NCBI GenBank assembly: GCA_001804865.1 | Contig: MHBK01000048.1 | Coordinates: 4,843 to 68,842 of the forward strand | DNA from: Lentisphaerae bacterium GWF2_57_35 | GTDB taxonomy: Bacteria > Verrucomicrobiota > Kiritimatiellia > CAIQIC01 > GWF2-57-35 | Direction of reading: 5' to 3' | DNA length: 64,000 nt | In this document: piece by piece, positions 1-64,000 of the stretch | Layout of the letters: the number at the start of each line of letters is the position of its first letter | How positions within the stretch are numbered: the first letter of the stretch is position 1 | Translations under genes and position numbers: made by a program | Notes under the pieces: model-generated | Seen by the model: the letters and a program-made list of their open reading frames with translations, nothing else | Told to the model about the DNA's origin: nothing | Database searches by the model: none

Positions 1-813
1 GTAGATCGATCTGTTCTATTGGCTTTGGATGGAGTGTATCAGCGGAATGGCGCTTTTAGCCGGGATCACACAAGAATTGTTGTCAGCAACGATTATGTGG
101 TGAACTATGCCGCGCAGCATGACAAGTTGCTCTTTGGCGCCAGCATTCATCCATACCGCCGGGATGCCTTGGATGAACTGGATCGGGTGGCTCAAATGGG
201 CGCCTGTTTGCTCAAGTGGATACCCTCCGCACAAAATATCACGCTGGACGATCCGGCTTGCTACGCGTTTTATGAACGGTTGGCTTCTTGGAAGATGCCT
301 CTTCTGGTTCATACGGGAGTCGAACATAGCTTGCCGACTTTCCAGCACAATTTGAACGATCCTCGCCGTTTGCAGCCTGCATTGGAACGAGGGGTTACTG
401 TTATTGGCGCTCATTGTGGAACGCGAATATTCCTTCATGAAAAATCGTACTACTCGCAATGGAAAAGCATGGCGCTTCAGTATCCAAATTTTTATGGCGA
501 TCTAAGCGCATTCGTTTCTCCTCTTCATATAAACCCCTTGCAGGAGATTTTAGATTCTTCCACTTTGCGATGCAAAATTGTCTTTGGTTCTGATTTTCCA
601 GTGTATTTGATGCCGATATGGTTCGTGTCCAAATTGGGGATAAAGCGCGTTAACGAACTGGGAAAGCTGGAAAATCCTTTTGAAAGAAGCTATTCGACCA
701 TGAAAGCGTTGGGTGTGCCGGACGAAGTATTCGCGCGGGCAGAAAACCTGTTGCGACTCCCACGCGTTGCAGCGAGTCCTGTTGTAAAACGGGCTGAGGA
801 GAGGGCTACATGA
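1..813 (+). CDS. Amidohydrolase_2-like metal-dependent hydrolase, 5' end cut by window edge
   Basis: The frame is open from base 1, with no in-frame stop before the track's TTG at 19. Motifs typical of TIM-barrel amidohydrolases: 'GASIHPYR', 'LLKWIPSAQNI', 'PLLVHTGVEHS', 'VIGAHCG', 'VFGSDFP'. The N-terminal HxH metal motif is absent, consistent with truncation. The stop overlaps the next start (ATGA at 810-813). Confidence 0.6.
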   Translation, partial: VDRSVLLALDGVYQRNGAFSRDHTRIVVSNDYVVNYAAQHDKLLFGASIHPYRRDALDELDRVAQMGACLLKWIPSAQNITLDDPACYAFYERLASWKMPLLVHTGVEHSLPTFQHNLNDPRRLQPALERGVTVIGAHCGTRIFLHEKSYYSQWKSMALQYPNFYGDLSAFVSPLHINPLQEILDSSTLRCKIVFGSDFPVYLMPIWFVSKLGIKRVNELGKLENPFERSYSTMKALGVPDEVFARAENLLRLPRVAASPVVKRAEERAT

Positions 814-1952
814 ACGTCCAAGCCTGGCATCTCCCCTGGGGGAAACGATCGGTTCCGCATGCGGTCTTGGATATTATCCGTGGTTGCAATATCACCTGCA
901 ATGCTTGCTATAATCTGTCTCCGCCTTGCACAAAGAGCCTGGTGCAAATTGAGCAGGATCTGGATTGCCTGATGAAGCGTCGCCAGTTGACTTCTTTGTC
1001 GATTGTCGGAGGCGAACCTCTTTTGCATCCCAACCTCTGCGAGATTATCCGGCGCGTAAAAGCTCGTGGTCTTCATGTAGAGCTATGCACCAATGGGGTG
1101 CTGCTTGATAGCCGGAAGCTTCATGAACTCCAAGCGGCCGGCTTGGATGTGGTTTTTCTTCACATCGAGAGGGGGCAGCAACGATCTGATATGCCAACCC
1201 ATCCAACGAGAGAACAATTATGTGCTCTTTGGGAAGAGAAGACGATTCTGGTTGGAAGTCATGGCCTGGATGTCGGTCTTACGATGACGGCTTCCAGCGA
1301 TCGTTTGGGTGAGGTGAAAGATATCATTCTGTTCACTTTGCAGTCTCCTCACGTCAATTATCTGCTGGTTACCCTTCACCGGGACGTAGGGAGCATTGAT
1401 TTCATCATGGGAGATCTTGATTCCGGCATGCAGGGGCGTCATCAAAAGCCACTTGAACAAAGAGAAGATACGCTGAATACCCAGATCATCTGGGATTATT
1501 TATCTGCAGATTTGAAGTTGAGACCTTTTGCTTATCTCGGATCCAATGTAAGCCTGGAGAATGTTCGTTGGCTTTCATATTTGGTAGGGAGCGTTACGGC
1601 TGGGCAGACAGCCTATCACTCATTGAGGGCCAGCTCTTTTGAGAAGCTGTTTCTGTTCATGAGTTGGATCTTCGGTGGACGTTATCCCATGTATCGCAAG
1701 CAAAGCAGCGTCGCGCTGTTGATTGAATTGTTGCTGAATGGGTTGACCGGCGGCGACTTGGCTGGAAATTTGAGTTTCTTCATGAAGGCGATAAAAGCGA
1801 GGAAATCGACTCGGACCAAGAGGCTGTTGTTTCAATGCCCGGCGGAAGTTGGATCGGATGGACGAATCATTCATTGCATGAACTGTCCCGATGCTGTGGT
1901 TCGAAAGGGGAAGTTGGTTCCTGTTTGTATTTCCGATCGGGTGAGATCCTAA
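810..1952 (+). CDS. Radical SAM enzyme (non-B12 type) with a C-terminal Cys-rich tail
   Basis: Canonical CX3CX2C motif near the N-terminus ('IIRGCNITCNACYN'), followed by 'SIVGGEPLLHP' and 'ELCTNG' as in MoaA/NirJ-like radical SAM cores. The C-terminal 'CPAEVGSDGRIIHCMNCPDAVVRKGKLVPVC' offers four extra Cys, a possible auxiliary cluster. ATGA overlap with the upstream gene. Confidence 0.75.
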   Translation: MNVQAWHLPWGKRSVPHAVLDIIRGCNITCNACYNLSPPCTKSLVQIEQDLDCLMKRRQLTSLSIVGGEPLLHPNLCEIIRRVKARGLHVELCTNGVLLDSRKLHELQAAGLDVVFLHIERGQQRSDMPTHPTREQLCALWEEKTILVGSHGLDVGLTMTASSDRLGEVKDIILFTLQSPHVNYLLVTLHRDVGSIDFIMGDLDSGMQGRHQKPLEQREDTLNTQIIWDYLSADLKLRPFAYLGSNVSLENVRWLSYLVGSVTAGQTAYHSLRASSFEKLFLFMSWIFGGRYPMYRKQSSVALLIELLLNGLTGGDLAGNLSFFMKAIKARKSTRTKRLLFQCPAEVGSDGRIIHCMNCPDAVVRKGKLVPVCISDRVRS

Positions 1953-1968
1953 ACCTGTGAACTTGAAG

Positions 1969-3306
1969 ATGAAAATCACCTTCATACGCCCCAACATGAT
2001 GAACGGAGTGGCAGGCGATGCACTTGAGCCGCTGGTTTTTGCTTTGCTCTCCGGCGTTACGCCCGATGACGTTGAATGTAATCTGTATGATGAACGCATA
2101 GAATCCATCCCATTCGATGAACCGACGGATTTGGTTGCCATGACCGTGGACACCTTTTCCGCCCGGAGGTCTTATCAGATTGCGGGCCATTTCCATCGCA
2201 AGAAAATCCCTGTGGTTATGGGGGGATATCATCCGACGTTGTGCCCTGAAGAAGCGCTGAGCTTTGCCACATCGATTGTGGTGGGCGATGGCGAAGAAGT
2301 TTGGCCCGATGTGGTAGAGGATGCAAAACAAAACGCTTTGAAGCGTGTGTACAAGAGTCCATTCCCGTCATTGGCCGGATTGCGGGTGGATCGGCGCCTG
2401 CTGGCGGGCAAGAAATACCGGCCTCTCAAGCTAGTTCAGTTTGGTCGAGGTTGCCCCCATACCTGTGATTTCTGCTCTATTCATGCCTTTTACGACCGTC
2501 AAACCAGACAGCGGCCGGTATCGGAGGTGGTGGGTGAAATAGAGCATCTCGGGCGAAACTTCATCTTTTTTACCGACGATAATCTGTTTTCAAATCGTGC
2601 AGCAGCAAAAGACCTGATGCGGGCATTGAAATCAATGAACATTCATTGGACATGTCAGGCCAGCCTCGATATAGGAGAGGACCACGACCTTCTGCAACAG
2701 ATGGCTGCCAGTGGATGTATTTCGGTGACAGTGGGCTTTGAGTCCTTGAATCCAGATAATCTCGCCTTGATGAGAAAATCCTGGAACCAGGCGTATGGGC
2801 GGTATGAAGATCTGATAAGTCGGTTCTATGATCATGGAATCATGATCTATGGGACCTTCATTTTTGGCTATGATAACGATACGCCGGATTGCTTTCGTCG
2901 CAGCGTGGAGTTTGCGATAAGATCCCGGTTGTTCCTTGCGAACTTTAATCCGCTGACTCCCACTCCGGGAACGCCGTTGTACGCTCGCCTGCAAAAGGAG
3001 CAAAGGCTTATTCTCGATCCCTGGTGGCTGAGTGCCGATTATCGATATGGAGAGAGCATGTTTTATCCGGCAGGCATGACGGCGGATCAATTGGCAGAGG
3101 GCTGCTACTGGGCTCGTACGGAGTTCAATAAATATGGAAGTATTTTTGCCAGAGCGTTGAATCGGAGTGCGAACATGCGAAGCCTGTATCATGGCGGTAT
3201 ATATTTGGCCGCCAATCTTGTGTCTCGGAAGGAGATTCACAGAAAGCAAGGTGAGCCGTTGGGCGCTCCTGAGCCTCTGGTTCCCCTAATGGATTCAGAG
3301 CCGTGA
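1969..3306 (+). CDS. B12-binding (class B) radical SAM protein, paralogue 1
   Basis: N-terminal Rossmann-like cobalamin-binding-type domain ('MKITFIRPN...DLVAMTVDTFSARRSYQIA...IPVVMGGYHPT'), then the radical SAM motif 'GRGCPHTCDFCSI'. ATG at 1969 preferred over the track's GTG at 1957 because all three paralogues then begin MKIT(F/L)I. Clear paralogy to the next two genes. Confidence 0.8.
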   Translation: MKITFIRPNMMNGVAGDALEPLVFALLSGVTPDDVECNLYDERIESIPFDEPTDLVAMTVDTFSARRSYQIAGHFHRKKIPVVMGGYHPTLCPEEALSFATSIVVGDGEEVWPDVVEDAKQNALKRVYKSPFPSLAGLRVDRRLLAGKKYRPLKLVQFGRGCPHTCDFCSIHAFYDRQTRQRPVSEVVGEIEHLGRNFIFFTDDNLFSNRAAAKDLMRALKSMNIHWTCQASLDIGEDHDLLQQMAASGCISVTVGFESLNPDNLALMRKSWNQAYGRYEDLISRFYDHGIMIYGTFIFGYDNDTPDCFRRSVEFAIRSRLFLANFNPLTPTPGTPLYARLQKEQRLILDPWWLSADYRYGESMFYPAGMTADQLAEGCYWARTEFNKYGSIFARALNRSANMRSLYHGGIYLAANLVSRKEIHRKQGEPLGAPEPLVPLMDSEP

Positions 3307-4637
3307 AAATTACTTTGATAAGACCCAACATAGGAAGGCTGGGGGACGTGCCCTATTTCGATGAGGGGCGGATGGAGCCTTTACAGCTTGGGCTATTGGC
3401 GGCCATGTGTCCTGCGGATTGGGAAGTTCGTCTTGTGGATGATCGTTGCGAACATATTCCCTTTGATGAGCCCACTGATCTTGTCGCCATTACCGTCGAA
3501 GTGTTTACAGCGAGACGCGCCTATGAAATCAGCGAACAATATCGAACGCGCGGGGTCCGGGTTGTTCTTGGCGGATTCCATCCGACGTTGATTCCGGAAG
3601 AAGCCGCTCTTTATGCAGACGCCATTGTGATAGGCGATGCGGAACCCGTTTGGTCTCAAGTTCTCGCCGATGCCAAGGCATGCAATTTGCAGAGCCGGTA
3701 CGACGGCTACACGGGCAAGGTTCAAAACGGGATTCTTCCTCGAAGAGATTTGTATAAAGGGAAGGGGTATCTTCCGATAACACTCATACAATTTAGCCGG
3801 GGTTGTCGATATGCCTGTGAATTCTGCGCCATCAGTGCGTATTTCCAGCAACGTTACACCAGCCGACCGGTCGATGAAGTCGTGCGAGAGATTGAAGCTC
3901 AGGATCGTCAGCTTGTATTCTTTGTGGATGATAACGTAGTGGCAGATCCGGCCATGTCGAAGCAATTGTTTCGCCGACTTATTCCACTTCGGATTAGGTG
4001 GGTAAGCCAGGGAAGCATGGATATGGTTTGGGATTCCGAGTTGATGGATCTGATGTGTGAAAGTGGGTGCCTGGGTAATGTCATTGGATTTGAGTCCATA
4101 ACGCAGGAGTCCCTGACAGGGATGAACAAGGCTCCAAATCTGAAGGGATTTGACCGATATGAAAAAGCCATTCAGATTCTGAAACAGTACGGGCTGCAAA
4201 CATGGGCTGCTTTTACGTTGGGTTGCGATACAGATACGCGCCAAAGCCTCTATGATACTCTCGATTTTGCCGTCCATCACAAATTCACTTTTGCTGCCTT
4301 TAATGTGTTAATGCCTTATTATGGGACTCCTCTTTACAGTAAACTCGCGGCCCAGGGGCGGCTGCTCTTCGACGGAAGATGGTGGCTGCACTCTGGCTAC
4401 CGATTTAATCACGCCGCATTTAAACCAGCGCAAATGTCGCCCGAAGAACTCACCGAGATGGCTTTTGAACTTCGATCTCGCTGGAACAGCGCTTCATCCA
4501 TTCTGAGTCGTTTTTTTGATCTGAAAACCAATATGCGAACCCCTTATCGAATGGCTATTTATTGGATGTACAATCCATTGTTTCGAAAGGAGACTCTGAA
4601 AAAGCAAGGCATGTTTTTGGGGATGGAGCCCGTATGA
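3303..4637 (+). CDS. B12-binding (class B) radical SAM protein, paralogue 2
   Basis: 'MKITLIRPN...DLVAITVEVFTARRAYEIS...VRVVLGGFHPT' followed by 'SRGCRYACEFCAI'. The GTG start overlaps the upstream stop (GTGA at 3303-3306). Confidence 0.8.
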   Translation: MKITLIRPNIGRLGDVPYFDEGRMEPLQLGLLAAMCPADWEVRLVDDRCEHIPFDEPTDLVAITVEVFTARRAYEISEQYRTRGVRVVLGGFHPTLIPEEAALYADAIVIGDAEPVWSQVLADAKACNLQSRYDGYTGKVQNGILPRRDLYKGKGYLPITLIQFSRGCRYACEFCAISAYFQQRYTSRPVDEVVREIEAQDRQLVFFVDDNVVADPAMSKQLFRRLIPLRIRWVSQGSMDMVWDSELMDLMCESGCLGNVIGFESITQESLTGMNKAPNLKGFDRYEKAIQILKQYGLQTWAAFTLGCDTDTRQSLYDTLDFAVHHKFTFAAFNVLMPYYGTPLYSKLAAQGRLLFDGRWWLHSGYRFNHAAFKPAQMSPEELTEMAFELRSRWNSASSILSRFFDLKTNMRTPYRMAIYWMYNPLFRKETLKKQGMFLGMEPV

Positions 4638-5980
4638 AAATTACCTTCATACTTCCCTGCGTAGGAAAGAAAGCCGGTCGAGCATATCCTCGATCATGGC
4701 TGATGGAGCCACTCGCCATTGCGCAACTCGCGGCATTAACCCCGAAGAAATACGATAGGGTGTTTTATGATGATCGCCTTGAGTCGATCCCTTATGATGA
4801 AAAGACGGATTTGGTAGCCATTAGTGTTGAAACCTATACAGCGCGAAGAGCCTACCAAATTGCATCTCATTTCCGAAAAAAGAACATACCGGTAGTCATG
4901 GGTGGGTTTCATGCAACGCTGGCGCCGGATGAGGTGGAGCAGCATGCGGATGTCGTAGTGATGGGCGAGGCTGAGGGCGTCTGGGAATACCTGCTGAGGG
5001 ATTTTGAACAAGGTAATCTTCAAAAGAGATACCAGGCTGAAAAACGTCCGGAGTTGATGTCTATTCTTCCTGATCGATCCATTTACGGCGGACGCCGTTA
5101 TTTGGATTTGGCGCTCGTTGAAACTGGCCGGGGATGTCGTTTCTCTTGCGAGTTCTGTTCCATTGCCGGCTTTTTCAATGGGCGCTATGCGGCGCGTCCC
5201 GTTGATGACGTTGTTCGTGAAATACAAAGATTGAAGACCAAAAGCATCTTTTTTGTCGATGACAACATAGCCGTAGATCGTCAGCGTACGGTCAAACTGC
5301 TTGAAGCCTTGACGTCACTGGGGATTCGTTGGATTGGGCAGGTGAGCATGAGTATTGCCAATGACGACGAACTCTTGGCGTTGTTTTATCGTAGCGGCTG
5401 TCTGGGGCTCTTGATTGGGTTCGAATCTTTTGAAAAAGAGACGTTGGACGCCATGAGGAAACAGGTTAATTGCCACTTTGGCGATTATGATTCTGTTGTT
5501 CAAAACCTGCACAAACACAAGCTGGCCATATATGGCACCTTTGTTTTTGGCTATGACTCGGATACGAATCAGACATTCCAGCGAACCTTGGATTTTGTTG
5601 TGAAAAACAAACTATTTTTTGCCGCCTTTAATCATCTGGTTCCGTTTCCTGGAACACCTCTGTATCAGCGACTGCGGGAGCAGAAACAACTTGTTCAGGA
5701 CGATTGGTGGTTGAGTCCGAGTTACCGGTTTGGCGATGTCGCCCTTAAAACAAAGAATTACTCGGCCCAAGATCTTTCTGATCGATGCCTCCGATTTCGG
5801 AAAGAGTTTTATACGATGAAATCCATTCTTTGGCGAGCGACCAATGTTAAAGCCAACTGCAAAAGCCCATTCATGACGTTGACCTATTTTATGGCGAATT
5901 TGCTTTCGAGGGGCGATGTAGTGGAAAGGCAGGGGCTTCCCCTGGGTTTCGATGATAATCGAAAAGTTGATTCAGAATGA
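4634..5980 (+). CDS. B12-binding (class B) radical SAM protein, paralogue 3
   Basis: 'MKITFILPC...DLVAISVETYTARRAYQIA...IPVVMGGFHAT' followed by 'GRGCRFSCEFCSI'. ATG at 4634 overlaps the upstream stop (ATGA). The track's longer ORF from 4562 would overlap paralogue 2 by 76 nt. Confidence 0.8.
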   Translation: MKITFILPCVGKKAGRAYPRSWLMEPLAIAQLAALTPKKYDRVFYDDRLESIPYDEKTDLVAISVETYTARRAYQIASHFRKKNIPVVMGGFHATLAPDEVEQHADVVVMGEAEGVWEYLLRDFEQGNLQKRYQAEKRPELMSILPDRSIYGGRRYLDLALVETGRGCRFSCEFCSIAGFFNGRYAARPVDDVVREIQRLKTKSIFFVDDNIAVDRQRTVKLLEALTSLGIRWIGQVSMSIANDDELLALFYRSGCLGLLIGFESFEKETLDAMRKQVNCHFGDYDSVVQNLHKHKLAIYGTFVFGYDSDTNQTFQRTLDFVVKNKLFFAAFNHLVPFPGTPLYQRLREQKQLVQDDWWLSPSYRFGDVALKTKNYSAQDLSDRCLRFRKEFYTMKSILWRATNVKANCKSPFMTLTYFMANLLSRGDVVERQGLPLGFDDNRKVDSE

Positions 5981-7077
5981 AATATATTCTGGCAGATCAT
6001 ACGTATGATGCGGCATTGAGAAGGATCATATGCAGCACCTCGATGCCAGGATCTGTACGCATCACTTTTGGTCGGGAGCCCGATTTCTTTTATGGGTTGG
6101 ATGTGCAAGGAAAGCAGAATCAAACCTTGGTCGCATTAGAGGATGGGGTGGTTGTGGGCTTGGGGTGCAGGACCATAAAGCCCGTCTATGTTAATAAGCA
6201 GCGCATAGACCTGGGGTATTTGAACGGATTACGGCTGTTGCCTCATGTTCGACGAAGAATGGCGTTAGCGCGTGGTTATTCTTTTCTCGAAAGGCTCCAT
6301 GCCGACAGATGCGTCCCTGCGTATTTGAGCACGATCGTTGAGGAGAACCATGAAGCGATTTCCTTGTTGACCAGTGGACGAGCCGGTCTTCCAAGGTATG
6401 AGGATTATGGCCAGTATTATACGTATGCCTTGCTTGTTGGAAAGAAACCACGGCGAGTTTCTGGTTGTTGTGACGGGCTTACGATCCTGCCCGGCCATCA
6501 GACTTCAATGAGGGATATTATTGATTTCCTCAACACAACGGGCCGACGTCGGCAATTTTTCCCTGTCTTGGAGGAGTCAGACTTGGGCACGTCGTATTTG
6601 CGTGATTTGCGCCCTGATAATTTCCATGTCGCCATCCAGGGGAATAAGATTGTGGGTGCAGTTGCAAGCTGGGATCAAAATGCTTTTAAGCAGACGATCC
6701 TGAGTGGTTACTCGGGCTGGGCCCGTTTGGTTCAGCCGTTGGCCAGCCGTATATTGTCGCTTGCGGGATGCGGGGCACTTCCCCAACCGGGAACTTGGCT
6801 GAATGTTTGTTATGCCTCATTTCTCTGCGTCGACGGCGATGATTCTCTCATACTTGAACGTTTGGTTGACGCCCTCTGTACAAAGGCTCGTTTCGCAGGC
6901 CATCAGTTTATCCTGCTAGGCTTTCATGAAAATGATCCATTGCGCAACGCGATGCAAAAGTTTCTAACCATTCAGTATAGAAGCCGGGTTTATCTGGTTT
7001 ACTGGGATGATGGCTTGAATTTCTGTCAGACCATCGATAAAAAGCAATGTCCTTATCTTGAGCTTGGAGCGTTGTAA
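5977..7077 (+). CDS. Conserved-looking hypothetical protein, tentatively a tandem GNAT-like acyltransferase fold
   Basis: ATGA overlap with the upstream gene. 366 aa. Segments such as 'VALEDGVVVGLGCRTIKPVYVNKQRIDLGYLNGLRLLPHVRRR' and 'IQGNKIVGAVASWDQNAF' look like GNAT beta-strand cores. I cannot name any catalytic motif with certainty. Confidence 0.4.
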   Translation: MKYILADHTYDAALRRIICSTSMPGSVRITFGREPDFFYGLDVQGKQNQTLVALEDGVVVGLGCRTIKPVYVNKQRIDLGYLNGLRLLPHVRRRMALARGYSFLERLHADRCVPAYLSTIVEENHEAISLLTSGRAGLPRYEDYGQYYTYALLVGKKPRRVSGCCDGLTILPGHQTSMRDIIDFLNTTGRRRQFFPVLEESDLGTSYLRDLRPDNFHVAIQGNKIVGAVASWDQNAFKQTILSGYSGWARLVQPLASRILSLAGCGALPQPGTWLNVCYASFLCVDGDDSLILERLVDALCTKARFAGHQFILLGFHENDPLRNAMQKFLTIQYRSRVYLVYWDDGLNFCQTIDKKQCPYLELGAL

Positions 7078-7081
7078 GGCT

Positions 7082-7810
7082 ATGTCTTTTTTAAATAATC
7101 TGAGAGTCTACTCAAAAATTCTCTTTCCAAGAATCAGTGGGTGCACGCCCGCTGAACGATTGGAGAGCTTTTATTCAGGACAAGCAGAGTTCTTTGATGA
7201 TTTTCGAAAAGGGATGCTTCATGGGCGAGAAGAGCTGATGCGTGCGATCCCTGTGCCGAAAGACGGCATCTGGGTGGACATGGGTGGGGGGACTGGGAAT
7301 AATTTGCATTATCTTGGAGATAAATTAAAGGATTTGAGAAGAATCTATTTAGTAGATCTTTGTGCTTCTCTTCTTTCCGTCGCCCGACAACGAGTCGAGA
7401 AAATGAAGTGGCGAAATGTGGAGATCATCAAGGCCGATATAACTTCATACAAGCCTCCCGAAGAGTATGCCGATGTCGTTACATTCTCGTATTCTTTGAG
7501 CATGGTATCGAATTGGCTTGCTGCTTTGAACAACGCTGAGATCATCCTGCAGCCAGGAGGATTTGTTGGGGTCGTGGACTATTATATTTCTCAGAAACAT
7601 CCTGCGGCAGATAATGAGCGCCATTCATGGGTTTCACGCCAGTTCTGGGCTTATTTCTTCAAGCATTGCGATGTACATCTTTCCCCTGATCAACTGCCTT
7701 ATCTGTGTTCAAATTACGAAAAACAGCATCTTTTTGAAGGGAGAGCCCGCATACCCTACTTCCCTTGGCTCAAACCTCCGTATTTCCGTTTCATTGGGCG
7801 GAAACTATAA
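7082..7810 (+). CDS. Class I SAM-dependent methyltransferase
   Basis: Motif I 'WVDMGGGTGNN', followed by 'IYLVDLCASLL' (acidic motif II region) and 'VVTFSYSLSMV'. ATG at 7082 lies 4 nt after the upstream stop. The track's TTG at 7058 would overlap the upstream gene. Confidence 0.75.
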   Translation: MSFLNNLRVYSKILFPRISGCTPAERLESFYSGQAEFFDDFRKGMLHGREELMRAIPVPKDGIWVDMGGGTGNNLHYLGDKLKDLRRIYLVDLCASLLSVARQRVEKMKWRNVEIIKADITSYKPPEEYADVVTFSYSLSMVSNWLAALNNAEIILQPGGFVGVVDYYISQKHPAADNERHSWVSRQFWAYFFKHCDVHLSPDQLPYLCSNYEKQHLFEGRARIPYFPWLKPPYFRFIGRKL

Positions 7811-7834
7811 ACAGGCAAAGTGGATACTTGATAT

Positions 7835-8554
7835 ATGATAGAACGGTCCATTACGCGAATAGACAAACTGTCTGATGCCGATAAAGAGATGATGTTTCAT
7901 CTCCATCGGAAATATTTCTGCCATGTCGTTCATGAAATATTTCTCAAGGATATGAACGAAAAAGAATGGGCCATTGTCTTGCGGGAAGGGCGGAATATCG
8001 TTGGCTTTTCATCGCTGATGATGCTTCATCATTTACTCGATGGCGAGAAGGTGAGCTTCATATTCAGCGGCGACACCATCGTAGATCAACGATATTGGCA
8101 AACCAGTGCTATTGCCGGAAGCTTTGGACATTACATGCTCCGGATGATTGCTGAACACCGGCATAACCTCTATTGGTTTCTGATTTCAAAAGGCTACAGA
8201 ACCTATCGCTTTCTCCCTGTATTCTTCAACCAATTCTATCCCATCCATAACGCTCCAACCCCAGATGCATATCAACGACTTTTGAATTTGGCCGCTACGT
8301 ATAAATTTGGACATGCCTATGATCCAGAGACGGGGATTATCAAGATGGGCAGAAAAAAAGATTGGCTTAGGCCCGTAATGTGCGAAATTCCTGAATCACG
8401 TCAGAATGATCCTCATGTTGGGTTTTTCTTGCAGAGGAATCCTACCTACAGCCAAGGCGACGAGTTGGCCTGCATTACCCAGGTAGCGGAGTGTAATTTC
8501 AATAAATATGCCTGGAGGGTCATTAGACAGAATCACGTGCGGTGGGATGAATAA
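7835..8554 (+). CDS. Hypothetical protein, tentatively GNAT-like N-acyltransferase / acyl-amino-acid-synthase-like
   Basis: 239 aa. 'WAIVLREGRNIVGFSSLMML...VSFIFSGDTIVDQRYWQ' resembles a GNAT-type core. The assignment is weak. Its stop region overlaps the GH3 start by 8 nt (ATGAATAA). Confidence 0.4.
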   Translation: MIERSITRIDKLSDADKEMMFHLHRKYFCHVVHEIFLKDMNEKEWAIVLREGRNIVGFSSLMMLHHLLDGEKVSFIFSGDTIVDQRYWQTSAIAGSFGHYMLRMIAEHRHNLYWFLISKGYRTYRFLPVFFNQFYPIHNAPTPDAYQRLLNLAATYKFGHAYDPETGIIKMGRKKDWLRPVMCEIPESRQNDPHVGFFLQRNPTYSQGDELACITQVAECNFNKYAWRVIRQNHVRWDE

Positions 8555-10211
8555 AGCCGGGCAATTCATCAGTGTATTTTGTGCCAATCTAGCATGGTTC
8601 CTATCCTGTTTACCTCGGTTGCTTCTTTTTATCCTGGCCTCGTTTAGTATCAAGCGTCAGCAGGAAAAGATCCTTCGCGGCATCATGAAACCCAATGCCA
8701 ATTCTGCATACGGAATGAAATACGGATTTGGATCTATACGGTCGTCGAATGACATTCGACAAATTCCCTTGTCGGAATATGAAGAATACAGTCCGTTTAT
8801 CGAACAGCTGCGCAATGGCGGGTCTTCATGTCTGACGGTTGAGCCCATTCATCTATTGCAACCTACCAGCGGATCGGTTAGTGCAACGAAATTGATTCCT
8901 TATACTCAATCCTTGAAGAAGCAGTTTGCAGCGGCCATTGATCCTTGGATCGGGTTTACCTATCTTCATTATCCGAGAATATTTGGAGGGCGTCATTATT
9001 GGTCCATCAGTCCTTCGACGCATCATCACATGGCAGGGCTACAAAAGATTCCGGTGGGATTTGCAGAGGATGCCGAATATTTAGGGGTTGTACAAAGACA
9101 GATGGCGAAAACATTGTTTGCCGTTCCCGCCGAAATCTCACGAGTCTCCGATCCTGAAGCTTTTCAATACTTGACGCTCTTATTCCTGATTGGGGAAAAG
9201 CATTTGCGGCTGATTTCTGTCTGGCATCCCTCGTTTCTTGCCATTTTGGTCGATGCCATGGCCGGACAGTTTCCTGATTTCATTCGTGACATCGGGTCCG
9301 GTGTCATCAACCAAGAGCTCAAGTTGGCTTCACCACTCCGGCAGATTTTCGAATCGCAATTACAGCCTGATCCAGTGCGAGCTGCTGAACTTGCCTGCCT
9401 GGATTGCGGCGCGCCTGGTTTTCCCATGAAGGTTTGGCCTGAATTGCATTTGATCAGTTGTTGGACTGAAGGGTTATCCGACTTGTGGGTTTCGAAACTT
9501 AGACGTTGGTTCCCGCTAGCCTTCATTCAAGGCAAAGGGTTGGTGGCCACGGAGGGCATTGTTTCGATCCCCATTGACTCCTCGCGAAAAGCTTGTGCCG
9601 TGGGATCCCATTTTTATGAGTTCGTGGACAGTCAGTCGGGCGGAATCAAGCGTGTTTGGGAACTAGAGAATGGACACGAATATAGCGTGGTCCTGACAAC
9701 GGGAGGAGGCTTGTATCGGTACCGGCTTCACGATTTGGTCCAGGTTACTGGACATTATCATCAGGTCCCGTGTTTTGAGTTTATTGCAAAAGACAATCTG
9801 GTTTCAGACCTTGTAGGCGAAAAACTCAATTCGCGACATGTAGAGGAAAGTATTCGTCGAGTGGAGGAGATCTGCCATGTCTGTTTCGAATTTGCTCTTT
9901 TGGCTCCTGGAAATAGCAAAGACTATCCACGATATGACTTGTATGTGCAGCCCGATTCAAACGGATTTGTTGACTTCCCTGCCGTCGCGGTGCGGATGGA
10001 AGAAGAACTAAAACGGAATTATCACTATCATCATGCGCGTCAACTCGGCCAGCTTCAGCCTTTGAAGGTGTTTCACATTTCCGGCCAAGCGGATGTTCTC
10101 TATCGCCGTCACATGATTGCACGGGGAATGAAGCCTGGTGATATTAAAATTTACGGCCTCTCCCTGGATTCGTCATGGGCTTCTATTTTCAATGGCGAGT
10201 ATGTGACGTAA
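8547..10211 (+). CDS. GH3-family (auxin-responsive-promoter family) acyl-acid amido synthetase-like adenylating enzyme
   Basis: GH3 hallmarks: 'LLQPTSGSVSATKLIPYT' (TSG..K.IP nucleotide motif), 'TTGGGLYRYRLHDLVQVTG' (the GLYRYR.GD motif of GH3 proteins) and 'LVSDLVGEKL'. Start at ATG 8547 (MNKAGQF...) keeps the conserved N-terminal 'QQEKILRGIM...YGF' region. Confidence 0.7.
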   Translation: MNKAGQFISVFCANLAWFLSCLPRLLLFILASFSIKRQQEKILRGIMKPNANSAYGMKYGFGSIRSSNDIRQIPLSEYEEYSPFIEQLRNGGSSCLTVEPIHLLQPTSGSVSATKLIPYTQSLKKQFAAAIDPWIGFTYLHYPRIFGGRHYWSISPSTHHHMAGLQKIPVGFAEDAEYLGVVQRQMAKTLFAVPAEISRVSDPEAFQYLTLLFLIGEKHLRLISVWHPSFLAILVDAMAGQFPDFIRDIGSGVINQELKLASPLRQIFESQLQPDPVRAAELACLDCGAPGFPMKVWPELHLISCWTEGLSDLWVSKLRRWFPLAFIQGKGLVATEGIVSIPIDSSRKACAVGSHFYEFVDSQSGGIKRVWELENGHEYSVVLTTGGGLYRYRLHDLVQVTGHYHQVPCFEFIAKDNLVSDLVGEKLNSRHVEESIRRVEEICHVCFEFALLAPGNSKDYPRYDLYVQPDSNGFVDFPAVAVRMEEELKRNYHYHHARQLGQLQPLKVFHISGQADVLYRRHMIARGMKPGDIKIYGLSLDSSWASIFNGEYVT

Positions 10212-10303
10212 GTTTTGATTCTGGTTGATACCGCTTGCTTGGTTTTTCATTACGCATTCCACCTGTAATACGCACACGATTATCGACGGTTTTTGGACGT
10301 TAC

Positions 10304-10379
10304 GATAGACTTTTGATAGACTTTCGAGACCCGAAATGGAAAAGCGACGAAAAGCGAGCATACGCAGAAAAACGCAGAT
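10304..10379. repeat. Short tandem and periodic repeats next to tRNA-Leu
   Basis: A tandem 11-mer GATAGACTTT(T/C) x2 lies at 10304-10325. A decamer-periodic tract GAAAAGCGAC / GAAAAGCGAG / CATACGCAGA / AAAACGCAGA lies at 10339-10378. Read directly from the sequence. Confidence 0.6.
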
Positions 10380-10449
10380 TGGATTAAGGGACGACTCTGT
10401 AACCCATTGATTTTATTGGCTATAACGAGGTCCAAGGCCCTGTTTGTGA

Positions 10450-10535
10450 TGGTGCCGGAGGAGGGAGTCGAACCCTCACGCCCGTGAAGGCGCTGGATTT
10501 TGAGTCCAGTGCGTCTGCCATTCCGCCACTCCGGC
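10450..10535 (-). tRNA. tRNA-Leu, anticodon CAA, CCA encoded
   Basis: The minus-strand read is GCCGGAG-UG-GCG..CGC-A-CUGGA-CUCAAAA-UCCAG-long variable arm (CGCCUUCACGGGCGUG)-GAGGG-UUCGACU-CCCUC-CUCCGGC-A-CCA. It has a 7-bp acceptor stem, a T-loop UUCGA, a class II long variable arm and the anticodon loop C-U-CAA-A-A. Confidence 0.92.
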
Positions 10536-10696
10536 AACGTGGCGGGTGTTGTATAACAGCAAATCGTTCAACGCAAGGTTATCTTGAAGGACTTGTGCAT
10601 TTTTATTCGAAGGGCTTGAGTTGTCCATGATTGACTTGGGGGAGGTCGGACGTAACATGAGGCGTAATCTTTTACTGCACCGAAAGGAGGCCGCTC

Positions 10697-11596
10697 ATGT
10701 CTGTAACCGTTGTGCCGTATAGTGGCTGGGAACGAAATCTGCGATTGGCAAACGATCAGGTCGAACTGATTGTCACGTTGGAGGTCGGGCCGCGCATCGT
10801 TCGGTATGGTTTTATCGGCGAAAAAAACGTTTTTGGCGAGTTTGCCGGGCAATTGGGGCAAAAAGGCGAATCGAAATGGCAAATTCGGGGCGGGCATCGT
10901 TTCTGGATCGCGCCGGAACAAAAACCCCTGACGTACGAACTGGACAATGGGCCGGTCGAATTTGAAGAGATCGAAGGCGGCGTGCGTTTGATCCAGCCCC
11001 AGGGGCCGTTAAGCGGCATTCAGAAGACGATGGACATCCGTCTGCTGGATGCCAATGGACGTGTTTCGGTTCGGCACTCTTTGACCAATCGAACAGACAA
11101 GGCCATCGCCTGTTCTCCTTGGGCTTTGAGCGTGATGGCTAAAAAGGGTCTCGCGATTATCCCGCTGCCGGATGTGGTTCCTCATGACGAGCGCTTGACG
11201 CCGAATCAGAACTGGACGCTTTGGAGTTACACCGACCTGGCCGATCAGCGATATCAGATTGGGTCGTCTCTCATACTGATCCGGCAGGACCCTGCGCGGG
11301 GGCCCACCAAAATCGGATTGGCCCAGCGCGAAGGTTGGATTGGCTATCTTGCGGACGGCTATCTGTTCGTTAAACATTTCCAACGGTTGGAAAACGCCTC
11401 GTATCCCGACTGCAATGTCAATTGCGAGATCTACACGGACGAAGATATTCTCGAGTTGGAAACGTTGGGCCCCCTGACGTCGCTGGAACCGGGGCAGTCG
11501 GTTCAGCACGAGGAGCAATGGGCTTTGTTCAAGGATGTGCCGGATTGCACGTGCGAAGAGGAAGTGAATGCGGACGTGCTGCCGTATGTGATGTAG
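10697..11596 (+). CDS. Hypothetical protein, possibly DUF4380 / aldose-epimerase-like beta-sandwich
   Basis: Strong SD (AAAGGAGG) 7 nt upstream of the ATG. 'GGHRFWIAPE' and the overall beta-rich pattern resemble DUF4380 / mutarotase-like proteins. It sits first in the plus-strand EPS gene row. Confidence 0.4.
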   Translation: MSVTVVPYSGWERNLRLANDQVELIVTLEVGPRIVRYGFIGEKNVFGEFAGQLGQKGESKWQIRGGHRFWIAPEQKPLTYELDNGPVEFEEIEGGVRLIQPQGPLSGIQKTMDIRLLDANGRVSVRHSLTNRTDKAIACSPWALSVMAKKGLAIIPLPDVVPHDERLTPNQNWTLWSYTDLADQRYQIGSSLILIRQDPARGPTKIGLAQREGWIGYLADGYLFVKHFQRLENASYPDCNVNCEIYTDEDILELETLGPLTSLEPGQSVQHEEQWALFKDVPDCTCEEEVNADVLPYVM

Positions 11597-11677
11597 GGAG
11601 GTTTCGATCCTGCTCTACCGGCTCGGTTATGTCTTCGACTTGCTAAACAGTTGAACTGGACGTGAGCTAATCGGCAA

Positions 11678-14119
11678 ATGAAACGGTTGTACGCAAATCT
11701 TTTGCAGCCGGTGTGGATGAGTTGTCTGCTGCTCGGTTGCTTGCCTGTCTCTGTCCTTGCTCAAGAAACGCTCTACGATTATGAAACGCCGGAGCCGGCT
11801 CAAGCTCGATGTGCGGCTCCTGTCTTTACGAATGCCATTACACTTTCTACCGGCGTACAAGCCGAGGCCAAGGACCTTGCGCGGGCGAGGGGATTGATCC
11901 AAAGCGACGAGCTCGCGGAGGGCTGCGCGCTGCTGGAAAAGATCGTCGAGGTTCAGCCGACTTATATTCCGGCCTGGAGGCTGCTGGGCGAAACGTACTG
12001 GCAAAATGGGCGGCAGGAGGATGCGATCCGCCTGTGGGAATTGTTGCGTCCGATCGTTCCTTCAGAGTTGTTCGTGCACAATTCTTTGGGCGATGCCCAC
12101 CGTTCGAGAAACGAGTTGGAGCCGGCGATCGAGGCCTATCGCCGTAGTTTGCAGGTCGATGCCGACCAGCCCGAAATCGTGTTCCAATTGGGCCGCGTAC
12201 TGCGATGGGCGGGGCATTTGGAGGAGGCGATTGCGGTCTTGCAGCCGCTGTGCCAAACCCATCCGGAGCGCATCGATATCAAAGCCGAACTGGCGCGCTC
12301 CTACTTGACAAGCCGTCAGTACGACCGAGCCCTGCCGCTCTGGAACGAATTGGTTGAAGCGGCTCCGGCCCATGCCGAATACGAGACGTATCGCACGTTG
12401 GCCTTGTTTTACGCGGGGCATCGCGAGGAGGCCATTGGTCATGCCCAAGCCTTGATCAGAGATCATCCCGCCAACAGCCGGCTCTTATCGTTATTGGCGG
12501 ATGCGGCCGAGTACAGCGGCGACTTGTTCAGTGCGGCGACGTTTCTGGAGCAAATCTACAGTGCTTCGGGGCAGGACATGAAGAGCCGTCGCCGCATTCT
12601 GAATCGATTGATTCCGTTGTATGACCGTGGTTACGGCCAACAGGCGGAGCGGTTTCCCCTGGACCGGCTGTGCGAGCTCGTTCGCGGCTATATTCAAAGC
12701 GATCCGATGAATGCCGACATGTATCTGGCGTTGGGGGATCTGTTGGTTCTCGACAGCCGTTATGAAGAAGCGATTAGCGCGTATCGTCATGTGCTCGATG
12801 AATTGAACTCCTGCAATATACGCGCCCATCGCGGTCTGTTCGAACTGTTGTTGCGTCAGGGCGACTATGAGGGCGCCGAGCAGGAACTGTCTTCCATTCG
12901 TCGCTTTAATCCCCATGATCCCTATTTGTATTCCATCCAGGCCCGGTGGTATGCGGAGCAATCTCGCTATAAGGAGGCGTTCGAGGCGTTGGACAAGCTG
13001 GAGCAATCGGGCTGGAACGGCTCCCTGGCCGTCTTGCTTTATCACGGACTCAGCAGCAGCGACGATTCGGAAATACTGCCCGTGACGCAATTCCAGGAGC
13101 AACTGAGTTTATTGAAGGAGGCCGGTTTTCGATTTATCACGGCGGCGCAGATTCCCGGATATTTCGAGCAAGCCCGGCGCATGCGCGAGCTGTTCGGCGG
13201 GATGGGGGTCGAGCGGGTGGCCTGCGTTACGTTTGACGATGCCCGTCGCGATGCCATGCGCCTGGGTACGCCGGTGGCGGAAGAATTGGACCTTGTTTTC
13301 TCCATGCATGTGCCGGTGGGTTTTGTGGAGGAGCAGCACCCCTTTATCAGCACCTTGGATATGTTGAAGGAATTCGAGGCAACCGGACATTGGATCATGG
13401 GCAGCCACTTGGTGGACGCCCATAAAGGCTATCCGTTGGATGCCGAAGGACATCAGGGGTACCCGATGGCCAATCGCGTATGGATTGCCGAAGCGCACAA
13501 GACGGAGTCCGAAGCGCAATATGTTCAGCGCGTTGCCGCGGAATATGGCCAATCGCGGCGCTTCATGGATGCCTATCTCCATACGGCCCGCACGACGCCG
13601 TTTGTGGCGTATCCCTTCGGCGATATCGGCCAGCAAACCGTCTGCAACGAAATCGAGTCCGTGCCGATCAATTTGCGCGAATGCGGACGGCATTACCAAG
13701 TCGGCTTTATTCAGAGCCCATTCGGATACGCCGTGCAGGGCGACAACCCCTTGCTGTATCAACGCATCGAACCGCATCGGTGGGAAAACGGCAGCAATCT
13801 GGTCGTTCGCGTGCTGGAGAATCATCCGGTCTTGCTGGCCCGGCGCCTCCGCGCGGAATATGCGGCGCGCGCGGGCAAAAAGTATCTGGCGCGGGATAAT
13901 TTGGAAGCGCTTCAGAAGGATGGCTATCCGCCGTCTTCGCTGGAAAAAACGCGCCTCTACGTTGAGCGCATATTGGGACGAAGAATCTCGCTGCCGGAAC
14001 CGGCGGACGAAGATCCGGCGGACCCGCCCCAGCGGCCGACGGTTCCCGGGACCGAGGCCCCTCGTGAAGATCTTCAGCCTTCGCGACAGGAGCTTTTGCG
14101 GGAGAATCTCGGATTCTGA
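11678..14119 (+). CDS. Secreted (possibly lipo-) protein: N-terminal TPR array + C-terminal CE4 polysaccharide-deacetylase-like domain (PgaB-role candidate)
   Basis: Signal peptide 'MKRLYANLLQPVWMSCLLLGCLPVSVLAQE' with a possible lipobox LLGC. About 400 aa of TPR-like repeats ('AWRLLGETYWQNGRQEDAIRLWE', 'NSLGDAHRSRNELEPAIEAYRRSLQVD'). CE4 motif-1 'ACVTFDDARRD', then 'FSMHVPVG' and 'FVAYPFGDIG'. Paralogue of the next gene. Confidence 0.75.
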   Translation: MKRLYANLLQPVWMSCLLLGCLPVSVLAQETLYDYETPEPAQARCAAPVFTNAITLSTGVQAEAKDLARARGLIQSDELAEGCALLEKIVEVQPTYIPAWRLLGETYWQNGRQEDAIRLWELLRPIVPSELFVHNSLGDAHRSRNELEPAIEAYRRSLQVDADQPEIVFQLGRVLRWAGHLEEAIAVLQPLCQTHPERIDIKAELARSYLTSRQYDRALPLWNELVEAAPAHAEYETYRTLALFYAGHREEAIGHAQALIRDHPANSRLLSLLADAAEYSGDLFSAATFLEQIYSASGQDMKSRRRILNRLIPLYDRGYGQQAERFPLDRLCELVRGYIQSDPMNADMYLALGDLLVLDSRYEEAISAYRHVLDELNSCNIRAHRGLFELLLRQGDYEGAEQELSSIRRFNPHDPYLYSIQARWYAEQSRYKEAFEALDKLEQSGWNGSLAVLLYHGLSSSDDSEILPVTQFQEQLSLLKEAGFRFITAAQIPGYFEQARRMRELFGGMGVERVACVTFDDARRDAMRLGTPVAEELDLVFSMHVPVGFVEEQHPFISTLDMLKEFEATGHWIMGSHLVDAHKGYPLDAEGHQGYPMANRVWIAEAHKTESEAQYVQRVAAEYGQSRRFMDAYLHTARTTPFVAYPFGDIGQQTVCNEIESVPINLRECGRHYQVGFIQSPFGYAVQGDNPLLYQRIEPHRWENGSNLVVRVLENHPVLLARRLRAEYAARAGKKYLARDNLEALQKDGYPPSSLEKTRLYVERILGRRISLPEPADEDPADPPQRPTVPGTEAPREDLQPSRQELLRENLGF

Positions 14120-14197
14120 TTTAGAAAGACATTCAAATCGAATTGGCCTATACTGCACAAATTCACATTGTCGAAACAAGCTATGGGGAATAAACCA

Positions 14198-17100
14198 ATG
14201 GTCAAATGGATTGCCGCGTTTGTATTGCTCGTTGGGTTTGAAATGGTCCATGCCGATGAAGCTTTCGAATCTCCAGCGATGCCTGAGCCTTCCATCACTG
14301 CCGATCCGAATAACCCTGATGTAAAGCCAGAATCTCCGGTGAACGGCCTGTTCGAGGCGGCCAATCGGGATATGGCGGCGACCAACTGGCCGGCCGCGAT
14401 TACCAAGTTGGAACAAGTTATCGAACAGGACCCCAGTCTGCTCTCTGCTTGGGGCCAACTCGGCTGGTGCTATTGGAACAATGGCCGCCAGGACAAAGCG
14501 ATCGAGCTGTGGGAAACCCTTCGGCGCATCAATCCAAAATTGCCGATGGCCTACAATCTGCTGGGCATGGCGTATATGGCCAATGGGGAGCAGCCGAAAG
14601 CCATTGAGTTTTTTCGCAAGAGTCTGGAGTTAGATCCGGATCAAGAACCTGTCGAGTATTCGATCGCCCGCCTTTCGCGTTGGGAGGGGCGCTTCGAAGA
14701 CTCGATCAGCATTCTCCGACGTCAATTGGACAAGAACGAAGACCGGCTCGATATCCGGTTGGAACTCGCGCGCGCCTATCTGAACAACTGGCAATTCGAA
14801 GAGGCGCTTCCTCTTTGGGAAAAACTGGCGCAAAGCCAGCCGGACAACTTGGAATATCGTTTGTACTGTGCGGAGTGCCGACTGCGCACCGGCCAGGCCG
14901 ATGAGGCGTTGCCTGAGATCGAACAAATTTTAGCCGAAGATCCGAACCATACCAGCGCGTTGTTAATCATGGCCGATCGGGCCGAATACGGCGAACGTCC
15001 CGCCGATGCGATTCCCTATCTTCGCCGGTTGGTCGCGGAAACCACGGAACTGCAATTGCGCCAGAAATATCGAATGAGGTTGATCGACCTCTACGTCCGC
15101 CTCAATCGCGACAAGCCCTTGGAGTATCCCCTGAACGAAGCGATCGGCATTCTCAAGGATTACATCCGGGACGATCCCAATAATACGGATGCGCTGCTTT
15201 TGCTTGGCGAATTGCTTTCGATGGACAACCAATTCGCCGATGCCCAACAAAAATTCACGATCGTGCTGCGCGATTTCAACCCCAACAACATGAGGGCGCA
15301 ACGCGGCTTGTTCGAAGCGTATGCCGCCGAGAAGAACTTTGCGGAGGCCGACAAGCATCTGAAGCGCGTCGAGGCCTTCAATCCACAAGATCCGTATAAT
15401 CATTACCTGCGGGCTCGCTATGAAGCGGCGAGGGGACGTTTCGGACGGGCGTATCAGGAACTGGATAAATTGGAAGCGGCCGGCCAGCAGGGTTCCGTGC
15501 TCGTTCTGCTCTTTCATGGTTTGACCACGAGCGAGTGGACCGAAATCCCTTCCGTCAGGCTCTTCCGCGAGCAATTGATGGCCTTGCAAAAAGCCGGCTT
15601 CCGTTTTCTGACGCCCATGGATCTGCGCGATTATTTTTCTTCCCTGGAAAGAATTAACGACAGCCGTTCGGAGCGAACGCCCAATCGCGCCGTCATCATC
15701 ACCTTCGACGATGCGCGTCTGGATTCCTTCCGTTTGGCTACGCCGGTTTTCAAGGACTTGGGCATTCCTTTTTCGATGCATGTGCCGGTCGGCAACATCG
15801 AACGGAAAGATCCGTTTCTCGCGTCCTGGAAGCAATTGGCGGATTATCGGCAACAGGGTTGGGTGATGGGCAGCCATCTTTATGAGGCCAGCACGCCTGT
15901 GCCGGGCGAGCGGGGGATGATGGTCCGTCCCCTGACCAGCCTTATCCGCCTCAACCCGGCCAACCGCATGGAAACGCTGGACGAATTCAACCAACGCATC
16001 CATATGGAATACGACCTGAGCAGCCGGCTGATGCAATCCTATTTGGGCGAAAAGCCGTCCTTTGTGGCCTATCCCATGGGCGACATCGGGCAGGAGACCT
16101 ACAGCGACGTTCCGGAGGCCGTGACGGTCAATTTGCAGTCGGCATCCACGAATTACGCCGTCGGTTTCATTCAATCCGTTTTCGGGTATGCCGTCAACGG
16201 GGATAATCCTCTGCTGTATCAGCGGCATGAGTTGGGGCGGCATGTTTCGGCCAGCAACACCGTGAATGAAGTGCTCAGGATGCATCCGGTCTTTTTAGCG
16301 CGCCGCATGAGGGCCGAATTGGCGACGCTGGAAGGCAAGCAGTACAAAGCGCTGAAAATCCTGGAACGGCTGAAGGAAGACGGTTATCCGGAGCAGTCCT
16401 ACAACGACCTCAATACCTATGTGCATACGAAGCTGTCCCACAAATTCGTTCCTCCGCCGTCGGTTGACAACGTGAGCAAAGGGCCTTTCAATTTGGATAT
16501 TAAGAAGCCGTATGTGGGGGCGAGGGCTCATTATTTCCAAGACAATTTGGAGCGCAAAAATTATCACATGTATGCGTTCGGAGGGCTTAATCTCACGCCC
16601 AATATCGTTGCCGAAGGCCAGGCCGGATGGGGTCAGCTTAAACAAGGCCGGCAAGACTTGGATGACGGCAGTTCGCTGCCGGAAATCGAGGTTGACGAGA
16701 CCTCGGCCGGGGTTAAAGGATCCTTCACATTTCCCAGCGGAAATTTGCTCTCCGGCGATTTCATGTTGCGCAATTTCGGCGAGCCCGTGAACGAAGTCGA
16801 GCCGACCTATGGGATCGAGGGTCAGTTCAAACCGGTCTTGCCGCTCGATCTGACCGGACGCTTCGAGCACGATGTGGAGCCGTCTGCGCGCACCGTCGTG
16901 CGCGACATGGTTACTTACGATCAGTGGATGGCGAACGGGGTTTTCAGCATTCGGGATTGGTGGGATGTGTGGGGCAGCGGACAATACTACCTCTATTCCG
17001 ACGATAACAATCGTTTGCATGGAGCCGTGAGCAGCCAATGGTTGATTTGGGAAGACATCGGCTTGCGCCTCGGCTTGCGTTATGCCTATACCACCTCGGA

Positions 17101-17521
17101 AGAAGCCCGCGACGATTATTGGACGCCTTACCAGTTGAATCGATTTTATCTGGAAGCATCGCTCCGTCATACCTACCAGCGAACCTATTATAACTTGCAG
17201 GCGCGGACCGGACTGGGCAAACAGAATGTCCGCCCGGATGCCGACGAAAAACACCAGGCCCGTCTGGTTCAGTTAAACCAGGATATCGCAACGGCCCGAC
17301 AGCAGCGCTGGCCGCAAAGCGACATCGATGCGCTGATTCAGGAACGCGACCAACTGATCGTCAATCCGCCGGAAGAAGAATGGAAACCCGTTTTCGGCTT
17401 GGCCGCTTCCGTCCGCAGCAAGCTGGGCGAACACTGGGAATTGCACGGCGAAGTCTCCGTCAACAAAGTGCCGGAGTATTACGAAGCCACGGTGGCGGGC
17501 GATATTACCTTCCGATTTTAA
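14198..17521 (+). CDS. Secreted TPR array + CE4 deacetylase-like domain + C-terminal outer-membrane beta-barrel (PgaA/PgaB-like roles fused)
   Basis: Signal peptide 'MVKWIAAFVLLVGFEMVHADE'; alternative starts at 14168 and 14183. TPRs ('AWGQLGWCYWNNGRQDKAIELWE'). CE4 module 'AVIITFDDARLDSFRLATPVFKDLGIPFSMHVPVG' and 'FVAYPMGDIG'. The last ~330 aa have alternating hydrophobic/aromatic strands ('HMYAFGGLNLTP', 'GVKGSFTFPSGN', 'LRLGLRYAYTT') and end in 'DITFRF', a typical OMP C-terminal aromatic signature. Confidence 0.7.
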   Translation: MVKWIAAFVLLVGFEMVHADEAFESPAMPEPSITADPNNPDVKPESPVNGLFEAANRDMAATNWPAAITKLEQVIEQDPSLLSAWGQLGWCYWNNGRQDKAIELWETLRRINPKLPMAYNLLGMAYMANGEQPKAIEFFRKSLELDPDQEPVEYSIARLSRWEGRFEDSISILRRQLDKNEDRLDIRLELARAYLNNWQFEEALPLWEKLAQSQPDNLEYRLYCAECRLRTGQADEALPEIEQILAEDPNHTSALLIMADRAEYGERPADAIPYLRRLVAETTELQLRQKYRMRLIDLYVRLNRDKPLEYPLNEAIGILKDYIRDDPNNTDALLLLGELLSMDNQFADAQQKFTIVLRDFNPNNMRAQRGLFEAYAAEKNFAEADKHLKRVEAFNPQDPYNHYLRARYEAARGRFGRAYQELDKLEAAGQQGSVLVLLFHGLTTSEWTEIPSVRLFREQLMALQKAGFRFLTPMDLRDYFSSLERINDSRSERTPNRAVIITFDDARLDSFRLATPVFKDLGIPFSMHVPVGNIERKDPFLASWKQLADYRQQGWVMGSHLYEASTPVPGERGMMVRPLTSLIRLNPANRMETLDEFNQRIHMEYDLSSRLMQSYLGEKPSFVAYPMGDIGQETYSDVPEAVTVNLQSASTNYAVGFIQSVFGYAVNGDNPLLYQRHELGRHVSASNTVNEVLRMHPVFLARRMRAELATLEGKQYKALKILERLKEDGYPEQSYNDLNTYVHTKLSHKFVPPPSVDNVSKGPFNLDIKKPYVGARAHYFQDNLERKNYHMYAFGGLNLTPNIVAEGQAGWGQLKQGRQDLDDGSSLPEIEVDETSAGVKGSFTFPSGNLLSGDFMLRNFGEPVNEVEPTYGIEGQFKPVLPLDLTGRFEHDVEPSARTVVRDMVTYDQWMANGVFSIRDWWDVWGSGQYYLYSDDNNRLHGAVSSQWLIWEDIGLRLGLRYAYTTSEEARDDYWTPYQLNRFYLEASLRHTYQRTYYNLQARTGLGKQNVRPDADEKHQARLVQLNQDIATARQQRWPQSDIDALIQERDQLIVNPPEEEWKPVFGLAASVRSKLGEHWELHGEVSVNKVPEYYEATVAGDITFRF

Positions 17522-17541
17522 TCGTGGCGGGAACGTTAAGA

Positions 17542-17747
17542 GGACGGCGAGGCCGCCGTCCCTCCCGGCAGGTGGCCCGGCTTCTCCGAAGACGGGCTTT
17601 CCTGAAAAGAACGAGCCCCCCACAGAAAATAACAGGAGCGGTTGGGTGCATCCTGACACGGCCGCAACCGCGGACGGCGACGGAGCGCCGTCCCTACCTT
17701 TTTTTGCCGTGGGTAGGGCGCTCACTCCGCTGAGCGCCGTGTTTTCC
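17542..17747. terminator. Cluster of GC-rich hairpins between convergent EPS genes; probable bidirectional termination zone
   Basis: GGACGGCG-aggc-CGCCGTCC at 17542-17561. GGACGGCG-acggag-CGCCGTCC at 17672-17693, followed by CTACC+T7. GGCGCTCA-ctccgc-TGAGCGCC at 17717-17738, followed by GTGTTTT. CCCTACC (17692-17698) can also pair with GGTAGGG (17712-17718). Confidence 0.45.
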
Positions 17748-17779
17748 TGTCAAACAGGCCGGAGCGGCTTACGGCGATT

Positions 17780-20700
17780 TTATTTCTTGCTGTCTACCGT
17801 TGAGGCTTCCATTCCCGTCCAGAGCGGAATGCCCGGCAATGCATCGGGCATGGCTACGACAACCGGTTTTGTTGGCGAAAGCGTGCTTAAAGGCTTGTGC
17901 GAACCATTGGGCTCTTCCCACGAAACAGCTTGCACATCCCGGACTTCGGAGGCCCCATTGAAAATGGCTGCGCCTTCTCCTGCGCCGCGCCACTGGCAGG
18001 CTCCGGCAACCGGATCGAGCGCGAGCACCAACACCTTCAACGAGGAGCCCGCCAGTTCGCGATCCAACTTTTCGAACCAGGCGGCTTCAGGCAATCGGTC
18101 CAGCAGCAGGGTAAATCCGGAAAAGCCGTGTTTATCGGCGGCCGCCAGCAGCTCGCTGCCCGAGATCTGATGAGCGGAAGAGGCCTGAACCGCCGGCATC
18201 AGCCGCAAACGATAATATCGGGCGAAGAGCCGCAACAGCATCTCGTTTTCGCCCGCTGACTTTGACCAGGTTCCGTTTTCCTCGATCCGAAACCAAAGAG
18301 GCGCAAGGTCGGAGATGTAATTGCACTCGGGCTGCAGTTTTTCGATCAGGACATCCACATCGTTGGTGGCTTTCAGCGCCGGCAGCAGCACCAAGCGAGG
18401 CATCAGCGGGCCGGCGGCTATACGGCTGATGGCGGCCTGCGCGGTCCCTCGTTCGTTCCGATAAACACTCAATCCCACCCATCCCAAGCCCAGATGGGGC
18501 GGTACTTCCAGGGGAGATGAGAAAACGGGCGAGCTGTCAATCAGCCCGATCACGCCGTCGCCGCGCAAGGCGAGGCGCAGGTTTGCGCCGTCCGCGGGGA
18601 GCGTCCAGAATTTGGATTGCGATGCCACCAAGTGTCCGTGATTCCAGACTTGCAGGAAGAGCTGGTGCGTGTCGTCCAGTCCGAACCGGATAAAGTGATC
18701 CGACGTTCGCCGCACATAAAGCCAGAAGGAACCGGAAACTTTTTTCACGACCGCCTCGATGAACGAGTCGGTGATATGCTCCGATCCCAGCAGCCGCAAG
18801 GCCGCCTCGGAATGGGAGGAATCCGCACTCAGAACGCCTCCCTGGGTGGAGTGCCTCGAGAACGAACCTCCATCGAGCCACCAGGCTTCCGACAGATGTC
18901 CGTCGGCGCAGGATTCCTGTAAAGGCGCATACCGGGGTTTTAAGCGAAGAAACAAGGCGGTGACGCGATCGTCGCCTTTTTGTTCGGAGACGGTATTGAT
19001 GAGCCGGATCAGCGGATAGGTTTGGGCCACGCTCAACAAATCGTATTTCCAAATGGCTTGCCCTAATTCGTAGCGTTTATCGGCTTTCTGGCCCAGTTTC
19101 ACCAACGTATCCAGGCGCGCAGTAAATTCCGCCGGCTCCAAAGGCAACCGCAAGGCGATGGCATTGGCCTCGATGTGTTCAGGCTCCAACGTCAGGATTC
19201 GCTCGACCAGCCGGATCGCTTCCGGGTTCCGGTTTTGCCGCCACAACCATTCTGCCTGGGCCAAAAGAATGGATACGTCGTCCGGGAATAGACGGGCATA
19301 CATATTCAAGCTGCTGACGGCTTCGTTGATTCGTCCCATTTTTGTCAGCAAATTGACCCGTCGAATGACGAGCGAAATCTGGCCGGGATCCTGTTCCAGG
19401 CTTCGATCGTAAAACAGAATGGCCTGTTCGGAATCGCCTTTGCGGAGGTAGGCGTCGCCGATCAGCATGGGCGGGCGCGGATTCATGGCATCCAGTTTGA
19501 ACCATTCCGACCAGGCTTCGACGGCTTTGTCGTATTCCGCATCCAGGTAGGCCGCCTGGCCCTCCTGTTGCAGCCGGCTTAAACTGGCTTCCAACGTTTC
19601 TTCCATGTTGGTCCCGGCGGTCATCGGGATTTCGAACGACAAGGGCAACCCTTCATCCGGCGCCGGGCTGGGAATCGTTTCCACTTTGGTGGTCGATTCC
19701 TTGGTATAAGGATCTCGTTTGATGGGCGAGTTGGTGGAGACCGCCAGTTGAAGCCCGGGCGCCACCGCGAGAATGGATCGCAAGGACATGCTGGACTCGA
19801 TCGCTGTTGGCAATCGCACCAGCATGGAAAGTCCTTTGCGTTGAAGCGTCTTGGCGCATTGCATCAGCCAGGTGGTGATTCCAGCCGGGGAGGGGTTGTT
19901 CATATCCCCGAAATCCATGAAGATGCCGTCGCATTGATCCGCCGCGGCATCGTCGGCCAGCTTGGACGGCGTCAAGCGGCTTAACGCCTGCTCGTTTTCC
20001 ACCCGTACGCAGGGCATCAGTTTTAGATGATAAATGCGGGAAAGCGTTTTGAAGGTCGTCGCGTCCCATCCGGTTTTCAAGGCTTGTCCTACGCCGGATA
20101 CGGTCATCCACTTGGGACTCAAGCCGGTTAATCGGTAGGCATTCCGGTGCAGCCACTGCAAAACGTAGGGCTCCCGGGCGCGATCGATGTCCCAGGCGGC
20201 CAAGGTGCGTTGTTCCGAGTTCAGCACCACGCTGGAGATGCTCACTCGCGCCTGGCCCTTGACCGGGTCCCATACGCTGATCCCCAACATGCCGGGCCGG
20301 GCTTCGCCCCGCAATAGAATGTGATCCTTGAAGATCTGACGTCCGTCCAGCATGGCAAACAACATGCGGTCTCGGACGAATATCTCCAGGATGTGATCGT
20401 CGCGCGAATCGAGCCCCAAGCGGGCCGAGGCCAGCGTAAAACGTTCCGCGCTGACGCTCTTTTGCCGGAGCCAGACATTCAGGTCGTTGCTCAGCTCGTC
20501 GTCCGACCAATTATCCATCTCCTGGCCCATCTTCTTTTCGCGCAGCCAGACTTCGCCCCGCGTATCCATGCCCAGATAAACATACGACTCTTCATCGGCG
20601 GCCGCCCGCAGATAGACGCCCATCTGGCCCCGTTCCAATTTGAAAAGGACGCGCGTATAGAAATCGCGGCTTAAATCGCTTCCGCCCAGCCATATTTTGG

Positions 20701-21808
20701 CGCCGGTAAGTTCTTCGGGAGCATACAGGGTCAGCCGATTGTCTTCCTGCTTCATCGCGCCCCAATCCACAATCCAGGCCGACGGCATGGTCACGGTGTC
20801 CTTCTCCAGTTGAGCTTCCTCCAATGGCCAAGAACGATCCAGATAGCGGATCAAATCGGAGGCGCTCCAACTCGAACGCACCCGCAACCGGTTCAATCTT
20901 CGCGGGTCGCTGTAACGGGTGTTCAGCGCCAGATTCCCGGAAAGAAAACCCAGGTCGTAATTTTTTCCGACCAACGCCAGATTGATGCTCCGGGGGACGA
21001 CGGCCCGCGGCTGGAATTGTCCGAAATCCCCATAGGGATATGCGAAAGCCATCGGTTTGAGGCTGACTTCTTCCTCGATATCGGTCAGGCATTTTTCGTG
21101 ATCGGCGATCAGGCGTTTCTGGAATTCTTCCACGGTTTCGTAACGGAGGTCCTTGTCCAACCAGCGTGGACTGGTCATGAAATGGCCCATGCGCCCGCCG
21201 GGGCTGGCCTTGATTTTTTCAAACCCGCCGTAACTTTGGGCGCCGATCTCCCACAACTTGGATCGCGCCATGATTTGAACATAGGGCCAGAGCAAGCTGG
21301 CGGGATCTTTTTCCACGATCGATTCCGTCCATAGAAACATGACCGCCGTCCAGCCCATCCGGCGCAGGATGGGATTGACGCTGTAGTAGGACGTTTTCCG
21401 GGCGTGATCGAAGGTGAGCAGCACGGCCTTGGGGGGAAGCTTCCGGCCTTCCTTAAACAGGCGCCGCACGTCGTCCAGACGAATTGGATTATACCCATGC
21501 GCTTTCAAGACCTCGAGGTGCTCGTTAAACTGAGCCGGAGAAATCTCGTTGGTTTTCGAAGAAACGCCTTCGTACGCCAGCGTCACAAACGATTCGGCCT
21601 CGCGCGGGCCGCTATAGGTCGCCGGAGGCCACAGCCAGCGGCTGACCACAATTTTCACCGGGAACCACCAGGCCACCAACAATCCAATCACCATGATGTA
21701 ATGGAGCCAAACCGAGCCATAGGAAACGGAAACCGGCTGGACGGGACGGGAAGAATGAGGCTGCATTTCGGAAGGACGCCCGTCCGGATCGTGAACTTGT
21801 TGTGTCAT
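17780..21808 (-). CDS. 1342-aa membrane-anchored periplasmic multidomain protein: CE4-like domain (variant motif) + [lectin-like + alpha/beta module] + TPR + second [lectin-like + alpha/beta module]
   Basis: Start at ATG 21808 overlaps the synthase stop (ATGA). N-terminal TM segment 'VWLHYIMVIGLLVAWWFPVKIVV'. CE4-like 'AVLLTFDHARKTSYYSVNPILRRMGW', 'FAYPYGDFGQ'. TPRs 'AYLDAEYDKAVEAWSEWFKLD...GDAYLRKGDSEQAILFYDRSLEQDP'. Internal duplication is visible ('RIYHLKLMPCVRV...CDGIFMDFG...GLSMLVRLP' versus 'RYYRLRLMPAVQA...FSGFTLLLD...SLKVLVLALDP'). The track's 1468-aa version extends 378 nt into the synthase gene. Confidence 0.7.
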   Translation of the reverse strand: MTQQVHDPDGRPSEMQPHSSRPVQPVSVSYGSVWLHYIMVIGLLVAWWFPVKIVVSRWLWPPATYSGPREAESFVTLAYEGVSSKTNEISPAQFNEHLEVLKAHGYNPIRLDDVRRLFKEGRKLPPKAVLLTFDHARKTSYYSVNPILRRMGWTAVMFLWTESIVEKDPASLLWPYVQIMARSKLWEIGAQSYGGFEKIKASPGGRMGHFMTSPRWLDKDLRYETVEEFQKRLIADHEKCLTDIEEEVSLKPMAFAYPYGDFGQFQPRAVVPRSINLALVGKNYDLGFLSGNLALNTRYSDPRRLNRLRVRSSWSASDLIRYLDRSWPLEEAQLEKDTVTMPSAWIVDWGAMKQEDNRLTLYAPEELTGAKIWLGGSDLSRDFYTRVLFKLERGQMGVYLRAAADEESYVYLGMDTRGEVWLREKKMGQEMDNWSDDELSNDLNVWLRQKSVSAERFTLASARLGLDSRDDHILEIFVRDRMLFAMLDGRQIFKDHILLRGEARPGMLGISVWDPVKGQARVSISSVVLNSEQRTLAAWDIDRAREPYVLQWLHRNAYRLTGLSPKWMTVSGVGQALKTGWDATTFKTLSRIYHLKLMPCVRVENEQALSRLTPSKLADDAAADQCDGIFMDFGDMNNPSPAGITTWLMQCAKTLQRKGLSMLVRLPTAIESSMSLRSILAVAPGLQLAVSTNSPIKRDPYTKESTTKVETIPSPAPDEGLPLSFEIPMTAGTNMEETLEASLSRLQQEGQAAYLDAEYDKAVEAWSEWFKLDAMNPRPPMLIGDAYLRKGDSEQAILFYDRSLEQDPGQISLVIRRVNLLTKMGRINEAVSSLNMYARLFPDDVSILLAQAEWLWRQNRNPEAIRLVERILTLEPEHIEANAIALRLPLEPAEFTARLDTLVKLGQKADKRYELGQAIWKYDLLSVAQTYPLIRLINTVSEQKGDDRVTALFLRLKPRYAPLQESCADGHLSEAWWLDGGSFSRHSTQGGVLSADSSHSEAALRLLGSEHITDSFIEAVVKKVSGSFWLYVRRTSDHFIRFGLDDTHQLFLQVWNHGHLVASQSKFWTLPADGANLRLALRGDGVIGLIDSSPVFSSPLEVPPHLGLGWVGLSVYRNERGTAQAAISRIAAGPLMPRLVLLPALKATNDVDVLIEKLQPECNYISDLAPLWFRIEENGTWSKSAGENEMLLRLFARYYRLRLMPAVQASSAHQISGSELLAAADKHGFSGFTLLLDRLPEAAWFEKLDRELAGSSLKVLVLALDPVAGACQWRGAGEGAAIFNGASEVRDVQAVSWEEPNGSHKPLSTLSPTKPVVVAMPDALPGIPLWTGMEASTVDSKK

Positions 21809-23325
21809 CGTGTACCCCACGTGGTTTTGCGCATGGTGGCCAGGGCGTAATAGCCCTGCCAACTGAAAAACAGGACGTATGTAATCGTAAAAACGAACCC
21901 TGCCCACCAATGCGGGCGCCCCGTTTTCTCCAGATAAAACAGCGACCACAAGAGCGTGACGACCAGCACGCCGCCAACATAAAAGCTCGGGAAGTAGTGC
22001 TCCATAATGGGGCCCCAGACCAAGGCTCGCAACATGACCAGCGGCGCCAGCATCGGCAACACCGTCATGGCATACCAGGAGACCGCCGCCACCGGATGCT
22101 TGCACCACATGAACCGCCCGGCATACAGCATCTCCCGAACCCACGAGCGTTTCCACCGGCATTGCTGCCGGATGTATTTGCCCCATTTTTCGGGCACGAT
22201 GGTGGTCGCCAGGGCTTCGTCGTCATAGAGGACCCGATAATCGCGGAGCAGGTAGTTGGTCAAACTCCGGTCGTCGCCGAACGTGGCGTAATGGCCGAGG
22301 AATTTCTGGTAAAGCCATCGATCCAGGACATTCAGCACGCAGACCTTGCGATAGGCGGAAAAACAACCCGGGCAGCAACTGACCGCGCCAAAAAGACTTT
22401 CGGCGGCTTTCAATACGCGATACGAAACGAAATAGCGGACATCCTGCATTTTCGTCAACGCATTGGTTCCGACATTCTCGACATCCGTATGTCCCGCGAC
22501 GGCCGCCACGGTTGGATCGACCAGCCCCTGGACGACTTTCCGGATGGCGCCGGGCATGAGGAAGCTGTCGGAATCCACATACACAAGCATTTCGCCTTTG
22601 GCCAGCAAAGCGCCGATGGCCATGCCATGACGCTTCCCTTTGTTTTTTTCGAAATCGACGACGACCAGCGACGGATGCCGATCCAATGCTTTCATCATTT
22701 CGTCCAGCGTGCGGTCGGTCGACCCGTCGTTTACCGCCACCACTTCCAGCTTCGAATGAGGATAGCCTTCCTGGTAAATGCGCCCGATGGTTTTGCCGAT
22801 GGAGTCGTCTTCGTTGCGGCAGGCTACCACCACGGTCACCGTCGGCTCGAATCCGACATCCCGGGGCGCCAGATAAAATGCCGCCAGAATGAACCGGGAT
22901 AAAATAAACACGCCCACGCTCAGGCTGTAGAGATTAATCCACGGCTGATACCAGTAATAATCCAGGTTGTGCAGCTTGAAGTAGATGGCCAGGGTAATCA
23001 GCAGGACGAGCAATGCGTTGAAGCCTAATACCAGGCCTCCATGCATCTTGTTGTATTTCTCCGAGGCTCTGCCCGCATCCGTTTCGTCGCCGGCTTCCGG
23101 CGTGGGCAGCCGGGACTCCAAGACGGTTCGTTCCATCGTATTGCTGCAGAAGGGGCAGACCGAGGATGTCAGGGAGGACATGACATGGATGCTCATCTCG
23201 CAGTTCGGACAACGATGGCTTGATCCTTTCGCCGGCTGGCGTCTTGCACCCATCGGATCTGAAACAACGCTTTCCGCAGCGCCAAGCCATGTATTGAGCC
23301 CGGCGGCCTGGTCCGAAACTGCCAT
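21805..23325 (-). CDS. Processive family-2 glycosyltransferase (hyaluronan/chitin/NodC/PgaC-like synthase) with an N-terminal zinc-ribbon
   Basis: AGGAGG lies 8 nt upstream of ATG 23325. Zinc-ribbon 'CPNCEMSIHVMSSLTSSVCPFCSNTM'. TM segments flank a GT2 core with 'VVACRNEDDSI', 'AVNDGSTDRT', 'VYVDSDS', 'GDDRSLTNYLL' and the processive-synthase motif 'QQCRWKRSW' (Q(Q/R)xRW). Several C-terminal TM helices. Confidence 0.8.
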   Translation of the reverse strand: MAVSDQAAGLNTWLGAAESVVSDPMGARRQPAKGSSHRCPNCEMSIHVMSSLTSSVCPFCSNTMERTVLESRLPTPEAGDETDAGRASEKYNKMHGGLVLGFNALLVLLITLAIYFKLHNLDYYWYQPWINLYSLSVGVFILSRFILAAFYLAPRDVGFEPTVTVVVACRNEDDSIGKTIGRIYQEGYPHSKLEVVAVNDGSTDRTLDEMMKALDRHPSLVVVDFEKNKGKRHGMAIGALLAKGEMLVYVDSDSFLMPGAIRKVVQGLVDPTVAAVAGHTDVENVGTNALTKMQDVRYFVSYRVLKAAESLFGAVSCCPGCFSAYRKVCVLNVLDRWLYQKFLGHYATFGDDRSLTNYLLRDYRVLYDDEALATTIVPEKWGKYIRQQCRWKRSWVREMLYAGRFMWCKHPVAAVSWYAMTVLPMLAPLVMLRALVWGPIMEHYFPSFYVGGVLVVTLLWSLFYLEKTGRPHWWAGFVFTITYVLFFSWQGYYALATMRKTTWGTR

Positions 23326-23532
23326 TACACAACCTCCTTTGACCTGTATCCAACCGACAAATTCAAGAGATTCAAGTACTGACGCGTCCCTGATACCCTG
23401 CACTTTAGAAAAACGACTCTTGATTAAAAATCCATTCTTATGTACTTATACGATCAATATAGTCTCGTTGGCAATATAGATCGTTGTTTCTATTCCCAAT
23501 GTCAAAGAGTGTTTGAGAGGAGAGGTCGAAGA
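23326..23532. promoter_or_regulatory. Divergent control region between the synthase operon and the receiver/ATPase operon
   Basis: A 207-bp AT-rich gap between divergent starts. It contains the direct repeat CAATATAG at 23455-23462 and 23472-23479 (17-bp register), and -35-like TTGATT (23421) and TTGGCA (23468). I could not align any canonical -10 convincingly. Confidence 0.35.
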
Positions 23533-23928
23533 ATGACCGGTTTCTTAATTATCGAAGACGAGGCCCCCATCCAAGTTATTCTCAAACGATTGATAGGCAA
23601 CATGGGTTACGATGTAACCATCGCCAATGACGGTGAAGCCGGATATCGCCTGGTTCAAGAAAACGACTTCGATGTTATTCTCACCGATCTGATTATGCCG
23701 GGGCGTCTGCAAGGATTTGAACTGCTGCGCAAAATTCGGGAAGCGAAGCCTGAGTCCTCGGTCATCGTCGTGTCAGGTCATCCCTCCAGCGAAACCTTGG
23801 CCGAATGCCAAAAACTGGGGATACAGGATTTCTTGAGCAAACCGTTTGAAATGTCCTTTGTCAGAGTGGTTGTTCAAAAGCTCCTCAACCGAAGAGCAAG
23901 TTCGGCCAGGACTGAATCGAAGCTATGA
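23533..23928 (+). CDS. Single-domain response regulator (CheY-like receiver)
   Basis: 'FLIIEDE' acidic pocket, phospho-acceptor 'FDVILTDLIMPG', 'VIVVSGH' and 'FLSKPF'. No output domain. Start at ATG 23533 is preceded by GGAGAG. Confidence 0.85.
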   Translation: MTGFLIIEDEAPIQVILKRLIGNMGYDVTIANDGEAGYRLVQENDFDVILTDLIMPGRLQGFELLRKIREAKPESSVIVVSGHPSSETLAECQKLGIQDFLSKPFEMSFVRVVVQKLLNRRASSARTESKL

Positions 23929-24845
23929 TTACCAGAACGCCATTGGGAGTGTCCTTTTTCGATCGGCTTTATGGAGGCATTTATCGCGGCCGCTCCTGTC
24001 TGGTGACCGGCCGATCGGGTTCGGGCAAGACCGCCGTCAGCCTGCATTTTCTTTCGCACGGGTTGATGTTGCAGGAACGCTGCCTGATGCTTTGCGCCAA
24101 ACCCGCCCAGGATATCGCCATTCATGCCAGCTCCTTGGGCCTGCCGGTTCAATCGGCTGTGGAGTCGGGCAATTTGATCTTGTTGGAATACAGCGACTTT
24201 GTGCCCGGCCGCGATCGGGAAGAAACGCTTATCCTGCCCCCCGACGCTTTTCTGCAGCTTAAAGAAATCATCGAAGCCCAAGCGATTCAACGGCTCATCA
24301 TCGATACCGTCTTGCCCTGGATCACCCTGCCGGATCGGGAAAAAGTGGCGGAACACGTCTTTTCGTTTGTCCGGGCCATCGATCGGTTGGGCGTATCGAC
24401 GCTGTTCACCATGCTCAAGCCGGTTTCCGTGCCCGCCTTTCAATTGCGGCAATTGATGGAGAACCTTGTGCCGATTTCCATCAGCTTGGTCTACACTCCG
24501 GAAAACGAGTCGCGCGAATGGGTGACCAATAAATACATGGGCATGAACATCCAGGCCCAGACCGTCAAATACAATATATCTCAAGGACAAGGCCTCTACG
24601 AAATTTCCGGCGCCGATGCGCCGGAGGCTTCGGTGTCCGCCTTCTCCTCTTACTCCGCGGCGCCGGACGTACAGCCGAATGCCGCTTCCGATCGTACCCC
24701 GCCGATGCAAAAAGGCTTTGCCGATTTTGTCCTCGATAAAACCGCCTATCGCGCCGCGCCTCTGCGCACTCATTCTGTTGCGTCTGTTCGTCCGTCATCG
24801 GACAAGCCGGGAGGATCGCCATCTGTTTTCGGATCGCCCAAGTAG
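23925..24845 (+). CDS. KaiC/RecA-superfamily ATPase-like protein with a Pro/Ser/Ala-rich tail
   Basis: ATGA overlap with the receiver gene. 'FDRLYGGIYRGRSCLVTGRSGSGKTAVSLHFLSHG' (Walker A in the KaiC/RadA-like context), 'QRLIIDTV' (Walker B-like). The last ~90 aa are low complexity ('SAFSSYSAAPDVQPNAASDRTPP...SSDKPGGSPSVFGSPK'). Confidence 0.65.
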   Translation: MITRTPLGVSFFDRLYGGIYRGRSCLVTGRSGSGKTAVSLHFLSHGLMLQERCLMLCAKPAQDIAIHASSLGLPVQSAVESGNLILLEYSDFVPGRDREETLILPPDAFLQLKEIIEAQAIQRLIIDTVLPWITLPDREKVAEHVFSFVRAIDRLGVSTLFTMLKPVSVPAFQLRQLMENLVPISISLVYTPENESREWVTNKYMGMNIQAQTVKYNISQGQGLYEISGADAPEASVSAFSSYSAAPDVQPNAASDRTPPMQKGFADFVLDKTAYRAAPLRTHSVASVRPSSDKPGGSPSVFGSPK

Positions 24846-24870
24846 TAGTCGTCAAAGGAGTATGCATTAG

Positions 24871-25731
24871 ATGTACGTGTCGTATTGGAACTTGCGGGAA
24901 AGACCGTTTCAGAATGTGGCCAACACGCAATTTGCCTATTTATCCCCGCAGCATCGGGAAGGATTAGCTCGCCTGTTGTATATCGTGGAAGAACGGAAGC
25001 TCGGCGGGGTTCTGATCGGTCCCTATGGCGCCGGCAAAACCATGATATTGGAAATGCTCGCCGGCATCGTGAAAACCCGGCCCAACCTCACCTATATTCA
25101 AATCGATGCCCCTCCGTCCAATGCCCTGGCTTTGGCCCGGCAGTTGTTGGCGTGCCTGCAATACACGCAGCCGGTTAACGATATCGCACAAGCCCTTAAT
25201 GCCATTCAAGGCTATTTATCCTATGCCGGAACGGCCGTTCCTCATTTGGTGGTGGTCGTCGACGAAGCCCAGATGTTGCAGGACTCCGACGCTTTTGAGT
25301 TCCTTCATTTGTTGTGCAATATGAGAGTGCGGAATAAGGACGGCGGGGTGGGGGAAAATGGGATCACCCTCATTCTGGCGGGACATCAGGATCTGGTCAG
25401 CCGCTTGGCCGCCCGGGCCTCGCTGGCTCAACGATTGCAGTTCTTCTGGAAGCTGGATCCGCTGAACCAACAGCAAACCATGGAATATGTCCAACATCGC
25501 ATGCGCAGCGCCGGCGGAGATATCTGGGCCTTCGAAGAAGAAGCGTTGAAAGCCATCGTGACTTATACGCAAGGGCTGCCGCGCTTGATCAACAACCTCT
25601 GCGACGTGGCCTTGTTGCTCGGATGCGCCATGAACGGGTCCCGCATTACAGCCGATATTGTTCGGCAGGCCGCCCGCGATGTCCAAATTCCCACCCTAAC
25701 GGAAGCCAACACCATATCGGAGGCGTCATGA
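24871..25731 (+). CDS. ExeA/MshM-like AAA ATPase (AAA_22 type)
   Basis: AAAGGAG SD lies 10 nt upstream. 'FAYLSPQHREGLARLLY' (ExeA-like N-terminus), Walker A 'GPYGAGKTM', Walker B 'HLVVVVDEAQ', 'LILAGHQDL' and 'GLPRLINNLCD'. No peptidoglycan-binding or TM extension. Confidence 0.7.
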   Translation: MYVSYWNLRERPFQNVANTQFAYLSPQHREGLARLLYIVEERKLGGVLIGPYGAGKTMILEMLAGIVKTRPNLTYIQIDAPPSNALALARQLLACLQYTQPVNDIAQALNAIQGYLSYAGTAVPHLVVVVDEAQMLQDSDAFEFLHLLCNMRVRNKDGGVGENGITLILAGHQDLVSRLAARASLAQRLQFFWKLDPLNQQQTMEYVQHRMRSAGGDIWAFEEEALKAIVTYTQGLPRLINNLCDVALLLGCAMNGSRITADIVRQAARDVQIPTLTEANTISEAS

Positions 25732-26072
25732 ACTACGAAATCGATACCCCTCTGACCATGACGGGTTTGATTGCCACGATCGTCAGTCTGATCTTTGCCG
25801 GCGCCGCTTGGTACAATTCGTATCGCCGCCGCCATCATGCCCAGCCGGACGTTCCCAGAGGACCGGTCTCGCCGCCGCCTGCCGAAGTGGCGCGGCTGCA
25901 CAAAGAGCCGTCGATCCAACCGGCCAAACCAGCTTTTTCAGCTCCTGTCCCCAGCCCGTTCGAAGCGTCGGACGCGCTCCCTAATTCCTCCTCGCTTTTT
26001 AAAAAGTTGGGTGTTAATGGAATGGAAGAACCTTCACAAGTTGGTGAAGACAAGCAATACCGCTGGGAATAA
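25728..26072 (+). CDS. Small bitopic membrane protein with a proline-rich tail
   Basis: ATGA overlap with the AAA ATPase gene. One TM segment 'LTMTGLIATIVSLIFAGAAWY', then 'PDVPRGPVSPPPAEV...PAKPAFSAPVPSPF'. The position and shape recall the small partner (ExeB/GspB-type) of ExeA-like ATPases. Homology is not demonstrable by eye. Confidence 0.5.
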   Translation: MNYEIDTPLTMTGLIATIVSLIFAGAAWYNSYRRRHHAQPDVPRGPVSPPPAEVARLHKEPSIQPAKPAFSAPVPSPFEASDALPNSSSLFKKLGVNGMEEPSQVGEDKQYRWE

Positions 26073-26126
26073 TTCCCTCGTTTTGCGTGAGCACATCGAA
26101 GGACAGGCGCAGCAGGAAGGTGATTC

Positions 26127-26594
26127 ATGGCCATGGTATGGGTGGTTGACGACGACAACGAAGTTCGGGGCGTGGTCCAGACTTTGCTTGAAGGATTGGG
26201 GCATCAGGCCCGTTCCTTCGGAGACGCTCAAACCGCATTGCAGGAATACCGACCGGGCGCCGCCGAAGTCATCATCTCCGATGTGCGAATGCCGGCGATG
26301 GACGGCCTGGCCTTCACTCACGCCATCCTCGACCGCGACCCGGAAGCCAGCATCATCATTCTGACCGGCTATCCTTCGGTCAATACCGCCGTCGAAGCCA
26401 TGCAGGCGGGCGCCGTGGATTTCTTAGGCAAACCCTGCAACGTCGGCGAACTGCGCGTGCGGGTCGACCGGGCCCTGGACATCCGCGCCTGGCAGGTCCG
26501 CCTGCGTAAAAACCGCCTGTTGACGCTGGGCCTGATCCTCTCCCTGCCGCTCTGGATTATCCTCGGGATCGTATTGGTTTCATTCCTGCATTGA
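26127..26594 (+). CDS. Response-regulator receiver domain with a C-terminal transmembrane anchor
   Basis: 'VWVVDDD', phospho-acceptor 'VIISDVRMPAMDG', 'IIILTGY' and 'FLGKPC', then a TM segment 'LLTLGLILSLPLWIILGIVLVSFL'. AGGAAGG SD. Confidence 0.8.
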   Translation: MAMVWVVDDDNEVRGVVQTLLEGLGHQARSFGDAQTALQEYRPGAAEVIISDVRMPAMDGLAFTHAILDRDPEASIIILTGYPSVNTAVEAMQAGAVDFLGKPCNVGELRVRVDRALDIRAWQVRLRKNRLLTLGLILSLPLWIILGIVLVSFLH

Positions 26595-26895
26595 GGCTGG
26601 CGCACGCGAGCCGCCAGAAAAAGGATGGATCGCGCACGTCTTTGTTCTTCATCAATACGCATGCGAAACCCCACGGTTTTTTTCTGTAGATGTACTTCGT
26701 TGAAACGTAGCCTTGTTTGCAGTGCATTTGAGCGAAAGACCCTGCGGTGCTCATAATCTTGACTATGCGCAATATCTCCCTAATCTACTTCCAAGGAGAT
26801 TGATATTAGCACGATCTAAGTGACCTGTTAGTCGGACGCTGCACACCCGGCTATGCGACGTGGGCGGGCCACATTAGCGACAAAACGAGAACCAC

Positions 26896-27552
26896 ATGAA
26901 ACAGTTATTGATACAACTTATTAAGAACACCCCTCTTTACCAACCACTCATTAAGTGGATCATAAGAAGACAGCAAAAAAGAGACCTCGTTGAATGGGAA
27001 AAAAAGGGCAGGCCCGTTCCCCCGCCGCATATCGTCAAACAGCGAACACTCCGTGCTTTTGCAAAGAAGTTCGGGCTAAAAATTTTAGTTGAGACAGGGA
27101 CCTATTATGGCGACATGGTTGAAGCCATGAAAGGGGACTTCAATCGGATATACTCTATTGAGCTGGGGAAAGAACTGTACGAGAAAGCCAAAAAGAGATT
27201 TGAAGGTGAAGGAAAAGTTGAGCTGATTCATGGCGATAGCGGATTCGTACTGAAGAATCTGATTGAAAGGATTGATGAACCTGCCTTGTTTTGGTTGGAC
27301 GGTCATTACTCCGCAGGAGTAACAGCGAAAGGCGGTAAAGTAACGCCTATTTACGAGGAGTTGACGCATATATTTAAAGGCGCAGATAGGGGGCATGTAA
27401 TTATTATTGACGATGCACGCTGTTTCGGAAAAAGCCCTGATTATCCGAGCCTCAAGGACCTGAGCGATTTCATTAGATCCAACAAACCTGATGCCCATAT
27501 CGCGATCGAAGATGACAGTATAAGGATCACGCCAAGCCTGGTGAGCAACTAA
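26896..27552 (+). CDS. Putative SAM-dependent methyltransferase (orphan, in an AT-richer islet)
   Basis: Rossmann-type 'KILVETGTYYGDM', 'IYSIELGKELYEKAKKRF', 'LIHGDS' and 'VIIIDDARCF'. This resembles small class I O-methyltransferase-like proteins of glycan clusters. The family is not resolved. Confidence 0.5.
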   Translation: MKQLLIQLIKNTPLYQPLIKWIIRRQQKRDLVEWEKKGRPVPPPHIVKQRTLRAFAKKFGLKILVETGTYYGDMVEAMKGDFNRIYSIELGKELYEKAKKRFEGEGKVELIHGDSGFVLKNLIERIDEPALFWLDGHYSAGVTAKGGKVTPIYEELTHIFKGADRGHVIIIDDARCFGKSPDYPSLKDLSDFIRSNKPDAHIAIEDDSIRITPSLVSN

Positions 27553-27758
27553 TCATGGGCTGAAGTCAGAACCAAACCATGCTGTGCATATTTGATTGTT
27601 GTCTTGAAGCCTGTCGATAGCTCTTGATTTAGCATCTTGACGCACAACATATTTATTGTAGTCCGGTTCTGCGAACCGGCCTACAGGGGCGAAGAACCAT
27701 CCCGTTATGCGCAACGAGCACCTTCATGGGGGGACAGAAACTGGCGGCAGTGTCCTGT

Positions 27759-27993
27759 CCTGACTTCAACACGGGCAAAAAACACGCTGAAATCCCCTGA
27801 AAATCAAAGGACGAGTCTTGGTTTTGGGTGTCCCCCAATGTTGAAGTCAGGAAATAAGAAAACATCGAACACTCAACATCGAACAACGAACTTCGAACTG
27901 AACAAGGAATTTTTAAATTCCACATTGGATGTTCGACGTTCGATGTTGGTTGTTCGATGTTTTCTTCGGTTTCTTACACTCCTGACTTCAACA
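27759..27993. repeat. Long imperfect palindrome (about 155 bp) with an extra upstream copy of one arm
   Basis: TGTTGAAGTCAGG (27839-27851) versus CCTGACTTCAACA (27981-27993). The inner arms are rich in CATCGAACA-type words and are complementary over about 50 bp ('agaaaacatcgaacactcaacatcgaac' versus 'gttcgatgttggttgttcgatgttttct'). The centre is GGAATTTTTAAATTCC. A further direct copy, CCTGACTTCAACA, lies at 27759-27771. Confidence 0.7.
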
Positions 27994-28090
27994 GCGTCAA
28001 GCTGCACCCCGAAGCAATCCCAACCCAAGCAAGAGCTTGACGATTTTGTTGTCTTTCGATATAGAACCCTTATCTCTAGAGGGGGGAATC

Positions 28091-28582
28091 ATGGAACCGC
28101 TCAAACACACCAAGGACCAACGTGCAGACCATCCTGCGTTGGCGGAATCGAATAAATCGGCGCATCAATTAATTGTAGACCAAAAGCATAAACTCCTGGT
28201 CGATAGGGTGATCGCGCATATTGGAACAAATAAAGACATCTTTTTAGACCGCGATGCAGCGGCGCGCCTTGCGATGATGAGCCCTCAACATTTCTCCAAA
28301 GTTTTTTTTAAAATCACGGGCGTTACCTACTCGGACTATCTCTTTCCACTTCTGGTTGCGCGAGTTCGCGAGCTGCTTGCTGACCCGATGCTGTCGATCA
28401 AGTTCATATCTGCGACGGTTGGCTTTAAAAGCGCCAACTACTTTTCGTCATGGTGCCGCAACGTTTTTGGCCTGACCCCCACCGAATATCGTGCCGCCCA
28501 TTCCAGTCCAGCTTACCAAATCAGAGAAGATCTTCCCAAATCAGAGATGAAACCTATTGGCGCCGCCTTGACTTTTCATTAA
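28091..28582 (+). CDS. AraC/XylS-family HTH transcriptional regulator (short form)
   Basis: The GAGGGGGGA SD precedes ATG 28091. The C-terminal double-HTH signature reads 'LAMMSPQHFSKVFFKITGVTYSDYL...IKFISATVGFKSANYFSSWCRNVFGLTPTEYR'. Confidence 0.75.
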   Translation: MEPLKHTKDQRADHPALAESNKSAHQLIVDQKHKLLVDRVIAHIGTNKDIFLDRDAAARLAMMSPQHFSKVFFKITGVTYSDYLFPLLVARVRELLADPMLSIKFISATVGFKSANYFSSWCRNVFGLTPTEYRAAHSSPAYQIREDLPKSEMKPIGAALTFH

Positions 28583-28843
28583 AGTCCGCTCCCATTGCCA
28601 AGGAGTTAGTGCTGGAAAATCATCAAGGGGAAGCCGGTTTTGACAGAGCAAAACCCTCCAAATGTGATAGGGGTAGGGACGGCTCAACCTAATGAGCCGT
28701 CCCTACCCCTATCAAAAAGAGGATCTCGCAATGCGGCTCCAGCACAAAAAATCCGAAAAAGCTTGCCCGGGGGAGTCTGGTTTTTCAATCATGAGTCTTA
28801 TTCAGTGCTGGCTTCCAATGATTGGAAGTCCACGAAAGGATGC

Positions 28844-29422
28844 ATGAATCGAGAAGAAGCGATTGAGGTGTTTCGGAATACGCACGCCTTGTTGTCAGGG
28901 CATTTCGAGTTGAGATCGGGGTTGCACAGCGATCAATTTTTTCAGTGTGCGCAGGTGCTCCAATATCCGCGGTTGGCGGAAAAACTGTGCCGGGCGCTGA
29001 TGGAGAAGATTCATCAGGCGCGGGGACGCGATTTTGAAGTGCAGGCGGTCATTTCGCCGGCTTTGGGCGGTATTCCCGTGGGGCAGGAGATTGGGCGGAT
29101 TTTGGATGTGCGGGCTATCTTTGCGGAAAAGCAGGATGGCAAGCTGGTGTTGCGTCGGGCCTTTGAAGTTCGCCGGGGCGAACATTTTATCGTGGCGGAA
29201 GACGTCGTGACGCGCGGCGGACGGGTGCAGGAAACCATCGATATTGTGACCAGCCGCGGCGGTATTGTGGATGCGGTGGTGGTTCTGGTCGATCGCAGCG
29301 GCGGCAAGGCTTCGTTTGGGCCGCCTATGTTCAGTCTGCTTCAGTTGGAGCCGATGACTTGGAGTCCGGAGGATTGCCCCTTGTGCAAGGCCGGCAGCAA
29401 GGCGGTTCATCCCGGGAGTTGA
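28844..29422 (+). CDS. pyrE: Orotate phosphoribosyltransferase
   Basis: 'LLSGHFELRSGLHSDQFFQCAQVL', 'VISPALGGIPVG' and the PRPP-binding motif 'FIVAEDVVTRGGRVQE'. Start at ATG 28844 gives a typical ~190-aa PyrE. The track's 260-aa version has a non-homologous leader. Confidence 0.8.
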   Translation: MNREEAIEVFRNTHALLSGHFELRSGLHSDQFFQCAQVLQYPRLAEKLCRALMEKIHQARGRDFEVQAVISPALGGIPVGQEIGRILDVRAIFAEKQDGKLVLRRAFEVRRGEHFIVAEDVVTRGGRVQETIDIVTSRGGIVDAVVVLVDRSGGKASFGPPMFSLLQLEPMTWSPEDCPLCKAGSKAVHPGS

Positions 29423-29464
29423 GTTTGAAAGAACAATAAAGAGTTTAACGCAAAGGTGATTCCA

Positions 29465-29531
29465 CCTCATAATCTCTTCATCGATACAGCCAGGAGAGAT
29501 TAAGATTACGATTAAGATTATGATTATGAGG
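29465..29531. repeat. Hexamer-periodic hairpin element (GATTAN)n
   Basis: CCTCATAATCTC (29465-29476) is complementary to the end of GAGATTAAGATTACGATTAAGATTATGATTATGAGG (29496-29531). The right arm is a run of GATTA(A/C/T) hexamers. Confidence 0.6.
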
Positions 29532-29652
29532 AAGATAAAAAGAGGCTGACGCGAGTCGATGCGTTACGAATGAAAATATGTACGCTTGAGCCTATCGAAT
29601 TAGGCTCTTATTCATATGCGCGGGAGCCGTGTCAAAATGCACCCGATTCAAT

Positions 29653-29681
29653 AAAGGCAGGCCGGAAGGCCTGCCTTTTTT
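29653..29681. terminator. Bidirectional rho-independent terminator
   Basis: AAA-GGCAGGCC-ggaa-GGCCTGCC-TTTTTT: an 8-bp GC stem, a tetraloop, T6 on the plus strand and a T-rich tail (TTTAT) on the minus strand. It lies 19 nt downstream of the minus-strand gene ending at 29700. Confidence 0.8.
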
Positions 29682-29699
29682 GACGGAATGGGTGACGAT

Positions 29700-30266
29700 T
29701 TATTTGGCGACGATTTCGGCGTCGTCGAAGCGCAGGGCGCCGTCGCGGCCTTCGCTTTGTTTGGGATAGCAGATCACCAAGACTCGGACGCCTTTGGCTT
29801 TGGTGGTTCCCGTGACGGAGAGCTGGGTCCAGCCGGTATTGATTTCTTCCATGGTGTAAATCTGAGTGGCCAGAGGATCGCCGCCGTTCAACGGTTCGAG
29901 GCGCAGTTCAACCTTCTCGTTGTTGGCTTTTTCGTCCTTCGAGGCGTAAATCGAGAAAGTTACTTTTTGGTTGGCCTGAACGCCTTCCACATCCTGATAG
30001 AGGCCGGAATTGTCTTTTTCGGAAATCTGCCAGTGATGATAACCGATGATGCAAGTGCCCGTGCGGACGGGTTTCCATTCGGTTTCGCGATTAATCCAAT
30101 GGCCCCAGCGGCCCCAAGCTTGGGCTCGATCGCCGTAGGTATTGTCGGCGGAGGTGTCCGCTTCTTCGAAAGACGGATTCTTTAGTTCAACCGCCATGGA
30201 CAGCGCGACGCTGGCCAGGAAGGCTGTGACCGTTAACATAGCTGAATTCAACCCTACTTTCATCAT
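29700..30266 (-). CDS. Secreted protein with a carbohydrate-binding-module-like (CBM4_9 / galactose-binding-like) beta-sandwich
   Basis: Signal peptide 'MMKVGLNSAMLTVTAFLASVALSMA'. The mature part starts 'VELKNPSFEE', the typical CBM4_9 N(P/G)SFE opening. It is beta-rich and ends 'LRFDDAEIV'. Confidence 0.5.
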   Translation of the reverse strand: MMKVGLNSAMLTVTAFLASVALSMAVELKNPSFEEADTSADNTYGDRAQAWGRWGHWINRETEWKPVRTGTCIIGYHHWQISEKDNSGLYQDVEGVQANQKVTFSIYASKDEKANNEKVELRLEPLNGGDPLATQIYTMEEINTGWTQLSVTGTTKAKGVRVLVICYPKQSEGRDGALRFDDAEIVAK

Positions 30267-30281
30267 CTTGATCTCCTTGTT

Positions 30282-30938
30282 TTATTGTTCGACGGGCTCC
30301 GCAACCATTTCAGCCACTTCTTCAGCTAATTCCTGAGCGGCTTCCATGGCCATGGTTTTCCGTTCACTGGAGTCGTGATGGTGGATGACGTCTTGTCCGT
30401 CAGCCCACGCCACGGCAATATCCGTAACGCCGATGAACGAAAAAATGGAACGTAAGACGGGAGTAATGCCGTCATCGGGGTCTTCTTCTTTGAATACGGC
30501 TCCGGACGCGACCAGCAGGATAACCTTGCGAAGGTGATGCATAATGGAAACGCCGTCGGGGCCCCACGAAAAGACGATGCCCGGGGACAGGACTTGATCC
30601 AGCCACGCCTTCATAATGGCAGGCATGGAGTTGCACCACATGGGCATGGTCAGCACGAGGACGTCGGCTTCCTTGAGCAAGGCTCCTTGATTGCGGGCAT
30701 AGGTAGAGGCTTTTTCTTCCGTGCCGGTGATTTTGTAAGCCGGGTCTTTAATTGGATTCCAGAAATAGCGAAGGGCATCGTTGGAAACGTAAGGGGGCGG
30801 ATTCTGATAAAGATCCACGTTGGTTACGTCGATATCCGGATTCAATTCAGCGAGTTTCGCAAAAAAGGAGGCGGCCAATTGTTTAGAGGCCGATTCAGAA
30901 ATCGGTTTCGGGTTTCCGCAAATATGCAATACGTTCAT
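30282..30938 (-). CDS. Flavodoxin-like-fold NAD(P)H quinone/azo-reductase (AzoR-like)
   Basis: 'MNVLHICGNPKP..SASKQLAASFFAKLAE...VTNVDLY' and 'EADVLVLTMPMWCNSMPAIMKAWLDQV' match the AzoR/flavodoxin_2 layout. Confidence 0.6.
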   Translation of the reverse strand: MNVLHICGNPKPISESASKQLAASFFAKLAELNPDIDVTNVDLYQNPPPYVSNDALRYFWNPIKDPAYKITGTEEKASTYARNQGALLKEADVLVLTMPMWCNSMPAIMKAWLDQVLSPGIVFSWGPDGVSIMHHLRKVILLVASGAVFKEEDPDDGITPVLRSIFSFIGVTDIAVAWADGQDVIHHHDSSERKTMAMEAAQELAEEVAEMVAEPVEQ

Positions 30939-31029
30939 GAACTCTCGTTTCTCCTATATGTATTATTCTTCTTTTAATGCATCTTTCAAATTAACGCCAC
31001 AAAAATGTCGAAATCTTATACAGGCGGCG

Positions 31030-32226
31030 TTAATGGTTCTCTGAATTGAGCGGACCCATCACTTTGCTTATATAGTTTTCAAGTTCACGCCCATATTCCG
31101 TGTCTTTTCCGAGTTGGGCCAGTTGTTTGTGAACCAACAGCAAGCCCTGGCTTCCGACCTCGGCTTCTTCCGCGCTGGAATAGCGTTTCTCGGGTTCGAC
31201 CTCCAGAAATCGCTGAAGCAGGATAACAAATTGGGCGTTTTGCCGGACGTGATCCGGCAAAATGCTGGGCAGTCGGCCGGGCAACTGGTTCTTGTAACTT
31301 ATTAAATCGGCTTCGGTGATTTTGTCTTTTGAGAAAAGCAAGGGTTCGCCCCGCAGCATTTCCAAGCCCACCAAGCCGAGGCTGTAGAAGTCCGATTGAA
31401 TCAGGTGCGCTCCGCGCTGGTGCATTTCGGGCGCCATGTAGGCGGGGGTTCCCATCAGAATGGACACTTTTTCGTTGATGGTGACGGCGCGGCCGTAGTC
31501 GACGAGTTTTACATAACCCAGGCGGTCGATCATGATGTTGGCCGGCTTGATGTCGCTGTGAATAAAGCCCATTTCGTGCAGCGTTTCCAGGCCTCGCAGG
31601 ACTTGCCGCATGATATACAGCGCCACGCCTGGCTGAATTCGAATTCTTCCTTTCTCGATTCGGAAGATGACATCCGTAAAGCGCGCCCATTCCTCGGGCG
31701 TGCTGCTGTGCTTAACCTGCTCGAGGTGGGTACCGTTGAGCATGTCGCGCAGACTGATGCCGTCGATCATTTCCATCTGAATGTAGCCAATGCCGTTGCT
31801 TTCCTCGTAAATGTCCGGCGCGACCAGGCTCGGATTTTTTACGAGTTGCAGCTTGGACGATTGGGCCGCAATACGACCCATGTCGGTCCAGTATTTCTTG
31901 GCGCTGGGATAGATGGACGGGTCGAACAGCTTGATGGCATGGCGCGTTACGCAGCCCCGTGCGCCTTGGCGAAGGCCTAAAAAGACAACGCCCTGACGGC
32001 CCCGGCCCAGTTCCTTTAAGAAACGGTAGGCCACGGGATAAAAAATGGCCCGGGCCTTGATGATCGCTTGGTAATTCGCGACCAATTGACGGCTGCCGCG
32101 CCCGAGGCCGGCCCCGGCGGTATCCATCATGGTCGTCGCACTCATCGAAGCGGTCTCTGCAAGTAGATCGACGCACGTAGTATCAAAATGTTGCTTTTCT
32201 TTTTGCACGTGGGAAAGTGTACGCAT
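31030..32226 (-). CDS. Soluble Hanks-type Ser/Thr protein kinase
   Basis: 'LGRGRQGVVFLG' (G-loop), 'AIKLF' (VAIK-like Lys), catalytic loop 'IHSDIKPANIMI', 'LVDYGRA' (DFG-like) and 'GTPAYMAPE'. No TM segment. The start is uncertain; an alternative Met lies at 32145. Confidence 0.8.
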   Translation of the reverse strand: MRTLSHVQKEKQHFDTTCVDLLAETASMSATTMMDTAGAGLGRGSRQLVANYQAIIKARAIFYPVAYRFLKELGRGRQGVVFLGLRQGARGCVTRHAIKLFDPSIYPSAKKYWTDMGRIAAQSSKLQLVKNPSLVAPDIYEESNGIGYIQMEMIDGISLRDMLNGTHLEQVKHSSTPEEWARFTDVIFRIEKGRIRIQPGVALYIMRQVLRGLETLHEMGFIHSDIKPANIMIDRLGYVKLVDYGRAVTINEKVSILMGTPAYMAPEMHQRGAHLIQSDFYSLGLVGLEMLRGEPLLFSKDKITEADLISYKNQLPGRLPSILPDHVRQNAQFVILLQRFLEVEPEKRYSSAEEAEVGSQGLLLVHKQLAQLGKDTEYGRELENYISKVMGPLNSENH

Positions 32227-32271
32227 GTAAGCTGATTGGGCAAGCCTGTTTGTTGTTTTTTGCTGGAGTTA

Positions 32272-33492
32272 ATGGTGTCTGCACAAATTATTGATATGGC
32301 GATTGTTGGCGGCGGCATCGTAGGAATGGCTGTGGCCATGACGTGGAGTCGGCGTTCAAAAGGGTCGCTGGTTGTTCTGGAGGCGGAGGATGGTCTGGCG
32401 GCTCATCAGACCGGCCATAACAGTGGGGTGATCCATTCCGGGCTGTATTACAAGCCGGGTTCCTTGAAGGCTCGAAACTGCGTCGAGGGGCGCGAAGCGT
32501 TGTATGCCTTTTGCAAGGAACAGGGCATTCCTCACGACCGGTGTGGAAAAATCGTAGTGGCGACTTCGGAAGCGGAACTGCCCATGCTGGCCGAATTGGA
32601 ACGCCGCGGCGGGGCCAATGGATTGGAGGGCGTGCAACGGCTTTCGCCGGCCGAAATGCGGGAGCGGGAGCCCCATGTGACGGGTCTGGCAGGGCTTCAT
32701 GTGCCGCAGACCGGCATTGTAGATTATGTCAAAGTCACGGAGGCGTATGCCCGAATCGTGCGGGAAGCGGGCGGGGAGTTTCGGACGGGTTGCCGTCTGC
32801 TGGGTTTGGCCCGCGAATCGAGCGGGCTGGTTTTGGAAACCACGAGGGGAGTTATCCGCGCGCGCTATCTCGTCAATTGCGCCGGCCTGCAATCCGATCG
32901 TGTTGCGCGGTTGTGCGGGGTGGAGCCGGGATTGAAAATCGTGCCGTTTCGAGGCGAGTATTATACGCTCATTCCGGAAAAGCGGGGTTGGGTGCGAAAT
33001 TTAATCTATCCGACGCCCGATCCCCGGTTTCCATTTCTGGGCGTTCATTTCACGCGCATGATCGACGGCCGCGTTGAAGCGGGGCCGAACGCGGTGTTGG
33101 CCTTCCAACGCGAAGGCTATCGCCGCAGCAGTTTTTCGCTTCGCGACACGTTGGAGACGCTGACCTACGGCGGGTTCATTCGCATGGCTTCCAAGCATTG
33201 GAAAATGGCCGCGGAAGAGTTTTACCGCTCGTTCAGCAAGGCGGCGTTTGTCCGTGCGTTGCAGAAGTTGATGCCGGAAATTCAAAGCGCCGACCTGCAG
33301 CCCGGCGGCTCCGGCGTGAGAGCGCAGGCGGTGACTCCGGATGGCGCGCTCGTGGACGATTTTCGGATTGTTGAAGCCGACCGCATGATCCACGTTCTCA
33401 ATGCCCCGTCGCCGGCGGCCACCGCATCGCTTAGCATTGGAAAAGAGATTGTCGACAGGGTGGAAAATCGAGCGAGCGCTGCCAGGAAATAA
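32272..33492 (+). CDS. lhgO: L-2-hydroxyglutarate oxidase/dehydrogenase (FAD-dependent)
   Basis: 'DMAIVGGGIVGMAVA' (FAD fold) and 'HQTGHNSGVIHSGLYYKPGSLKA', which I recognise as characteristic of LhgO/YgaF, plus 'MIHVLNAPSPAATASL'. ATG 32272 is preferred over the track's TTG at 32236. Confidence 0.75.
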   Translation: MVSAQIIDMAIVGGGIVGMAVAMTWSRRSKGSLVVLEAEDGLAAHQTGHNSGVIHSGLYYKPGSLKARNCVEGREALYAFCKEQGIPHDRCGKIVVATSEAELPMLAELERRGGANGLEGVQRLSPAEMREREPHVTGLAGLHVPQTGIVDYVKVTEAYARIVREAGGEFRTGCRLLGLARESSGLVLETTRGVIRARYLVNCAGLQSDRVARLCGVEPGLKIVPFRGEYYTLIPEKRGWVRNLIYPTPDPRFPFLGVHFTRMIDGRVEAGPNAVLAFQREGYRRSSFSLRDTLETLTYGGFIRMASKHWKMAAEEFYRSFSKAAFVRALQKLMPEIQSADLQPGGSGVRAQAVTPDGALVDDFRIVEADRMIHVLNAPSPAATASLSIGKEIVDRVENRASAARK

Positions 33493-33496
33493 GATG

Positions 33497-33529
33497 CAAC
33501 CACGAATGAACACGAATAGACACGAATCG
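33497..33529. repeat. Nonamer-periodic repeat element, half-site copy
   Basis: CAACCACGAATGAACACGAATAGACACGAAT differs at one position from the left arm of the palindrome at 36369-36404. It occupies the 40-nt lhgO/kamA-like spacer. Confidence 0.7.
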
Positions 33530-33532
33530 TCC

Positions 33533-34651
33533 ATGCTCAATGCGGCTGACTTTCGAAAGCGCTTTTTTCCGCAGGCCGCCCGGCGTGACTGGGATGACTG
33601 GCATTGGCAGATTCAAAATCGTTTTTGCGATCGCAAGGGACTGGAGGCTTTTCTGCATTTGTCAATGGACGAGCAAAAGGCTTTGGACGGGCAGAATCTT
33701 CGTTTGCCTGTTGCCGTGACTCCGTATTACGCGAGCCTTCTCGATCCGGGCCATCCTCAGCAGGCTCTCCGGCGCACGGTCATTCCTGTGACTGGCGAAT
33801 GGGCAAAGGCTCGGGGCGAGAGGATCGATCCGCTGGGCGAGGATGCGCACAATCCGGTGGGGAGCATCGTGCATACGTATCCGGACAAGGTCCTGTTTTT
33901 GGTTACCGACCAATGCCCATCCTACTGCCGTTTTTGCACGAGGTCCCGGGCGGTTGGGCAGGGGCGTTTTCCGCCCGACCGGGCCCGTTGGGAAGAGGCC
34001 CTGAGTTACATCGAATCGACTCCGACCATCCGCGACGTTCTTCTTTCGGGAGGGGAACCGCTGACCTTGGAAGACGACCGGCTCGAATGGCTGCTTCGGC
34101 GGCTGCGGCGCATTCCGCATGTGGATTTGATCCGCATCGGCACGAAAGCCTTGTCCTCCTTGCCTCAGCGCGTGACGCCTGCATTGGCAAAGATGTTGCG
34201 GCGTTATCATCCATTATGGATGAGCGTACATTTTGTGCATCCCGACGAACTCACGCCGGAATCCGCGCGGGCCTGTGCGCGACTGGTCGATGCCGGCATT
34301 CCGCTGTGCAGTCAAACGGTGCTGCTCAAAGGCGTCAACGACGACGCCTTGACCCTGAAGCAACTCATGCTCGGACTTTTGCGATTCCGCGTGAAGCCCT
34401 ACTATTTGCATCAGGGCGACGCCGTCGCGGGGACCGCTCATTTCCGCACCTCGGTTGCCAGGGGGCAAGACCTCATCCGCGCGCTTCACGGCCACACGAC
34501 CGGTTACGCCGTGCCGGCCTACATGATCGACGCTCCCGGGGGTGGGGGAAAGGTGCCGGTTGCTCCCGGCTATATTCGTGGACGCAAAGGAAAAACGTTG
34601 CTGCTCGATAACTATCAAGGCAAGCCGTATCGCTATACGGAAGGCGATTGA
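33533..34651 (+). CDS. KamA-family radical SAM aminomutase (lysine 2,3-aminomutase-like)
   Basis: 'WHWQIQNRF', radical SAM motif 'CPSYCRFCTRS', 'LLSGGEPL', 'PYYLHQGD' and 'VPAYMIDAPGGGGKVPV' are all KamA/EpmB family hallmarks. Start at ATG 33533. The track's 33401 start reads through the repeat element. Confidence 0.75.
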   Translation: MLNAADFRKRFFPQAARRDWDDWHWQIQNRFCDRKGLEAFLHLSMDEQKALDGQNLRLPVAVTPYYASLLDPGHPQQALRRTVIPVTGEWAKARGERIDPLGEDAHNPVGSIVHTYPDKVLFLVTDQCPSYCRFCTRSRAVGQGRFPPDRARWEEALSYIESTPTIRDVLLSGGEPLTLEDDRLEWLLRRLRRIPHVDLIRIGTKALSSLPQRVTPALAKMLRRYHPLWMSVHFVHPDELTPESARACARLVDAGIPLCSQTVLLKGVNDDALTLKQLMLGLLRFRVKPYYLHQGDAVAGTAHFRTSVARGQDLIRALHGHTTGYAVPAYMIDAPGGGGKVPVAPGYIRGRKGKTLLLDNYQGKPYRYTEGD

Positions 34652-34670
34652 TTATGGGGAAAGTCGATTC

Positions 34671-34838
34671 TGGAGGGGCACGCTCCGTCGTGACCGGATG
34701 AGAATGAGGGGCGCCTGAAGAGAGGCTGATGGGGTGAGGCGATTCTGAAAGATTAGAGAAGAGGTTCCGACAGAGCGGAACCCTCCAGAAGAGGAAAAAG
34801 GTCATTGTATTTTGGAGGGTCACGCTCCGTCGTGACCG
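34671..34838. repeat. Two direct copies of a 26-nt hairpin element upstream of cysS
   Basis: TGGAGGGGCACGCTCCGTCGTGACCG (34671-34696) and TGGAGGGTCACGCTCCGTCGTGACCG (34813-34838) differ at one position. Each folds as GG(G/T)CACG-ctccgt-CGTGACC. Confidence 0.7.
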
Positions 34839-34950
34839 TCTTTGGGCTCGCGTCGGCTCGCAATAGAATCGTTGCATCGGCAGGAGGGATGCGTATAATG
34901 CGCGGCACGAACCGCCAGGAGGTTGGTTTTAAAAATCCCATGGTTATGCA

Positions 34951-36354
34951 ATGAGCTTCAAAATATTCAATACGTTGTCGCGCGGCGTCGAGGAATTCAA
35001 ACCGCTGGAAGAGGGGGCGGTGCGCATGTATACGTGCGGGCCGACGGTTTATAACTATGCCCATATCGGGAATTTCCGGGCCTATCTCTTCGAAGACTTG
35101 CTGCGGCGGTATCTGAAGTTCAAGGGTTTTGGCGTCACTCAGGTCATGAACTTGACCGATGTGGACGACAAAACCATTCGATCTTCGCAGGAAAAGAAGA
35201 TGGCTTTGAACGACTATACCCGGACCTTCAAGGACGCTTTTTTTCAGGATTTAAAGACCTTGAATATCGAGCCGGCGGAGCATTACCCGGCGGCAACCGA
35301 TCATGTCGCGGAGATGATTGCCATCATCGAAAAGCTCTTTGAAAAAGGGTATGCCTATCAATCCGACGATCGTTCGATCTATTTCAGCATTGCCAAGTTC
35401 AAGGATTACGGCAAATTGGCGCATCTGGACCTGGACGGCTTGAAATCGGGCGCCCGCGTGGCGCAGGACGAATACGAGAAAGAGAGTGCTGCGGATTTTG
35501 CCCTGTGGAAGGCTTGGGACGAGAAGGATGGCGACGTAGCGTGGGATTCTCCGTGGGGTCGGGGGCGTCCCGGCTGGCACATCGAGTGCTCGGCGATGAG
35601 CATGAAGTATCTCGGCGAATCGTTCGATTTGCACACCGGCGGCGTAGACAATATTTTTCCGCATCACGAGGACGAAATCGCCCAGAGCGAAGCCGCGACC
35701 GGCAAGCCTTTCTGTAAATATTGGATGCATTGCGCCCATCTGGTCGTCGACGGCAAGAAGATGTCCAAATCGCTGGGAAATTTTTACACGCTTCGGGATG
35801 TGACGGGCAGGGGATACAACGGCCGCGAGATTCGTTATGAATTGATGGCCACGCATTATCGGCAGTCGCTTAATTTTACGTTTGAGGCTTTGGACGGCGC
35901 CCGCGCGGCCTTGCAGCGCCTGGACGAATTTTCCGCGCGCTTGGAATCCGTGGCCGGACAGACCCCGGCTTCGGGCGTACTTCCCCCGTGGGCCGAAATC
36001 GCGGTTCAAAAATTTACCGCTTCCCTGGATGACGACTTGAACGTTTCGGGAGCGTTGGCGGCGATCTTCGATTTGGTGCGCGACGGCAACATTGCGACCA
36101 ACAAGCAGGAGCTTTCTTCGGCCGATGCCCGGCAAGTCTTGAATCAGCTCGATCGCCTGGATGCCGTGTTCGGATTTATCCGCAAGCCGGCCGAGGCCGT
36201 GGATCCGGAGATTGAGAACCTGTTGGAATTGCGGAAAAAAGCCCGTCAGGAAAAGAATTGGGCCGAGTCCGATCGGTTACGCAGCGAAATGGCATCCCGC
36301 GGCTGGCTCGTACAGGACTCCGCCAAAGGCCAGACCGTCAAAAAGGCCCATTAA
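34951..36354 (+). CDS. cysS: Cysteine--tRNA ligase
   Basis: Class I signatures 'AHIGNFRAY' (HIGH) and 'KKMSKSLGN' (KMSKS), plus 'GRPGWHIECSAM' and 'DLHTGGVDNIFPHHE'. Confidence 0.95.
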   Translation: MSFKIFNTLSRGVEEFKPLEEGAVRMYTCGPTVYNYAHIGNFRAYLFEDLLRRYLKFKGFGVTQVMNLTDVDDKTIRSSQEKKMALNDYTRTFKDAFFQDLKTLNIEPAEHYPAATDHVAEMIAIIEKLFEKGYAYQSDDRSIYFSIAKFKDYGKLAHLDLDGLKSGARVAQDEYEKESAADFALWKAWDEKDGDVAWDSPWGRGRPGWHIECSAMSMKYLGESFDLHTGGVDNIFPHHEDEIAQSEAATGKPFCKYWMHCAHLVVDGKKMSKSLGNFYTLRDVTGRGYNGREIRYELMATHYRQSLNFTFEALDGARAALQRLDEFSARLESVAGQTPASGVLPPWAEIAVQKFTASLDDDLNVSGALAAIFDLVRDGNIATNKQELSSADARQVLNQLDRLDAVFGFIRKPAEAVDPEIENLLELRKKARQEKNWAESDRLRSEMASRGWLVQDSAKGQTVKKAH

Positions 36355-36368
36355 CTGTAAGAATAGAC

Positions 36369-36455
36369 AACCACGAATGAACACGAATGGACACGAATAA
36401 AGACATGGTAGAGATTGGTCTTTCTATTCGCGTCCATTCGTGTTCATTCGTGGTT
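36369..36455. repeat. Near-perfect 36/38-nt-arm palindrome of the nonamer-periodic element (REP-like; probable cysS terminator/insulator)
   Basis: AACCACGAATGAACACGAATGGACACGAATAAAGAC (36369-36404), a 13-nt loop, then GTCTTTCTATTCGCGTCCATTCGTGTTCATTCGTGGTT (36418-36455). It starts 15 nt after the cysS stop. Confidence 0.75.
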
Positions 36456-36486
36456 AGATATCTTCTGATTTTGAAGCGAGGAAATA

Positions 36487-37128
36487 GTGAAGCGAGGAAA
36501 ATTCATTACGTTTGAAGGGCCGGAAGGGGCTGGGAAGACCACGCAGGCCCGCCGGCTCATTGCAAGGCTGCAAGAGGCCGGGCACGAGGTGCTTTATACC
36601 CGGGAACCGGGAGGCACGCCCACCGGCGAAGCGATTCGCGGTATTTTGCAATACGATAAAGCCGGGGAAGCGCCGTGCGCCGAAACGGAAGTGCTCCTGT
36701 TTGCGGCCAGCCGCGCGCAGTTGGTGCGCAAGGTCATCATTCCCGCCTTGGAAAAGGGGACGATGGTGGTCTGCGATCGGTTTGCGGATTCGACCACGGC
36801 GTATCAGGGATACGGCCGCGGATTCCCGATCGATCAAATGCTGGCGATCAATCAATTTGCCATCGACGGCGCCGTGCCGGATGTCACGATCTTGCTCGAT
36901 CTCGATTTGGACATCGGTTTTGAGCGACTGGCCACGCGCGAAGGCATCATGCGCGAGCTGGATCGGATCGAGCGCGAAGAACGCGCATTTCACGAAAAGG
37001 TGCGGCAGGGTTATCTGGAGTTGGCCCGGCGGTGGCCGGAACGATTCCAAATTATCGAGGCCGGTCGTCCGACGGAAGCTGTGGAAAAAGATGTATGGAG
37101 AATTACGCAAGATGTCCTCCATCGATGA
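36487..37128 (+). CDS. tmk: Thymidylate kinase
   Basis: P-loop 'FITFEGPEGAGKTTQ', 'TREPGGT' and 'VVCDRFADSTTAYQG'. GTG start as in the track. Confidence 0.9.
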   Translation: MKRGKFITFEGPEGAGKTTQARRLIARLQEAGHEVLYTREPGGTPTGEAIRGILQYDKAGEAPCAETEVLLFAASRAQLVRKVIIPALEKGTMVVCDRFADSTTAYQGYGRGFPIDQMLAINQFAIDGAVPDVTILLDLDLDIGFERLATREGIMRELDRIEREERAFHEKVRQGYLELARRWPERFQIIEAGRPTEAVEKDVWRITQDVLHR

Positions 37129-38098
37129 CATAGCCGGTCCATTCGAAAGTTTGAAAAAAAGTCTGGCGGAAGGCCGCTTGAGCCATGCGTATCTCATGGT
37201 GGGGTCGCCGCGGGGCAACGGGCTGGCCCTGGCCGAATCGTTGCTGAAGCTGCTTTATTGTTCCGGCTCCGAGAAGCCCTGCGGACAATGCACAGCGTGC
37301 GGCCAGGTGGAGGAGCATCGGCACCCCGACATTCACTGGCTGGAACCGGAGAGCAAGGGGCGCGTCATCAAGATCGACCAGATTCGTTCTTTGATCAAGC
37401 AGATCAGCCAAACCCCCTTTGTCGAAGGCGGATGGAAGGCGGCGGTCATCCTGTATGCCGACCGCTTGAACGAGGAATCGCAGAATGCCTTTCTTAAGAC
37501 CCTGGAAGAACCGCCCGGACGCAGCCTGCTTCTCCTGATCGCCGAAGCGCCGCAATCGCTGTTGCCGACCATCGTCTCGCGATGCCAGCGGTTGGTGGTG
37601 GCCTCCGGCCAGGGCTCCCTCGGCGCCCAATGGCAGGAGGCCCTGGTTGAAGTTTTACGGCAGGGCGGCCCCGCGAATCCCATGGACGTATTTTTGCAGT
37701 CAGGCAGGTTGACCTCCTTGATGGAGCAGATTCAGGAATCGATCGAAAACGCGGACGACTCGGCCGAAGAGCCGGCTGACGAAGACGGCGAACCCGAGGT
37801 GGTCGATGCGCGCGTACGAGCCCGGGTCCTGGAAGCGCAGGCGGCCGTGTTCCAACAAATGATGCTTTGGAATCGCGATGTGCTCTTGTGCCGGCTGGAG
37901 GCGGAGCCCGAGTTGCTCCATTTTCCGGAGGAAATAGCCGTTCTTCGCGAGCAAGCCGCCAAACTGACGCCCCAGCAGGCGTTGGAACGTGTGGCCACCG
38001 TGGAAGATATGGCCCGCCGTCTTCAGCGCCATATGCCGGATGAAATCGTTTTTGAAGCCGGTTTGATGAAGGGCCTTGCCCCGCGCCGTCGGAGTTGA
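37112..38098 (+). CDS. holB: DNA polymerase III delta' subunit
   Basis: 'RLSHAYLMVGSPRGNG', Zn-module 'CGQCTACGQVEEHRHPDIHWLEP', 'NAFLKTLEEPP' and 'TIVSRCQ'. Start at ATG 37112 (or 37091) overlaps the tmk end. The track's 528-aa ORF from 36512 is an out-of-frame read-through of tmk. Confidence 0.85.
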   Translation: MSSIDDIAGPFESLKKSLAEGRLSHAYLMVGSPRGNGLALAESLLKLLYCSGSEKPCGQCTACGQVEEHRHPDIHWLEPESKGRVIKIDQIRSLIKQISQTPFVEGGWKAAVILYADRLNEESQNAFLKTLEEPPGRSLLLLIAEAPQSLLPTIVSRCQRLVVASGQGSLGAQWQEALVEVLRQGGPANPMDVFLQSGRLTSLMEQIQESIENADDSAEEPADEDGEPEVVDARVRARVLEAQAAVFQQMMLWNRDVLLCRLEAEPELLHFPEEIAVLREQAAKLTPQQALERVATVEDMARRLQRHMPDEIVFEAGLMKGLAPRRRS

Positions 38099-38345
38099 TG
38101 TTGGGCGCAACTTGACACGCGGCCCCCGCGCATATGAATAAGAAGCCACGTCCTTACGGACGCGGCTACGTAGCCGCCGGCGTAAGCCGGTGGTTTCTTT
38201 CCAGTAGTGCCAGACGTTCTGAGGAGGGACCGCGTCAAGATGCATCCGTTGACGTTGCCGGTTTGCATATAATATGGACAAACGAAAATTGGATTGATAA
38301 GTTCTGCACTCACCACGGGGGAAAAAACGGGCAAGGAGTCATTAT

Positions 38346-38828
38346 ATGGACATTGAGAATATCAAGTGCATCATTCAGTTGATCAAGGAAAACGAACTTT
38401 CGGAGTTCGAAATGGAAGACCAGGGATTTCGTATTGCCATCAAGCGGCGGGATGGGACGGAGGCCCATGTGGTCATGTCCGGTATGCCGCATGCCCAGAT
38501 GATGATGGCGCATCCTTCCATGCCCATGTCTCCCGCTCCAGTTGCGGCCGATGCGGTCGCGGCCAAGGAAAAAGCGGCGGATGCCCATCTCGTACCGGTG
38601 AAATCGCCGATTGTAGGCACCTTCTACCGTGCGCCGACGCCGGATGCCGAACCCTTTGCCAGTATAGGCCAGAGCGTTACCAAGGACTCCGTGGTCTGCA
38701 TTATTGAAGCCATGAAGGTCATGAACGAAATCAAGGCGGAAGTCAGCGGCGTCATCAAGAAAATCCTGGTGGAAAATGCTACGCCGGTCCAATTTGGCCA
38801 GCCGTTGTTCCTGGTCGACCCCTCATAA
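38346..38828 (+). CDS. accB: Biotin carboxyl carrier protein of acetyl-CoA carboxylase
   Basis: Biotinyl-lysine motif 'CIIEAMKVMNEI', a Pro/Ala linker, and 'SPIVGTFYRAP'. Confidence 0.9.
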   Translation: MDIENIKCIIQLIKENELSEFEMEDQGFRIAIKRRDGTEAHVVMSGMPHAQMMMAHPSMPMSPAPVAADAVAAKEKAADAHLVPVKSPIVGTFYRAPTPDAEPFASIGQSVTKDSVVCIIEAMKVMNEIKAEVSGVIKKILVENATPVQFGQPLFLVDPS

Positions 38829-38840
38829 GGTTCTGTACTC

Positions 38841-40205
38841 ATGTTTGAACGAATTCTTATAGCCAACCGCGGCGAAATTGCGCTCCGGATCATTCGGTCC
38901 TGCAAGGAGATGGGCATCAAGACCGTCGCGGTCTATTCCCAGGCCGACGAACAGTCCCTTCATGTTCAAATGGCGGACGAAGCCATTTGCATCGGGCCCG
39001 CATCAGCCAAGGACAGCTACCTGAAGATCGCCAACATCATCAGCGCCGCCGAGGTGGCCGATGTGGATGCGATCCATCCTGGGTACGGTTTCTTGGCGGA
39101 AAATGCACATTTCGCCGAAATCTGCCAGAACTGCAACATCACCTTTATCGGTCCATCGCCGGATAATATCCGTTTGATGGGCGACAAGGCCAAGGCCCGT
39201 GACGCGATGAAAAAGGCTGGCGTGCCTATTACGCCCGGCAGCGAAGACGTCATCAAGTCCAAGGACGAGGCTCTGGAAATCGCTCAAGGGATCGGCTATC
39301 CGGTCTTGATCAAGGCCGTAGCCGGCGGCGGAGGCAAGGGAATGCGCGTAGCGCGCAACGACGTGAGCCTGGTACAGGGTTTCATGACGGCCAGCAACGA
39401 AGCGGAGCGCGCTTTTGGCAATCCGGATGTTTACATCGAGAAATTTGTGGAAAGAGCGCGGCATGTGGAAGTGCAGATCATTGCCGACCATCATGGCAAT
39501 GTCACGCATCTGGGGGAACGCGATTGCAGCATTCAGCGCCGCCATCAGAAGCTGCTGGAAGAAGCGCCCAGTCCGGCCTTAACTCCGGACACGCGCAAAA
39601 AGCTGTGGAAAGCGGCGGTCAAGGCGGCGGAATCGGTTAACTACCGCAATGCCGGTACGATCGAATTTCTTTTCAACGAGGATAACGGGCAGTTCTATTT
39701 CATGGAAATGAACACCCGCATCCAGGTCGAGCATCCGGTGACCGAGCAGATTACCGGGGTCGACATCGTCCGCGAGCAAATTCGCATCGCGGCCGGACAC
39801 AAACTTTCGTTCAGCGAAAAGGACATTCGAATCAACGGGCATTCCATCGAATGCCGCATCAATGCCGAAGATCCCTATCGGGATTTCACGCCTTCGCCCG
39901 GACGGGTGGAATGGGTGAATTTCCCGGGCGGTCCCGGCGTTCGCGTCGATTCGCATGTATATTCGGGTTATGAGATTTCGCCGTATTACGACAGCATGAT
40001 TTCCAAGATCATTGTTCATGCCCGCACGCGCGAGGAAGCCATCGCCAAAATGGCGCGCGCGTTGGGCGAGTTCATGATTGAAGGGGTAGCCACGACGGTG
40101 CCTCTTTCGCATGCGGTTCTGGGCGATGCCCGATTCGCGCGCGGCGAATATAACACGCACTTTTTGGAACAATTCATGAAGGAGATATTCCTGATATCGC
40201 CTTGA
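38841..40205 (+). CDS. accC: Biotin carboxylase subunit of acetyl-CoA carboxylase
   Basis: '[25 protein letters not shown]', '[10 protein letters not shown]', 'GGGGKGMR' and '[14 protein letters not shown]'. Confidence 0.95.
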
Positions 40206-40228
40206 CCAACCAGCACGGGGGAAAAGCC

Positions 40229-40687
40229 ATGACAAACGAAGACAATGCAAAGCCCGCAGAAGCCGCCGCCCGTCCCGACCTGCCGGATGTGGCCGGCGAA
40301 CACCTCGAAGAGGGCACCGATCTGGGCGCCATACAAATTCATAATAATGTAATTGCCATCATTGCCCGATTGTCGGCCCTTAAAGTGCCGGGCGTCGTCG
40401 AGATGAGCGGTTCCATTGTGGATGGTATCGCCGGAATGATTGGAAAAAAGAGTCTCGATCGGGGCATCCGGGTCGATTTGGACGATAATACGGTGACGGT
40501 AGAATTGCATGTAGTGCTGGAATACGGCGTTCGTATTCCGCAAGTAGCCTGGCAGTTGCAGAACGAAGTCCGCCAGGCGGTCGGCCAGATGACGGGTAAG
40601 AACGTCCGGGCCGTCAATGTGGTGGTGCAAAGCGTGCGTTTGCCCGATGAAAACAAGCCGGTTCTCAAGGAAGGGTGTGCGCCATGA
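40229..40687 (+). CDS. Asp23/Gls24-family protein (YqhY-like, downstream of accBC)
   Basis: 'IQIHNNVIAIIARLSALKVPGVVEM' and 'VTVELHVVLEYGVRIPQVAWQLQNEVRQAV' are the typical Asp23-family pattern. ATG 40229 has a GGGGGAAAAG SD. Confidence 0.75.
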   Translation: MTNEDNAKPAEAAARPDLPDVAGEHLEEGTDLGAIQIHNNVIAIIARLSALKVPGVVEMSGSIVDGIAGMIGKKSLDRGIRVDLDDNTVTVELHVVLEYGVRIPQVAWQLQNEVRQAVGQMTGKNVRAVNVVVQSVRLPDENKPVLKEGCAP

Positions 40688-41232
40688 AGTTTCTTCATGC
40701 TCTGTTCGGAACCTTGTTGTTTGCCGTGGTGATCCTGGTCGGCGGTTATATGGTTTATGCGTCGATGGACGGGGAACTGTGGCGGAAGTCGCTCGACTTT
40801 TTGGCGGCGGAGCGCTGGATTTCGCTGGGTGCGGGCGTGGCGCTGATTCTGCTGGCGGTGGTGTATCTTCTTAGCTGTTTTCGGAGAAAGTCTCGCGTGG
40901 AATTCCTTTCGTTCGAGAACGAAAGCGGCGCGGTCAGCATCAGCATGAATGCCATTGGCGATTTTCTGGGCAAGGTCGGCGATGAATTTGCGGCGGTGGA
41001 GGAGATGAAGCCGTCCATCCAGGCCATTTCCGGAGCGATCGAAGTGACGTTGGACGTGAAAGTGAAGGCCGGCACGCAGATTCCCGAATTGTGCCGGATG
41101 CTTCAGGATCGCGTCAAAGAGAGCATCACGACAAATCTGGGGCTCACGGACATCAAGGGCGTCCGCGTAAATGTGCAGGAGATTGTTTCTGCGCCCGCCG
41201 CCAGTACCGAGAAGCGTGAAACCCAGGAATAG
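40684..41232 (+). CDS. AmaP-like membrane anchor protein (alkaline-shock-protein partner)
   Basis: ATGA overlap with the Asp23 gene. Two N-terminal TM segments ('LFGTLLFAVVILVGGYMVY', 'WISLGAGVALILLAVVYLL'), then an Asp23-like soluble part 'GAVSISMNAIGDFL...IEVTLDVKV'. Confidence 0.55.
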   Translation: MKFLHALFGTLLFAVVILVGGYMVYASMDGELWRKSLDFLAAERWISLGAGVALILLAVVYLLSCFRRKSRVEFLSFENESGAVSISMNAIGDFLGKVGDEFAAVEEMKPSIQAISGAIEVTLDVKVKAGTQIPELCRMLQDRVKESITTNLGLTDIKGVRVNVQEIVSAPAASTEKRETQE

Positions 41233-41241
41233 AGATTCTGC

Positions 41242-41805
41242 ATGAATTGGGTTCAACTGGCGGAAGAATATCGAGCGGTCGGTCAGTTTGTATTAAACGA
41301 TCTGCGGGAACCCATCCTGGCGCTGTCCGAGGAGCTGGCCGGCCGTCTGAAGTCTGGCGGTAAGATCATGGCGTGTGGGAACGGCGGCAGCGCCGCCGAT
41401 GCCCAGCATTTTGCCGCCGAATTGATCAATCGATTTTTTAAGGAACGCCGGCCTTACGCGGGCTTGGCGCTGTCCACCGATACGTCCGTCCTCACCTGCA
41501 TCGGCAACGATTACAGTTACGATTTGGTTTTCGAGAAGCAGGTGCGCGCGCTGGGGCGGCCCGGCGATGTTTTGCTGGGCATCTCCACCAGCGGCAACTC
41601 TGAAAACGTATGCCGGGCGGTAACCGCTGCGCGCGAAATGGGCCTTTTGACCGTGGCGTTGCTGGGCGGCAAAGGCGGCAAGCTGGCTGGGATGGTCGAT
41701 CGTTCCTTTTGCATTTCCTGCACTTCCTGCACGCCGCGGATACAGGAAGGTCACCAATTGATCGTCCATGCTCTCTGCGAACGCATTGAAGAAATCTTAC
41801 AATAA
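41242..41805 (+). CDS. gmhA: Phosphoheptose isomerase (SIS domain)
   Basis: 'IMACGNGGSAADAQHFAAELINRF', 'LGISTSGNSENV' and 'TPRIQEGHQLIVHALCE'. Confidence 0.85.
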   Translation: MNWVQLAEEYRAVGQFVLNDLREPILALSEELAGRLKSGGKIMACGNGGSAADAQHFAAELINRFFKERRPYAGLALSTDTSVLTCIGNDYSYDLVFEKQVRALGRPGDVLLGISTSGNSENVCRAVTAAREMGLLTVALLGGKGGKLAGMVDRSFCISCTSCTPRIQEGHQLIVHALCERIEEILQ

Positions 41806-41817
41806 GGCGGGACGCCC

Positions 41818-42741
41818 ATGAATAATGGAAAAAACGGTTTGCAGCTTGTAGTGGTCGGCTCCATTGGCATCGATACGATCGAAACGCCCATGGCTCGACA
41901 AGAAAGAATTCTGGGCGGTTCGGCCAGTTATGCCTGTGCGGCCGCGTCCTTTTTTTCCGGCGTCGGCATGGTAGGGGTGGTCGGCACGGATTTTCCGGAC
42001 AAATGTCGGGCCTTGTACCGTCACTTCAATCTCGACTTGCAGGGCCTGCAAACGGCGCCTGGCGAGACGTTCCGTTGGTCGGGCGTCTATGAAGCCAACA
42101 TGGACAATCGGCGCACGCTCAGCACGGAGCTGAATGTTTTTGCCGACTTTTCGCCGAATCTTCCTGAAGTCTATCGCGATGTGCCCTTTCTTTTCCTGGC
42201 CAATATTTCGCCGGCGCTGCAGGAGCGGGTTCTCGATCAGGTGAAGTCGCCCCGGTTCGTGCTCATGGATACGATGGATCTTTGGATCAACATTGCGCGT
42301 GACGATTTGCTTCGCGTCATACGGCGCGTGGATATGTTGACGGTCAACGAATCGGAGGCTCGATTGTTGACCGGCGAGCACGGCTTGATCAAGGCCGCTC
42401 GAAAACTTCTTACGATGGGGCCCAAGCATATTCTCGTGAAAAAGGGCGAGCACGGCAGCATTCTATTCTACGATGACCACATCTTTCTGATGCCGGCTTT
42501 TCCTCTGGAAAACGTGTGGGATCCGACGGGGGCGGGCGATACGTTTGCCGGCGGGTTCATGGGCTCGCTGGCCGCGGAGGGGACGGTCACCGAGGCTTCG
42601 ATCCGCCGCGCCATGATGTACGGCAGTATCTTGGCCTCTTTCGGCGTTGAGGAGTTCAGCTTGGACCGCCTGGAAAAACTCGACGCGCCGAGCATCGAAA
42701 AGCGCGCGGGCCTTTTCCGGGAAATGATCCGCCTGAATTAA
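41818..42741 (+). CDS. PfkB-family carbohydrate kinase
   Basis: The N-terminal 'VVVGSIGIDTI' and C-terminal 'DPTGAGDTFAGGF' signatures of ribokinase/PfkB kinases. The substrate is unknown. Adjacency to gmhA makes a heptose-phosphate kinase role possible but unproven. Confidence 0.7.
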   Translation: MNNGKNGLQLVVVGSIGIDTIETPMARQERILGGSASYACAAASFFSGVGMVGVVGTDFPDKCRALYRHFNLDLQGLQTAPGETFRWSGVYEANMDNRRTLSTELNVFADFSPNLPEVYRDVPFLFLANISPALQERVLDQVKSPRFVLMDTMDLWINIARDDLLRVIRRVDMLTVNESEARLLTGEHGLIKAARKLLTMGPKHILVKKGEHGSILFYDDHIFLMPAFPLENVWDPTGAGDTFAGGFMGSLAAEGTVTEASIRRAMMYGSILASFGVEEFSLDRLEKLDAPSIEKRAGLFREMIRLN

Positions 42742-43203
42742 CTGTTTTAGCGCCGATCCGGACCCTTCCGCAGGCTTGCAGAAATGCGGTTCTGGGGCCA
42801 TTTTCTTCAATAAAAGCACCTGATTTTGCTGCATTTTAAATTCTTTTCTTTGATGGACCGCCGTATGTAATGGGTTGGAGCCTGGAAGGCTGCGCAAGCC
42901 GGCCTTGGAGCCATTCCCGACGGAATAGGGCGGAGCCATTGACAGGTTTTCTTCGGTTGGTAACATTAAGCGCATGTTGTATCAATTCTCTGGAGTTCCT
43001 GGTTATTAACACTTGTTGTTCCATCAAGGGCGCATAGATTAGACTATAGGGCAAACCGACAGGATACGTTCCGGTCGCCTCTGCTGCATAGAACGTAGTG
43101 AATCTATTTCATGCAAAGCAGCGTGCGCCAACCGCGAAGGTATCGGAAGCTCAAGAAGCCGACTGACGGTCCCGCCCCAAGCCCAAGTTGCGTATGTAAA
43201 TTC

Positions 43204-44439
43204 ATGAAAACGAAACAGCAAAAAGGGGCGAGCATCCCCGTTGTCGAGCAATTGAGTTTCATGTTCTCCGTCGGTATAGAGTGTAGCTGTCCAGTGGTCG
43301 ATGGCGGCCATCGTGTGGATCAATTTGCCGCTACCGGCCATTATGAGCACTGGCAGAAGGATCTGTCGTTGATTCGAAATTTAGGCGTACAGTACGTGCG
43401 CTACGGGTTGCCCATCCATCGCGTTTTCTTGGGGCCGGGCCAGTATGACTGGACGTTTCCGGATATGGTTCTGTCGCGCATGCAGAAAATGGGCCTTATC
43501 CCCATTCTCGATCTGGTCCATTTCGGCCTGCCGGACTGGCTGGGCAACTTCCAAAACTCGGATTGGCCGAAATACGTGGCGGAGTACGCGCGGGCGGTGG
43601 CGGAGCGGTACCCGTGGATTTGGCTGTACACCCCCGTAAACGAGATCTACGTCACGGCGCAATTCAGCGGCGCCTTTGGGTGGTGGAACGAGCAGATGCG
43701 CTCGGATGCGGCCTTTATCGCCAACCTCAAGCATTGCGTCCGGGCTTCCATGCTCATGATGGAAACCATTCTGGAAATCTGTCCGTGCGCGGTATTTATT
43801 TTCAGCGAGAGCACCGAATATGTCCATGCCGGAGCGCCGGAGGTGGTTAGCCTGGCCCAGTTCATGAACGAGCGTCGCTTCATATCGCTCGACCTGCTCT
43901 TTGGCCATGACGTGTCCGCGCGGGTCTATCGTTACCTGATGAATTCGGGCATGACGCACGAAGAATACGAGTGGTTCCAGAAACAGCGCCATCTTCGAAG
44001 CCATTGCATCATGGGCACGGATTACTACATGACGAACGAGCATATCCTGAAGCCGGACGGAAGCACCATGGGTTCGGGCGAGATTTACGGCTACTATGTG
44101 ATTACCCGACAGTATTACGAACGATATCGATTGCCGGTGATGCATACGGAAACCAATCGCATCGCATCGGACGGAGTCTTCTGGTTGTGGAAAGAATGGA
44201 TGAATCTGTTGCGGTTGAGGGAAGATGGGATTCCCATTATCGGATTCACCTGGTATGGACTTGTCGACATGCGGGACTGGGATAGCGCACTGACCAAAAT
44301 ACGCGGTCATGTCAACGAAGTGGGGCTGTATACGTTGAGCCGGCGGCCCCGCAAGATTGCCCGGGAGTACCGTCGGCTCATTAACGAATATCAACATCTT
44401 AAAATCAGCGGTTCGAAGTTTCCGCCTCTCACGTCCTAA
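43204..44439 (+). CDS. GH1-like (clan GH-A TIM-barrel) glycoside hydrolase family protein
   Basis: 'FSVGIECSCP', 'WQKDLSLIRNLGVQYVRYGLPIH', acid/base-type 'YTPVNEIYV' and nucleophile-type 'VMHTETN'. Paralogue of the N-terminal half of the next gene. The start is uncertain (43204 or further downstream). Confidence 0.6.
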   Translation: MKTKQQKGASIPVVEQLSFMFSVGIECSCPVVDGGHRVDQFAATGHYEHWQKDLSLIRNLGVQYVRYGLPIHRVFLGPGQYDWTFPDMVLSRMQKMGLIPILDLVHFGLPDWLGNFQNSDWPKYVAEYARAVAERYPWIWLYTPVNEIYVTAQFSGAFGWWNEQMRSDAAFIANLKHCVRASMLMMETILEICPCAVFIFSESTEYVHAGAPEVVSLAQFMNERRFISLDLLFGHDVSARVYRYLMNSGMTHEEYEWFQKQRHLRSHCIMGTDYYMTNEHILKPDGSTMGSGEIYGYYVITRQYYERYRLPVMHTETNRIASDGVFWLWKEWMNLLRLREDGIPIIGFTWYGLVDMRDWDSALTKIRGHVNEVGLYTLSRRPRKIAREYRRLINEYQHLKISGSKFPPLTS

Positions 44440-44445
44440 GGCCGT

Positions 44446-47115
44446 CTATGAGCCTTGTACCGACACATAACGATAGTCCAGCGTCTCCAGACCCATCATA
44501 GGTTTGATCTCCGCCTTGCTGCGGCGATTTTCATGGGACACGCCTTGGACGATAATGGCGTGCATCTTCAAAACGGTAGCCTCCCAAGTGGAATCCTTGG
44601 CCTTGGCAATTCCTTTTCGAATGCGCTCCTGATCCGGCGACTCGATCAGTCTTTCGGCCGTCGCAACGAATTCTTCCGGCGTCGAAACGATATCCACCAG
44701 ATCGGAATACTGTTGGACGACTTCCGTGACGGGCGTAGAGATTACCGGGCGGCCGGTGGCCAGATATTCGAGGGCCTTTGTTGGGTTGATGTATTCCGTC
44801 GCCTCGTTGATGGCAAAACACATCATGCAAACATCAAAGGCCTTGCAGTAGTTCGGCAAGACGTCGTATCCGCGACCTCCCAGCCAGAAGAGATTCGGCG
44901 AGTGCGGCAGCAGGTTGGGATCGACTTTGACGACCGGTCCGATCATGGCGAAAGACCAATCGGGACGCATGCGCGCCAATTCGCCCACCAGATGATAATC
45001 GACGCGTTCGTCGATGACCCCAAACCAGCCGAAAATGGGGCGGGGGATGAAGTCAATATCCGGGGGAATCGTGACCGCGGGTTCCATTGCCTGTTCGAAA
45101 TGCTCGGCTTCGACTCCGCAGCCAAACGCATGAACATTGTTGTGCTGCTCCGCCTTCTTTTGTCCAAGGCGCGGGCCTCCGGCAAACACCACGTCGGCAT
45201 AGCTCATCAACCATTGCTCCACATCCACCAGCTTCTGGCTGGCGCCGGAGAACTTGGACAGCTCGTCCATGCAGTCATAGACGATGCCCGCGTGCTTGAA
45301 ATGTCCCAGCGACCAGATTGCATCCATGGGATTGTAATACCACAGAAGCGGCCGATCGAAAGACCCGCCCTGGTTGACCTGATCTAGCGCCCAGTGCGTC
45401 AGGCGGCGCAGCGTCTCGGGCAGCTCCGGATTTTGAGCCCACGAAGGAGGCATATGCGGGCAAGCCACCGTTACATTGGCCATGACGCGATGCATCTCCA
45501 TGCGCGGCTCGTCGCCTTGCGGACGATCGAAGAACGGCTCCTCCACAAAAAGCACCGGGTTCTTGACCGCAAAGCGCGAGAGGAACTGTTGAGGCCGTTG
45601 CCATACGAAGCCCCAGCGCAGGTGACTGAACACCAGAATGCCGCATCCGTCCGAGAAGGCGGGTGTGGGCTGGGCGATGGTCGGCGACAGAGGAATATTC
45701 TCCTCGGCGGCCGGTTTGGCGGAGGGCAGGGCCTGCGGCGTAGCTTTAAAGGCGTACTCCTGGGCACGCTTGTCCGCCGTCATGACGCGTTGTTCTTGTT
45801 CCGGCGGCATGACGATTTCCTGCCGGCTCAAGCTGCCGACCGGTATGACGCCCTGTCGCGCCAATTTGGAGTATATGCTTACCAGGGCGGTGGGCGTGCG
45901 CACTAGATTGCCGTTTTGTTGACGGACCAGTCTAAATATACCCACTTGATGGAGCTTGCCAATCTGATGCGTCAAGGCGCCATCCCAATCGATGTGATCG
46001 AACAAGGGCCACCAAATCATGCCCAGCAGAGGAATGCCGTTCTGGCGCAGCCGGCGCGAGTCATCCACCAGGCGCTCCAGCCAGATTCGACGGTTGATCG
46101 GCATGCCGTCGATGCTCGTCTCCGTGACCAGCATGGGCCGGGCATACCGGTTGTAGTACTCCGTGGCGACGCCGTAGAGGCCTGCGGGGGATTCCGCCTG
46201 GCGCTGGCGTATGGCGTCATGAGATCGCTCCAGCCGCCAATCGGAATGGGAATAGTAATCCAAACCGATCAGATCGGGCATCTGGGGATGCGTGCGGAAC
46301 CACTGCAAGTCGAGCGGAGTGATTCCGTAGGCGGTGATCCAATCGTACAGAGGGTGTTCCGAGTCCACGGCCCCGGATATCAAATCCAAGAGCAAAAAGC
46401 GCCGAAGATTTCGGCGGGTCACTTCCTCCGCCAGCGACTCGTCCAACGTTTGAAAATGGTCTGCCGCATCGCAAACGACGATTTTTCCCTCCGGTTGGAC
46501 ATGCCGGATGGCTCGTATAGCCCGGCTTGTGCCCATGGCTACGCGCGAGAGCACGGGAAAATAACCCGTCCACTTGCGGGAATGCGGAGGCCAGAAGCCG
46601 AAATCTCCGCTGAACAGACTGGTAACGAGCGGTTCGTTAATGGGGCACCACGTGGCAATGTCTTTCCGGTACCGCTGCACCATGGCTTCGGTGAACTGCT
46701 CCAGCGCTTCCGGAAATTCCGGATCGCCAACCGCAAGAGGCAACCAGACGGGCGTGCCGAAATGCATGACATCCATGATGGGCTGCAAGCCCAAGTCGAT
46801 GCAGTAACCGATGCGTTCATCGGCCTGCGACCAGTCGAATTTACCGCGCGAGGGCTCGCTGTAGTGCCAGGGGATCGAGTAACGAATGTGACTTAGTCCG
46901 AGTTCTTCTTTGACCAATTTCAGATCTTCTTTCCAGAACCGGTTATGCTGTGTCCATTCGTATTGATCGATATTGAGATGAGGAATGCAGGAGCCTTCGA
47001 TGCCCACGCCCCAGATGAATCCGGTCTCCTCAGGCAGAGTTGTCAGCTGTTCACCCGAACCTCCTTCCAACTCATTTAGGTCGAGTTCAATTTCGGTCAT
47101 TTCGTTGTTGTACAT
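44446..47115 (-). CDS. Fusion protein: N-terminal GH1-like TIM-barrel domain + C-terminal GT4-like glycosyltransferase
   Basis: N-terminal half: 'WGVGIEGSCIP', 'WKEDLKLVKEELGLSHIRYSIPWH', 'WCPINEPLV' and 'MLVTETSIDG'. C-terminal half: 'ILVFSHLRWGFVWQRPQQFLSRFA', which I recognise from TuaH-like GT4 enzymes, and 'INPTKALEYLATGRPVIST'. Start at 47115 (AAAGGA SD). The track ORF extends to 47238. Confidence 0.65.
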   Translation of the reverse strand: MYNNEMTEIELDLNELEGGSGEQLTTLPEETGFIWGVGIEGSCIPHLNIDQYEWTQHNRFWKEDLKLVKEELGLSHIRYSIPWHYSEPSRGKFDWSQADERIGYCIDLGLQPIMDVMHFGTPVWLPLAVGDPEFPEALEQFTEAMVQRYRKDIATWCPINEPLVTSLFSGDFGFWPPHSRKWTGYFPVLSRVAMGTSRAIRAIRHVQPEGKIVVCDAADHFQTLDESLAEEVTRRNLRRFLLLDLISGAVDSEHPLYDWITAYGITPLDLQWFRTHPQMPDLIGLDYYSHSDWRLERSHDAIRQRQAESPAGLYGVATEYYNRYARPMLVTETSIDGMPINRRIWLERLVDDSRRLRQNGIPLLGMIWWPLFDHIDWDGALTHQIGKLHQVGIFRLVRQQNGNLVRTPTALVSIYSKLARQGVIPVGSLSRQEIVMPPEQEQRVMTADKRAQEYAFKATPQALPSAKPAAEENIPLSPTIAQPTPAFSDGCGILVFSHLRWGFVWQRPQQFLSRFAVKNPVLFVEEPFFDRPQGDEPRMEMHRVMANVTVACPHMPPSWAQNPELPETLRRLTHWALDQVNQGGSFDRPLLWYYNPMDAIWSLGHFKHAGIVYDCMDELSKFSGASQKLVDVEQWLMSYADVVFAGGPRLGQKKAEQHNNVHAFGCGVEAEHFEQAMEPAVTIPPDIDFIPRPIFGWFGVIDERVDYHLVGELARMRPDWSFAMIGPVVKVDPNLLPHSPNLFWLGGRGYDVLPNYCKAFDVCMMCFAINEATEYINPTKALEYLATGRPVISTPVTEVVQQYSDLVDIVSTPEEFVATAERLIESPDQERIRKGIAKAKDSTWEATVLKMHAIIVQGVSHENRRSKAEIKPMMGLETLDYRYVSVQGS

Positions 47116-47519
47116 GATGGCGCCATCCTTTCCGGCTCCGGAACTGCCCCGGTTGTAATTGCACAGGCCGATCGATCGCTTGACGATCGCGGAGACGTTC
47201 TTCCGCATATTGAGTCCATTGAAACGAACCGGGAGCATCCGGCAGCGTCACTTTTTGTTTGATGTGCATCGCTTGCTTGCCTTGTGAAGGCCCGGAAGCT
47301 TTGCGGCTTTTATTCTGTTCGCTATCGGCTCTGCGTATTGCGATCATCGTTTATACATCCTTCTGCTCTATATCAGCATAGCACGCAAAATGGAGTTTGC
47401 TGAATGGGCGGGGGCCTGTTTTCACGTTTCTCAATCCCTGAGATGCCGGTTCCAAAAGGATCATTGTCCAAAGCGGCTTGACACGCTAGTTTCGCTTATG
47501 AAGAAGGGAGGGCGCCATC

Positions 47520-48530
47520 ATGCAAAAGCCAAAGATCAAGCGGCGCTGGACGAAAGACCGGGCGAGCCAATGGTATAAAGCGCAGCCCTGGCTTGTTGGC
47601 TGCAATTTCATTCCGAGCACGGCGATCAATCAGCTCGAAATGTGGCAGTCGAAGACGTTCGATCCCGCCGTCATTCGCCGCGAACTCGGATGGGCCGATA
47701 CGCTCGGCTTCAATACGCTGCGCGTCTATCTGCACGATTTGCTGTGGGAAGCCGAGGCGGAGAAGTTCAAGGAACGAATCGATCGGTTCCTGAAGATTTG
47801 CGAGAGCTATTCCATGCGGGTCATCTTGGTTTTGTTCGACGACTGCTGGTGCGACGATCCGGTCTTGGGAAAGCAGCGCGATCCGACGCCGGGCGTACAC
47901 AACTCCGGATGGAGCCGCAGCCCGGGGTCTAAAGCGGCCGCCGATCCGAAGCAGTGGCCGCGTTTGGAAAAGTATGTCAAGGAAGTGCTCGCGGCGTACG
48001 GGCAGGATCCGCGAGTGGTGGTTTGGGATCTGTACAACGAGCCGGGCAATTCCGAAATGCACGAAAAATCGTTGCCGTTGCTGCAGGCGGTCTTCGAATG
48101 GGCTCGAACGGTCGATGTGACTCAGCCTCTTACGTCCGGAATCTGGTATGGCAACGAGACGTTGAATGCGTTTCAACTGGCGCACTCCGACGTGACGACC
48201 TTTCACAATTACAACGGCATGGAAGAACTGCGAAAGCAGATTGCCGACTTGAAGAAGCTGGGGAGACCGGTCATCTGCACCGAATATATGCGCCGACCCG
48301 AAAGCCTTTTTGGGACGCATCTGGGCATCTTTCAGAAAGCGCACGTCGGGGCCATCAACTGGGGCTTGGTCAGCGGCAAGACGCAGACTATTTATCCGTG
48401 GGGCTCCAAGCCGGGCGCTCCGGAACCGGAGCTTTGGTTTCACGATATTTTTCACGCTGACGGCAAGCCTTTTCTTCCGGAAGAGGTCGATGTCATACGG
48501 CGATTTACGGGAAAGAAACCGGCGCCGTAA
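47520..48530 (+). CDS. GH5-like (clan GH-A) glycoside hydrolase
   Basis: 'QPWLVGCNFIPSTAINQLEMWQ', 'GFNTLRVYLH', acid/base motif 'VVWDLYNEPGN' and a candidate nucleophile in 'PVICTEYM'. Confidence 0.6.
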   Translation: MQKPKIKRRWTKDRASQWYKAQPWLVGCNFIPSTAINQLEMWQSKTFDPAVIRRELGWADTLGFNTLRVYLHDLLWEAEAEKFKERIDRFLKICESYSMRVILVLFDDCWCDDPVLGKQRDPTPGVHNSGWSRSPGSKAAADPKQWPRLEKYVKEVLAAYGQDPRVVVWDLYNEPGNSEMHEKSLPLLQAVFEWARTVDVTQPLTSGIWYGNETLNAFQLAHSDVTTFHNYNGMEELRKQIADLKKLGRPVICTEYMRRPESLFGTHLGIFQKAHVGAINWGLVSGKTQTIYPWGSKPGAPEPELWFHDIFHADGKPFLPEEVDVIRRFTGKKPAP

Positions 48531-48592
48531 CGGAGCCGCGCAGCGTCGTACGTGTCGGCGGACGCGAGGCGCATGGGGGAGGCCATATCGGG

Positions 48593-49984
48593 ATGAATGT
48601 GCAATATGCCATTATTGGAGCGGGTCCCACGGGATTGGGGGCGGCCTATCGGCTCAAGGAACTTGGTCTCACGGATTTTGTCGTTATCGACAAAGAAGAC
48701 TATGTCGGCGGGCTGGCAACCAGCTTTGTGGACAAAGCGGGTTTTACGTGGGATGTCGGCGGGCATGTCCAGTTCTCGCATTACAAGTACTTTGACGACC
48801 TGATGGTCGAGGCCCTGGGCTCCGACGGATGGTTGAATCACCAACGAGAAAGCTGGGTATGGATCGAGAAGCGATTTGTACCGTACCCGTTCCAGAACAA
48901 TATCCGCTATCTTTCACCGGAGACCATGTGGAAATGCCTGGACGGTTTGATTCAGCTCTATCGGCGCCCGACGAACGGCAAGCCGGCCAATTTCAAGGAA
49001 TGGATCATGAACACCTTTGGAATGGGGTTGGCGGAGGTGTTCATGTTGCCGTACAACTTTAAAGTCTGGGCCTATCCTCCCGAAGAGCTCAATGCCTCCT
49101 GGGTAGGCGAACGGGTGGCGGTGACGGATTTGCAGCGTGTAACCAAGAACATTATTTTCAACCGGGACGATTTATCCTGGGGCCCCAACGCGACGTTTCA
49201 GTTTCCGAAATTTGGCGGCACCGGCGCCATTTGGAAAGCCGTGGGGAACATGATCGGCATGGAACATGTATTGCTCAAGGCCTCCGTGGAGAGCGTCGAT
49301 CCTGCAAAAAAAGAGCTGCGGCTGACCGATGGGCGAACGATCGCCTATCGCATTTTGTTAAATACCATGCCGCTCGATCTTTTTACCCGAAAGCTGCAGG
49401 GCTTTCCCTCGGAGCTGATTGAAGAAGCCCAAAAGTTGAAGCACTCCAGCACCCATGTAATCGGCGTGGGTCTCAAGAATCGACCCAAGCCGGAGTTGAC
49501 GACCAAATGCTGGATGTATTTCCCGGAAGTAAAAAGCCCGTATTATCGAATCACTCTCTTCTCGAACTATTCGCCCTATAATGTGCCCGACATCGAACAA
49601 TATTGGTCTCTGATGACGGAAACCAGCGAATCGGATAAAAAGCCTGTGAATCGGGAGACCCTGGCGGCCGATACCGTCAAAGCGCTTCTGGACGACGAGT
49701 TGATCGAGTCGGAATCGCAAATTGTTTCCATATTTCAGTTTCGAACGGACTATGGATATCCGACGCCGTCGGTCGGACGGGACGGCATTCTCAAGGCTGT
49801 TTTGCCCGCTCTCAAGCCTTTCGACATTTACTCCCGCGGTCGTTTTGGCGCCTGGACTTACGAGGTGTCAAACCAGGATCATTCTCTTATGCAAGGCGTC
49901 GAGTGGGTCAATCGAATGGTGCTGGGAATTCCCGAAGTATCGCTCTTCTTTCCCGGCGTCGCGAATGCGATGTGGGGGAAGTAA
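48593..49984 (+). CDS. glf: UDP-galactopyranose mutase, long (eukaryote-type) form
   Basis: It matches, from memory, the block structure of fungal/kinetoplastid UGM: 'IIGAGPTGLGAAYRL', 'GGLA', 'DVGGHVQFSHYKYFDD', 'VPYPFQNN', 'LPYNFKVWAYP', 'WVGERVA', 'WGPNATFQFPKFGGTGAIW', 'SSTHVIGVG', 'KCWMYFPE', 'FSNYSPYN', 'DYGYPTPS', 'YSRGRFGAWTYEVSNQDHS'. At 463 aa it is about 70-90 aa longer than classical bacterial Glf. Confidence 0.75.
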   Translation: MNVQYAIIGAGPTGLGAAYRLKELGLTDFVVIDKEDYVGGLATSFVDKAGFTWDVGGHVQFSHYKYFDDLMVEALGSDGWLNHQRESWVWIEKRFVPYPFQNNIRYLSPETMWKCLDGLIQLYRRPTNGKPANFKEWIMNTFGMGLAEVFMLPYNFKVWAYPPEELNASWVGERVAVTDLQRVTKNIIFNRDDLSWGPNATFQFPKFGGTGAIWKAVGNMIGMEHVLLKASVESVDPAKKELRLTDGRTIAYRILLNTMPLDLFTRKLQGFPSELIEEAQKLKHSSTHVIGVGLKNRPKPELTTKCWMYFPEVKSPYYRITLFSNYSPYNVPDIEQYWSLMTETSESDKKPVNRETLAADTVKALLDDELIESESQIVSIFQFRTDYGYPTPSVGRDGILKAVLPALKPFDIYSRGRFGAWTYEVSNQDHSLMQGVEWVNRMVLGIPEVSLFFPGVANAMWGK

Positions 49985-49991
49985 CGATTCG

Positions 49992-50543
49992 TCAATCCTG
50001 GTCCCGTGCCGCCTTGCCTTTGCGCGACCAGCCTCTGATTTGCCGAATTTCCTCTTCGGAAATGCCCAGCGAGGCCAGAAATTCATGGTGGGCATCCGGG
50101 GCGCGTCGTTCGAATTCCCTATGCCAGCAAGACATGGATCGATCGGCGACTCCGGCCGCCTGCAGCATCTCGATCCACATTTTCTTGTCTACCGTAGGGG
50201 TGGAATCGTCGGACGCCAGTTTCTTCAACATACCGGACAGAAGACGCTGCTTGTTTCGGAGGTCCAGTATTTGCTGGCCGGCTTCACGGAATCGTTTTTC
50301 GATGACCTGGGCGCATGAGGACCCTCGGGAAGAAAGCAGGATGCGGATGTCCTCGAGCGCCAGCCCTGCCTGCCGGAAGGTGCAGATCCTCTCGAGTCGA
50401 CGATAATCTGTTGCCGTATACGTCCGGTAGCCGGAAGCCGTTCGGCCGGATGCTGGGAGCAATTCGATGCGGTCATAATACAAGAGTGTGCTCCTCGATA
50501 ATTCGAAGGCCCGGGCCAGTTTGGAAATCGTATAGGTTTTCAT
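49992..50543 (-). CDS. MerR-family transcriptional regulator with a C-terminal accessory domain
   Basis: 'YTISKLARAFELSRSTLLYYDRIELLPASGRTASGYRTYTATDYRRLERICTFRQAGLALEDI' is a MerR wHTH plus dimerisation helix. Start at ATG 50543 (MKTYTISK). Confidence 0.8.
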   Translation of the reverse strand: MKTYTISKLARAFELSRSTLLYYDRIELLPASGRTASGYRTYTATDYRRLERICTFRQAGLALEDIRILLSSRGSSCAQVIEKRFREAGQQILDLRNKQRLLSGMLKKLASDDSTPTVDKKMWIEMLQAAGVADRSMSCWHREFERRAPDAHHEFLASLGISEEEIRQIRGWSRKGKAARDQD

Positions 50544-50596
50544 GACCTTCTTATAAAAAGAGGCGGTGGCGGACGCTCCGCCACCGCCTCGATGCA

Positions 50597-50782
50597 CTAC
50601 TTGCTGCCGCTCCGTACGCGCTCAATGTCTTTGGCCGGCATGCCCAGCCATTCCAGGAAGCCTTGGTGGCCCTCCGGATGGCGTGACTCGAAGAGCTTAT
50701 GGAATTGCTTTCTCTTGGCCTCGTCCAGGCCGATTTCCTGGAACATGTCGATCCACTCTTTTACGCTTACTGATGATTGCAT
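50597..50782 (-). CDS. Small (61-aa) protein paralogous to the C-terminal domain of the adjacent MerR regulator
   Basis: 'VKEWIDMFQEIGLDEAKRKQFHKLFESRHPEGHQGFLEWLGMPAKDIERVR' aligns with 'KKMWIEMLQAAGVADRSMSCWHREFERRAPDAHHEFLASLGISEEEIRQIR' of the MerR protein. Shared residues by eye include W-I-M-Q-G-H-FE-R-P-H-FL-LG-I-R. Confidence 0.55.
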   Translation of the reverse strand: MQSSVSVKEWIDMFQEIGLDEAKRKQFHKLFESRHPEGHQGFLEWLGMPAKDIERVRSGSK

Positions 50783-50902
50783 CGCCTAACTCCTTCTTGT
50801 GTTATGTTTCGTTCTGTCATGGCCATGACTATGCGAAACGTAAACTGTGAAGCGGTAGACGGGTCAATACCTCACGCAAAAAAAAGTTTTCTGACGGTCG
50901 GC

Positions 50903-52189
50903 TTACAAACTGACGTATCGGAATCCCAGTTCCCTGGCTTGTTTGCGCGGGAAGAAATTTTTCACATCCATCAGAACAGGGGTGCGCATTTTGCGGCGCA
51001 GAGTCTTGAGGTCGATTTCCTTGAATATCTTGTGCCCGTTGATCAAGACGACCGCGTCGAGTTTATTGGCTTGGGCCAGGGTTTGAGTCTCCACGCCGAA
51101 CTGCTTCTTGATTTGTTCGGGGCTGACGAGCGGCTCCCAGGTCGTGACGTTGGCGCCGAAGCCTTTGAGATAACGGACCACGTCGACCGCGCGCGTGTTG
51201 CGGAAATCGGGGACATTTTCCTTGAAGGTCATGCCCAGCACCCAGATGTTGGCGCCTTTCGGCAGCCGCCCGGCGGCCACGAGTTCGCGAATCGTCAGTT
51301 CTCCGACGTATTCGCCCATGCCGTCGTTGATCCGGCGGCCCGCGAGGATGACCTCGGGATGGTAACCCAATTGAAGGGCCCGGTGCGTGAGGTAGTAGGG
51401 ATCGACGCCGATGCAATGGCCGCCGACCAGACCCGGGTGATAGCGATGGAAATTCCACTTGGTGGCAGAGGCGGCCAGTACTTCATGCGTGTTGATGCCC
51501 ATGCGGACAAAAATCTTGGAAAGCTCGTTCATCAGGGCGATGTTGAGATCGCGTTGGACGTTTTCGATGACCTTGGCGGCCTCCGCGGTCTTGATATTCG
51601 GCGCTTGGTGGATGCCGGCCTCGATAATGGCGCCATAGACGGCCGCGACGCGTTGCAGCGATTTCTGGCTGTGCCCGCTGACGACTTTGACGATGCCTTT
51701 TACGGTGTGATCCTTGTCGCCGGGATTGACGCGTTCCGGGGAATAGCCGAGGTCGAAGTCGCCGAGTTTCAAGCCCGACTTTTTTTCGAGAATGGGCAGG
51801 CAATAATCCTCGGTGACGCCGGGATATACGGTGCTTTCATATACCACCATCATGCCTTTTTTCAGGATCGACGCGACGGTCGTCGACGAACCTTCCAAAG
51901 GAGACAGATCCGGATCTTTTGCTTCGTTGATGGGGGTGGGGACGGCCACGACGATAAAGGTGCAGGATTTCAAGGCCCGGGGATCGCTGGTGAAGGAGAG
52001 GTTCGCATGCTTAAGCTGCTTCGATGCAACTTCGCCCGTATGATCGCGCCCGCTTTTCAGTTCGCGAATGCGATCTTCTTTGACGTCAAAACCCACGACC
52101 TTGAATTGCTCGGCAAATGCCGCCGCCAACGGAAGCCCCACATAACCCAACCCTACTACGCCAATCTTTTCGTTTATTACAGATTTCAT
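50903..52189 (-). CDS. Nucleotide-sugar 6-dehydrogenase, TviB/WbpO/CapL-like (UDP-HexNAc dehydrogenase type)
   Basis: 'KIGVVGLGYVGLPLAAAF', 'FIVVAVPTP', 'YSPERVNPGD' and 'GGHCIGVDPYYL' (catalytic Cys). Start at ATG 52189. The track's extra 67 aa are non-homologous. Confidence 0.75.
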   Translation of the reverse strand: MKSVINEKIGVVGLGYVGLPLAAAFAEQFKVVGFDVKEDRIRELKSGRDHTGEVASKQLKHANLSFTSDPRALKSCTFIVVAVPTPINEAKDPDLSPLEGSSTTVASILKKGMMVVYESTVYPGVTEDYCLPILEKKSGLKLGDFDLGYSPERVNPGDKDHTVKGIVKVVSGHSQKSLQRVAAVYGAIIEAGIHQAPNIKTAEAAKVIENVQRDLNIALMNELSKIFVRMGINTHEVLAASATKWNFHRYHPGLVGGHCIGVDPYYLTHRALQLGYHPEVILAGRRINDGMGEYVGELTIRELVAAGRLPKGANIWVLGMTFKENVPDFRNTRAVDVVRYLKGFGANVTTWEPLVSPEQIKKQFGVETQTLAQANKLDAVVLINGHKIFKEIDLKTLRRKMRTPVLMDVKNFFPRKQARELGFRYVSL

Positions 52190-52479
52190 GTCTTCCCATC
52201 GTTCTGTGTTATGAAGCTGTCGGGAATATATAGAAAAGAATTCGGAACAAAGCGATAGCATTTTTTGCGGCGGCATTATCGGACAATTTGTCGCACGAGG
52301 GCGAAAGAATGACGCAGAAAAACAGTCGGGCAGGCCTCGTTTTCCACGGATTTCGTTCGTTTTTCCGTATGCCGGAAGGTTGGCACGCAATTTGCATTTA
52401 TCCCGGCCAACTTACGCCTGACGAAAAAAGCCCCCGGGCGGGGGCGACCGACGGCGTTATCGATTCATATGGGGGCATC

Positions 52480-53205
52480 ATGCTGGAAGTTAAAGATATT
52501 AAAAAATCGTTTGGCGATATCGAAGCCGTTCGGGGCATTTCCTTCAAGGTGGAGAAGGGGGATGTTCTGGGATTCCTGGGACCCAATGGCGCGGGAAAAT
52601 CGACCACGATGCGGATGATTACGGGGTTTCTAATTCCTACCGCCGGCACGGCGTCGGTTCTGGGACACGACATCCTGGATCAACCGCTGGAAGCCAAGCG
52701 ACAGATCGGATACCTGCCGGAAAACGCGCCGGTTTACGCCGATATGACGGTTACGGGTTTCTTGGTCTTTGTGGCGGGGATGCGCGGTTATTCCGGAAAA
52801 GAAAAAACGGATCGCGTTAATGCCGCCGTCGAGCGCTGCAATCTCGGACGGGTGCGGCATCAGACCATCGGCACGCTTTCAAAGGGATTCCGGCAGCGCG
52901 TTTGTTTTGCGCAGGCCGTTTTGCACGATCCGCCGGTTCTGATCATGGACGAGCCGACGGACGGGCTCGATCCGAATCAGAAGTTTGCAGTGCGGAGCAT
53001 GATTCGAGAGATGGCGGCCGGCAAGGCCATCGTCATCTCCACGCATATCCTCGAGGAAGTGGAGGCGGTTTGTACGAAGGCCGTCATCATCGGCGATGGC
53101 CGCATTCTGGCGTGCGGCACGCCGGCCGAATTGAAAGCCCGCAGTCCATCGGGACGCCTCGATGAAGTGTTCCGGACGCTGACCTCGGGACAAAACGCCG
53201 CTTAA
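52480..53205 (+). CDS. ABC transporter ATP-binding protein (GldA/ABC-2 type)
   Basis: Walker A 'GPNGAGKST', signature 'LSKGFRQR', Walker B 'LIMDEPTDGLD'. ATG 52480 is preceded by GGGGGC. Confidence 0.85.
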   Translation: MLEVKDIKKSFGDIEAVRGISFKVEKGDVLGFLGPNGAGKSTTMRMITGFLIPTAGTASVLGHDILDQPLEAKRQIGYLPENAPVYADMTVTGFLVFVAGMRGYSGKEKTDRVNAAVERCNLGRVRHQTIGTLSKGFRQRVCFAQAVLHDPPVLIMDEPTDGLDPNQKFAVRSMIREMAAGKAIVISTHILEEVEAVCTKAVIIGDGRILACGTPAELKARSPSGRLDEVFRTLTSGQNAA

Positions 53206-53217
53206 GGGAGAATCTTC

Positions 53218-53952
53218 ATGTCGACATTTAATGCACTGTTCAAGCGGGAATTGAAGTCCTATTTCGAATCGCCTGTGGCCTATGTTTTTCTTGTGGTGTT
53301 TTTGCTGCTTAGCGGGTTCCTGACGTTTTTTGTCAGCCGCTTGTACGAGCAGGGGCAGGCCACCCTGGAGCCGTTTTTCTTCTGGCAGCCTTGGGTGTAT
53401 TTGCTGCTCGTGCCGGCCGCGTCGATGCGCATGTGGAGCGACGAGCGCCGTTCGGGCACGTTGGAGCTGCTTCTGACTCTGCCGGTCACCATGGCCCAAT
53501 CGATCCTGGCGAAGTTCCTCGCGGCCTGGGCGTTTCTGGTGCTGGCCATTGCCCTGACCTGCCCGGTCGTTGTCACCATCTACGGCCTGGGGCAACCCGA
53601 CGCCGGGACGATCGTTTCCGGCTATCTCGGCTGCATCCTGCTCGCCGGGGCGTATCTGGCTGTGGGCGCGGTGACTTCCGCGATGACGAGAAACCAGGTG
53701 ATCAGCTTTGTCGTTTCGCTGGTGGTCTGTCTGTTCTTGTTGATGGCCGGCTGGCCGCCGGTAACGGAAATGCTGGTGCAGTGGGCGCCGAACTGGCTGG
53801 TGAACGGCGTGGCCGCGTTTAGCGTGATGCCGCATTTCGAATCCATTCAGCGAGGCGTCCTGGACCTTCGGGACTTCGTTTATTATTTTAGCGTCATGGG
53901 CGTGATGCTTTTTACCGCCCATCTGGTCCTTGAAAACCGCAAATCTGCATGA
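53218..53952 (+). CDS. ABC-2 type permease (GldF-like)
   Basis: 'FKRELKSYFESPVAYVFLVVFLLLSG' opening typical of ABC-2/GldF permeases. Six predicted TM segments. Confidence 0.75.
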   Translation: MSTFNALFKRELKSYFESPVAYVFLVVFLLLSGFLTFFVSRLYEQGQATLEPFFFWQPWVYLLLVPAASMRMWSDERRSGTLELLLTLPVTMAQSILAKFLAAWAFLVLAIALTCPVVVTIYGLGQPDAGTIVSGYLGCILLAGAYLAVGAVTSAMTRNQVISFVVSLVVCLFLLMAGWPPVTEMLVQWAPNWLVNGVAAFSVMPHFESIQRGVLDLRDFVYYFSVMGVMLFTAHLVLENRKSA

Positions 53953-53962
53953 GGGGAGAGTC

Positions 53963-55861
53963 ATGATCAAGTCAACTAATTTAAAATTCCGAAGACTGGG
54001 AAGCGGCGTGGCGGGCTTCCTGGTGGTCCTGGGCATCGTCGTTGCCGCCAATGTAATTCTTAGCAACATAACGGTCCGCCAGGATCTGACGGAGGAAAAG
54101 CTGTATACGCTGTCGGCGGGTACGCGCACCATGCTGGCCGCGCTGGAGCAACCGGTGGTCCTGAAGCTTTTCTTTAACGAAAGCGATCCGCAGGTTCCCG
54201 TGATGCTTAAGCAATATGCGCAACGGGTGAAGGATCTTCTGCGGGAATACGAACGGGCCGGTCATGGCAACGTGGTGGTGGAGTATTTCGATCCGCAGCC
54301 GGATTCGGATGCGGAAGACTGGGCCCAGCGCTACGGCCTTGCCGGCCAGTCGCTCGGGTTCATGGGGCCCAATATCTACATCGGCCTGGTGGCTTCGATG
54401 GGCGAAAACGAGGCCGTTTTGCCGGTGCTGGACCCGCAGGCCGAAAACCTGATGGAGTACAACATCTCCCGGCTGATCGCCCGCGTGGAGAATCCCAAGA
54501 AACCTGTGGTCGGCGTGATGAGCAGTCTGCCGGTCCTCGGCGAGCCGGTAATGGGTTTCGCCGGAGCTTCCCGTTCCCCGGCGCAGCCGTGGGTGTCGTT
54601 CAAGGAGCTCAAGCAGGATTACGATTTGCGGCCCGTGGAAACGACGGTCGAAACCATCGACGCCTTCATGGATACGCTGATTCTCGTGCATCCGAAGAAT
54701 CTGTCCGACCGGACGCTGTATGCGCTGGATCAGTTCGTCCTGCGCGGCGGGCGGTTGATCGCCTTCTTGGATCCCTTCTGCGTGGCGGAACTGGAGACGC
54801 AAGCGTCTCCGCAAATGCAAAGGGAAGGCCCCGGCTCGAACCTCGATAAACTGCTCAAGGCCTGGCATGTGAGCTTTACGGCCAACAAGGCCGTAGTCGA
54901 TCTGAATGCCGCCACAATGCTGCGAGGGGCCGGCAACCAAGTGGAGGAAAACCCGGCCTGGTTGAGTCTGCGTAAAGCCAATCTGAACGAGCGCGACGTC
55001 TTGACGGCCAATCTGGAAGCCATCTTGATGCCTTGCGCCGGCGCTTTTGAGGTCTTGTCGACCAATGGATTGGAAATCACCGTTTTGATTCACGCGTCAT
55101 CCGCTTCCGGCTTGATCGATTCGTTCATGATCAGGGGTGGGGCGGATGCCCTTCGCAAGCAATTCGTCAGCGATGGCGAGCAACAGGCGCTGGCCGTTCG
55201 GTTGTATGGAAAGTTCAAGACGGCCTTTCCGGACGGCGAACCGGGCTTGCCGGGAACGACGAACGAAGTTGGCGAAGCTCGTACGGCAGGTTTGAGCGAA
55301 AGTGTTGGAATGGGGACGGTGGTCTTGGTGGGCGATGCCGACCTTCTGTATGACTCCTTTGCGGTCAAGAGCATCAATTTCCTGGGCTATGCGGGTTATC
55401 AGCCGCTGAACGACAACCTTCCTTTCTTCGGCAACAGCCTGGAACAGATGTCGGGCGGTGCGGCGTTGTCCGCGATTCGCACGCGCGGCAAGACGGATCG
55501 TCCCTTCGGCGTGGTGCTCGATTTGCAGCGCCAGGCGCAGGAGCGCTACATGGCGGAAGAGACGACCTTGCAGAACAAGCTCATGCAGGCCCAGCAGCGC
55601 CTGAACGAGCTGCAAGCGCAGAAGGATCAGAATCAAAAGCTGGTGCTGAGTCCGGAACAAAAGAAGGAAATCGAACGCTTTCGCGAGGAGCAGTATCAAA
55701 CGCGGCAGGAACTCAAAAAAGTCCGTCGAGAACTGCGGCGCGATATCGAACAATTGGGCGTTCGGGTCAAAGCTTCCAACATTCTGCTGATGCCGGGCTT
55801 GGTCGTCCTGGCGGGGATTGGCTTCGAAAATTTCCGGCGCCGGAAAAATCGGCGCGCATAA
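53963..55861 (+). CDS. GldG-like ABC-transporter auxiliary protein
   Basis: N- and C-terminal TM anchors ('VAGFLVVLGIVVAANVIL', 'LLMPGLVVLAGIGF'). 'RQDLTEEKLYTLSAGT' opening and a coiled 'QNKLMQAQQRLNELQAQK' segment near the C-terminus, as in GldG family proteins. Confidence 0.65.
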   Translation: MIKSTNLKFRRLGSGVAGFLVVLGIVVAANVILSNITVRQDLTEEKLYTLSAGTRTMLAALEQPVVLKLFFNESDPQVPVMLKQYAQRVKDLLREYERAGHGNVVVEYFDPQPDSDAEDWAQRYGLAGQSLGFMGPNIYIGLVASMGENEAVLPVLDPQAENLMEYNISRLIARVENPKKPVVGVMSSLPVLGEPVMGFAGASRSPAQPWVSFKELKQDYDLRPVETTVETIDAFMDTLILVHPKNLSDRTLYALDQFVLRGGRLIAFLDPFCVAELETQASPQMQREGPGSNLDKLLKAWHVSFTANKAVVDLNAATMLRGAGNQVEENPAWLSLRKANLNERDVLTANLEAILMPCAGAFEVLSTNGLEITVLIHASSASGLIDSFMIRGGADALRKQFVSDGEQQALAVRLYGKFKTAFPDGEPGLPGTTNEVGEARTAGLSESVGMGTVVLVGDADLLYDSFAVKSINFLGYAGYQPLNDNLPFFGNSLEQMSGGAALSAIRTRGKTDRPFGVVLDLQRQAQERYMAEETTLQNKLMQAQQRLNELQAQKDQNQKLVLSPEQKKEIERFREEQYQTRQELKKVRRELRRDIEQLGVRVKASNILLMPGLVVLAGIGFENFRRRKNRRA

Positions 55862-55883
55862 AGATTAGGGAGGATTACGCATT

Positions 55884-57062
55884 ATGAAATTAAAAAACCT
55901 TTTGATTTTAACGGCGGCAGCTTTGTGTCTGGGGTTGGCCGCTTATTGGACGACCCTGCAAAAGAAGCAGGCGCGAGTGCCTTCCGAAGGCCGGATGGGC
56001 GCTCTGCTTTTGCCTAAACTAGCCGATCCCGACGTGTTGAACGGCATCGAAAAAATCGTCGTCGATAACGGGCTTTCCACGGTAACGGTCGCCAAGGCGG
56101 ATGGCTTCTGGGTATCGCCGGCCAAAGACGATTATCCGGCCAACTTCGACCGCATCCGGGAATTTCTGCAAGGACTCTCGGAATTGAAAATTGGTCAAAC
56201 GGTCACGGCCAATGCCGAGACCATGAAACGCATGGGGCTGCTGCCGGCCGCTGCGGCGGAGCCGAATGACGGCGAGGTCCAGGGGCTGCTGGTAACGTTA
56301 TGGAATGGCGCCGGCCAACCGGTGGAGTCCTTGCGGATCGGCAAGGAGCACCGAAGAAATGCGCCCATGGAGGCCGAAGGCATGATGACGATGGGGGCGC
56401 CTATGGGCTTTGCGGACGGCCGCTATGTGGCCGTGGACGGCAAGGGCTATCTGGTGACCGAGACCTTCGCCGATCTTCCTCGGGAGGCTTTGGGATGGCT
56501 TGACCAAACGCTGCTGAATGTGGACCCCGCCGAGATCGTCCAACTCTCCGTCTCCAATCGGCAGAACGGGCTGATCCAGTTGGCGCGGCGCGGTGCGGAG
56601 TCTGTTTTTTCGGTGGAAGGGCTCCAGGATGACGAGCAAACCCAGACCGGCCCGGTCGCGGAATTGACCGCTTTGTTCAGCCGGTTGAGCTTCATCGACG
56701 TTTTGGGCGAACCGGCGCCGGGCGAGGGGCCGGGCTTCGATAAGGCAACAACCATCACCGCACGGACCAAGGACGGCGAAATCTACACGCTGCAAATCGG
56801 CGACCGTCCCGAAGGCAGTCCCGACCGCTATGCCCGCGTTGTCGTGTCGCTGGATGCCGACTCCATCGCGAAGAGCACCAACACCGTTTCGGAAGCCGAT
56901 GCCGCAAGTCTTCAGAAGGAGGTGGATCGCTACAACGAAAAGCTCTCCAAATGGACGTATGTCATTCCCTCTTACCGGATCAATGGCCTGTTGGATGGCC
57001 GCGAGAAGTTTGTAGCGAAGAAAGCTTCTCCTGATCCGGCCCCCGCAGCTCCTGCGCCCTGA
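55884..57062 (+). CDS. DUF4340-like membrane-anchored protein (usual partner of GldG-type systems)
   Basis: An N-terminal TM segment, then a repetitive beta-rich periplasmic part. Its position directly after the GldG-like gene matches the common ABC/GldF/GldG/DUF4340 arrangement. The domain call is from context and general pattern only. Confidence 0.5.
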   Translation: MKLKNLLILTAAALCLGLAAYWTTLQKKQARVPSEGRMGALLLPKLADPDVLNGIEKIVVDNGLSTVTVAKADGFWVSPAKDDYPANFDRIREFLQGLSELKIGQTVTANAETMKRMGLLPAAAAEPNDGEVQGLLVTLWNGAGQPVESLRIGKEHRRNAPMEAEGMMTMGAPMGFADGRYVAVDGKGYLVTETFADLPREALGWLDQTLLNVDPAEIVQLSVSNRQNGLIQLARRGAESVFSVEGLQDDEQTQTGPVAELTALFSRLSFIDVLGEPAPGEGPGFDKATTITARTKDGEIYTLQIGDRPEGSPDRYARVVVSLDADSIAKSTNTVSEADAASLQKEVDRYNEKLSKWTYVIPSYRINGLLDGREKFVAKKASPDPAPAAPAP

Positions 57063-57195
57063 GCCCACCAAACGAATGGAGCCGGCCTGCCCCCAGGCCG
57101 GCTCTATTTTTTTGCGGGGCAAAAGATTTTCCAATCGTTGGAAAAATCTGTCATAATTTTTCCAACCATTGGAAAAACCATTTTGGAGCGCGCGC

Positions 57196-57834
57196 ATGAA
57201 CCTGTTTATCGAGATGCTGTTTAAGCCGGATCAACGCTTTTATTACCTTTCATGGGTATTCATTGTGGCGTTTTCGGTTTGCGTGCATGAGTTCGCCCAT
57301 GCATGGACAGCCAGCCGTCTGGGGGATGACACGGCAGCGCGCAACGGGCATCTGACGTTGAATCCGTTTGTTCAAATGGGAACGTCGTCGTTGATCATGC
57401 TGGCGTTGTTCGGAATTGCCTGGGGGGCGGCGCCGGTGGACCCTTCGCGCTTGCGGAGCCGCGGCGCATCGGCTCTGGTGTCGTTTGCGGGGCCGGGGTC
57501 GAATCTCTTGCTGAGCCTGATTTTTGCCGGGCTGGCCGTCGGTCTTGGAAACATCGCGGCCCCGGCGATTACCGGTTTCTTCAAGCTCGGCAGCGCGGCC
57601 AACGGGGTTTTGTTCTTCTTCAACATGCTGCCGATTCCGATGTTCGACGGGTGGTCGATCTTTTCGCTTTTCGTTCCTGCGATGCGCAGGGTTACGATGC
57701 AGCAGGCCCAGACGTTCATGTGGTTTTTTATCATGCTGGTTTTCATGACCCGGCTGGGCGGCTTCATCTGGACCGCAGGATATCTGGTGTCCGGAATTAT
57801 GCTGCTGTTCTGGGGCGGTCTGTTGGGGATGTAG
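57196..57834 (+). CDS. M50-family (site-2 protease-like) membrane metalloprotease
   Basis: The HExxH motif sits inside a TM segment ('FSVCVHEFAHAWTA'). Multiple TM helices; 'NMLPIPMFDG' (NxxPxxxxDG motif). Confidence 0.8.
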   Translation: MNLFIEMLFKPDQRFYYLSWVFIVAFSVCVHEFAHAWTASRLGDDTAARNGHLTLNPFVQMGTSSLIMLALFGIAWGAAPVDPSRLRSRGASALVSFAGPGSNLLLSLIFAGLAVGLGNIAAPAITGFFKLGSAANGVLFFFNMLPIPMFDGWSIFSLFVPAMRRVTMQQAQTFMWFFIMLVFMTRLGGFIWTAGYLVSGIMLLFWGGLLGM

Positions 57835-57841
57835 CAGGTTC

Positions 57842-58861
57842 CTACAAGCTGTTTTTCACCGCGCGGATTTCTTCTGTGACCGGGCGCCCCTCCCGGACGG
57901 TCCAGATCAGAAAGACGATGCCTCCGGCCAGACTCCAGACCGTACCGGCGGCATACACGAGCAGCGACAGCAGGATGGATTGCGAGCTGCCGACGCCCAG
58001 AGCCTGGAACAGCGTCACGAAAAAGCCCTCGCGGACGCCCAGGCTGCCGGGGGTCAGGGGCACGGCGGCCATGACGGTGATGATAGGAAACAGCGTAAAA
58101 TAATCGATCAGGCCGGCCGGTATGAGGAGACTCTTTCCAAAGGCCCAGCAGGCCAGGGTGAGGAAGGCCAGATTGAGCAGCGACAGGGCGAAGGTCATGC
58201 CCATATGCCGGTGATTCTGGCGATAGAGATAAAAGGTGTCGTACGCTTTCCTGATCAGCGGTCCCAGGCGGGTCGTCTCGATGTATTGAAAGAAGCTCCA
58301 ATGCTCGAATCGATTCCGGCGAAACAAGGCGAAGAAGCCCAGCACGGCCAACACGAGAAAAAGGATCATCAACAGGCCGGGGCCTCTCGTGCCCTGATGA
58401 TCGAGAAACAACGGAATCCGAAAGACGATCATCACACAGCAAAAAGCGATGACAACAAACAACCCGACAGCCCGGTCGAGAAAAACCGTTGCGGCTGTTT
58501 CGGTTTTCCGGCTGTTCGTTTCGCGCATGACAAGATATGCGCGGGCGACATCCCCTCCGCAGGCCCCGAGCATGAACGCATTGAAAAACTGGCCGATGAA
58601 AAAGACTTCGAAGACCTTCCAGGCCCCGAGGCGGATGCCTTGCGCGGCAAGAATGGTTTTCCAGCGTATGGCGCCGGCGCATAAGCCTGCCAGAGTCAGA
58701 AGCGTTCCCAGCAACAACCAGGGCCAATGAGCGGTCGTGACGTGGAAGACTTCGCGAATGTTGGCAGGATGGGCCTGGCTGAAGAGCAGTACGAGCAAGC
58801 CCGCCCCCAGGGCGATTCGAAGTAGGGTGACGAGGATGTTTCTACGACTCCGCATTTTCAT
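57842..58861 (-). CDS. UPF0104 / lysyl-PG-synthase-TM-like 'flippase-like' membrane protein
   Basis: 'RRNILVTLLRIALGAGLLVLLF' opening and about 8 TM segments, as in UPF0104 proteins. It is the last gene of the gmd-rmd operon, with a 20-nt overlap with rmd. Confidence 0.6.
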   Translation of the reverse strand: MKMRSRRNILVTLLRIALGAGLLVLLFSQAHPANIREVFHVTTAHWPWLLLGTLLTLAGLCAGAIRWKTILAAQGIRLGAWKVFEVFFIGQFFNAFMLGACGGDVARAYLVMRETNSRKTETAATVFLDRAVGLFVVIAFCCVMIVFRIPLFLDHQGTRGPGLLMILFLVLAVLGFFALFRRNRFEHWSFFQYIETTRLGPLIRKAYDTFYLYRQNHRHMGMTFALSLLNLAFLTLACWAFGKSLLIPAGLIDYFTLFPIITVMAAVPLTPGSLGVREGFFVTLFQALGVGSSQSILLSLLVYAAGTVWSLAGGIVFLIWTVREGRPVTEEIRAVKNSL

Positions 58862-59804
58862 GTGCTAGTTGAGCCAGCCGGCTTCGGTGAATGTCGTTGT
58901 ACACGTCGCGCAGAGTGGTTTGGAGCGGAATTTCCGGCCGCCAACCGGTGTCCCGGGCGATTTTTTCGGTGCTGAGCAGGGGCCGGTAATCGGTGGGGCG
59001 AAAAAGGGCGGTGGAAATTTTCAGTTGGGGCTTCACGCCGGCTACTTCACTGAGCATGTCCAGCATACTGCCGATGGGTACCGGCGTGCCGGTGGCAATG
59101 TTGTAGGCTTCGCCTGGATGGCCTTTTTCCAGCAGCAATTGGTAGGCCCGGCAGACGTCCCGTACGTCGGTGAAATCGCGTTGGGCATTTAAGTTTCCGA
59201 CTTCCATGACCGGTTCTTTTCGCTCCAGGGCGATGTCGGCCAACTGAGCGGCAAAGGCGGAGACCACAAAAGAAGGGGATTGTCCGGGACCGATATGGTT
59301 GATCGGGCGGGCGGTCATGATGGAGAGTCCGTAGCGGCGGGCATAGAGCAGGGCCGTCAGGTCGGCGCTCATCTTCGAAACCGCGTACAGGTTTTCGGGA
59401 TGCAGTGAATCTTCTTCCATCGCCAGTACGCCGGCGCCCTTGGCCTTGCCGTATACTTCGGCCGACGAGACCAGCAGCACGCGCGTCTTGGGCGCCTTGT
59501 GACGAATGGCTTCGAGCAGGTTTACGCTGCCGGTCAGGTTGACCGAGAAGACCAGATTCGGATCGGTCCAGCCCATGGGAACAAAGGCAATGCCGCCCAG
59601 ATGCAGGCAGGCATCCGGCTGGACTCGTTCGACCAGGTCCTGCAGTTCACGGGGCTGGCGCAGGTCGGCGCCGAATACGCTGCCGGCGCCGGGCGGAATG
59701 CTGGAGGGCAGGTCCATGCCGACCACCTCATGTCCCTGCTCCCGGAAGCGGGCCGTTGCGCAACGGCCCACAAAACCCATGGCCCCTGTGACGAGTATCC
59801 GCAT
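58842..59804 (-). CDS. rmd: GDP-4-dehydro-6-deoxy-D-mannose reductase (Rmd-like SDR)
   Basis: 'MRILVTGAMGFVG', catalytic 'YAVSKMSAD' and 'ARPINHIGPGQSPSFVVSAFAAQLA', which is Rmd-type rather than Fcl-type. It lies immediately downstream of gmd. Confidence 0.65.
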   Translation of the reverse strand: MRILVTGAMGFVGRCATARFREQGHEVVGMDLPSSIPPGAGSVFGADLRQPRELQDLVERVQPDACLHLGGIAFVPMGWTDPNLVFSVNLTGSVNLLEAIRHKAPKTRVLLVSSAEVYGKAKGAGVLAMEEDSLHPENLYAVSKMSADLTALLYARRYGLSIMTARPINHIGPGQSPSFVVSAFAAQLADIALERKEPVMEVGNLNAQRDFTDVRDVCRAYQLLLEKGHPGEAYNIATGTPVPIGSMLDMLSEVAGVKPQLKISTALFRPTDYRPLLSTEKIARDTGWRPEIPLQTTLRDVYNDIHRSRLAQLAHENAES

Positions 59805-59809
59805 GGCGG

Positions 59810-60775
59810 TTATTTCTTGACCTGTTTCCAACGCTCCATGTCCGCATCGACCATCATCCGGACCAGTCCTTTGAAATCGACGTGAGGCTTCCAACCCAGT
59901 ACGCGCTCCGCCTTAGCGGAACTGCCGAGCAAATGATCCACTTCCGCCGGACGGAACAGGGACGGATCTTCCACGACGTAATCCTGCCAATGCAGGCCGA
60001 CGTGCGAAAAGGCCGCTTCCAGGAATTCTTTGACGGAATGACTGACGCCCGTGGAAATGACGAAATCGTCCGGCTCCTCCATTTGGAGCATCATCCACAT
60101 GGCGCGGATGTAGTCGCCGGCAAAGCCCCAGTCGCGCTGGGCGTCCACGTTGCCCATGCGCAGTTCCTTCGCAAAGCCCAATTTAATCTGGGCGACGGCG
60201 TCGCTGATCTTGCGAGTGACGAACTCTTTGCCGCGGCGCGGGCTTTCATGGTTGAACAAGATGCCGGACAGGGCAAACAGGCCGTAGCTTTCGCGGTAGT
60301 TGACGGTGATGTAATGCCCATAAGCTTTTGCCACGCCATAGGGACTGCGAGGATGGAACGGAGTGGTCTCTACTTGCGGCACTTCCCGGACCTTGCCAAA
60401 CATTTCGCTGCTGGAGGCCTGATAAAAACGGGCCTTGGGACAGATCAGCCGCACGGCTTCCAGGAGGCGCGTTACGCCGATGGCGGTATATTCGCCGGTC
60501 AGCATGGGTTGATTCCAGGAGGTGGGCACAAAGGACATGGCGGCCAAGTTGTAGATTTCGTCCGGCTGCACTTCTTCCAGCAGTTTGATCAGGGAAAGTT
60601 GGTCCAGCAGATCCGCCTGGCGCAGGTTGAGACGATCCTTGATGTGGGCAATTCGTTCAAAGGTTTCGGTGCTGGAACGGCGAACCATGCCGTAAACTTC
60701 GTAGCCTTTTTCCAATAAAAAGTCTGCCAGGTACGAACCGTCCTGTCCTGTGATGCCGGTGATGAGTGCTTTCAT
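59810..60775 (-). CDS. gmd: GDP-mannose 4,6-dehydratase
   Basis: '[35 protein letters not shown]', '[11 protein letters not shown]', 'SPYGVAKAY' and '[10 protein letters not shown]'. Confidence 0.93.
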
Positions 60776-60795
60776 GCTGATGTATTTCCTCCTGA

Positions 60796-61710
60796 TTATG
60801 GATTCCAAATTTGTTTAATCGTGCGCAGGCCGTTCTGCACCGCCTCGCGCGTCGTTTGCGGCGTCGGTTCGATCACATTGACGAGGCCGGGATCCGTGAA
60901 GCGTTTGAAGCGTGAAAAATCGATTTGACCTTGTCCGGGCATGAGATGGTCCCGAGCCGGCGGCTGGACATCGTGAATATGAAATCCCGCCAGGTACGGT
61001 TGGAGCCGTTCAAGCCAGCGCTCGTGATTGATGAACCCGAGGTTCTCCCGGATGCGGCCATGGCCGATGTCATGCCAATGAGCCAGATAGGGGCTGTTGA
61101 AGCGGGTGAAAAGACTTTCCATTTCGATTTCGGTGGGAATCGATTCCCACGAGGGCAGGTTTTCAATGGCCAGCCGCACTTTAAGTTCTTCGCACACCGG
61201 GAGAAGTTTTTCAATGCTCTGGGCCAGATAGTCCAATTGCTTCTGGGCTTTTTTCTCGCGCTGCACCTGCAACTTCAGCTTGGTCTTCTCGTACAGTTCG
61301 GTGAACTGTTGCCCTTCCTCGCAAAGCGCCCGGAGTTGGCGTCCGATGGAATCCATCGAGACGTTGCCGGCATGAATGATGACGACGCCGGCGCCCGTTT
61401 CGGCCGCAAAGCGGAGGGTGCGGGTGGTATGCAGAATCGCGCTGTCCCGCATGCGCGAATCGGTATCGGCCGGCGTAAACAACTCCGGATGCCCATGCAC
61501 GGCGCCGACAGGCATTGGACAAAAATTGTGAAGACTGCTGACGCGGACGGCGCCTCGCTTGATCATGTCCAGTACGCCGGGCGCCAAGTCCACGCGCAAG
61601 TCATAACCCAATTCGACGGCGTCGAAGCCCATCTCCAGGATTTCCTGGATCATGTCCTCGCCCCGGGTATGCCGGCCGGCGTTCCATCGCGTTGTGAGAG
61701 AAAACATCAT
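60796..61710 (-). CDS. Xylose-isomerase-like TIM-barrel sugar-phosphate isomerase/epimerase family protein
   Basis: '[11 protein letters not shown]', 'VVIIHAGN', '[11 protein letters not shown]' and 'HIHDV' are the typical AP_endonuc_2/TIM-barrel pattern. The substrate is unknown. Confidence 0.6.
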
Positions 61711-61849
61711 AGTGCTGATCGATCTGTCTTCATATTATGGACAGGAGCGCTGGAATGTAGGAACGTGGAGCAGGGGGCTGTACAAGCTGCGTTTCCGCTC
61801 AGCCCCTTCTCGGTTATCCCTTATTCCAACACTCCCTATCCCCTAATGA

Positions 61850-61881
61850 GAAGGGCCAATTCGGTTAAAAATTGGCCCTTC
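61850..61881 (-). terminator. 12-bp-stem hairpin between rpsU and the downstream operon
   Basis: GAAGGGCCAATT-cggttaaa-AATTGGCCCTTC. It lies 64 nt downstream of the rpsU stop on the minus strand. There is no clean U-tract, so it may be a terminator or a processing site. Confidence 0.4.
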
Positions 61882-61944
61882 CATAAACAATCCCCGACCC
61901 AGATGCCTCCAAGGAGAGATCGTGCCGGTTCAGGATGATTTATG

Positions 61945-62118
61945 CTAGAAACTGCGCATGCGTGCACGCGCGGACTTCCGTCGCCGTTTTTCGCTCGGCT
62001 TTTCATAATGCCGATGAGCACGGATTTCCCGCATAATTCCTTCCCGATCCAATTTCTTTTTCAGGCGACGAAGAGCCTTGTCTACGGATTCGCCTTTTCG
62101 AATTTTTACTTCTGACAC
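61945..62118 (-). CDS. rpsU: 30S ribosomal protein S21
   Basis: Hand translation of the minus strand gives (V/M)[56 protein letters not shown]. This is the classic S21 pattern (..V.V...ES.D.ALRRFK......G...E.R.R..YEKPS..R..K). GTG start with AAGGAG 13 nt upstream. At 57 aa it falls below the ORF-track cutoff. Confidence 0.9.
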
Positions 62119-62275
62119 GTTACTAAATCACTCTCCTTCCGATTTCTGGCTGTGGTACAGCTTTATCGAGCACAATTTAGGCAAGAAACGCTAGTGGAAC
62201 ACGACCTCGATGTCAAATCGAAGCTTTAACTATTTCATACCTCGCTACACTGCTTAAAGCGTCAATAAAAACTTG

Positions 62276-63580
62276 TTATTTCCGGCCTATGGAATGATAC
62301 GTGAAGCCGAGCTTCCTCATCTTCTCGGGATCGAAGACATTTCGGCCATCGATGATCACCGGGCAAGCCATGACGTCGCGGAGTTTGATGAGATCCAGGG
62401 CTTTAACCTGCGGCCACTCGGTCAAAATCAACAACAAGTCGGCGCCTTTGGCGCAGTCCAGCAGGTCGGGATGATATTCCAACTGCGGATACTGCTCCTT
62501 GAAATTACTCTCCGCGACCGGATCCCAAAGCTTGAGTTTGGCTTTGGATTCGAGCAGTTGCGAAACCACATAGAGGGACGGCGCTTCGCGGATGTCGTCG
62601 GTTTCCGGTTTGAAGGCCAAACCGAAAATGGCCACCGTCTTGTCCTGCACAACCCAGAGTTCGTGCTGGATTTTCTTCATCAAGAGTTCTCGTTGCGTCT
62701 TGTTGATGTGCTGGACTTCCTTCAGCAGCTCAAAGTTGTATCCCAGCCGGTCGGCCAGGTGGACGAAGGCATCCACATCCTTCGGGAAGCAGGAGCCGCC
62801 GAATCCGATGCCGGCATTAAGGAAGCGGGGACCGATCCGTTTGTCCAAGCCCATGCCGCGGGCCACTTCCTCGACATCCGCGCCGGCCAGCTCGCAAATG
62901 CGGCTGACGGCATTGATGTAAGATATTTTCATGGCCAGGAACGAGTTGGAGGCGTGCTTGGTCAGTTCCGCGCTGGTGACGCTCATTTCAAGGAACGCGC
63001 AACCGCTTTTCTTGATGACCGGATCGTAAATTTCCCGCAGCAACTTGGAGGCCCGTTCGCTTTCCACGCCCACGACGATGCGGTCGGGGCTGAAGGCATC
63101 TTCGATCGCCGAGCCTTCCCGCAGAAATTCAGGATTGGAGGCCACATCGAAATCGATGTCCGCGCGCAGATATTTCGTGACCGCCCGCTTCAATTCGCCG
63201 CCCGTATTGGCGGGCACCGTGCTCTTCTCGACCAGCAAACGGTAGGAGGTCATGTATTCGGCCACTTTACGTCCGACCTGTTCCACATAGGACAGGTTGG
63301 CTTCGCCCCGGGCGCCGGGGGGAGTGCCTACCGCAATGAAGATGACTTCGGCAAATTCCGTGCCTTCCTTGACGGAGGTCGAAAAATTCAGGCGCTTGGC
63401 TGCGACATTCTTTTTAACCAGATCCTCGAGACCCGGCTCGTAAATGGGCATCTGAAGCTTGCGCAGCATATTGATTTTGCGCTCGTCGATGTCTACGCAG
63501 AGCACTTCATGGCCGATCTCCGCAAAGCAGGTGCCGGTCACCAAGCCGACGTATCCGGTTCCAACAACGGTTATTTTCAT
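62276..63580 (-). CDS. ugd: UDP-glucose 6-dehydrogenase
   Basis: 'MKITVVGTGYVGLVTGTCFAEIGHEVLCVDIDERKI', 'IFIAVGTP', 'NPEFLREGSAI' and 'GFGGSCFPKD' (catalytic Cys). Confidence 0.93.
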   Translation of the reverse strand: MKITVVGTGYVGLVTGTCFAEIGHEVLCVDIDERKINMLRKLQMPIYEPGLEDLVKKNVAAKRLNFSTSVKEGTEFAEVIFIAVGTPPGARGEANLSYVEQVGRKVAEYMTSYRLLVEKSTVPANTGGELKRAVTKYLRADIDFDVASNPEFLREGSAIEDAFSPDRIVVGVESERASKLLREIYDPVIKKSGCAFLEMSVTSAELTKHASNSFLAMKISYINAVSRICELAGADVEEVARGMGLDKRIGPRFLNAGIGFGGSCFPKDVDAFVHLADRLGYNFELLKEVQHINKTQRELLMKKIQHELWVVQDKTVAIFGLAFKPETDDIREAPSLYVVSQLLESKAKLKLWDPVAESNFKEQYPQLEYHPDLLDCAKGADLLLILTEWPQVKALDLIKLRDVMACPVIIDGRNVFDPEKMRKLGFTYHSIGRK

Positions 63581-63702
63581 ATTTAACGCGAATCTCCGGT
63601 ATTGATATCAAAAGTGAGACATTTTAGTCTTTGCTGCGAAAAAAGCAATGCTCAGAGTATACATTTAGTTGAGCGATATTCCACTGGCAATGAAAGGGAC
63701 TT

Positions 63703-64000
63703 ATGAAACGAATCATGATCACAGGCGCCAGCGGTGCGCTGGGATCGGAGATTCTGCCCCAGCTTCAGCTCATGGGACAGGTGTTGGGCTTGGGTTATCG
63801 AAACCTGTTGGAAGGCTTGCAGGCCGGCGATATTCGGGATGAGCAATTCCTGTCCGGGCTCCTGAAGGAAGTTCGCCCGGAGGTCGTCATTCATTGCGCG
63901 GCGTATCGCGACCCCGACTTCTGCGACGCTCAGCCGGAAGAAGCTCGCCGGCTGAACGTGCGTCCGGTTCAGGTCATGAACGAGGTTTTGCCGGCCTCCT
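63703..64000 (+). CDS. RmlD-like NAD(P)-dependent sugar reductase/epimerase, 3' end cut by window edge
   Basis: Hand translation from ATG 63703 gives MKRIMITGASGALGSEILPQLQLMGQVLGLGYRNLLEGLQAGDIRDEQFLSGLLKEVRPEVVIHCAAYRDPDFCDAQPEEARRLNVRPVQVMNEVLPAS, open to base 64000. The 'ITGASGALG' Rossmann motif and 'VVIHCAAY...C...PEEA..LNV' are typical of dTDP-4-dehydrorhamnose-reductase-like SDRs. It is not in the ORF track. Confidence 0.65.
   Translation, partial: MKRIMITGASGALGSEILPQLQLMGQVLGLGYRNLLEGLQAGDIRDEQFLSGLLKEVRPEVVIHCAAYRDPDFCDAQPEEARRLNVRPVQVMNEVLPAS

Follow-up and report, generated by a model that had tools for sequence, protein, structure and literature searches.

A GH3 enzyme and two predicted GNAT-fold proteins as the conserved core of a radical SAM-rich gene cluster in Lentisphaerae bacterium GWF2_57_35

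Results

Lentisphaerae bacterium GWF2_57_35, a Kiritimatiellia-type (Verrucomicrobiota) anaerobe, carries a putative operon that belongs to a large family of gene clusters. Judged from sequence, the invariant core of this family is a GH3 adenylate-forming enzyme and two GNAT-fold proteins, here called U239 and U366, usually with one pair of B12-binding-domain radical SAM proteins (B12-rSAMs), whereas the tailoring modules around it swap with lineage. We tentatively propose, with a confidence that falls a little short of even, that the product is a tailored N-acyl-amide, lipoamino-acid-like or amino-lipid-like. No description of the cluster was found in the literature searched, and neither there nor among the family models searched did a described pathway match it, as the original prediction had suspected.

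Gene content and organization of the cluster

The window (the whole 64,000-nt stretch analysed) opens with nine tightly packed genes on the + strand (1–10211), followed directly downstream by a tRNA gene:

1..813, + strand: Amidohydro_2 (PF04909) gene, 3' part (Pfam E 2e-12); accessory
810..1952, + strand: non-B12 radical SAM protein, 380 aa; CNITCNAC at residue 26, C-terminus Cys-rich (PF04055 and Fer4_12); accessory
1969..3306, + strand: B12a, B12-binding-domain radical SAM protein, 445 aa, CPHTCDFC (PF04055 and PF02310); extra paralogue
3303..4637, + strand: B12b, B12-binding-domain radical SAM protein, 444 aa, GTG start; extra paralogue
4634..5980, + strand: B12c, B12-binding-domain radical SAM protein, 448 aa; in-window member of the conserved pair
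5977..7077, + strand: U366, predicted tandem-GNAT-fold protein; core triad
7082..7810, + strand: class I SAM-dependent methyltransferase, 242 aa (Methyltransf_11, _25 and _23, UbiE-like); accessory
7835..8554, + strand: U239, predicted GNAT-fold domain (about residues 1-135) with a conserved C-terminal extension; core triad
8547..10211, + strand: adenylate-forming acyl acid amido synthetase of the GH3 family, 554 aa when started at ATG 8547; core triad
10450..10535, − strand: tRNA-Leu(CAA)

The genes are joined by ATGA overlaps at 810, 4634 and 5977, a GTGA overlap at 3303, gaps of 16 nt (1952/1969), 4 nt (7077/7082) and 24 nt (7810/7835), and an 8-nt overlap, ATGAATAA, at 8547-8554. The original prediction had read all eight junctions exactly so but counted ten genes; eight junctions make nine genes, the components named in its heading likewise sum to nine, and the complete cluster has 12. 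It had also placed the operon start beyond the window and advised extending the contig upstream for the start and any precursor gene. The full cluster on the same contig (locus L001), identical to the window over their overlap, does extend upstream, and the window holds its last nine genes (3' end). The extension yielded the full-length Amidohydro_2 gene (334 aa, L001:4700-5704) and three further genes, encoding a Hexapep acyltransferase with a hydrophobic N-terminus and two predicted TM-like segments, a SnoaL/DUF4440 protein and a fourth B12-rSAM, B12d (L001:1892-3343), which has a DUF4070 domain and is the partner of B12c; a precursor gene was absent. The 12 genes thus encode the B12-rSAM/DUF4070 protein, SnoaL, Hexapep, Amidohydro_2, the plain radical SAM protein, three B12-rSAMs, U366, the methyltransferase, U239 and GH3. 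They are predicted to form one operon and, given that the core is kept across more than 12 phyla, their layout is very unlikely to be due to chance. An unrelated pnuC/nadR-like pair lies upstream of the genes added by L001.

Conservation and predicted folds of the core triad

GH3 was found in 40 and U366 in 38 of the 41 complete loci. The triad U366–U239–GH3 keeps its gene order in more than 12 phyla, and its members co-evolve (mirror-tree r 0.80-0.84); in its co-conservation, the biosynthetic operon of the original prediction is supported. The cluster is common in Victivallales, Kiritimatiellia, Bacteroidales and Sumerlaeia, and is also found on an enterobacterial plasmid; among cultured bacteria it turned up in Burkholderia arboris, in Acinetobacter baumannii and, on an IncF plasmid, in Citrobacter. 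The loci include a cluster on the Citrobacter portucalensis plasmid NZ_CP134684.1 (51417-62583) and the triad of A. baumannii X4-300.

U239, the marker of the whole system, has 437 close homologues; at least 579 species genomes contain a relative, and grouping at 50% identity gave 2,115 clusters. It contains the invariant motif WFLISKGYRTYRFLP and gave no significant Pfam, NCBIfam or PDB sequence match, but its AlphaFold2 model (pLDDT 95.7) matched AAC(2')-Ia and NatD in Foldseek (E 4e-6). U366, directly upstream of U239 in 52 of 61 loci, has no significant Pfam match and no NCBIfam family, and its homologues, at least 171, are without exception annotated as hypothetical. Foldseek with its model (pLDDT 93.5) pointed to a tandem GNAT, the matches (E ~1e-12) being N-myristoyltransferases, MAB_4324 (TM 0.62-0.66) and Eis-like proteins, with long-chain N-myristoyltransferases among the best full-length matches. 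Structure prediction therefore agrees with the initial description of the two proteins as GNAT-like.

GH3 has all three Pfam GH3 domains (PF03321, PF23571, PF23572) and matches plant GH3 structures (E 5e-18); the motifs TSG..K, KGLxATE, YRYxxxD and DxxGEK are 96-100% conserved among 66 clade members. The window protein has a hydrophobic N-terminal segment (residues 10-36), as do only 13 of the 66. In 39 of 59 adjacent pairs the end of U239 and the beginning of GH3 share 4 or 8 nt, and U239::GH3 fusion proteins form four independent clusters at 50% identity, although single-base assembly errors at such overlaps could in principle create fusion ORFs. By these arrangements, U239 and GH3 are translationally coupled and sometimes fused.

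Radical SAM proteins and other accessory genes

Pfam and NCBIfam upheld the enzyme classes first assigned in the window: Amidohydro_2, one non-B12 and three B12 radical SAM proteins, a methyltransferase and GH3. Several of these are nevertheless accessory, namely the amidohydrolase, the methyltransferase, the non-B12 radical SAM protein and two of the three in-window B12-rSAMs. The non-B12 radical SAM gene, whose ATGA start overlaps the upstream stop, is present in 10 of 41 loci, and every NCBIfam match of its product is far under the respective cut-off. Amidohydro_2, found in 2 of 41 complete loci, forms a module with Hexapep and the non-B12 radical SAM gene that is also seen in L003, L030, L038 and L068. 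The release or recycling role once proposed for the amidohydrolase found no support; decarboxylases, hydratases and lactonases are plentiful in PF04909. The methyltransferase reached no NCBIfam cut-off and was found at window-gene similarity in one of 41 loci; CMAS-like and other types are present in some aerobic-type loci.

B12c and B12d co-evolve (r = 0.84) and represent the conserved pair, which is found with the triad in 30 of 41 loci and lies directly upstream of it in most. B12a, whose PF02310 score (31.4 bits) is just under the 32.1 cut-off, is 41-43% identical to B12b and B12c, and only part of the loci, among them L011, L015 and the Citrobacter plasmid, have its orthologues; B12b shares 56% identity with a protein encoded on a Citrobacter portucalensis plasmid. 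The CxxxCxxC motif is intact in all five radical SAM proteins of the cluster, four B12-type and one plain. The best solved relatives of B12c are AprD4, then the glutamine C-methyltransferase QCMT/MgmA (9ccb, the second-best PDB relative of the B12-rSAMs), and also TokK and CysS. AprD4 does not bind cobalamin, and the B12-rSAMs approached no named NCBIfam cut-off, the best being BchE (109 bits versus 481); the multiple C-methylations that had been envisaged are thus not borne out.

Among the 41 loci, radical SAM proteins alone are present in 20 (anaerobic lineages), O2-dependent enzymes alone in nine, both in 11 and neither in one. Loci that lack the B12 pair more often have a Rieske protein (Fisher p = 0.0012), but this pattern of radical SAM versus oxygenase is confounded by phylogeny, six of the nine O2-only loci being from related Acidobacteriaceae. 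In aerobic lineages the partners are Rieske proteins, fatty-acid desaturases/hydroxylases, P450, PAP2 and an esterase-like hydrolase. Several of the families recurring beside the triad are of lipid type: FA_desaturase (several paralogues), FA_hydroxylase, a CMAS-like methyltransferase, PAP2, a 2-hydroxy-fatty-acid dioxygenase domain of Mpo1-like type and an alpha/beta-hydrolase with kinship to structures of carboxyl esterases and lipases (5d8m, E 8e-11). MATE pumps are found in Acidobacteriaceae loci, and in A. baumannii an MFP-MFS-OEP (TolC-like) system is interleaved with the triad, with no lipid-tailoring gene there. Genes for RiPP precursors, PKS/NRPS, hopanoids or isoprenoids are absent here, as the original prediction had noted for the part visible to it, and in about 80 related loci, as are carrier-protein genes.

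Discussion

Comparison with known systems

Of the known systems, the OlsH/OlsI pathway for ornithine lipids comes closest. OlsH of Singulisphaera acidiphila, the only characterised bacterial GH3, forms an amide between a free fatty acid and ornithine; the acid is activated with ATP, and neither CoA nor ACP takes part. The OlsH/OlsI(/OlsG) operon likewise combines its GH3 with an acyltransferase and, in that case, an N-methyltransferase (PMC12493201). OlsH shares its three nucleotide-binding motifs with the present GH3, and the recurrent alpha/beta-hydrolase of the aerobic variants is analogous to OlsI, being of the same fold class. Unlike in OlsHI, GH3 is here partnered by U366 and by U239, the latter coupled or fused to it, in place of an alpha/beta-hydrolase; the window's cluster has no OlsI-like gene, and OlsHI is without the radical SAM, Rieske, desaturase or P450 tailoring and the exporters of the present clusters. 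That our GH3 is OlsH itself was ruled out by the NCBIfam OlsH model (23 bits versus a 620-bit cut-off), and this distance makes any transfer of substrate by homology weak.

N-acyl amino acid lipids are also made by GNAT-fold acyltransferases of the OlsB/OlsA, OlsF, GlsB/GlsA and NAS/FeeM type, among which OlsF, a fused two-step synthase, offers a precedent for the fused or coupled U239-GH3 (PMC12971839 and general knowledge). Unlike in the OlsB type, the amide step here would presumably be performed by the adenylating GH3 and not from acyl-ACP, and neither U239 nor U366 showed a sequence relationship to OlsB or N-acyl-amino-acid-synthase families by Pfam or NCBIfam match. With eukaryotic N-myristoyltransferase, MAB_4324 and Eis-like proteins, U366 shares the two-GNAT fold (TM 0.55-0.66) at only 8-14% identity. 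Plant GH3s (JAR1, GH3.5/3.6/3.12, PBS3) are of the same family, with the same three-domain architecture and adenylation motifs, but identity is low, and the present enzymes are in a bacterial operon, GNAT-coupled or fused, and in part of the clade have a hydrophobic N-terminus. The B12-rSAMs have the N-terminal B12-binding-like Rossmann domain and CxxxCxxC radical SAM core of HpnP/HpnR/HpnJ, GrsA/B, BchE, QCMT/MgmA, TokK and CysS but, unlike these named class B enzymes, occur as a conserved, co-evolving pair. Class B radical SAM enzymes in anaerobes carry out C-H chemistry done by aerobes with oxygenases (BchE versus AcsF).

Candidate products

In the N-acyl-amide route that we tentatively favour, GH3 would convert a free carboxylic acid, most likely a fatty acid, to an acyl-adenylate and couple it to an amine or amino acid, like OlsH, and the two GNAT-fold proteins would make further acyl-CoA- or acyl-ACP-dependent transfers on the same scaffold (a second acylation or N-capping), to give an N-acyl-amide, lipoamino-acid-like or amino-lipid-like molecule. 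The radical SAM proteins could next modify unactivated C-H positions with no need for oxygen, through methylation or other radical chemistry, and the methyltransferase, the membrane-anchored Hexapep acyltransferase, the SnoaL-like protein and Amidohydro_2 would add lineage-specific decorations. In aerobic lineages the triad product would be decorated instead by Rieske, diiron desaturase/hydroxylase, P450 and AurF-like oxygenases, and often exported. The acyl-amino-acid- or lipid-like product of the original prediction is accordingly what genomic context best supports, though not with all the genes listed then as its core. Against a lipid, the FA_desaturase and FA_hydroxylase families also hold carotenoid and sterol enzymes, Rieske/VanA_C, AurF-like and P450 partners are equally typical of aromatic or terpenoid chemistry, most of the window-cluster proteins are predicted to be soluble and few clade members have the hydrophobic GH3 N-terminus; that AprD4, the nearest solved relative of the B12-rSAMs, does not use cobalamin also counts against the N-acyl-amide route as drawn.

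The mostly soluble proteins and the aromatic or small-molecule pathways in which Rieske/VanA_C, AurF-like, P450, SnoaL and Amidohydro_2 proteins are common would also suit a small non-lipid amide, exported as a signal, osmolyte, chelator or antibiotic, which we regard as possible but rather unlikely. For example, a short or aromatic acid may be built into an N-acylated amino acid, dipeptide or polyamine conjugate; U239 would N-cap an amino acid and GH3 join its carboxylate to a second amine, with tailoring by radical SAM proteins or oxygenases. Ngg of NAGGN synthesis, a GNAT-ligase fusion, has an architecture that U239-GH3 would resemble in this scheme, and plant GH3s use aromatic, jasmonate and isochorismate-type acids. 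Exporters do recur, in A. baumannii without a lipid-tailoring gene. Such a product is harder to reconcile with the lipid-type families that recur near the triad, the hydrophobic N-termini of GH3 and Hexapep, the likeness of U366 to long-chain N-myristoyltransferases and the use of fatty acids by the only characterised bacterial GH3 (PMC12493201).

Tailoring of a lipid of polycyclic or polyprenyl type (for example a hopanoid, a sterol, a carotenoid acid or a quinone-type compound), in which GH3 may amidate a terpenoid carboxylate or amino-terpenoid and the B12-rSAMs act like HpnP, HpnR and HpnJ, seems improbable. It is suggested by the best NCBIfam names of B12d (HpnJ, 101 bits, and HpnR) and of the Rieske partner (SdmA, sterol 4-beta-methyl monooxygenase, 56 bits), by matches of FA_desaturase to CrtR and of P450 to albaflavenone/pentalenene oxygenases (285/238 bits), and by FA_hydroxylase being the sterol-desaturase and CrtZ superfamily, but every such score is far under the family cut-off. 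Squalene or phytoene synthase, cyclase, HpnH and polyprenyl genes do not recur in the roughly 80 loci, and the places where the cluster is common (Victivallales, Kiritimatiellia, Bacteroidales, Sumerlaeia and an enterobacterial plasmid) are, to our knowledge, not ones noted for hopanoids or sterols.

More improbable still is a RiPP-like or N-myristoyltransferase-like lipidation, combined with radical modification, of a ribosomal peptide or of the N-terminus of a protein, the substrate being encoded elsewhere in the genome. N-myristoyltransferases are the best full-length structural matches of U366, and the weak NCBIfam matches of the B12-rSAMs include the RiPP enzyme ApyD and the protein methylase MgmA/QCMT, with 9ccb among their structural relatives. 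The tandem-GNAT likeness is generic, however, Eis-like proteins, MAB_4324 and sugar N-acetyltransferases scoring equally; we know of no GH3 enzyme that acts on peptides, no small ORF conserved across phyla was found in or beside the clusters, and protease, leader-binding (RRE) and ABC-maturation genes do not recur in related loci. Finally, a chance grouping of genes, or an island gained by horizontal transfer and now in decay, without coherent function in this genome, could account for the low GC (48.6% in the cluster versus 55.8% in the rest of the window), the tRNA-Leu that marks its boundary, as is frequent in mobile islands, and the related cluster on an IncF plasmid, but is very improbable, since all nine window ORFs are intact, with conserved catalytic motifs and preserved stop/start overlaps, and the same core recurs in order, co-evolving, across phyla.

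Organization of the gene cluster

The genes at window positions 1-10211 form a tight head-to-tail array on the + strand, as seen in the ORF listing and in a reading of the junctions; the original prediction of an operon stands, except that it comprises nine genes and eight junctions rather than ten genes. Direct reading reproduced the predicted overlaps (ATGA at 810, GTGA at 3303, ATGA at 4634 and ATGA at 5977), the gaps of 16, 4 and 24 nt, and the 8-nt overlap ATGAATAA that joins the last two genes. Pfam and NCBIfam bore out the proposed enzyme classes: Amidohydro_2, one plain radical SAM protein, three B12-type radical SAM proteins (B12a, B12b and B12c), a class I methyltransferase and a three-domain GH3. 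The two other products are U239 (239 aa, GNAT with a C-terminal extension) and U366 (366 aa, tandem GNAT), which with GH3 are referred to as the triad.

The Amidohydro_2 gene lies in the window without its 5' end. An 86.5-kb metagenomic contig (L001) includes a stretch identical to the window and completes the cluster upstream; the other end of the cluster adjoins a tRNA gene.

Upstream in L001: full-length Amidohydro_2 gene
Then, in L001: Hexapep gene
Then, in L001: SnoaL/DUF4440 gene
Then, in L001: fourth B12-type radical SAM gene, with DUF4070 (B12d)
10450-10535, - strand: tRNA-Leu(CAA), directly after GH3

The Hexapep protein has two TM-like segments at its N-terminus. Genes for a PnuC transporter and a NadR-like protein are found further upstream in L001; they were rejected as operon members because they are not conserved beside the cluster elsewhere, and the cluster is therefore taken as 12 genes.

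The GC content is 48.6% in the cluster (1-10211) compared to 55.8% in the rest of the window (10700-64000), with the step at tRNA-Leu(CAA), and the low-GC stretch beside this tRNA gene looks like a horizontally acquired island. The remainder of the window is ordinary chromosome (CysRS, HolB, AccC). In L001 the low-GC stretch runs on to the contig end, with the pnuC and nadR-like genes included. Scanning the ends of the cluster for promoters and terminators gave nothing beyond shuffled expectation, and Rfam, at gathering thresholds over four clusters, returned tRNA only and no riboswitch or other RNA element.

Some further ORFs in the window were noted. One of 295 aa at 3393-4280 (- strand), inside the B12b gene and opposite to it, was treated as a shadow ORF. 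The DUF4380 protein at 10697-11596 (+ strand; 290 bits against a cut-off of 550 for the TTE1925-family mutarotase model) is unrelated to the cluster and not conserved beside it elsewhere. Downstream of the operon, 11678-14119 (+ strand), 14168-17521 (+ strand) and 17780-22186 (- strand) encode three very large proteins of 813, 1117 and 1468 aa with TPR repeats and a PgaB/NodB-like polysaccharide deacetylase region, which appear to be paralogues, and a 930-aa ORF at 44446-47238 (- strand) combines GH1-like glycosidase and TuaH-like glycosyltransferase regions in an unusual fusion.

A conserved triad with exchangeable tailoring modules

GH3 and the two GNAT proteins form a conserved, co-evolving and translationally coupled unit, accompanied by exchangeable C-H tailoring modules and frequently by exporters. 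With one genome per species, no fewer than 579 carriers from over a dozen phyla matched the U239 profile; they span PVC bacteria, Acidobacteriota, Bacteroidota, Desulfobacterota, Cyanobacteria and Proteobacteria, and an exhaustive search with the profile yielded 2,115 clusters at 50% identity. Of the 41 complete loci, each flanked by 6 kb or more on either side, 40 had GH3, 38 had U366 and 30 had at least two B12-type radical SAM proteins, the accessory genes being a non-B12 radical SAM (10/41), SnoaL (9/41), Hexapep (5/41), Amidohydro_2 (2/41) and the methyltransferase (1/41). The usual gene order is B12d-like, B12c-like, U366, U239, GH3; it contains one B12d-like and one B12c-like gene, so B12a and B12b of the window are additional paralogues, and of the conserved pair B12d lies outside the window. 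The correlation of pairwise-identity matrices was r = 0.80-0.84 among the triad proteins and 0.84 for the two proteins of the B12 pair; across the two modules it was 0.5-0.67.

Of 59 adjacent U239-GH3 pairs, 39 have a stop/start overlap of 4 or 8 nt. Single U239::GH3 polypeptides were found in 4 of the top 150 representative clusters (50% identity), from independent samples, and represent true Rosetta-stone fusions or else artefacts of indels at the 4-/8-nt overlap. Two examples (L087:814-3174 and L088:3653-5881) have 742-788 aa, with the U239 GNAT domain N-terminal and a complete GH3 behind it.

The GNAT and GH3 proteins

AlphaFold2 models of U239 and U366 (pLDDT 95.7 and 93.5 respectively) have a GNAT fold over the N-terminal ~135 aa of U239 (Foldseek E 4e-6), followed by a conserved extension of roughly 100 residues, and a tandem GNAT fold in U366 (Foldseek E 3e-13, TM up to 0.66), whose best full-length structural matches are N-myristoyltransferases, MAB_4324 and Eis-like proteins. 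By sequence, U239 had no match in Pfam or NCBIfam and the sole curated family match of U366 was Acetyltransf_1 (19.6 bits, under the 20.7 cut-off); neither belongs to a curated GNAT family, the OlsB/N-acyl amino acid synthase type included, and PDB profile searches with both gave nothing significant. Named members of the two families are all called hypothetical. That the two are recent duplicates was rejected on an hhalign comparison, in which just the GNAT core matched, weakly, at 34% probability. In Synechococcales and unclassified MAGs, three loci (L034, L069, L072) have U239 homologues with no GH3 or U366 within 10 kb, so U239 may have a GH3-independent role in some lineages; in L069 and L072 a Rieske oxygenase gene directly follows that of U239.

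All three GH3 domains exceed the Pfam gathering thresholds (150.5, 64.3 and 27.2 bits against a 23.6 cut-off), and the protein matches plant GH3 structures at E 5e-18. Across 66 clade members its motifs for nucleotide binding and adenylation are strongly conserved: TSG..K (G 100%, K 96%), KGLxATE (T and E 100%), YRYxxxD (R, Y and D 100%) and DxxGEK (100%). Judged from its sequence, GH3 would form an amide from an acyl acid and an amine in an ATP-dependent manner. Its identification as OlsH, the GH3 enzyme (lyso-ornithine lipid synthetase) of a known ornithine-lipid pathway, which acts on a free fatty acid (PMC12493201), was rejected, the NCBIfam model NF052613 scoring 23.1 bits over the C-terminal region only against an equivalog cut-off of 620. 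A hydrophobic GH3 N-terminus, considered as a clade-wide membrane anchor, occurs in only 13 of the 66 members and is a subclade feature.

Radical SAM proteins and the oxygen question

CxxxCxxC is intact in all the radical SAM proteins. B12a-B12d combine PF04055 with PF02310 (31.4 bits for B12a, against a cut-off of 32.1, and 34.2, 37.0 and 39.2 for B12b, B12c and B12d), and by motif and N-terminal domain they qualify as predicted class B (B12-binding-type) enzymes. Their nearest solved relatives are AprD4, the closest, which does not bind cobalamin, and the methylases QCMT/MgmA, TokK and CysS; methylation by these proteins is therefore plausible. Scores fell short of the NCBIfam cut-offs of the named B12 radical SAM families BchE (109/481 bits), HpnJ (98-101/578), PhpK (97/600), TIGR04072 (ladderane-type, 88/360) and MgmA type (65/360), as well as HpnR and ApyD. 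In Pfam and NCBIfam searches with all cluster proteins, no radical SAM, GNAT, methyltransferase or GH3 protein reached an equivalog cut-off, and no cobalamin riboswitch was found near four clusters.

Families counted beside the triad in other lineages include several oxygen-dependent enzymes.

Table. Neighbour families of the triad in other lineages
Rieske/VanA_C oxygenase: 24 loci
FA_desaturase paralogues: 16 and 9 loci
FA_hydroxylase: 7 loci
P450: 7 loci
AurF-like diiron protein: 6 loci
PAP2: 11 loci
Esterase/lipase-like alpha/beta-hydrolase: 11 loci, aerobic-type (PDB 5d8m, E 8e-11)
~146-aa membrane protein: 12 loci
MATE pump: 6 loci
CMAS-like methyltransferase, JmjC/cupin, Mpo1-like domain: individual loci

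The host was placed by homologues of its AccC with 78-82% identity, which come from Kiritimatiellia or Verrucomicrobiota, a largely anaerobic lineage. Radical SAM enzymes only were found in 20 of the 41 complete loci (Victivallales, Sumerlaeia, Bacteroidales, Desulfococcaceae, Sedimentisphaerales and a Clostridiales MAG) and O2-dependent enzymes only in 9 (Acidobacteriaceae, Sericytochromatia, a gammaproteobacterium and an Elusimicrobia MAG), with both in 11 and neither in 1. Absence of the B12 pair was associated with presence of Rieske (Fisher p = 0.0012, for loci that are not phylogenetically independent). This swap of radical SAM and oxygenase modules offers a natural experiment on how one scaffold may be tailored with or without oxygen.

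A possible pathway and its alternatives

We tentatively favour, at a little under an even chance, a pathway in which GH3 would adenylate a free acid (a fatty acid being the likeliest, by analogy with OlsH; PMC12493201) and then form an amide, the GNAT proteins would attach further acyl groups, and the radical SAM enzymes would tailor the product anaerobically. OlsH works with OlsI, an alpha/beta-hydrolase O-acyltransferase, whereas no alpha/beta-hydrolase is among the 12 genes here; an esterase-like one does recur in the 11 aerobic-type loci, unlike in the cluster of the window. The literature searched held no description of the cluster, only OlsH work and reviews. Being built from known superfamilies and having a partial analogue in OlsHI, the system is not categorically new.

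The main rival, in which the product is a non-lipid exported amide metabolite, is unlikely; MATE pumps beside the triad speak for it, FA_desaturase paralogues there against it, and a secreted lipoamino acid as product would fit both readings. Terpenoid tailoring is less likely and we consider it improbable: squalene-hopene cyclase, HpnH and squalene/phytoene synthase do not recur in ~80 loci, in keeping with the lack of hopanoid and isoprenoid genes noted before in the visible part. Membership of a hopanoid (hpn) cluster was rejected, HpnH, HpnJ and HpnR scoring far under their cut-offs. Peptide or protein lipidation has a smaller chance still; in its favour, N-myristoyltransferases are among the structural matches of U366. 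No RiPP precursor had been seen in the window, and this holds: no small ORF (20-75 aa) in the loci examined shows conservation between phyla, no gap between genes in the window exceeds 24 nt, and a RiPP cluster was rejected for lack of a cross-phylum conserved small ORF. PKS/NRPS genes are likewise missing, as noted before, with KS, NRPS and carrier protein not among the recurrent neighbour families. A non-functional island, for all the low GC content, is hardly credible beside the conserved GH3 motifs.

Returning to the lipid-amide pathway, a broader proposal is possible, and we hold it with considerable doubt: the triad and its swappable modules may make a new, phylum-spanning class of amide-linked lipids or exported lipoamino acids, on whose skeleton class-B radical SAM enzymes would carry out methylation or other remodelling under anoxic conditions, and Rieske/diiron oxygenases under oxic ones. 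If so, there would be a previously unrecognised duality of O2-dependent and O2-independent pathways, a possible origin for branched or functionalised lipid biomarkers, so far unexplained, in guts and sediments, and, in the coupled or fused GNAT-GH3 enzyme, a new type of two-step amide synthase. An amino-lipid-like product would imply a fourth, mechanistically distinct route to such lipids and assign a role to a large clade of bacterial GH3 proteins. Class-B radical SAM chemistry would also gain new substrates; to our knowledge, most members of that class have no known reaction.

Cultured carriers

By tblastn of a plasmid collection we could find the system in annotated, cultured strains; widespread and unannotated, it is now testable in culture. 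A mobilizable IncFIB/IncFII plasmid of Citrobacter portucalensis 64A:C (NZ_CP134684.1, 51417-62583) bears a radical SAM-rich version with U239, GH3, B12d, B12c, U366, B12a, B12b, PAP2, SnoaL and a further radical SAM. Its B12b is 56% identical to that of the window, which points to horizontal spread, whereas its U239 is only 33% identical, indicating modules with different histories. No copy of this cluster type was found in complete E. coli genomes. The plasmid cluster adjoins an alpha-2-macroglobulin/DUF2300/DUF2135 gene set.

Burkholderia arboris MEC_B345 (NZ_CP101525.1, ~1788517-1795920) has a version with Rieske and desaturase. In Acinetobacter baumannii X4-300 (NZ_CP064203.1, ~1506905-1517800) the triad is interleaved with an HlyD-type MFP, an MFS pump and a TolC-like OEP, with an amidase and a SurE-like phosphatase gene alongside and without tailoring enzymes; triad and efflux genes occupy ~1509021-1516700. 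The copies in A. baumannii and on the enterobacterial mobilizable plasmid make the question testable in tractable, clinically relevant hosts. Eight further hits in the collection (H5-H12) are distant U239-like ORFs on Azospirillum chromids or secondary replicons, at ~22% identity and 95% coverage. The A. baumannii sequence NZ_CP064203.1 is labelled a plasmid, yet is chromosome-sized (3.97 Mb).

Follow-up and report, generated by a model that had tools for sequence, protein, structure and literature searches.

The window, i.e. the whole stretch of 64,000 nucleotides analysed, comes from a Kiritimatiellota-type bacterium (PVC group) and includes a conserved cluster of nine genes, reported in Table 1. 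The ORFs lie at the positions given in the initial annotation, and gene calling done independently for the source assembly yielded the same nine products. Comparison with Pfam and NCBIfam models, which had been suggested there, detected GT2, TPR, CE4, KaiC-type, AAA_22 and Response_reg domains. The ATGA start/stop overlap joining the synthase gene to the gene for protein C was also recovered, the junction reading ...ACACGATGACACAA... (WGTR-stop / ATG). A consensus scan placed the two strongest GC-rich hairpin plus T-run sites of the locus between B and C (17672-17693 and 17717-17738), where, judging from their sequence, they are likely terminators; the total count of such sites is no higher than the shuffled expectation.

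Table 1. Genes and features of the locus; positions refer to the window.
Feature	Position	Strand	Basis
Protein A, 813 aa, paralogue of B without barrel	11678..14119	+	NCBIfam, PDB match
Protein B, 1107 aa, predicted outer-membrane export component	14198..17521	+	Pfam, AlphaFold2
Intergenic gap, B and C convergent, likely terminators	17522..17779	.	hairpin + T-run consensus scan
Protein C, 1342 aa, putative periplasmic co-polymerase or scaffold	17780..21808	-	NCBIfam, AlphaFold2
Synthase, processive GT2, 506 aa, inner membrane	21805..23325	-	Pfam/NCBIfam, solved relatives
RR1, 131 aa, stand-alone receiver domain	23533..23928	+	Response_reg
KaiC/RecA-superfamily ATPase, single-domain, 306 aa	23925..24845	+	Pfam/NCBIfam
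AAA_22 (ExeA/GspA-like) ATPase, 286 aa	24871..25731	+	Pfam/NCBIfam
Small single-pass membrane protein, 114 aa, N-terminus MNYEID...	25728..26072	+	gene calls, TM prediction
RR2, 155 aa, receiver + C-terminal TM helix (136-154)	26127..26594	+	Response_reg

The synthase is made up of a cytosolic N-terminal zinc ribbon (CxxC-x14-CPFC), two TM helices, a GT-A domain (DGS, DSD, GDDR, QQCRW) and two to three further TM helices, and its exact C-terminal end is the WGTR motif, the essential gating loop of hyaluronan synthases (HAS) (PMC11750622). The zinc ribbon recurs in 104 of 120 homologues, nearly all of which stop at WGTR or within a few residues of it. The motifs noticed initially (AVNDGSTD, VDSDS, GDDRSLTNY and QQCRWKRSW) were all found in the translation. 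Pfam models Glyco_tranf_2_3 (6e-25) and Chitin_synth_2 (1e-21) were matched, along with NCBIfam NodC, the top match (4.9e-49; 167 bits, cut-off 550), and PgaC_IcaA (TIGR03937, 1e-32; 113 bits, cut-off 422), every NCBIfam match lying under its equivalog cut-off. The closest solved relatives are CvHAS (6.5e-29) and XlHAS1 (6e-26), in an alignment reaching the terminal WGTR; the acceptor-site Cys/Gly is also kept, as in hyaluronan synthases, while two TM helices which follow WGTR in CvHAS are missing. Identity is 30% to HasA, 27-30% to NodC and 23-27% to PgaC, and similarity to NfrB was not detected. The alignment to PgaC breaks off at QxxRW, and GDDRSLT, QQxRWKRS and WGTR of the synthase correspond in PgaC to TEDIDIS, QRLRWAQG and an unalignable C-terminus. 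Neighbour joining places the PVC, CPR and Paenibacillus homologues in a clade of their own beside NodC and HasA, away from PgaC and BcsA. The proposed HAS/chitin-synthase-like processive GT2 is borne out by QQxRW-x-RS, GDDR, the terminal WGTR and the CvHAS match. Homologues carry the label 'hyaluronan synthase' at JGI.

Protein C begins with a short cytosolic N-terminus and a TM helix (about 33-56), followed by a degenerate PgaB-type CE4 fold, a CBM66-like β-sandwich (345-538), an α/β module (543-711), TPRs (739-956), a second β-sandwich (963-1142) and a second α/β module (1148-1319). The AlphaFold2 model (pLDDT 87.3) has CBM66 as best Foldseek match (TM-score 0.81), and no named fold was assigned to the α/β modules. 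The CE4 region is detected by Pfam (9.3e-7), but four of its five catalytic residues are lost; all PVC loci have EDHQF, or a set close to it, at the catalytic positions. The description of C as a TPR/CE4 giant is correct as to both folds, but incomplete, since a membrane anchor precedes the degenerate CE4; C is not an ordinary deacetylase. The initial annotation also stated that no PgaD-, BcsB-, PilZ- or GGDEF-type partner is visible. A domain search found no PilZ, GGDEF or MshEN domain in the proteins of the locus, nor was PgaD found; the absence of a BcsB-type partner is doubtful, because C, whose translation is coupled to that of the synthase, has alternating jelly-roll and α/β domains and is anchored in the membrane. 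Compared with the domain plan of BcsB (PMC8892547), the modelled C shows a resemblance which is architectural only, no sequence similarity being detectable by hhalign.

TPRs occur in all three large proteins (Pfam/NCBIfam). B carries a signal peptide, about 11 TPR pairs (47-430), a PgaB/IcaB-type CE4 domain (433-711; Pfam 8.7e-8), a helical linker and a C-terminal barrel (769-1106) of 16 β-strands with a helical hairpin insert (1013-1055), and ends in ...ITFRF. Its AlphaFold2 model (pLDDT 88.9) confirms the claimed fusion of TPR, deacetylase fold and barrel in one chain, and nearly all full-length members of the family have F, W or Y as final residue. In A, TPR repeats and a CE4 domain are combined with a signal peptide or, possibly, a lipobox (LLGC); the CE4 domain was missed by Pfam and seen by NCBIfam PgaB (4.8e-8) and by comparison with IcaB in the PDB (7.5e-6). 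A and B are paralogues, as proposed (37% identity over 772 aa, E = 1e-162). Three CE4 folds, as originally counted, are therefore present in A, B and C, but the five-residue catalytic set (HDDHH, HDDHS and EDHQF, respectively) is complete only in A, which on these residues is the best candidate for an active de-N-acetylase. Most B-family CE4 domains miss the second metal-binding histidine, so that many genomes may have little or no deacetylation.

These features raise the possibility of a divergent Pga system, in which the product would be plain poly-β-1,6-GlcNAc (PNAG), PgaA and PgaB would be fused in B, and C would take the place of PgaD. PgaB/IcaB are the best match for the CE4 domains, which have the circular permutation of that subfamily (YHG ahead of TFDD); its studied enzymes act on β-1,6-GlcNAc and not on β-1,4 chains (PMC5855634). 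The B barrel has the 16 strands expected under this reading, an FSDxNxRxH motif is also present in E. coli PgaA, and one homologue exceeds the Pfam PgaA_barrel threshold; the TIGR03937 match of the synthase points the same way. The bit score of that match, the closer identity to HasA and NodC and the motif differences listed above argue against it, however, as do the lack of PgaD and of a GH153 domain, the PgaB model being covered only over positions 21-215 of 621. A divergent Pga system is accordingly considered quite unlikely.

The divergent operon starts with RR1, which has canonical acidic-pocket, Asp, Ser and Lys residues and whose stop overlaps the start of the KaiC-like gene. The KaiC-like ATPase (Walker A GRSGSGKT, Walker B RLIIDT) ends in a low-complexity Ala/Ser/Pro-rich tail which looks disordered. 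The AAA_22 ATPase (GPYGAGKT, VVVVDE) aligns over its full length with the XrtA/PEP-CTERM ATPase model TIGR03015 (8.7e-35; 120 bits, cut-off 324.5). The receiver and ATPase genes of the reported five-gene operon were all found; the description has to be corrected for its fifth gene, which encodes the 114-aa membrane protein. This protein, whose tail is Pro-rich, adjoins the ATPase genes in many loci, and the start of its gene overlaps the end of the AAA_22 gene by 4 nt. Of the whole gene set, RR2 is conserved least. No histidine kinase is encoded in the locus.

Co-conservation, proposed as a check, was evaluated in the 40 PVC-group loci whose flanks were long enough, and C, B-like, KaiC-like, AAA_22 and receiver genes all proved to be conserved with the synthase. 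C is near the synthase in 40/40 loci (directly downstream in 38, directly upstream in one, about 5.6 kb upstream in one). A B-like TPR-CE4-barrel gene lies within 10 kb in about 22 of the 40, and a KaiC-like gene was found in 24; if the contig is long enough, receiver and AAA_22 genes nearly always accompany it. In roughly 40% of loci, the 10 kb on either side lack B and the ATPase module, which may be encoded elsewhere or dispensable. This irregularity, the location of module and synthase on different contigs in two MAGs, and the similarity of the AAA_22 protein to the PEP-CTERM-associated ATPase would fit an unrelated neighbouring operon (e.g. a PEP-CTERM-type or secretion module), the system being limited to GT2, C and B. 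Apart from the three giants, however, KaiC-like and AAA_22 are the families most frequently recurring around the synthase, and only one other (X863, 10 loci) occurs in more than 6 loci. When the search was reversed, starting from the KaiC-like protein/profile, 12 of 13 loci came from MAGs which also have the synthase, the remaining one being on a 1.7-kb contig which cannot be judged, and the synthase was adjacent and divergently transcribed in 9 of the 13. As TIGR03015 is also well under its cut-off, and neither exosortase nor PEP-CTERM signal was seen in the locus, an unrelated operon appears unlikely.

A GT2 paired with a membrane-anchored CE4-fold/sandwich protein also occurs in Paenibacillus (plasmid NZ_CP045296; E = 3e-19) and in Candidatus Portnoybacteria. 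Their synthases belong to the same clade (40-48% identity, WGTR at or near the C-terminus), and the next gene follows the TM-CE4-β-sandwich plan of the first 440 residues of C; unlike the locus described here, these monoderm or CPR versions lack TPR and barrel. At the N-terminus, where PVC enzymes have the zinc ribbon, the Paenibacillus synthase has a PilZ domain, and its locus adds a canonical NodB-type deacetylase and a GH18-like gene. The CPR CE4 keeps every catalytic residue, unlike C, and its locus contains a GlmU-like uridyltransferase gene. Both sugar clues are weak, since the GH18-like motif is non-canonical (QGVEIDYE) and GlmU is a housekeeping gene. CE4 enzymes act on N-acetyl groups, and no UDP-glucose dehydrogenase or other recurring nucleotide-sugar gene was found in 44 loci around the synthase. 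The polymer made would probably be based on GlcNAc and partly deacetylated.

Alternatively, the enzyme might be a hyaluronan-like or heteropolymer synthase, alternating GlcNAc with a second sugar such as GlcA to form a GAG-like slime. Hyaluronan synthases being its best solved relatives, the conserved acceptor site and WGTR and the JGI label are in line with this reading, which could relate to the GAG-like exopolymers of cultured Kiritimatiellia, made by Pontiella strains; yet the paper describing these indicates a different cluster, rich in GT2/GT4 and with a sulfotransferase (PMC7356697). A bona fide hasA operon, moreover, includes galU and ugd, which have no recurring counterpart here, NodC is equally distant from the synthase, and the TM helices following WGTR in CvHAS are missing; the chance of a heteropolymer is held to be slim. 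The same truncation, the NodC top match and the CE4 partner gene following the synthase gene, like the NodC-NodB enzyme pairing, could instead indicate short, partly deacetylated chito-oligosaccharides, serving as signals or primers, with no long exported polymer. The NodC score is far under its cut-off, however, the CE4 partner is catalytically degenerate in PVC bacteria, and an oligosaccharide product makes little sense next to a co-conserved lectin/TPR scaffold of 1342 aa and a TPR-porin, so that such a pathway is highly improbable.

The locus is therefore regarded as a genuine, so far uncharacterised form of synthase-dependent exopolysaccharide secretion, non-canonical as first proposed: the GT2 is of a processive class, its neighbours are co-conserved, and no curated Pga, Pel or Bcs model is matched at cut-off, so that it is not a well-annotated variant of those systems. 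Recurrence in more than 40 independent genomes indicates that the gene set is not due to chance, and no description of its helper-protein set was found in the literature for any studied biofilm system. A systematic survey of synthase-dependent operons mentions neither Verrucomicrobia, Lentisphaerae nor the PVC group, and no TPR-CE4-porin fusion appears in its passages on fusions that were consulted (PMC7112194). Most likely the nine genes make, trim and export an N-acetyl-sugar slime polymer, and we consider it fairly probable that they define a trans-envelope secretion system peculiar to Kiritimatiellota and their PVC relatives.

In such a system, the HAS/NodC/CHS-class β-glycosyltransferase would polymerise UDP-HexNAc, most likely UDP-GlcNAc, and thread the chain across the inner membrane. 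C, made 1:1 with the synthase by coupling and anchored next to it by its N-terminal helix, would act as co-polymerase, as BcsB does for BcsA, its dead CE4 fold and two lectin-like sandwiches taking up the chain and passing it along the TPR. Some N-acetyl groups may then be removed in the periplasm by a TPR-CE4 protein (in this genome A; where there is a single copy, the CE4 of B), and the resulting cationic chain would leave through the 16-strand barrel of B, docked via its TPR. Control would be independent of c-di-GMP and exerted by the divergent module of phospho-receiver, KaiC-like and AAA_22 ATPases and small membrane tether, which probably docks on the zinc ribbon of the synthase, in a role comparable to that of the cytosolic BcsE/Q/R/F vestibule.

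Among known systems, XrtA/PEP-CTERM loci have the TIGR03015 ATPase, with whose model the AAA_22 protein aligns throughout, and the TPR lipoprotein PrsT, the best TPR match for the TPR regions of A and B, but all scores are well under cut-offs and no PEP-CTERM protein, chain-length determinant or tyrosine kinase was seen in the locus. NodC/NodB of rhizobia likewise pair a GT2 with a CE4-fold protein; here the partner is of PgaB type, and the large periplasmic and outer-membrane export parts imply a long polymer. Class I HAS (Streptococcus/Bacillus HasA, CvHAS and vertebrate enzymes) share DxD, GDDR, QQxRW-x-(K/R)S, WGTR and the acceptor-site Cys, and couple synthesis to membrane translocation; the synthase differs by its separate clade, zinc ribbon and early end, and by a diderm export apparatus with CE4 partners in place of a nearby hasB/ugd. 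Pga (PgaABCD of E. coli and relatives) has the same logic of inner-membrane GT2, PgaB/IcaB-type CE4, TPR scaffold and 16-strand barrel, PgaA being weakly similar in sequence to the barrel of B; here, however, the synthase is of HAS/NodC class, c-di-GMP input is missing along with PgaD and GH153, TPR, CE4 and barrel form one chain, and an anchored scaffold with a dead CE4 fold is added. In Bcs systems, BcsB is an anchored periplasmic partner of alternating jelly-roll and α/β domains, like C, although its anchor is C-terminal rather than N-terminal and C adds the CE4 fold and internal TPR; BcsC combines TPR and a 16-strand barrel, like B. E. coli-type Bcs also has an extra cytosolic module of ATPases, receiver-like domain and small membrane tether, comparable to the divergent operon; here, however, PilZ is missing, the ATPases are KaiC-like and AAA_22 instead of SIMIBI and the receivers look phosphorylatable rather than degenerate.

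The nine genes reported in the table below are, with good confidence, a locus for the secretion of an exopolysaccharide. An ORF scan and gene calls made independently for the source assembly both reproduced the gene set listed in the initial annotation, and the further details given there were found again: the ATGA overlap between the stop of the GT2 synthase gene and the start of the gene for the giant protein C, the four motifs quoted for the synthase, and the paralogy of the other two giants, A and B (37% identity over 772 residues, E = 1e-162). The domain families proposed for the locus proteins were borne out by Pfam and NCBIfam; none of the curated equivalog models NodC, PgaC, PgaA, PgaB, PrsT and TIGR03015 reached its cut-off on them.

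Genes of the locus (nucleotide positions in the window) and predicted domain order of proteins B and C (residue numbers)
Feature	Position	Strand	Length
A	11678-14119	+	813 aa
B	14198-17521	+	1107 aa
B, predicted signal peptide
B, predicted 22 TPR helices	47-430
B, predicted CE4 fold	433-711
B, predicted short helical linker
B, predicted 16-strand barrel	769-1106
C	17780-21808	-	1342 aa
C, predicted β-sandwich	345-538
C, predicted α/β module	543-711
C, predicted TPR	739-956
C, predicted second β-sandwich	963-1142
C, predicted second α/β module	1148-1319
GT2 synthase	21805-23325	-	506 aa
RR1 (receiver)	23533-23928	+	131 aa
KaiC-like ATPase	23925-24845	+	306 aa
AAA_22 ATPase	24871-25731	+	286 aa
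Small membrane protein	25728-26072	+	114 aa
RR2 (receiver)	26127-26594	+	155 aa

Flanking genes (radical-SAM, mutarotase-like, AraC, Ser/Thr kinase and others) were evaluated as members of the system and excluded, not being co-conserved. Four radical-SAM or B12-binding radical-SAM ORFs lie in a row, with a SAM-dependent methyltransferase, at 810-7810; all scores in this run are below any equivalog cut-off, and it is not co-conserved with the polysaccharide locus. Directly upstream of A, at 10697-11596, is a mutarotase-like gene of the TTE1925 family (E = 1.5e-86, 290 bits vs a 550-bit cut-off), found in none of the 44 related loci. Two GH1-like ORFs, one of them unusually long (930 aa), and a GH5/GH2-like ORF at 43111-48530 fit a polysaccharide-degrading lifestyle and are unrelated to the exopolysaccharide locus.

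Synthase homologues, 54-79% identical to the window's, were found in MAGs labelled Kiritimatiellia, Lentisphaerae, Verrucomicrobiota or 'PVC group'. The window proteins were mapped onto each of 44 fetched genome loci, 40 of which are PVC loci with sufficient flank to judge. In 38 of these 40 the gene next downstream of the synthase codes for a C homologue; of the other two loci, one has it immediately upstream and the other about 5.6 kb upstream. A B-like gene, coding for a TPR-CE4-barrel protein, is found within 10 kb of the synthase in about 22 loci, mostly convergent, and a KaiC-like gene within the same distance in 24, mostly divergent, both as in the window; receiver and AAA_22 genes accompany the latter in nearly all 24. 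Clustering of all ORFs of the 44 loci returned as recurrent families the giants, the synthase, the KaiC-like ATPase (22 loci), the AAA_22 ATPase (19 loci) and X863 (10 loci), an extra gene of some loci, and no recurrent glycoside hydrolase or nucleotide-sugar enzyme. A reciprocal search, seeded with a six-sequence KaiC-like profile, detected 13 loci: 12 are from MAGs where the synthase had also been found, and the 13th is a 1.7-kb contig, too short to judge; the synthase is adjacent in nine of the 13. Since the locus mapping and the reciprocal search concur, the neighbours are considered co-conserved with the synthase in related genomes.

Most other genomes contain a single B-like gene; A is an additional, barrel-less paralogue of the window's lineage, and a barrel-less B paralogue also occurs in at least one other genome (P0270). 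In a sub-clade of loci (L024, at 5054-9947, L026, L027, L028, L030, L033, L036 and L039) two extra genes, X863 and Y771, both absent from the window, are located upstream of the synthase. Pfam has no match for X863. Y771, with a PPC domain and TPR, shows homology to C over residues ~715-1265 of the latter; in some clades it represents the C-terminal half of C as a separate gene, alongside X863. One of these loci, L028 (Kiritimatiellaeota bacterium B1221, scaffold_8), includes the synthase, C, the ATPase module, X863, Y771 and a B-like gene incomplete at the edge of the fetched flank; B1221 may be a cultured strain. In MAG RA.bin38 (L010 and L053, contig JAKLGK010000002) one region contains a pair of synthase paralogues (67% and 51% identity to the synthase of the window) and a pair of C-like genes, a duplication of the system.

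The synthase carries the motifs DGS, DSD, GDDR and QQCRW, is homologous to hyaluronan synthases (HAS) and has 4-5 TM helices, placed by hydropathy two N-terminal and two to three C-terminal to the GT domain. Its closest solved structures are the Chlorella-virus (E = 6.5e-29) and Xenopus (6e-26) HAS, and the alignment extends through the last four residues, WGTR, corresponding to the gating loop that is essential in HAS (PMC11750622). Nearly all homologues terminate at WGTR or a few residues from it, so that the TM helices which follow this motif in CvHAS are missing. Compared with annotated plasmid genes, identity is 30% for B. anthracis HasA, about 30% for NodC and 24.5% for PgaC, with ranges of 27-30% for NodC and 23-27% for PgaC; the BLASTP alignment to E. 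coli PgaC ends at QxxRW. By neighbour joining, the PVC enzymes fall into one clade with the homologues of Candidatus Portnoybacteria (44%) and Paenibacillus (40%); NodC and HasA are its neighbours in the tree, whereas PgaC and BcsA lie away from it. This agrees with the processive type proposed initially. A CxxC-x14-CPFC zinc ribbon is found at the N-terminus of 104 of 120 synthase homologues, the remaining 16 being shorter gene calls. No PilZ, GGDEF or MshEN domain is detectable in the synthase by Pfam; the Paenibacillus enzyme has a PilZ domain at the equivalent N-terminal position (Pfam 4.3e-6, above threshold). An Nfr-type poly-ManNAc system was also considered and discarded, the GT2 having no significant similarity to NfrB.

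Protein C starts with a short cytosolic stretch and one TM helix, followed by a degenerate CE4 fold. Residues 296-1342 were modelled with AlphaFold2 (62 homologues, pLDDT 87.3). The best Foldseek match of the whole model is a CBM66 carbohydrate-binding module (target-normalised TM 0.81, rmsd 2.5 Å), and its four non-TPR domains have no Pfam match. In BcsB, the obligatory periplasmic partner of cellulose synthase, jelly-roll carbohydrate-binding domains alternate with flavodoxin-like α/β domains, and a single helix, completing the BcsA transport domain, ties the protein to the membrane (PMC8892547). C and BcsB are alike in this plan of alternating sandwich and α/β domains with a membrane anchor; the likeness is one of plan and not shown homology, because a comparison of the C-family profile with E. 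coli BcsB by hhalign finds no sequence similarity (probability 0.3%).

A role of C as the synthase's partner is supported by the translational coupling of the two genes and by counterparts in other bacteria. The gene downstream of the Paenibacillus synthase codes for a TM helix, a His-less CE4 fold and a sandwich, homologous to C residues 33-442 (E = 3e-19), and in a CPR locus an equivalent TM-CE4-sandwich gene, with a catalytically intact CE4, follows 4 nt after a WGTR-ending synthase. The C family is small: among 1.84 billion cluster representatives at 50% identity, 86 were found at E <= 1e-30, the last few of which, like everything weaker, are generic TPR matches.

The Paenibacillus locus (L045, P. 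cellulositrophicus plasmid NZ_CP045296, 4586-12216), which looks like a Gram-positive counterpart, consists of a PilZ-fused synthase of the same clade, the membrane-anchored His-less CE4 and sandwich protein and a GH18-like protein with the motif QGVEIDYE, while a canonical double-NodB lipoprotein is encoded upstream. The CPR locus (L044, Candidatus Portnoybacteria, 280-6312) is a minimal version: its synthase lacks the N-terminal domain and ends at WGTR, and after it come genes for a TM-CE4-sandwich protein with the CE4 state HDDHH, for a multi-pass membrane protein, for a uridyltransferase resembling the N-terminal part of GlmU (1e-63) and for a GT2 of the polyprenyl-phosphate type.

Catalysis by CE4 enzymes depends on an Asp as base, a His as acid and a metal triad of Asp-His-His (MT1, MT2, MT5); in PNAG deacetylases, which are circularly permuted, the acid His stands ahead of the others (PMC5855634). 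All three CE4 domains of the locus are of the permuted type, and the residues at the five catalytic and metal positions were read by mapping onto PgaB/IcaB alignments. A is canonical (HDDHH), with all five residues present. B is HDDHS; its family includes 7 HDDHH, 11 HDDHS and 8 HDDHA members, the remainder being degenerate, and the second metal-binding His is kept in 7 of 28. C is EDHQF, and every PVC locus has this or a similarly degenerate state. Thus, of the three CE4 modules counted in the initial annotation, the fold is present in all, but the full catalytic set in A only. Judging from these residues, the prime candidate for the active de-N-acetylase of the window locus is A, a deacetylase role of the B domain is uncertain, and C, given its state across the PVC loci, is very probably a pseudo-deacetylase. 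Within residues ~80-190 of C the degenerate positions are non-random: most PVC loci share E-D-H-Q-F, a recurrence suggesting that the former active site has kept a conserved function other than catalysis.

For protein B, the AlphaFold2 model (28 homologues, pLDDT 88.9, pTM 0.77) predicts the built-in porin postulated initially, as a C-terminal barrel in which a helical hairpin separates strand 13 from strand 14. The CE4 fold resembles the PgaB N-terminal domain and PplD (Foldseek, target-normalised TM 0.75-0.81). The last residue of the chain is Phe; an aromatic residue (F, W or Y) closes nearly every full-length member of the family. A relationship of the barrel to PgaA is only suggested at the sequence level: the Pfam PgaA_barrel threshold is passed by one B homologue only, the PgaA model TIGR03939 scores 50 bits vs a 367-bit cut-off, and a comparison of the B-barrel profile with the E. 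coli PgaA barrel by hhalign is marginal (E = 0.0018, probability 15%), the motif FSDxNxRxH being common to both. In whole-model Foldseek searches, whose lists are dominated by TPR matches, neither the B barrel nor the α/β modules of C matched a named fold.

In the divergent operon, RR1 and RR2 have canonical phospho-acceptor residues; RR2, ending in a hydrophobic TM helix (residues 136-154), is a response regulator with a tail anchor, and only in the closest loci, L001 and L037, was a separate gene of the RR2 type seen. Both Walker motifs, A and B, are intact in the KaiC-like protein, which matches KaiC domains at 7.6e-22. The AAA_22 protein, also with intact Walker motifs, gives an end-to-end alignment to the model of the PEP-CTERM-associated ATPase, with a score below cut-off. 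The 114-aa product is a single-pass membrane protein, conserved beside the ATPases. A PEP-CTERM/exosortase locus, suggested by matches to TIGR03015 (120 bits vs a 324.5 cut-off) and PrsT (116-122 vs 312), was rejected, these scores being far below the cut-offs and no exosortase match being seen among the ORFs scanned.

No histidine kinase is present in the locus, and in none of its nine proteins was a c-di-GMP receptor domain found (PilZ, PgaD interface, PelD, Alg44, MshEN), the synthase N-terminus being a zinc ribbon; domain searches thus agree with the early impression that no PgaD-, PelD-, PilZ- or GGDEF-type partner is visible. In the E. coli-type cellulose system, the ATPase BcsQ, BcsE, with ATPase-like and receiver-like domains, and the small membrane tether BcsF form a cytosolic module which regulates the synthase and helps its assembly (PMC8892547). 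By analogy, the receiver/ATPase operon, whose linkage to the synthase is observed, could have a comparable role, exerted via the zinc ribbon found in place of PilZ.

As to the product, the CE4 partners point to N-acetylated sugars. A UDP-glucose dehydrogenase gene (hasB) is found neither in the window locus nor in the 44 related loci; the hasA operon on pXO1 carries galU and ugd. This absence, together with the GH18-like gene of the Paenibacillus locus, whose motif is non-canonical, and the GlmU-like uridyltransferase of the CPR locus, favours a GlcNAc homopolymer, chitin-like if the linkage preference of the HAS/NodC class holds. Counter to the chitin-like clues, studied PgaB-type CE4 enzymes are active on β-1,6 and not β-1,4 chains (PMC5855634), and for this reason we commit ourselves only to a HexNAc polymer, probably GlcNAc, partly de-N-acetylated. 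In a rough split, a chitin- or chitosan-like product is given somewhat less than an even chance. PNAG, which would suit the β-1,6 activity of PgaB-type enzymes and less a synthase apart from PgaC, is unlikely; an HA-like polymer or a heteropolymer, to which the HAS homology would point and the absence of hasB would not, is more unlikely still. The remainder is left to other products.

The complete mechanism, in which the synthase would act with C as co-polymerase, CE4 domains would modify the polymer, B would export it and the receiver/ATPase operon would exert control, is held to be reasonably probable. The locus is rated as real, conserved, uncharacterised and mechanistically instructive, and not as a new category of biology. 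More tentatively, and less likely than not, it could define an undescribed diderm synthase-dependent class, restricted to Kiritimatiellota and related PVC bacteria and joining four features: a HAS/NodC-class synthase may serve the export of a chitin/chitosan-like (β-1,4-GlcNAc/GlcN) polymer; a pseudo-deacetylase 'co-polymerase', convergent with BcsB, may complete the synthase in trans; a phosphorelay-controlled ATPase pair may act on the zinc-ribbon domain, replacing c-di-GMP; and the pair of GT2 and anchored CE4 of CPR bacteria and Firmicutes may be the ancestral core.

Synthase-dependent secretion is understood from a few proteobacterial systems, those for cellulose, PNAG, Pel and alginate, all of which, to our knowledge, are controlled by c-di-GMP. 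The locus would add to them a system on the hyaluronan/chitin-synthase branch of GT2, a different regulatory input, made of receiver and two ATPases, a pseudo-enzyme scaffold and a single-chain TPR-deacetylase-porin. Kiritimatiellota, in which the locus occurs, are a widespread anaerobic, polysaccharide-degrading lineage, and its few members in culture are known as slime producers. It offers a natural experiment on the coupling of HAS-class synthases to outer-membrane export, on CE4 folds turning into carbohydrate-binding pseudo-enzymes and on the swap of PilZ control for another input. A secreted chitosan-like product, if true, could be of biotechnological interest.

A published description of this gene set was not found in a full-text literature search. 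In a systematic survey of synthase-dependent operons, no occurrence in Verrucomicrobia, Lentisphaerae or PVC is reported, and its fusion passages do not describe a TPR-CE4-porin fusion (PMC7112194). The paper on GAG-like exopolymers of Pontiella points to another cluster, that for a 'sulfated GAG', with GT2/GT4 genes and a sulfotransferase (PMC7356697), and the eukaryote-derived bacterial chitin synthases (PMC5122149) belong to a different lineage and different hosts.

Comparison with the individual systems revealed that the locus is not a well-annotated pga, pel or bcs variant, since defining features fail and the curated models remain below cut-off. With respect to Pga, the synthase is not of PgaC/IcaA type (TIGR03937, 113 bits vs a 422-bit cut-off; tree position with NodC and HasA), the PgaD partner was not found in the locus by Pfam and NCBIfam, and a GH153-like domain was not identified, the PgaB models matching the CE4 part only (positions 21-215 of 621). 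The C-terminal PilZ domain of BcsA is absent from the window synthase, which ends at WGTR. The GDDR, QxxRW and WGTR gating-loop motifs of Class I HAS are all present, whereas the hasB gene, operon-linked in bacteria for UDP-GlcA supply, is absent at the window locus; similarity to NodC (TIGR04242, 167 bits vs a 550-bit cut-off) is below equivalog level. Lacking a PgaC-type synthase, PgaD, GH153, PilZ, BcsB homology and hasB, the window system is a member of none of Pga, Bcs and Pel. A c-di-GMP receptor, a feature of the general Gram-negative synthase-dependent class, is absent as well. Further features of this class are found: the synthase is an inner-membrane processive GT2 (D,D,D,QxxRW, flanking TM helices), B is predicted by its model to provide the periplasmic TPR scaffold and the outer-membrane β-barrel, and A, from its CE4 residues, would be the periplasmic polymer-modifying enzyme. 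The locus would work like the Pga, Bcs and Pel machines.

Follow-up and report, generated by a model that had tools for sequence, protein, structure and literature searches.

A single polypeptide of 1107 residues encoded by Lentisphaerae bacterium GWF2_57_35 combines a signal peptide, TPRs, a CE4 domain of the PgaB/IcaB type and a predicted C-terminal 16-strand beta-barrel. This domain order is the rule in a small, unnamed family of the PVC group, and the protein is likely to be the outer-membrane exporter of a synthase-dependent polysaccharide system of the GlcNAc type (PNAG/cellulose/Pel type). The gene lies in a window of 64,000 nucleotides (GCA_001804865.1, MHBK01000048.1:4843-68842), the whole stretch of DNA that was analysed, from whose first letter all positions are counted. 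Its parts and neighbours are as follows.

11678..14119, plus strand: tandem paralogue of 813 aa with signal peptide, TPR and CE4 but no barrel (BLASTP, 37% identity over 772 aa; domain HMMs; motifs)
14198..17521, plus strand: TPR-CE4-barrel gene, 1107 aa, stop codon 17519-17521 (ORF list and translation)
14198..14254, plus strand: predicted Sec signal peptide, aa 1-19, MVKWIAAFVLLVGFEMVHA followed by DE (read from the sequence)
14336..15487, plus strand: TPR superhelix, aa 47-430, 22 helices or about 11 repeats (Pfam TPR_19, AlphaFold2, Foldseek)
15488..16432, plus strand: PgaB/IcaB-type CE4 domain, aa 431-712, with a helical cap to aa 745 (Pfam, sequence match, Foldseek)
15515-15517, 15707-15712, 15875-15877 and 15890-15892, plus strand: CE4 key residues H440, D504-D505, H560 and S565, respectively (mapping onto E. 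coli PgaB)
16433..16501, plus strand: linker, aa 746-768, KLSHKFVPPPSVDNVSKGPFNLD region (AlphaFold2 pLDDT 55-60; ORF continuous in all homologues)
16502..17518, plus strand: predicted 16-strand outer-membrane beta-barrel, aa 769-1107, ending in DITFRF (AlphaFold2 barrel-only model, Foldseek)
17222..17383, plus strand: loop 7 insertion, aa 1009-1062, a predicted helical hairpin (1013-1035 and 1040-1055) between strands 13 and 14 (AlphaFold2)
17672-17693 and 17717-17738, plus strand: two candidate terminators, GC-rich hairpins with T runs, in the 258-bp convergent intergenic region (consensus scan only)
17780..21811, minus strand: large protein of about 1343 aa with an N-terminal TM helix, a PgaB-like CE4 domain, TPRs and unassigned regions (translation, NCBIfam, motifs)
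21805..23403, minus strand: processive family-2 glycosyltransferase (GT2), NodC/chitin synthase/hyaluronan synthase-like (Pfam Chitin_synth_2, Glyco_tranf_2_3)
23440..25731, plus strand: response regulator, KaiC-like ATPase and AAA_22 ATPase, divergent from the GT2 gene (Pfam)

The reading frame of the fusion gene is uninterrupted from a TTG at 14168 to 17521; GGGGA stands 9 nt upstream of the ATG at 14198. About 30 full-length homologues share 29-61% identity, and all homologues come from uncultured MAGs. AlphaFold2, given a 28-sequence alignment, models the complete protein with a mean pLDDT of 88.9 and a pTM of 0.77. In this model residues 47-430 form 22 helices, 433-745 an alpha/beta domain, 746-768 a low-confidence linker and 769-1106 the 16 strands. 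The signal peptide, as read from the sequence, has no lipobox Cys and is followed by a Pro-rich, low-confidence stretch up to residue 46 (pLDDT below 50 for residues 1-44). Residues ~60-430 are assigned to TPR families by Pfam (TPR_19, E=5e-35, and others related to it); the modelled helices there, H47 to H430, exceed pLDDT 90, and Foldseek finds the TPR domains of OGT and SPINDLY. An initial annotation, made from the DNA alone, had read the order signal peptide, TPR, CE4 and beta-barrel in one polypeptide; Pfam, sequence matches in the PDB, AlphaFold2 and Foldseek agree with it, and the peptides it quoted (among them ITFDDARLD, FSMHVPVG, FVAYPMGDIG and DITFRF) are all present in the translation. 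Automated annotation labels such proteins only 'TPR repeat protein' or 'PgaB'.

The nearest relatives of the central domain are PgaB and IcaB, which deacetylate PNAG, rather than the deacetylases of peptidoglycan. Pfam PF01522 (Polysacc_deac_1) matches residues 493-634 with 32.6 bits, above its cut-off of 23.1, and by sequence the region matches IcaB (4wcj, E=3e-13) as well as PgaB (4u10, 5bu6). In Foldseek, the fold of the AlphaFold2 model resembles that of solved CE4 enzymes, namely PplD (6dq3, TMt 0.81) and PgaB (4u10, 0.76; 3vus, 0.75). The PgaB equivalog TIGR03938 scores 32.1 bits against a cut-off of 321.9, and of its 621 profile positions just 47-216 are covered. Its C-terminal half is unmatched, and no GH153 domain as in PgaB follows the CE4 domain, the linker and beta-barrel standing there instead.

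Residue mapping onto E. coli PgaB places D114/D115/H184/H189 at D504/D505/H560/S565, and the YH of IcaB 4wcj has its counterpart in H440 of the sequence LLFHGL. The catalytic Asp and His are retained in the tethered domain as D504, in the TFDD motif, and H440, taken, as in CE4 enzymes generally, to be the catalytic base and the catalytic acid. The Asp-His-His metal triad is incomplete, with D505 and H560 present and Ser565 at the position of PgaB His189; D115/H184 and H189 are reported as the metal ligands of PgaB in two papers (PMC13366581, PMC7112194). With Ser in place of the second metal His and the other four residues kept, the tethered CE4 domain is more likely to be attenuated or non-catalytic. 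The name 'deacetylase' in the initial annotation is thus a putative one, the His189 equivalent being lost in most barrel-fused relatives too.

Less probably, the tethered domain is, in line with the initial annotation, a fully active de-N-acetylase that couples modification and export in one polypeptide, the paralogue being redundant or differently specific. The full H-D-D-H-H set occurs in only 17 of the 91 barrel-fused CE4 domains, compared with 6 of 7 barrel-less paralogues. Of the three metal ligands that the protein should supply, one is replaced, by Ser here and by Ala, Gly, Gln or Asn in other clades. More distant barrel-fused members lack further catalytic residues, whereas the free paralogues nearly always keep the full set. 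Nevertheless, Asp504, Asp505, His560 and His440 are all retained, and exactly these four are kept in 41/91 barrel-fused domains while the fifth varies, a pattern that looks like selection rather than free decay. It suggests continued selection on the site, possibly with residual catalysis. A fully active domain would also fit relatives L003-L006, which carry the Ser variant and have no paralogue within 10 kb. We still favour an attenuated or non-catalytic tethered domain and regard a fully active one as unlikely.

The CE4 domain of the 813-aa paralogue has a complete H/D/D/H/H set, and, judged by these residues, this protein may be the actual deacetylase of the system. Barrel-less paralogues form one old clade. 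The gene had been overlooked by the initial annotation. A strict complementarity, in which a degenerate tethered CE4 domain is always paired with an intact free paralogue, fails in L003-L006 and also in L007 and L008, where the sites of both proteins are intact.

On the other side of the fusion gene lies a convergent pair encoding the large protein and the GT2. The large protein matches NCBIfam PgaB at E=1e-32, below the cut-off, and its CE4 domain, the third of the locus, is dead, with active-site residues E/D/H/Q/F. This dead domain beside the synthase had likewise been passed over. The start of its gene overlaps the GT2 stop codon. Among NCBIfam models the GT2 scores higher with NodC (5.6e-49, 167 bits) than with PgaC (1.4e-32, 113 bits), both below cut-off; its best PDB match is the hyaluronan synthase 8snc (E=6e-29), and it is presumed to be the polymer synthase of the locus. 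The large-protein gene is syntenic in L001, L003, L011, L012, L013 and L017, and in these, as here, the TPR-CE4-barrel gene is convergent to the large-protein and GT2 pair. A convergent NodC/hyaluronan-synthase-like GT2 is the usual setting of the fusion gene. The response regulator, KaiC-like and AAA_22 genes are conserved with the cluster in L001, L003, L005, L006 and L013, and other relatives adjoin MBOAT and SGNH-like polysaccharide acyltransferase genes and a GGDEF gene. The stretch 11678-23403 encodes GT2 synthase, TPR scaffold, modifying-enzyme domain and barrel porin, with synteny in several MAGs. A synthase-dependent exopolysaccharide system is defined by such components encoded together: a processive GT2 of the inner membrane, a TPR scaffold and a modifying enzyme of the periplasm, and a beta-barrel porin of the outer membrane (PMC8892547).

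The C-terminal domain was compared with known porins as a barrel-only AlphaFold2 model, since TPR proteins dominate the Foldseek matches of the full-length one. This model has a pLDDT of 92.4 and the same 16 strands as in the full-length prediction. Foldseek ranks the PgaA barrel first (4y25, E=5e-12, TMt 0.71), then BcsC (9b8a/6tzk, TMq 0.68) and PelB (9h80), the three porins known from synthase-dependent polysaccharide systems. By sequence, the C-terminal 373 aa match nothing in Pfam, and a 10-sequence barrel profile retrieves nothing meaningful from the PDB (best, a MATE transporter at E=0.14), so that the link to PgaA, BcsC and PelB is one of predicted structure alone. The OMP-type C-terminal Phe is kept in at least 90% of homologues. 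The barrel that had been claimed from the DNA is thus predicted at high confidence, with a strand count matching complete 16-strand porins, and the helical insertion noted near its last strands corresponds in the model to the two-helix hairpin of loop 7. This hairpin is modelled at pLDDT ~93-95, and the length of the insertion varies among homologues. The long connections all lie between odd and even strands, which by standard OMP topology would make loop 7 extracellular; the hairpin probably caps or narrows the pore exit. A crude strand-periodicity estimate of lumen-facing charge, made with a cationic substrate in question, is balanced (16 acidic, 18 basic) and uninformative on the charge of the substrate.

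That the protein is instead a TPR and barrel translocon or envelope protein outside polysaccharide export, either Slam/type XI-like or an OM-anchored peptidoglycan deacetylase or tether, seems very improbable. Slam barrels have 14 strands, whereas 16 are predicted here, no DUF560-type barrel is matched in Pfam, and the best structural matches are polysaccharide porins. Pfam TPR_Slam does match the TPR region, with 48.7 bits where the cut-off is 35.2, the barrel is without a sequence-family assignment, and CE4 enzymes act on peptidoglycan too; however, this CE4 domain is nearest to PgaB/IcaB, and the linkage to a processive GT2 is conserved. A polysaccharide exporter remains the preferred reading.

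The fusion itself is encoded by a single ORF in no fewer than 18 MAGs of the PVC group (Lentisphaerae, Kiritimatiellae, Verrucomicrobia), and also in 58 cluster representatives among those carrying the barrel. On 18 independent MAG contigs, which stem from different studies, all complete homologues read through the linker in one ORF, and the linker region can be aligned across homologues. This excludes a frameshift artefact at 16400-16550, where the initial annotation had raised the possibility of one and which corresponds to the linker. An assembly or sequencing error by which a porin gene was run into a TPR-CE4 gene resembling the upstream paralogue can be dismissed with near certainty on these grounds, even though a barrel-less TPR-CE4 gene does adjoin upstream and one relative has a CE4-less TPR-barrel gene (L009, 6648-8582). 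The arrangement had also been called an unusual solution. Domain layout and fold matches confirm that it differs from PgaA/PgaB and PelB/PelA, each a pair of separate proteins, but it is no one-off.

For this exporter, the data show the domain order, the fold matches, the conserved fusion and the linkage to the synthase gene; that it sits in the outer membrane, which polymer it carries and what its CE4 domain does are inferred. In the proposed pathway, the GT2 would make a GlcNAc-containing polymer and push it across the inner membrane. TPR-CE4 proteins would handle it in the periplasm, and it would leave the cell through the 16-strand barrel of the 1107-aa protein. This protein would in effect be a PgaA into which a CE4 domain of the PgaB type has been inserted, after the last TPR and ahead of the pore. 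The insertion site is where the deacetylase domain of PgaB docks non-covalently on E. coli PgaA, and the fusion would thereby hard-wire the PgaA-PgaB contact. The tethered CE4 domain may bind the polymer and hand it to the pore, while the catalytically complete free paralogue may carry out most of the de-N-acetylation.

A wider picture is offered tentatively, as a possibility that falls short of an even chance. PVC-group bacteria may possess an undescribed synthase-dependent secretion of a chitin- or hyaluronan-like GlcNAc polymer, served by three diverged PgaB-type CE4 copies: one active, free and periplasmic; one dead and anchored in the inner membrane beside the synthase; and one, usually degenerate, held permanently at the mouth of a PgaA-like pore. 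The last would be a pseudo-enzyme that reads the polymer or hands it over, and the helical hairpin would gate the exit.

In the studied PNAG and Pel systems, contact between deacetylase and TPR-porin is needed for modification and export, and has been mapped biochemically to the porin-proximal TPRs. A contact of the PgaA-PgaB type fixed by gene fusion would provide independent evolutionary support for this contact model. Tethered CE4 domains have lost catalytic residues repeatedly, whereas the free paralogues have kept them, which suggests a docking or binding role separable from catalysis. The fusion also offers a single-chain target for structural work on polymer passage from modifying enzyme to pore, and would point to an exopolysaccharide system of Lentisphaerae, Kiritimatiellae and Verrucomicrobia that is as yet uncharacterised.

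Among known systems, a close counterpart is PgaA, the PNAG porin of E. coli (4Y25). Both have N-terminal periplasmic TPRs and a C-terminal 16-strand barrel, predicted in the case of the 1107-aa protein, and both are encoded near a processive GT2 synthase. In contrast to PgaA, a 315-aa CE4 domain stands here between TPRs and barrel, loop 7 carries a hairpin of ~54 residues, and gene order and neighbours differ. The protein falls outside the PgaA equivalog (TIGR03939 / NF007468), since the TIGR03939 score is 49.6 where the cut-off is 366.65, and TPR positions 33-181 are all that match.

With PgaB and IcaB, the tethered domain shares the CE4 subtype by sequence and fold; the catalytic Asp, metal Asp and first metal His align, and a helix motif, R-x-E-T...E-Y...R-I, is common to both. 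Unlike PgaB, it has Ser at the His189 position, no GH153 domain and no lipoprotein signal, and lies inside the porin polypeptide. The porin-proximal TPRs of E. coli PgaA bind the deacetylase domain of PgaB and raise its activity, as for PelA and PelB (PMC9384988). The fusion puts the CE4 domain at the same position as in these non-covalent complexes; here, however, the link is covalent, the tethered domain may be catalytically impaired, and a free TPR-CE4 paralogue is present.

Precedent for joining a periplasmic polymer-processing enzyme to the outer-membrane TPR-porin of a synthase-dependent system comes from Zymomonas, for which passages of one survey report a BcsZ-BcsC fusion (PMC7112194). 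That enzyme is a glycoside hydrolase, not a CE4 domain, and the polymer system and the bacteria are different. The same passages report GT-PgaB fusions and contain no PgaA-PgaB fusion (PMC7112194). A literature search of incomplete coverage found no PgaA-PgaB or TPR-CE4-porin fusion described, only those of BcsZ-BcsC and GT-PgaB.

BcsC and PelB (6TZK, 9B8A, 9H80) share the 16-strand barrel after the TPRs (Foldseek TMq 0.56-0.68), but there is no sequence similarity to them outside the TPRs (NF008520, 37.9 against a cut-off of 858), and neither has an embedded enzyme domain. The pore of BcsC is covered by a dome of extracellular loops (PMC8892547), to which the loop 7 hairpin may be analogous.

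The porin gene lies in a reading frame that runs uninterrupted from a TTG at 14168 through the stop codon at 17519-17521, with GGGGA 9 nt 5′ of the ATG at 14198. Translation from this ATG yields the 1107-residue protein described in the initial annotation, including every peptide quoted there. Judged from the sequence, its N-terminus (MVKWIAAFVLLVGFEMVHA|DE) is a Sec signal peptide and lacks a lipobox. In Pfam, TPR families cover residues ~60-430 (TPR_19, E=5e-35) and Polysacc_deac_1 matches residues 493-634 (32.6 bits, cut-off 23.1); the last 373 residues have no Pfam match, and a profile of the C-terminal region finds none among PDB sequences. All NCBIfam matches (PrsT, PgaA TPRs, PgaB positions 47-216) are sub-threshold, and curated models of the PgaA, PgaB, BcsC and Slam families each leave the porin outside. 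By sequence, its CE4 domain is nearest to the PNAG deacetylases IcaB (4wcj, E=3e-13) and PgaB/BpsB (4u10, 5bu6).

An AlphaFold2 model of the full-length porin, built from an alignment of 28 sequences (mean pLDDT 88.9, pTM 0.77), predicts the following features:

Residues 47 to 430: 22 TPR helices
Residues 433 to 712: alpha/beta domain, then a helical cap to residue 745
Residues 746 to 768: linker, low confidence
Residues 769 to 1106: 16 beta-strands
Residues 1013-1035 and 1040-1055: helices between strands 13 and 14

The identical 16 strands are predicted when the barrel is modeled by itself (10 sequences, pLDDT 92.4), in agreement with the C-terminal outer-membrane barrel that the initial annotation had proposed. 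The top Foldseek match of this barrel in the PDB is that of PgaA (4y25, E=5e-12, TMt 0.71), followed by BcsC (9b8a, 6tzk, 9b8h; TMq 0.65-0.68); PelB (9h80) ranks 13th, and general porins and autotransporters have weaker scores. Structural matches to the CE4 domain include PgaB and PplD, with TMt 0.75-0.81. Because the long inter-strand connections (13, 12, 12 and 54 residues) all run from an odd to an even strand, standard outer-membrane protein topology would place the helical hairpin of the model in extracellular loop 7; the even-to-odd turns have 2-5 residues each. A C-terminal Phe is kept in at least 90% of porin relatives.

About 30 full-length homologues occur in metagenomes (29-61% identity, 1061-1358 residues), annotated at source as ‘tetratricopeptide repeat protein’ and once as ‘PgaB’. 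A genome scan with a barrel profile recovers 18 loci, all on contigs of MAGs labeled Lentisphaerae, Kiritimatiellae, Verrucomicrobia, Victivallales or PVC group. When read with domain HMMs made from the homologue alignment, every complete gene at these loci encodes TPRs, CE4 and barrel within one ORF; the fusion is thus a genuine single gene, as first annotated, and no assembly artefact. Searched exhaustively with the barrel profile as an HMM, 1.84 billion cluster representatives yield only 126 matches, 60 of them at E<=1e-30. Since 58 of the 126 are full TPR-CE4-barrel proteins, the family is small and the fusion is its usual design; no description of this architecture was found in the incompletely covered searchable literature. 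Five matches combine TPRs and barrel without CE4, and the remainder are fragments. One of the five, the 595-residue cluster representative P0121, shares its layout of short TPR region and barrel with a 644-residue ORF at the MAG locus L009 (6648-8582, − strand), which has only ~4 TPR pairs, the same barrel and no CE4. This relative shows that the barrel can work without a CE4 insert within the family. Downstream of it lie a 744-residue gene of unknown function and an MBOAT gene, and the contig additionally bears an ordinary CE4-barrel gene.

In the window, the porin gene is followed by:

17780-21811, − strand: large protein of ~1343 residues
21805-23403, − strand: GT2, the presumed polymer synthase
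23440-25731, + strand, divergent from the GT2 gene: response regulator, KaiC-like ATPase and AAA_22 ATPase

The GT2 most resembles NodC, chitin synthase and hyaluronan synthase. Its gene and the translationally coupled large-protein gene are convergent with the porin gene, with two terminator-like hairpins between the convergent porin and large-protein genes, and the pair adjoins the porin gene at loci L001, L003, L011, L012, L013 and L017. The large protein, which is also present in L003 and L013, combines a TM helix at its N-terminus with TPRs and a PgaB-like CE4 (E=1e-32, better than the porin CE4 scores) whose key residues are replaced (YE / FDH / GAQ...F); ~400 residues before and ~450 after the TPRs lack a domain assignment. 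A role as co-polymerase or scaffold at the inner membrane is possible. At L001 (13750-18676), a DDE transposase gene separates the porin gene from a large-protein homologue cut to 685 residues, with the CE4 part apparently gone. The ATPase-containing trio, kept with the cluster in L001, L003, L005, L006 and L013, may act in regulation of the system or as its secretion-ATPase module.

An MBOAT gene lies near the porin gene in two other relatives. At L002 (Kiritimatiellae MAG GCA_026417735.1), the porin homologue (13673-16237, + strand) is followed 3′ by an MBOAT gene, a 97-residue ORF and a DUF459/GDSL-like (SGNH-like) gene, an AlgI/AlgJ-like polysaccharide O-acylation set, and preceded 5′ by a GGDEF gene; no GT2 lies within 10 kb. 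Linkage of porin genes to GT2/large-protein, MBOAT, SGNH-like and GGDEF genes supports a role in polysaccharide export.

Among the other genes of the window, a run at 19-10211 precedes the TPR-CE4 genes on the same (+) strand. It encodes an amidohydrolase, four radical-SAM proteins, of which three carry B12-binding domains, an unknown 366-residue ORF, a SAM methyltransferase, an unknown 239-residue ORF and an adenylating enzyme of the GH3 family. Its absence beside the L001 porin makes it probably a separate pathway. A DUF4380/TTE1925-family mutarotase-like protein (10697-11596, + strand; NCBIfam E=1.5e-86, 290 bits, cut-off 550) is encoded directly 5′ of the TPR-CE4 paralogue and is possibly a sugar epimerase of the polysaccharide pathway. 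In a 930-residue ORF (44446-47238, − strand), residues 101-344 form a GH1-like glycoside hydrolase domain and residues 750-866 a C-terminal glycosyltransferase domain of GT4 type, an unusual combination.

The paralogue upstream of the porin (11678-14119, 813 residues) has a signal peptide, TPRs and CE4 but no barrel, and is 37% identical to the porin over 772 residues. Its N-terminus (11678-11770, + strand; …MSCLLLGCLPVSVLAQE) offers two candidate processing signals, LLGC as a lipobox and VLA|QE as a signal peptidase I site. In L001, L007 and L008 (two in L008), barrel-less paralogues likewise lie 5′ of the porin gene; their grouping as a single clade in a neighbor-joining tree without bootstrap support suggests an old, maintained duplication. 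The CE4 domains align with E. coli PgaB D114/D115/H184/H189 as follows:

Porin (1107 residues): D504/D505/H560/S565
Upstream paralogue (813 residues): D/D/H/H
Large minus-strand protein: D/H/Q/F

D115 and H184 are reported metal ligands, and H189 is reported to belong to the nickel pocket (PMC13366581, PMC7112194). The tethered CE4 scores above the Pfam threshold but has an incomplete metal triad, one of three ligands being absent. In the alignment with IcaB, porin His440 falls on the YH. Scored at H440, D504, D505, H560 and 565, 17 of 91 distinct barrel-fused CE4 domains have the full H-D-D-H-H set, compared with 6/7 barrel-less paralogues; 41 keep H-D-D-H with a non-His fifth position (24 Ser, 12 Ala, 5 others) and 33 have lost further residues. 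On these counts, catalytic constraint on the tethered CE4 is relaxed across the family. Two findings speak against regarding the domain as dead: four of the five residues are kept in many lineages, and the Ser-variant relatives at L003-L006 lack any paralogue within 10 kb.

In the proposed mechanism, the GT2 would polymerize a GlcNAc-containing chain and carry it over the inner membrane, and the free TPR-CE4 paralogue would partly de-N-acetylate it in the periplasm. The TPR and CE4 modules of the porin would then catch the chain and pass it into the 16-strand barrel, where the loop 7 hairpin may shape the pore exit. The porin carries its CE4 after the last TPR and before the pore, a position that corresponds to the docking site of the PgaB deacetylase domain on E. 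coli PgaA (PMC9384988). The fusion thus looks like a hard-wired PgaA-PgaB complex, and the porin may work like a PgaA with a built-in PgaB-type domain. A reported precedent is BcsZ-BcsC of Zymomonas, a periplasmic processing enzyme fused to a TPR-porin (PMC7112194). For specialists, the TPR-CE4-barrel fusion is a useful natural experiment more than a surprise.
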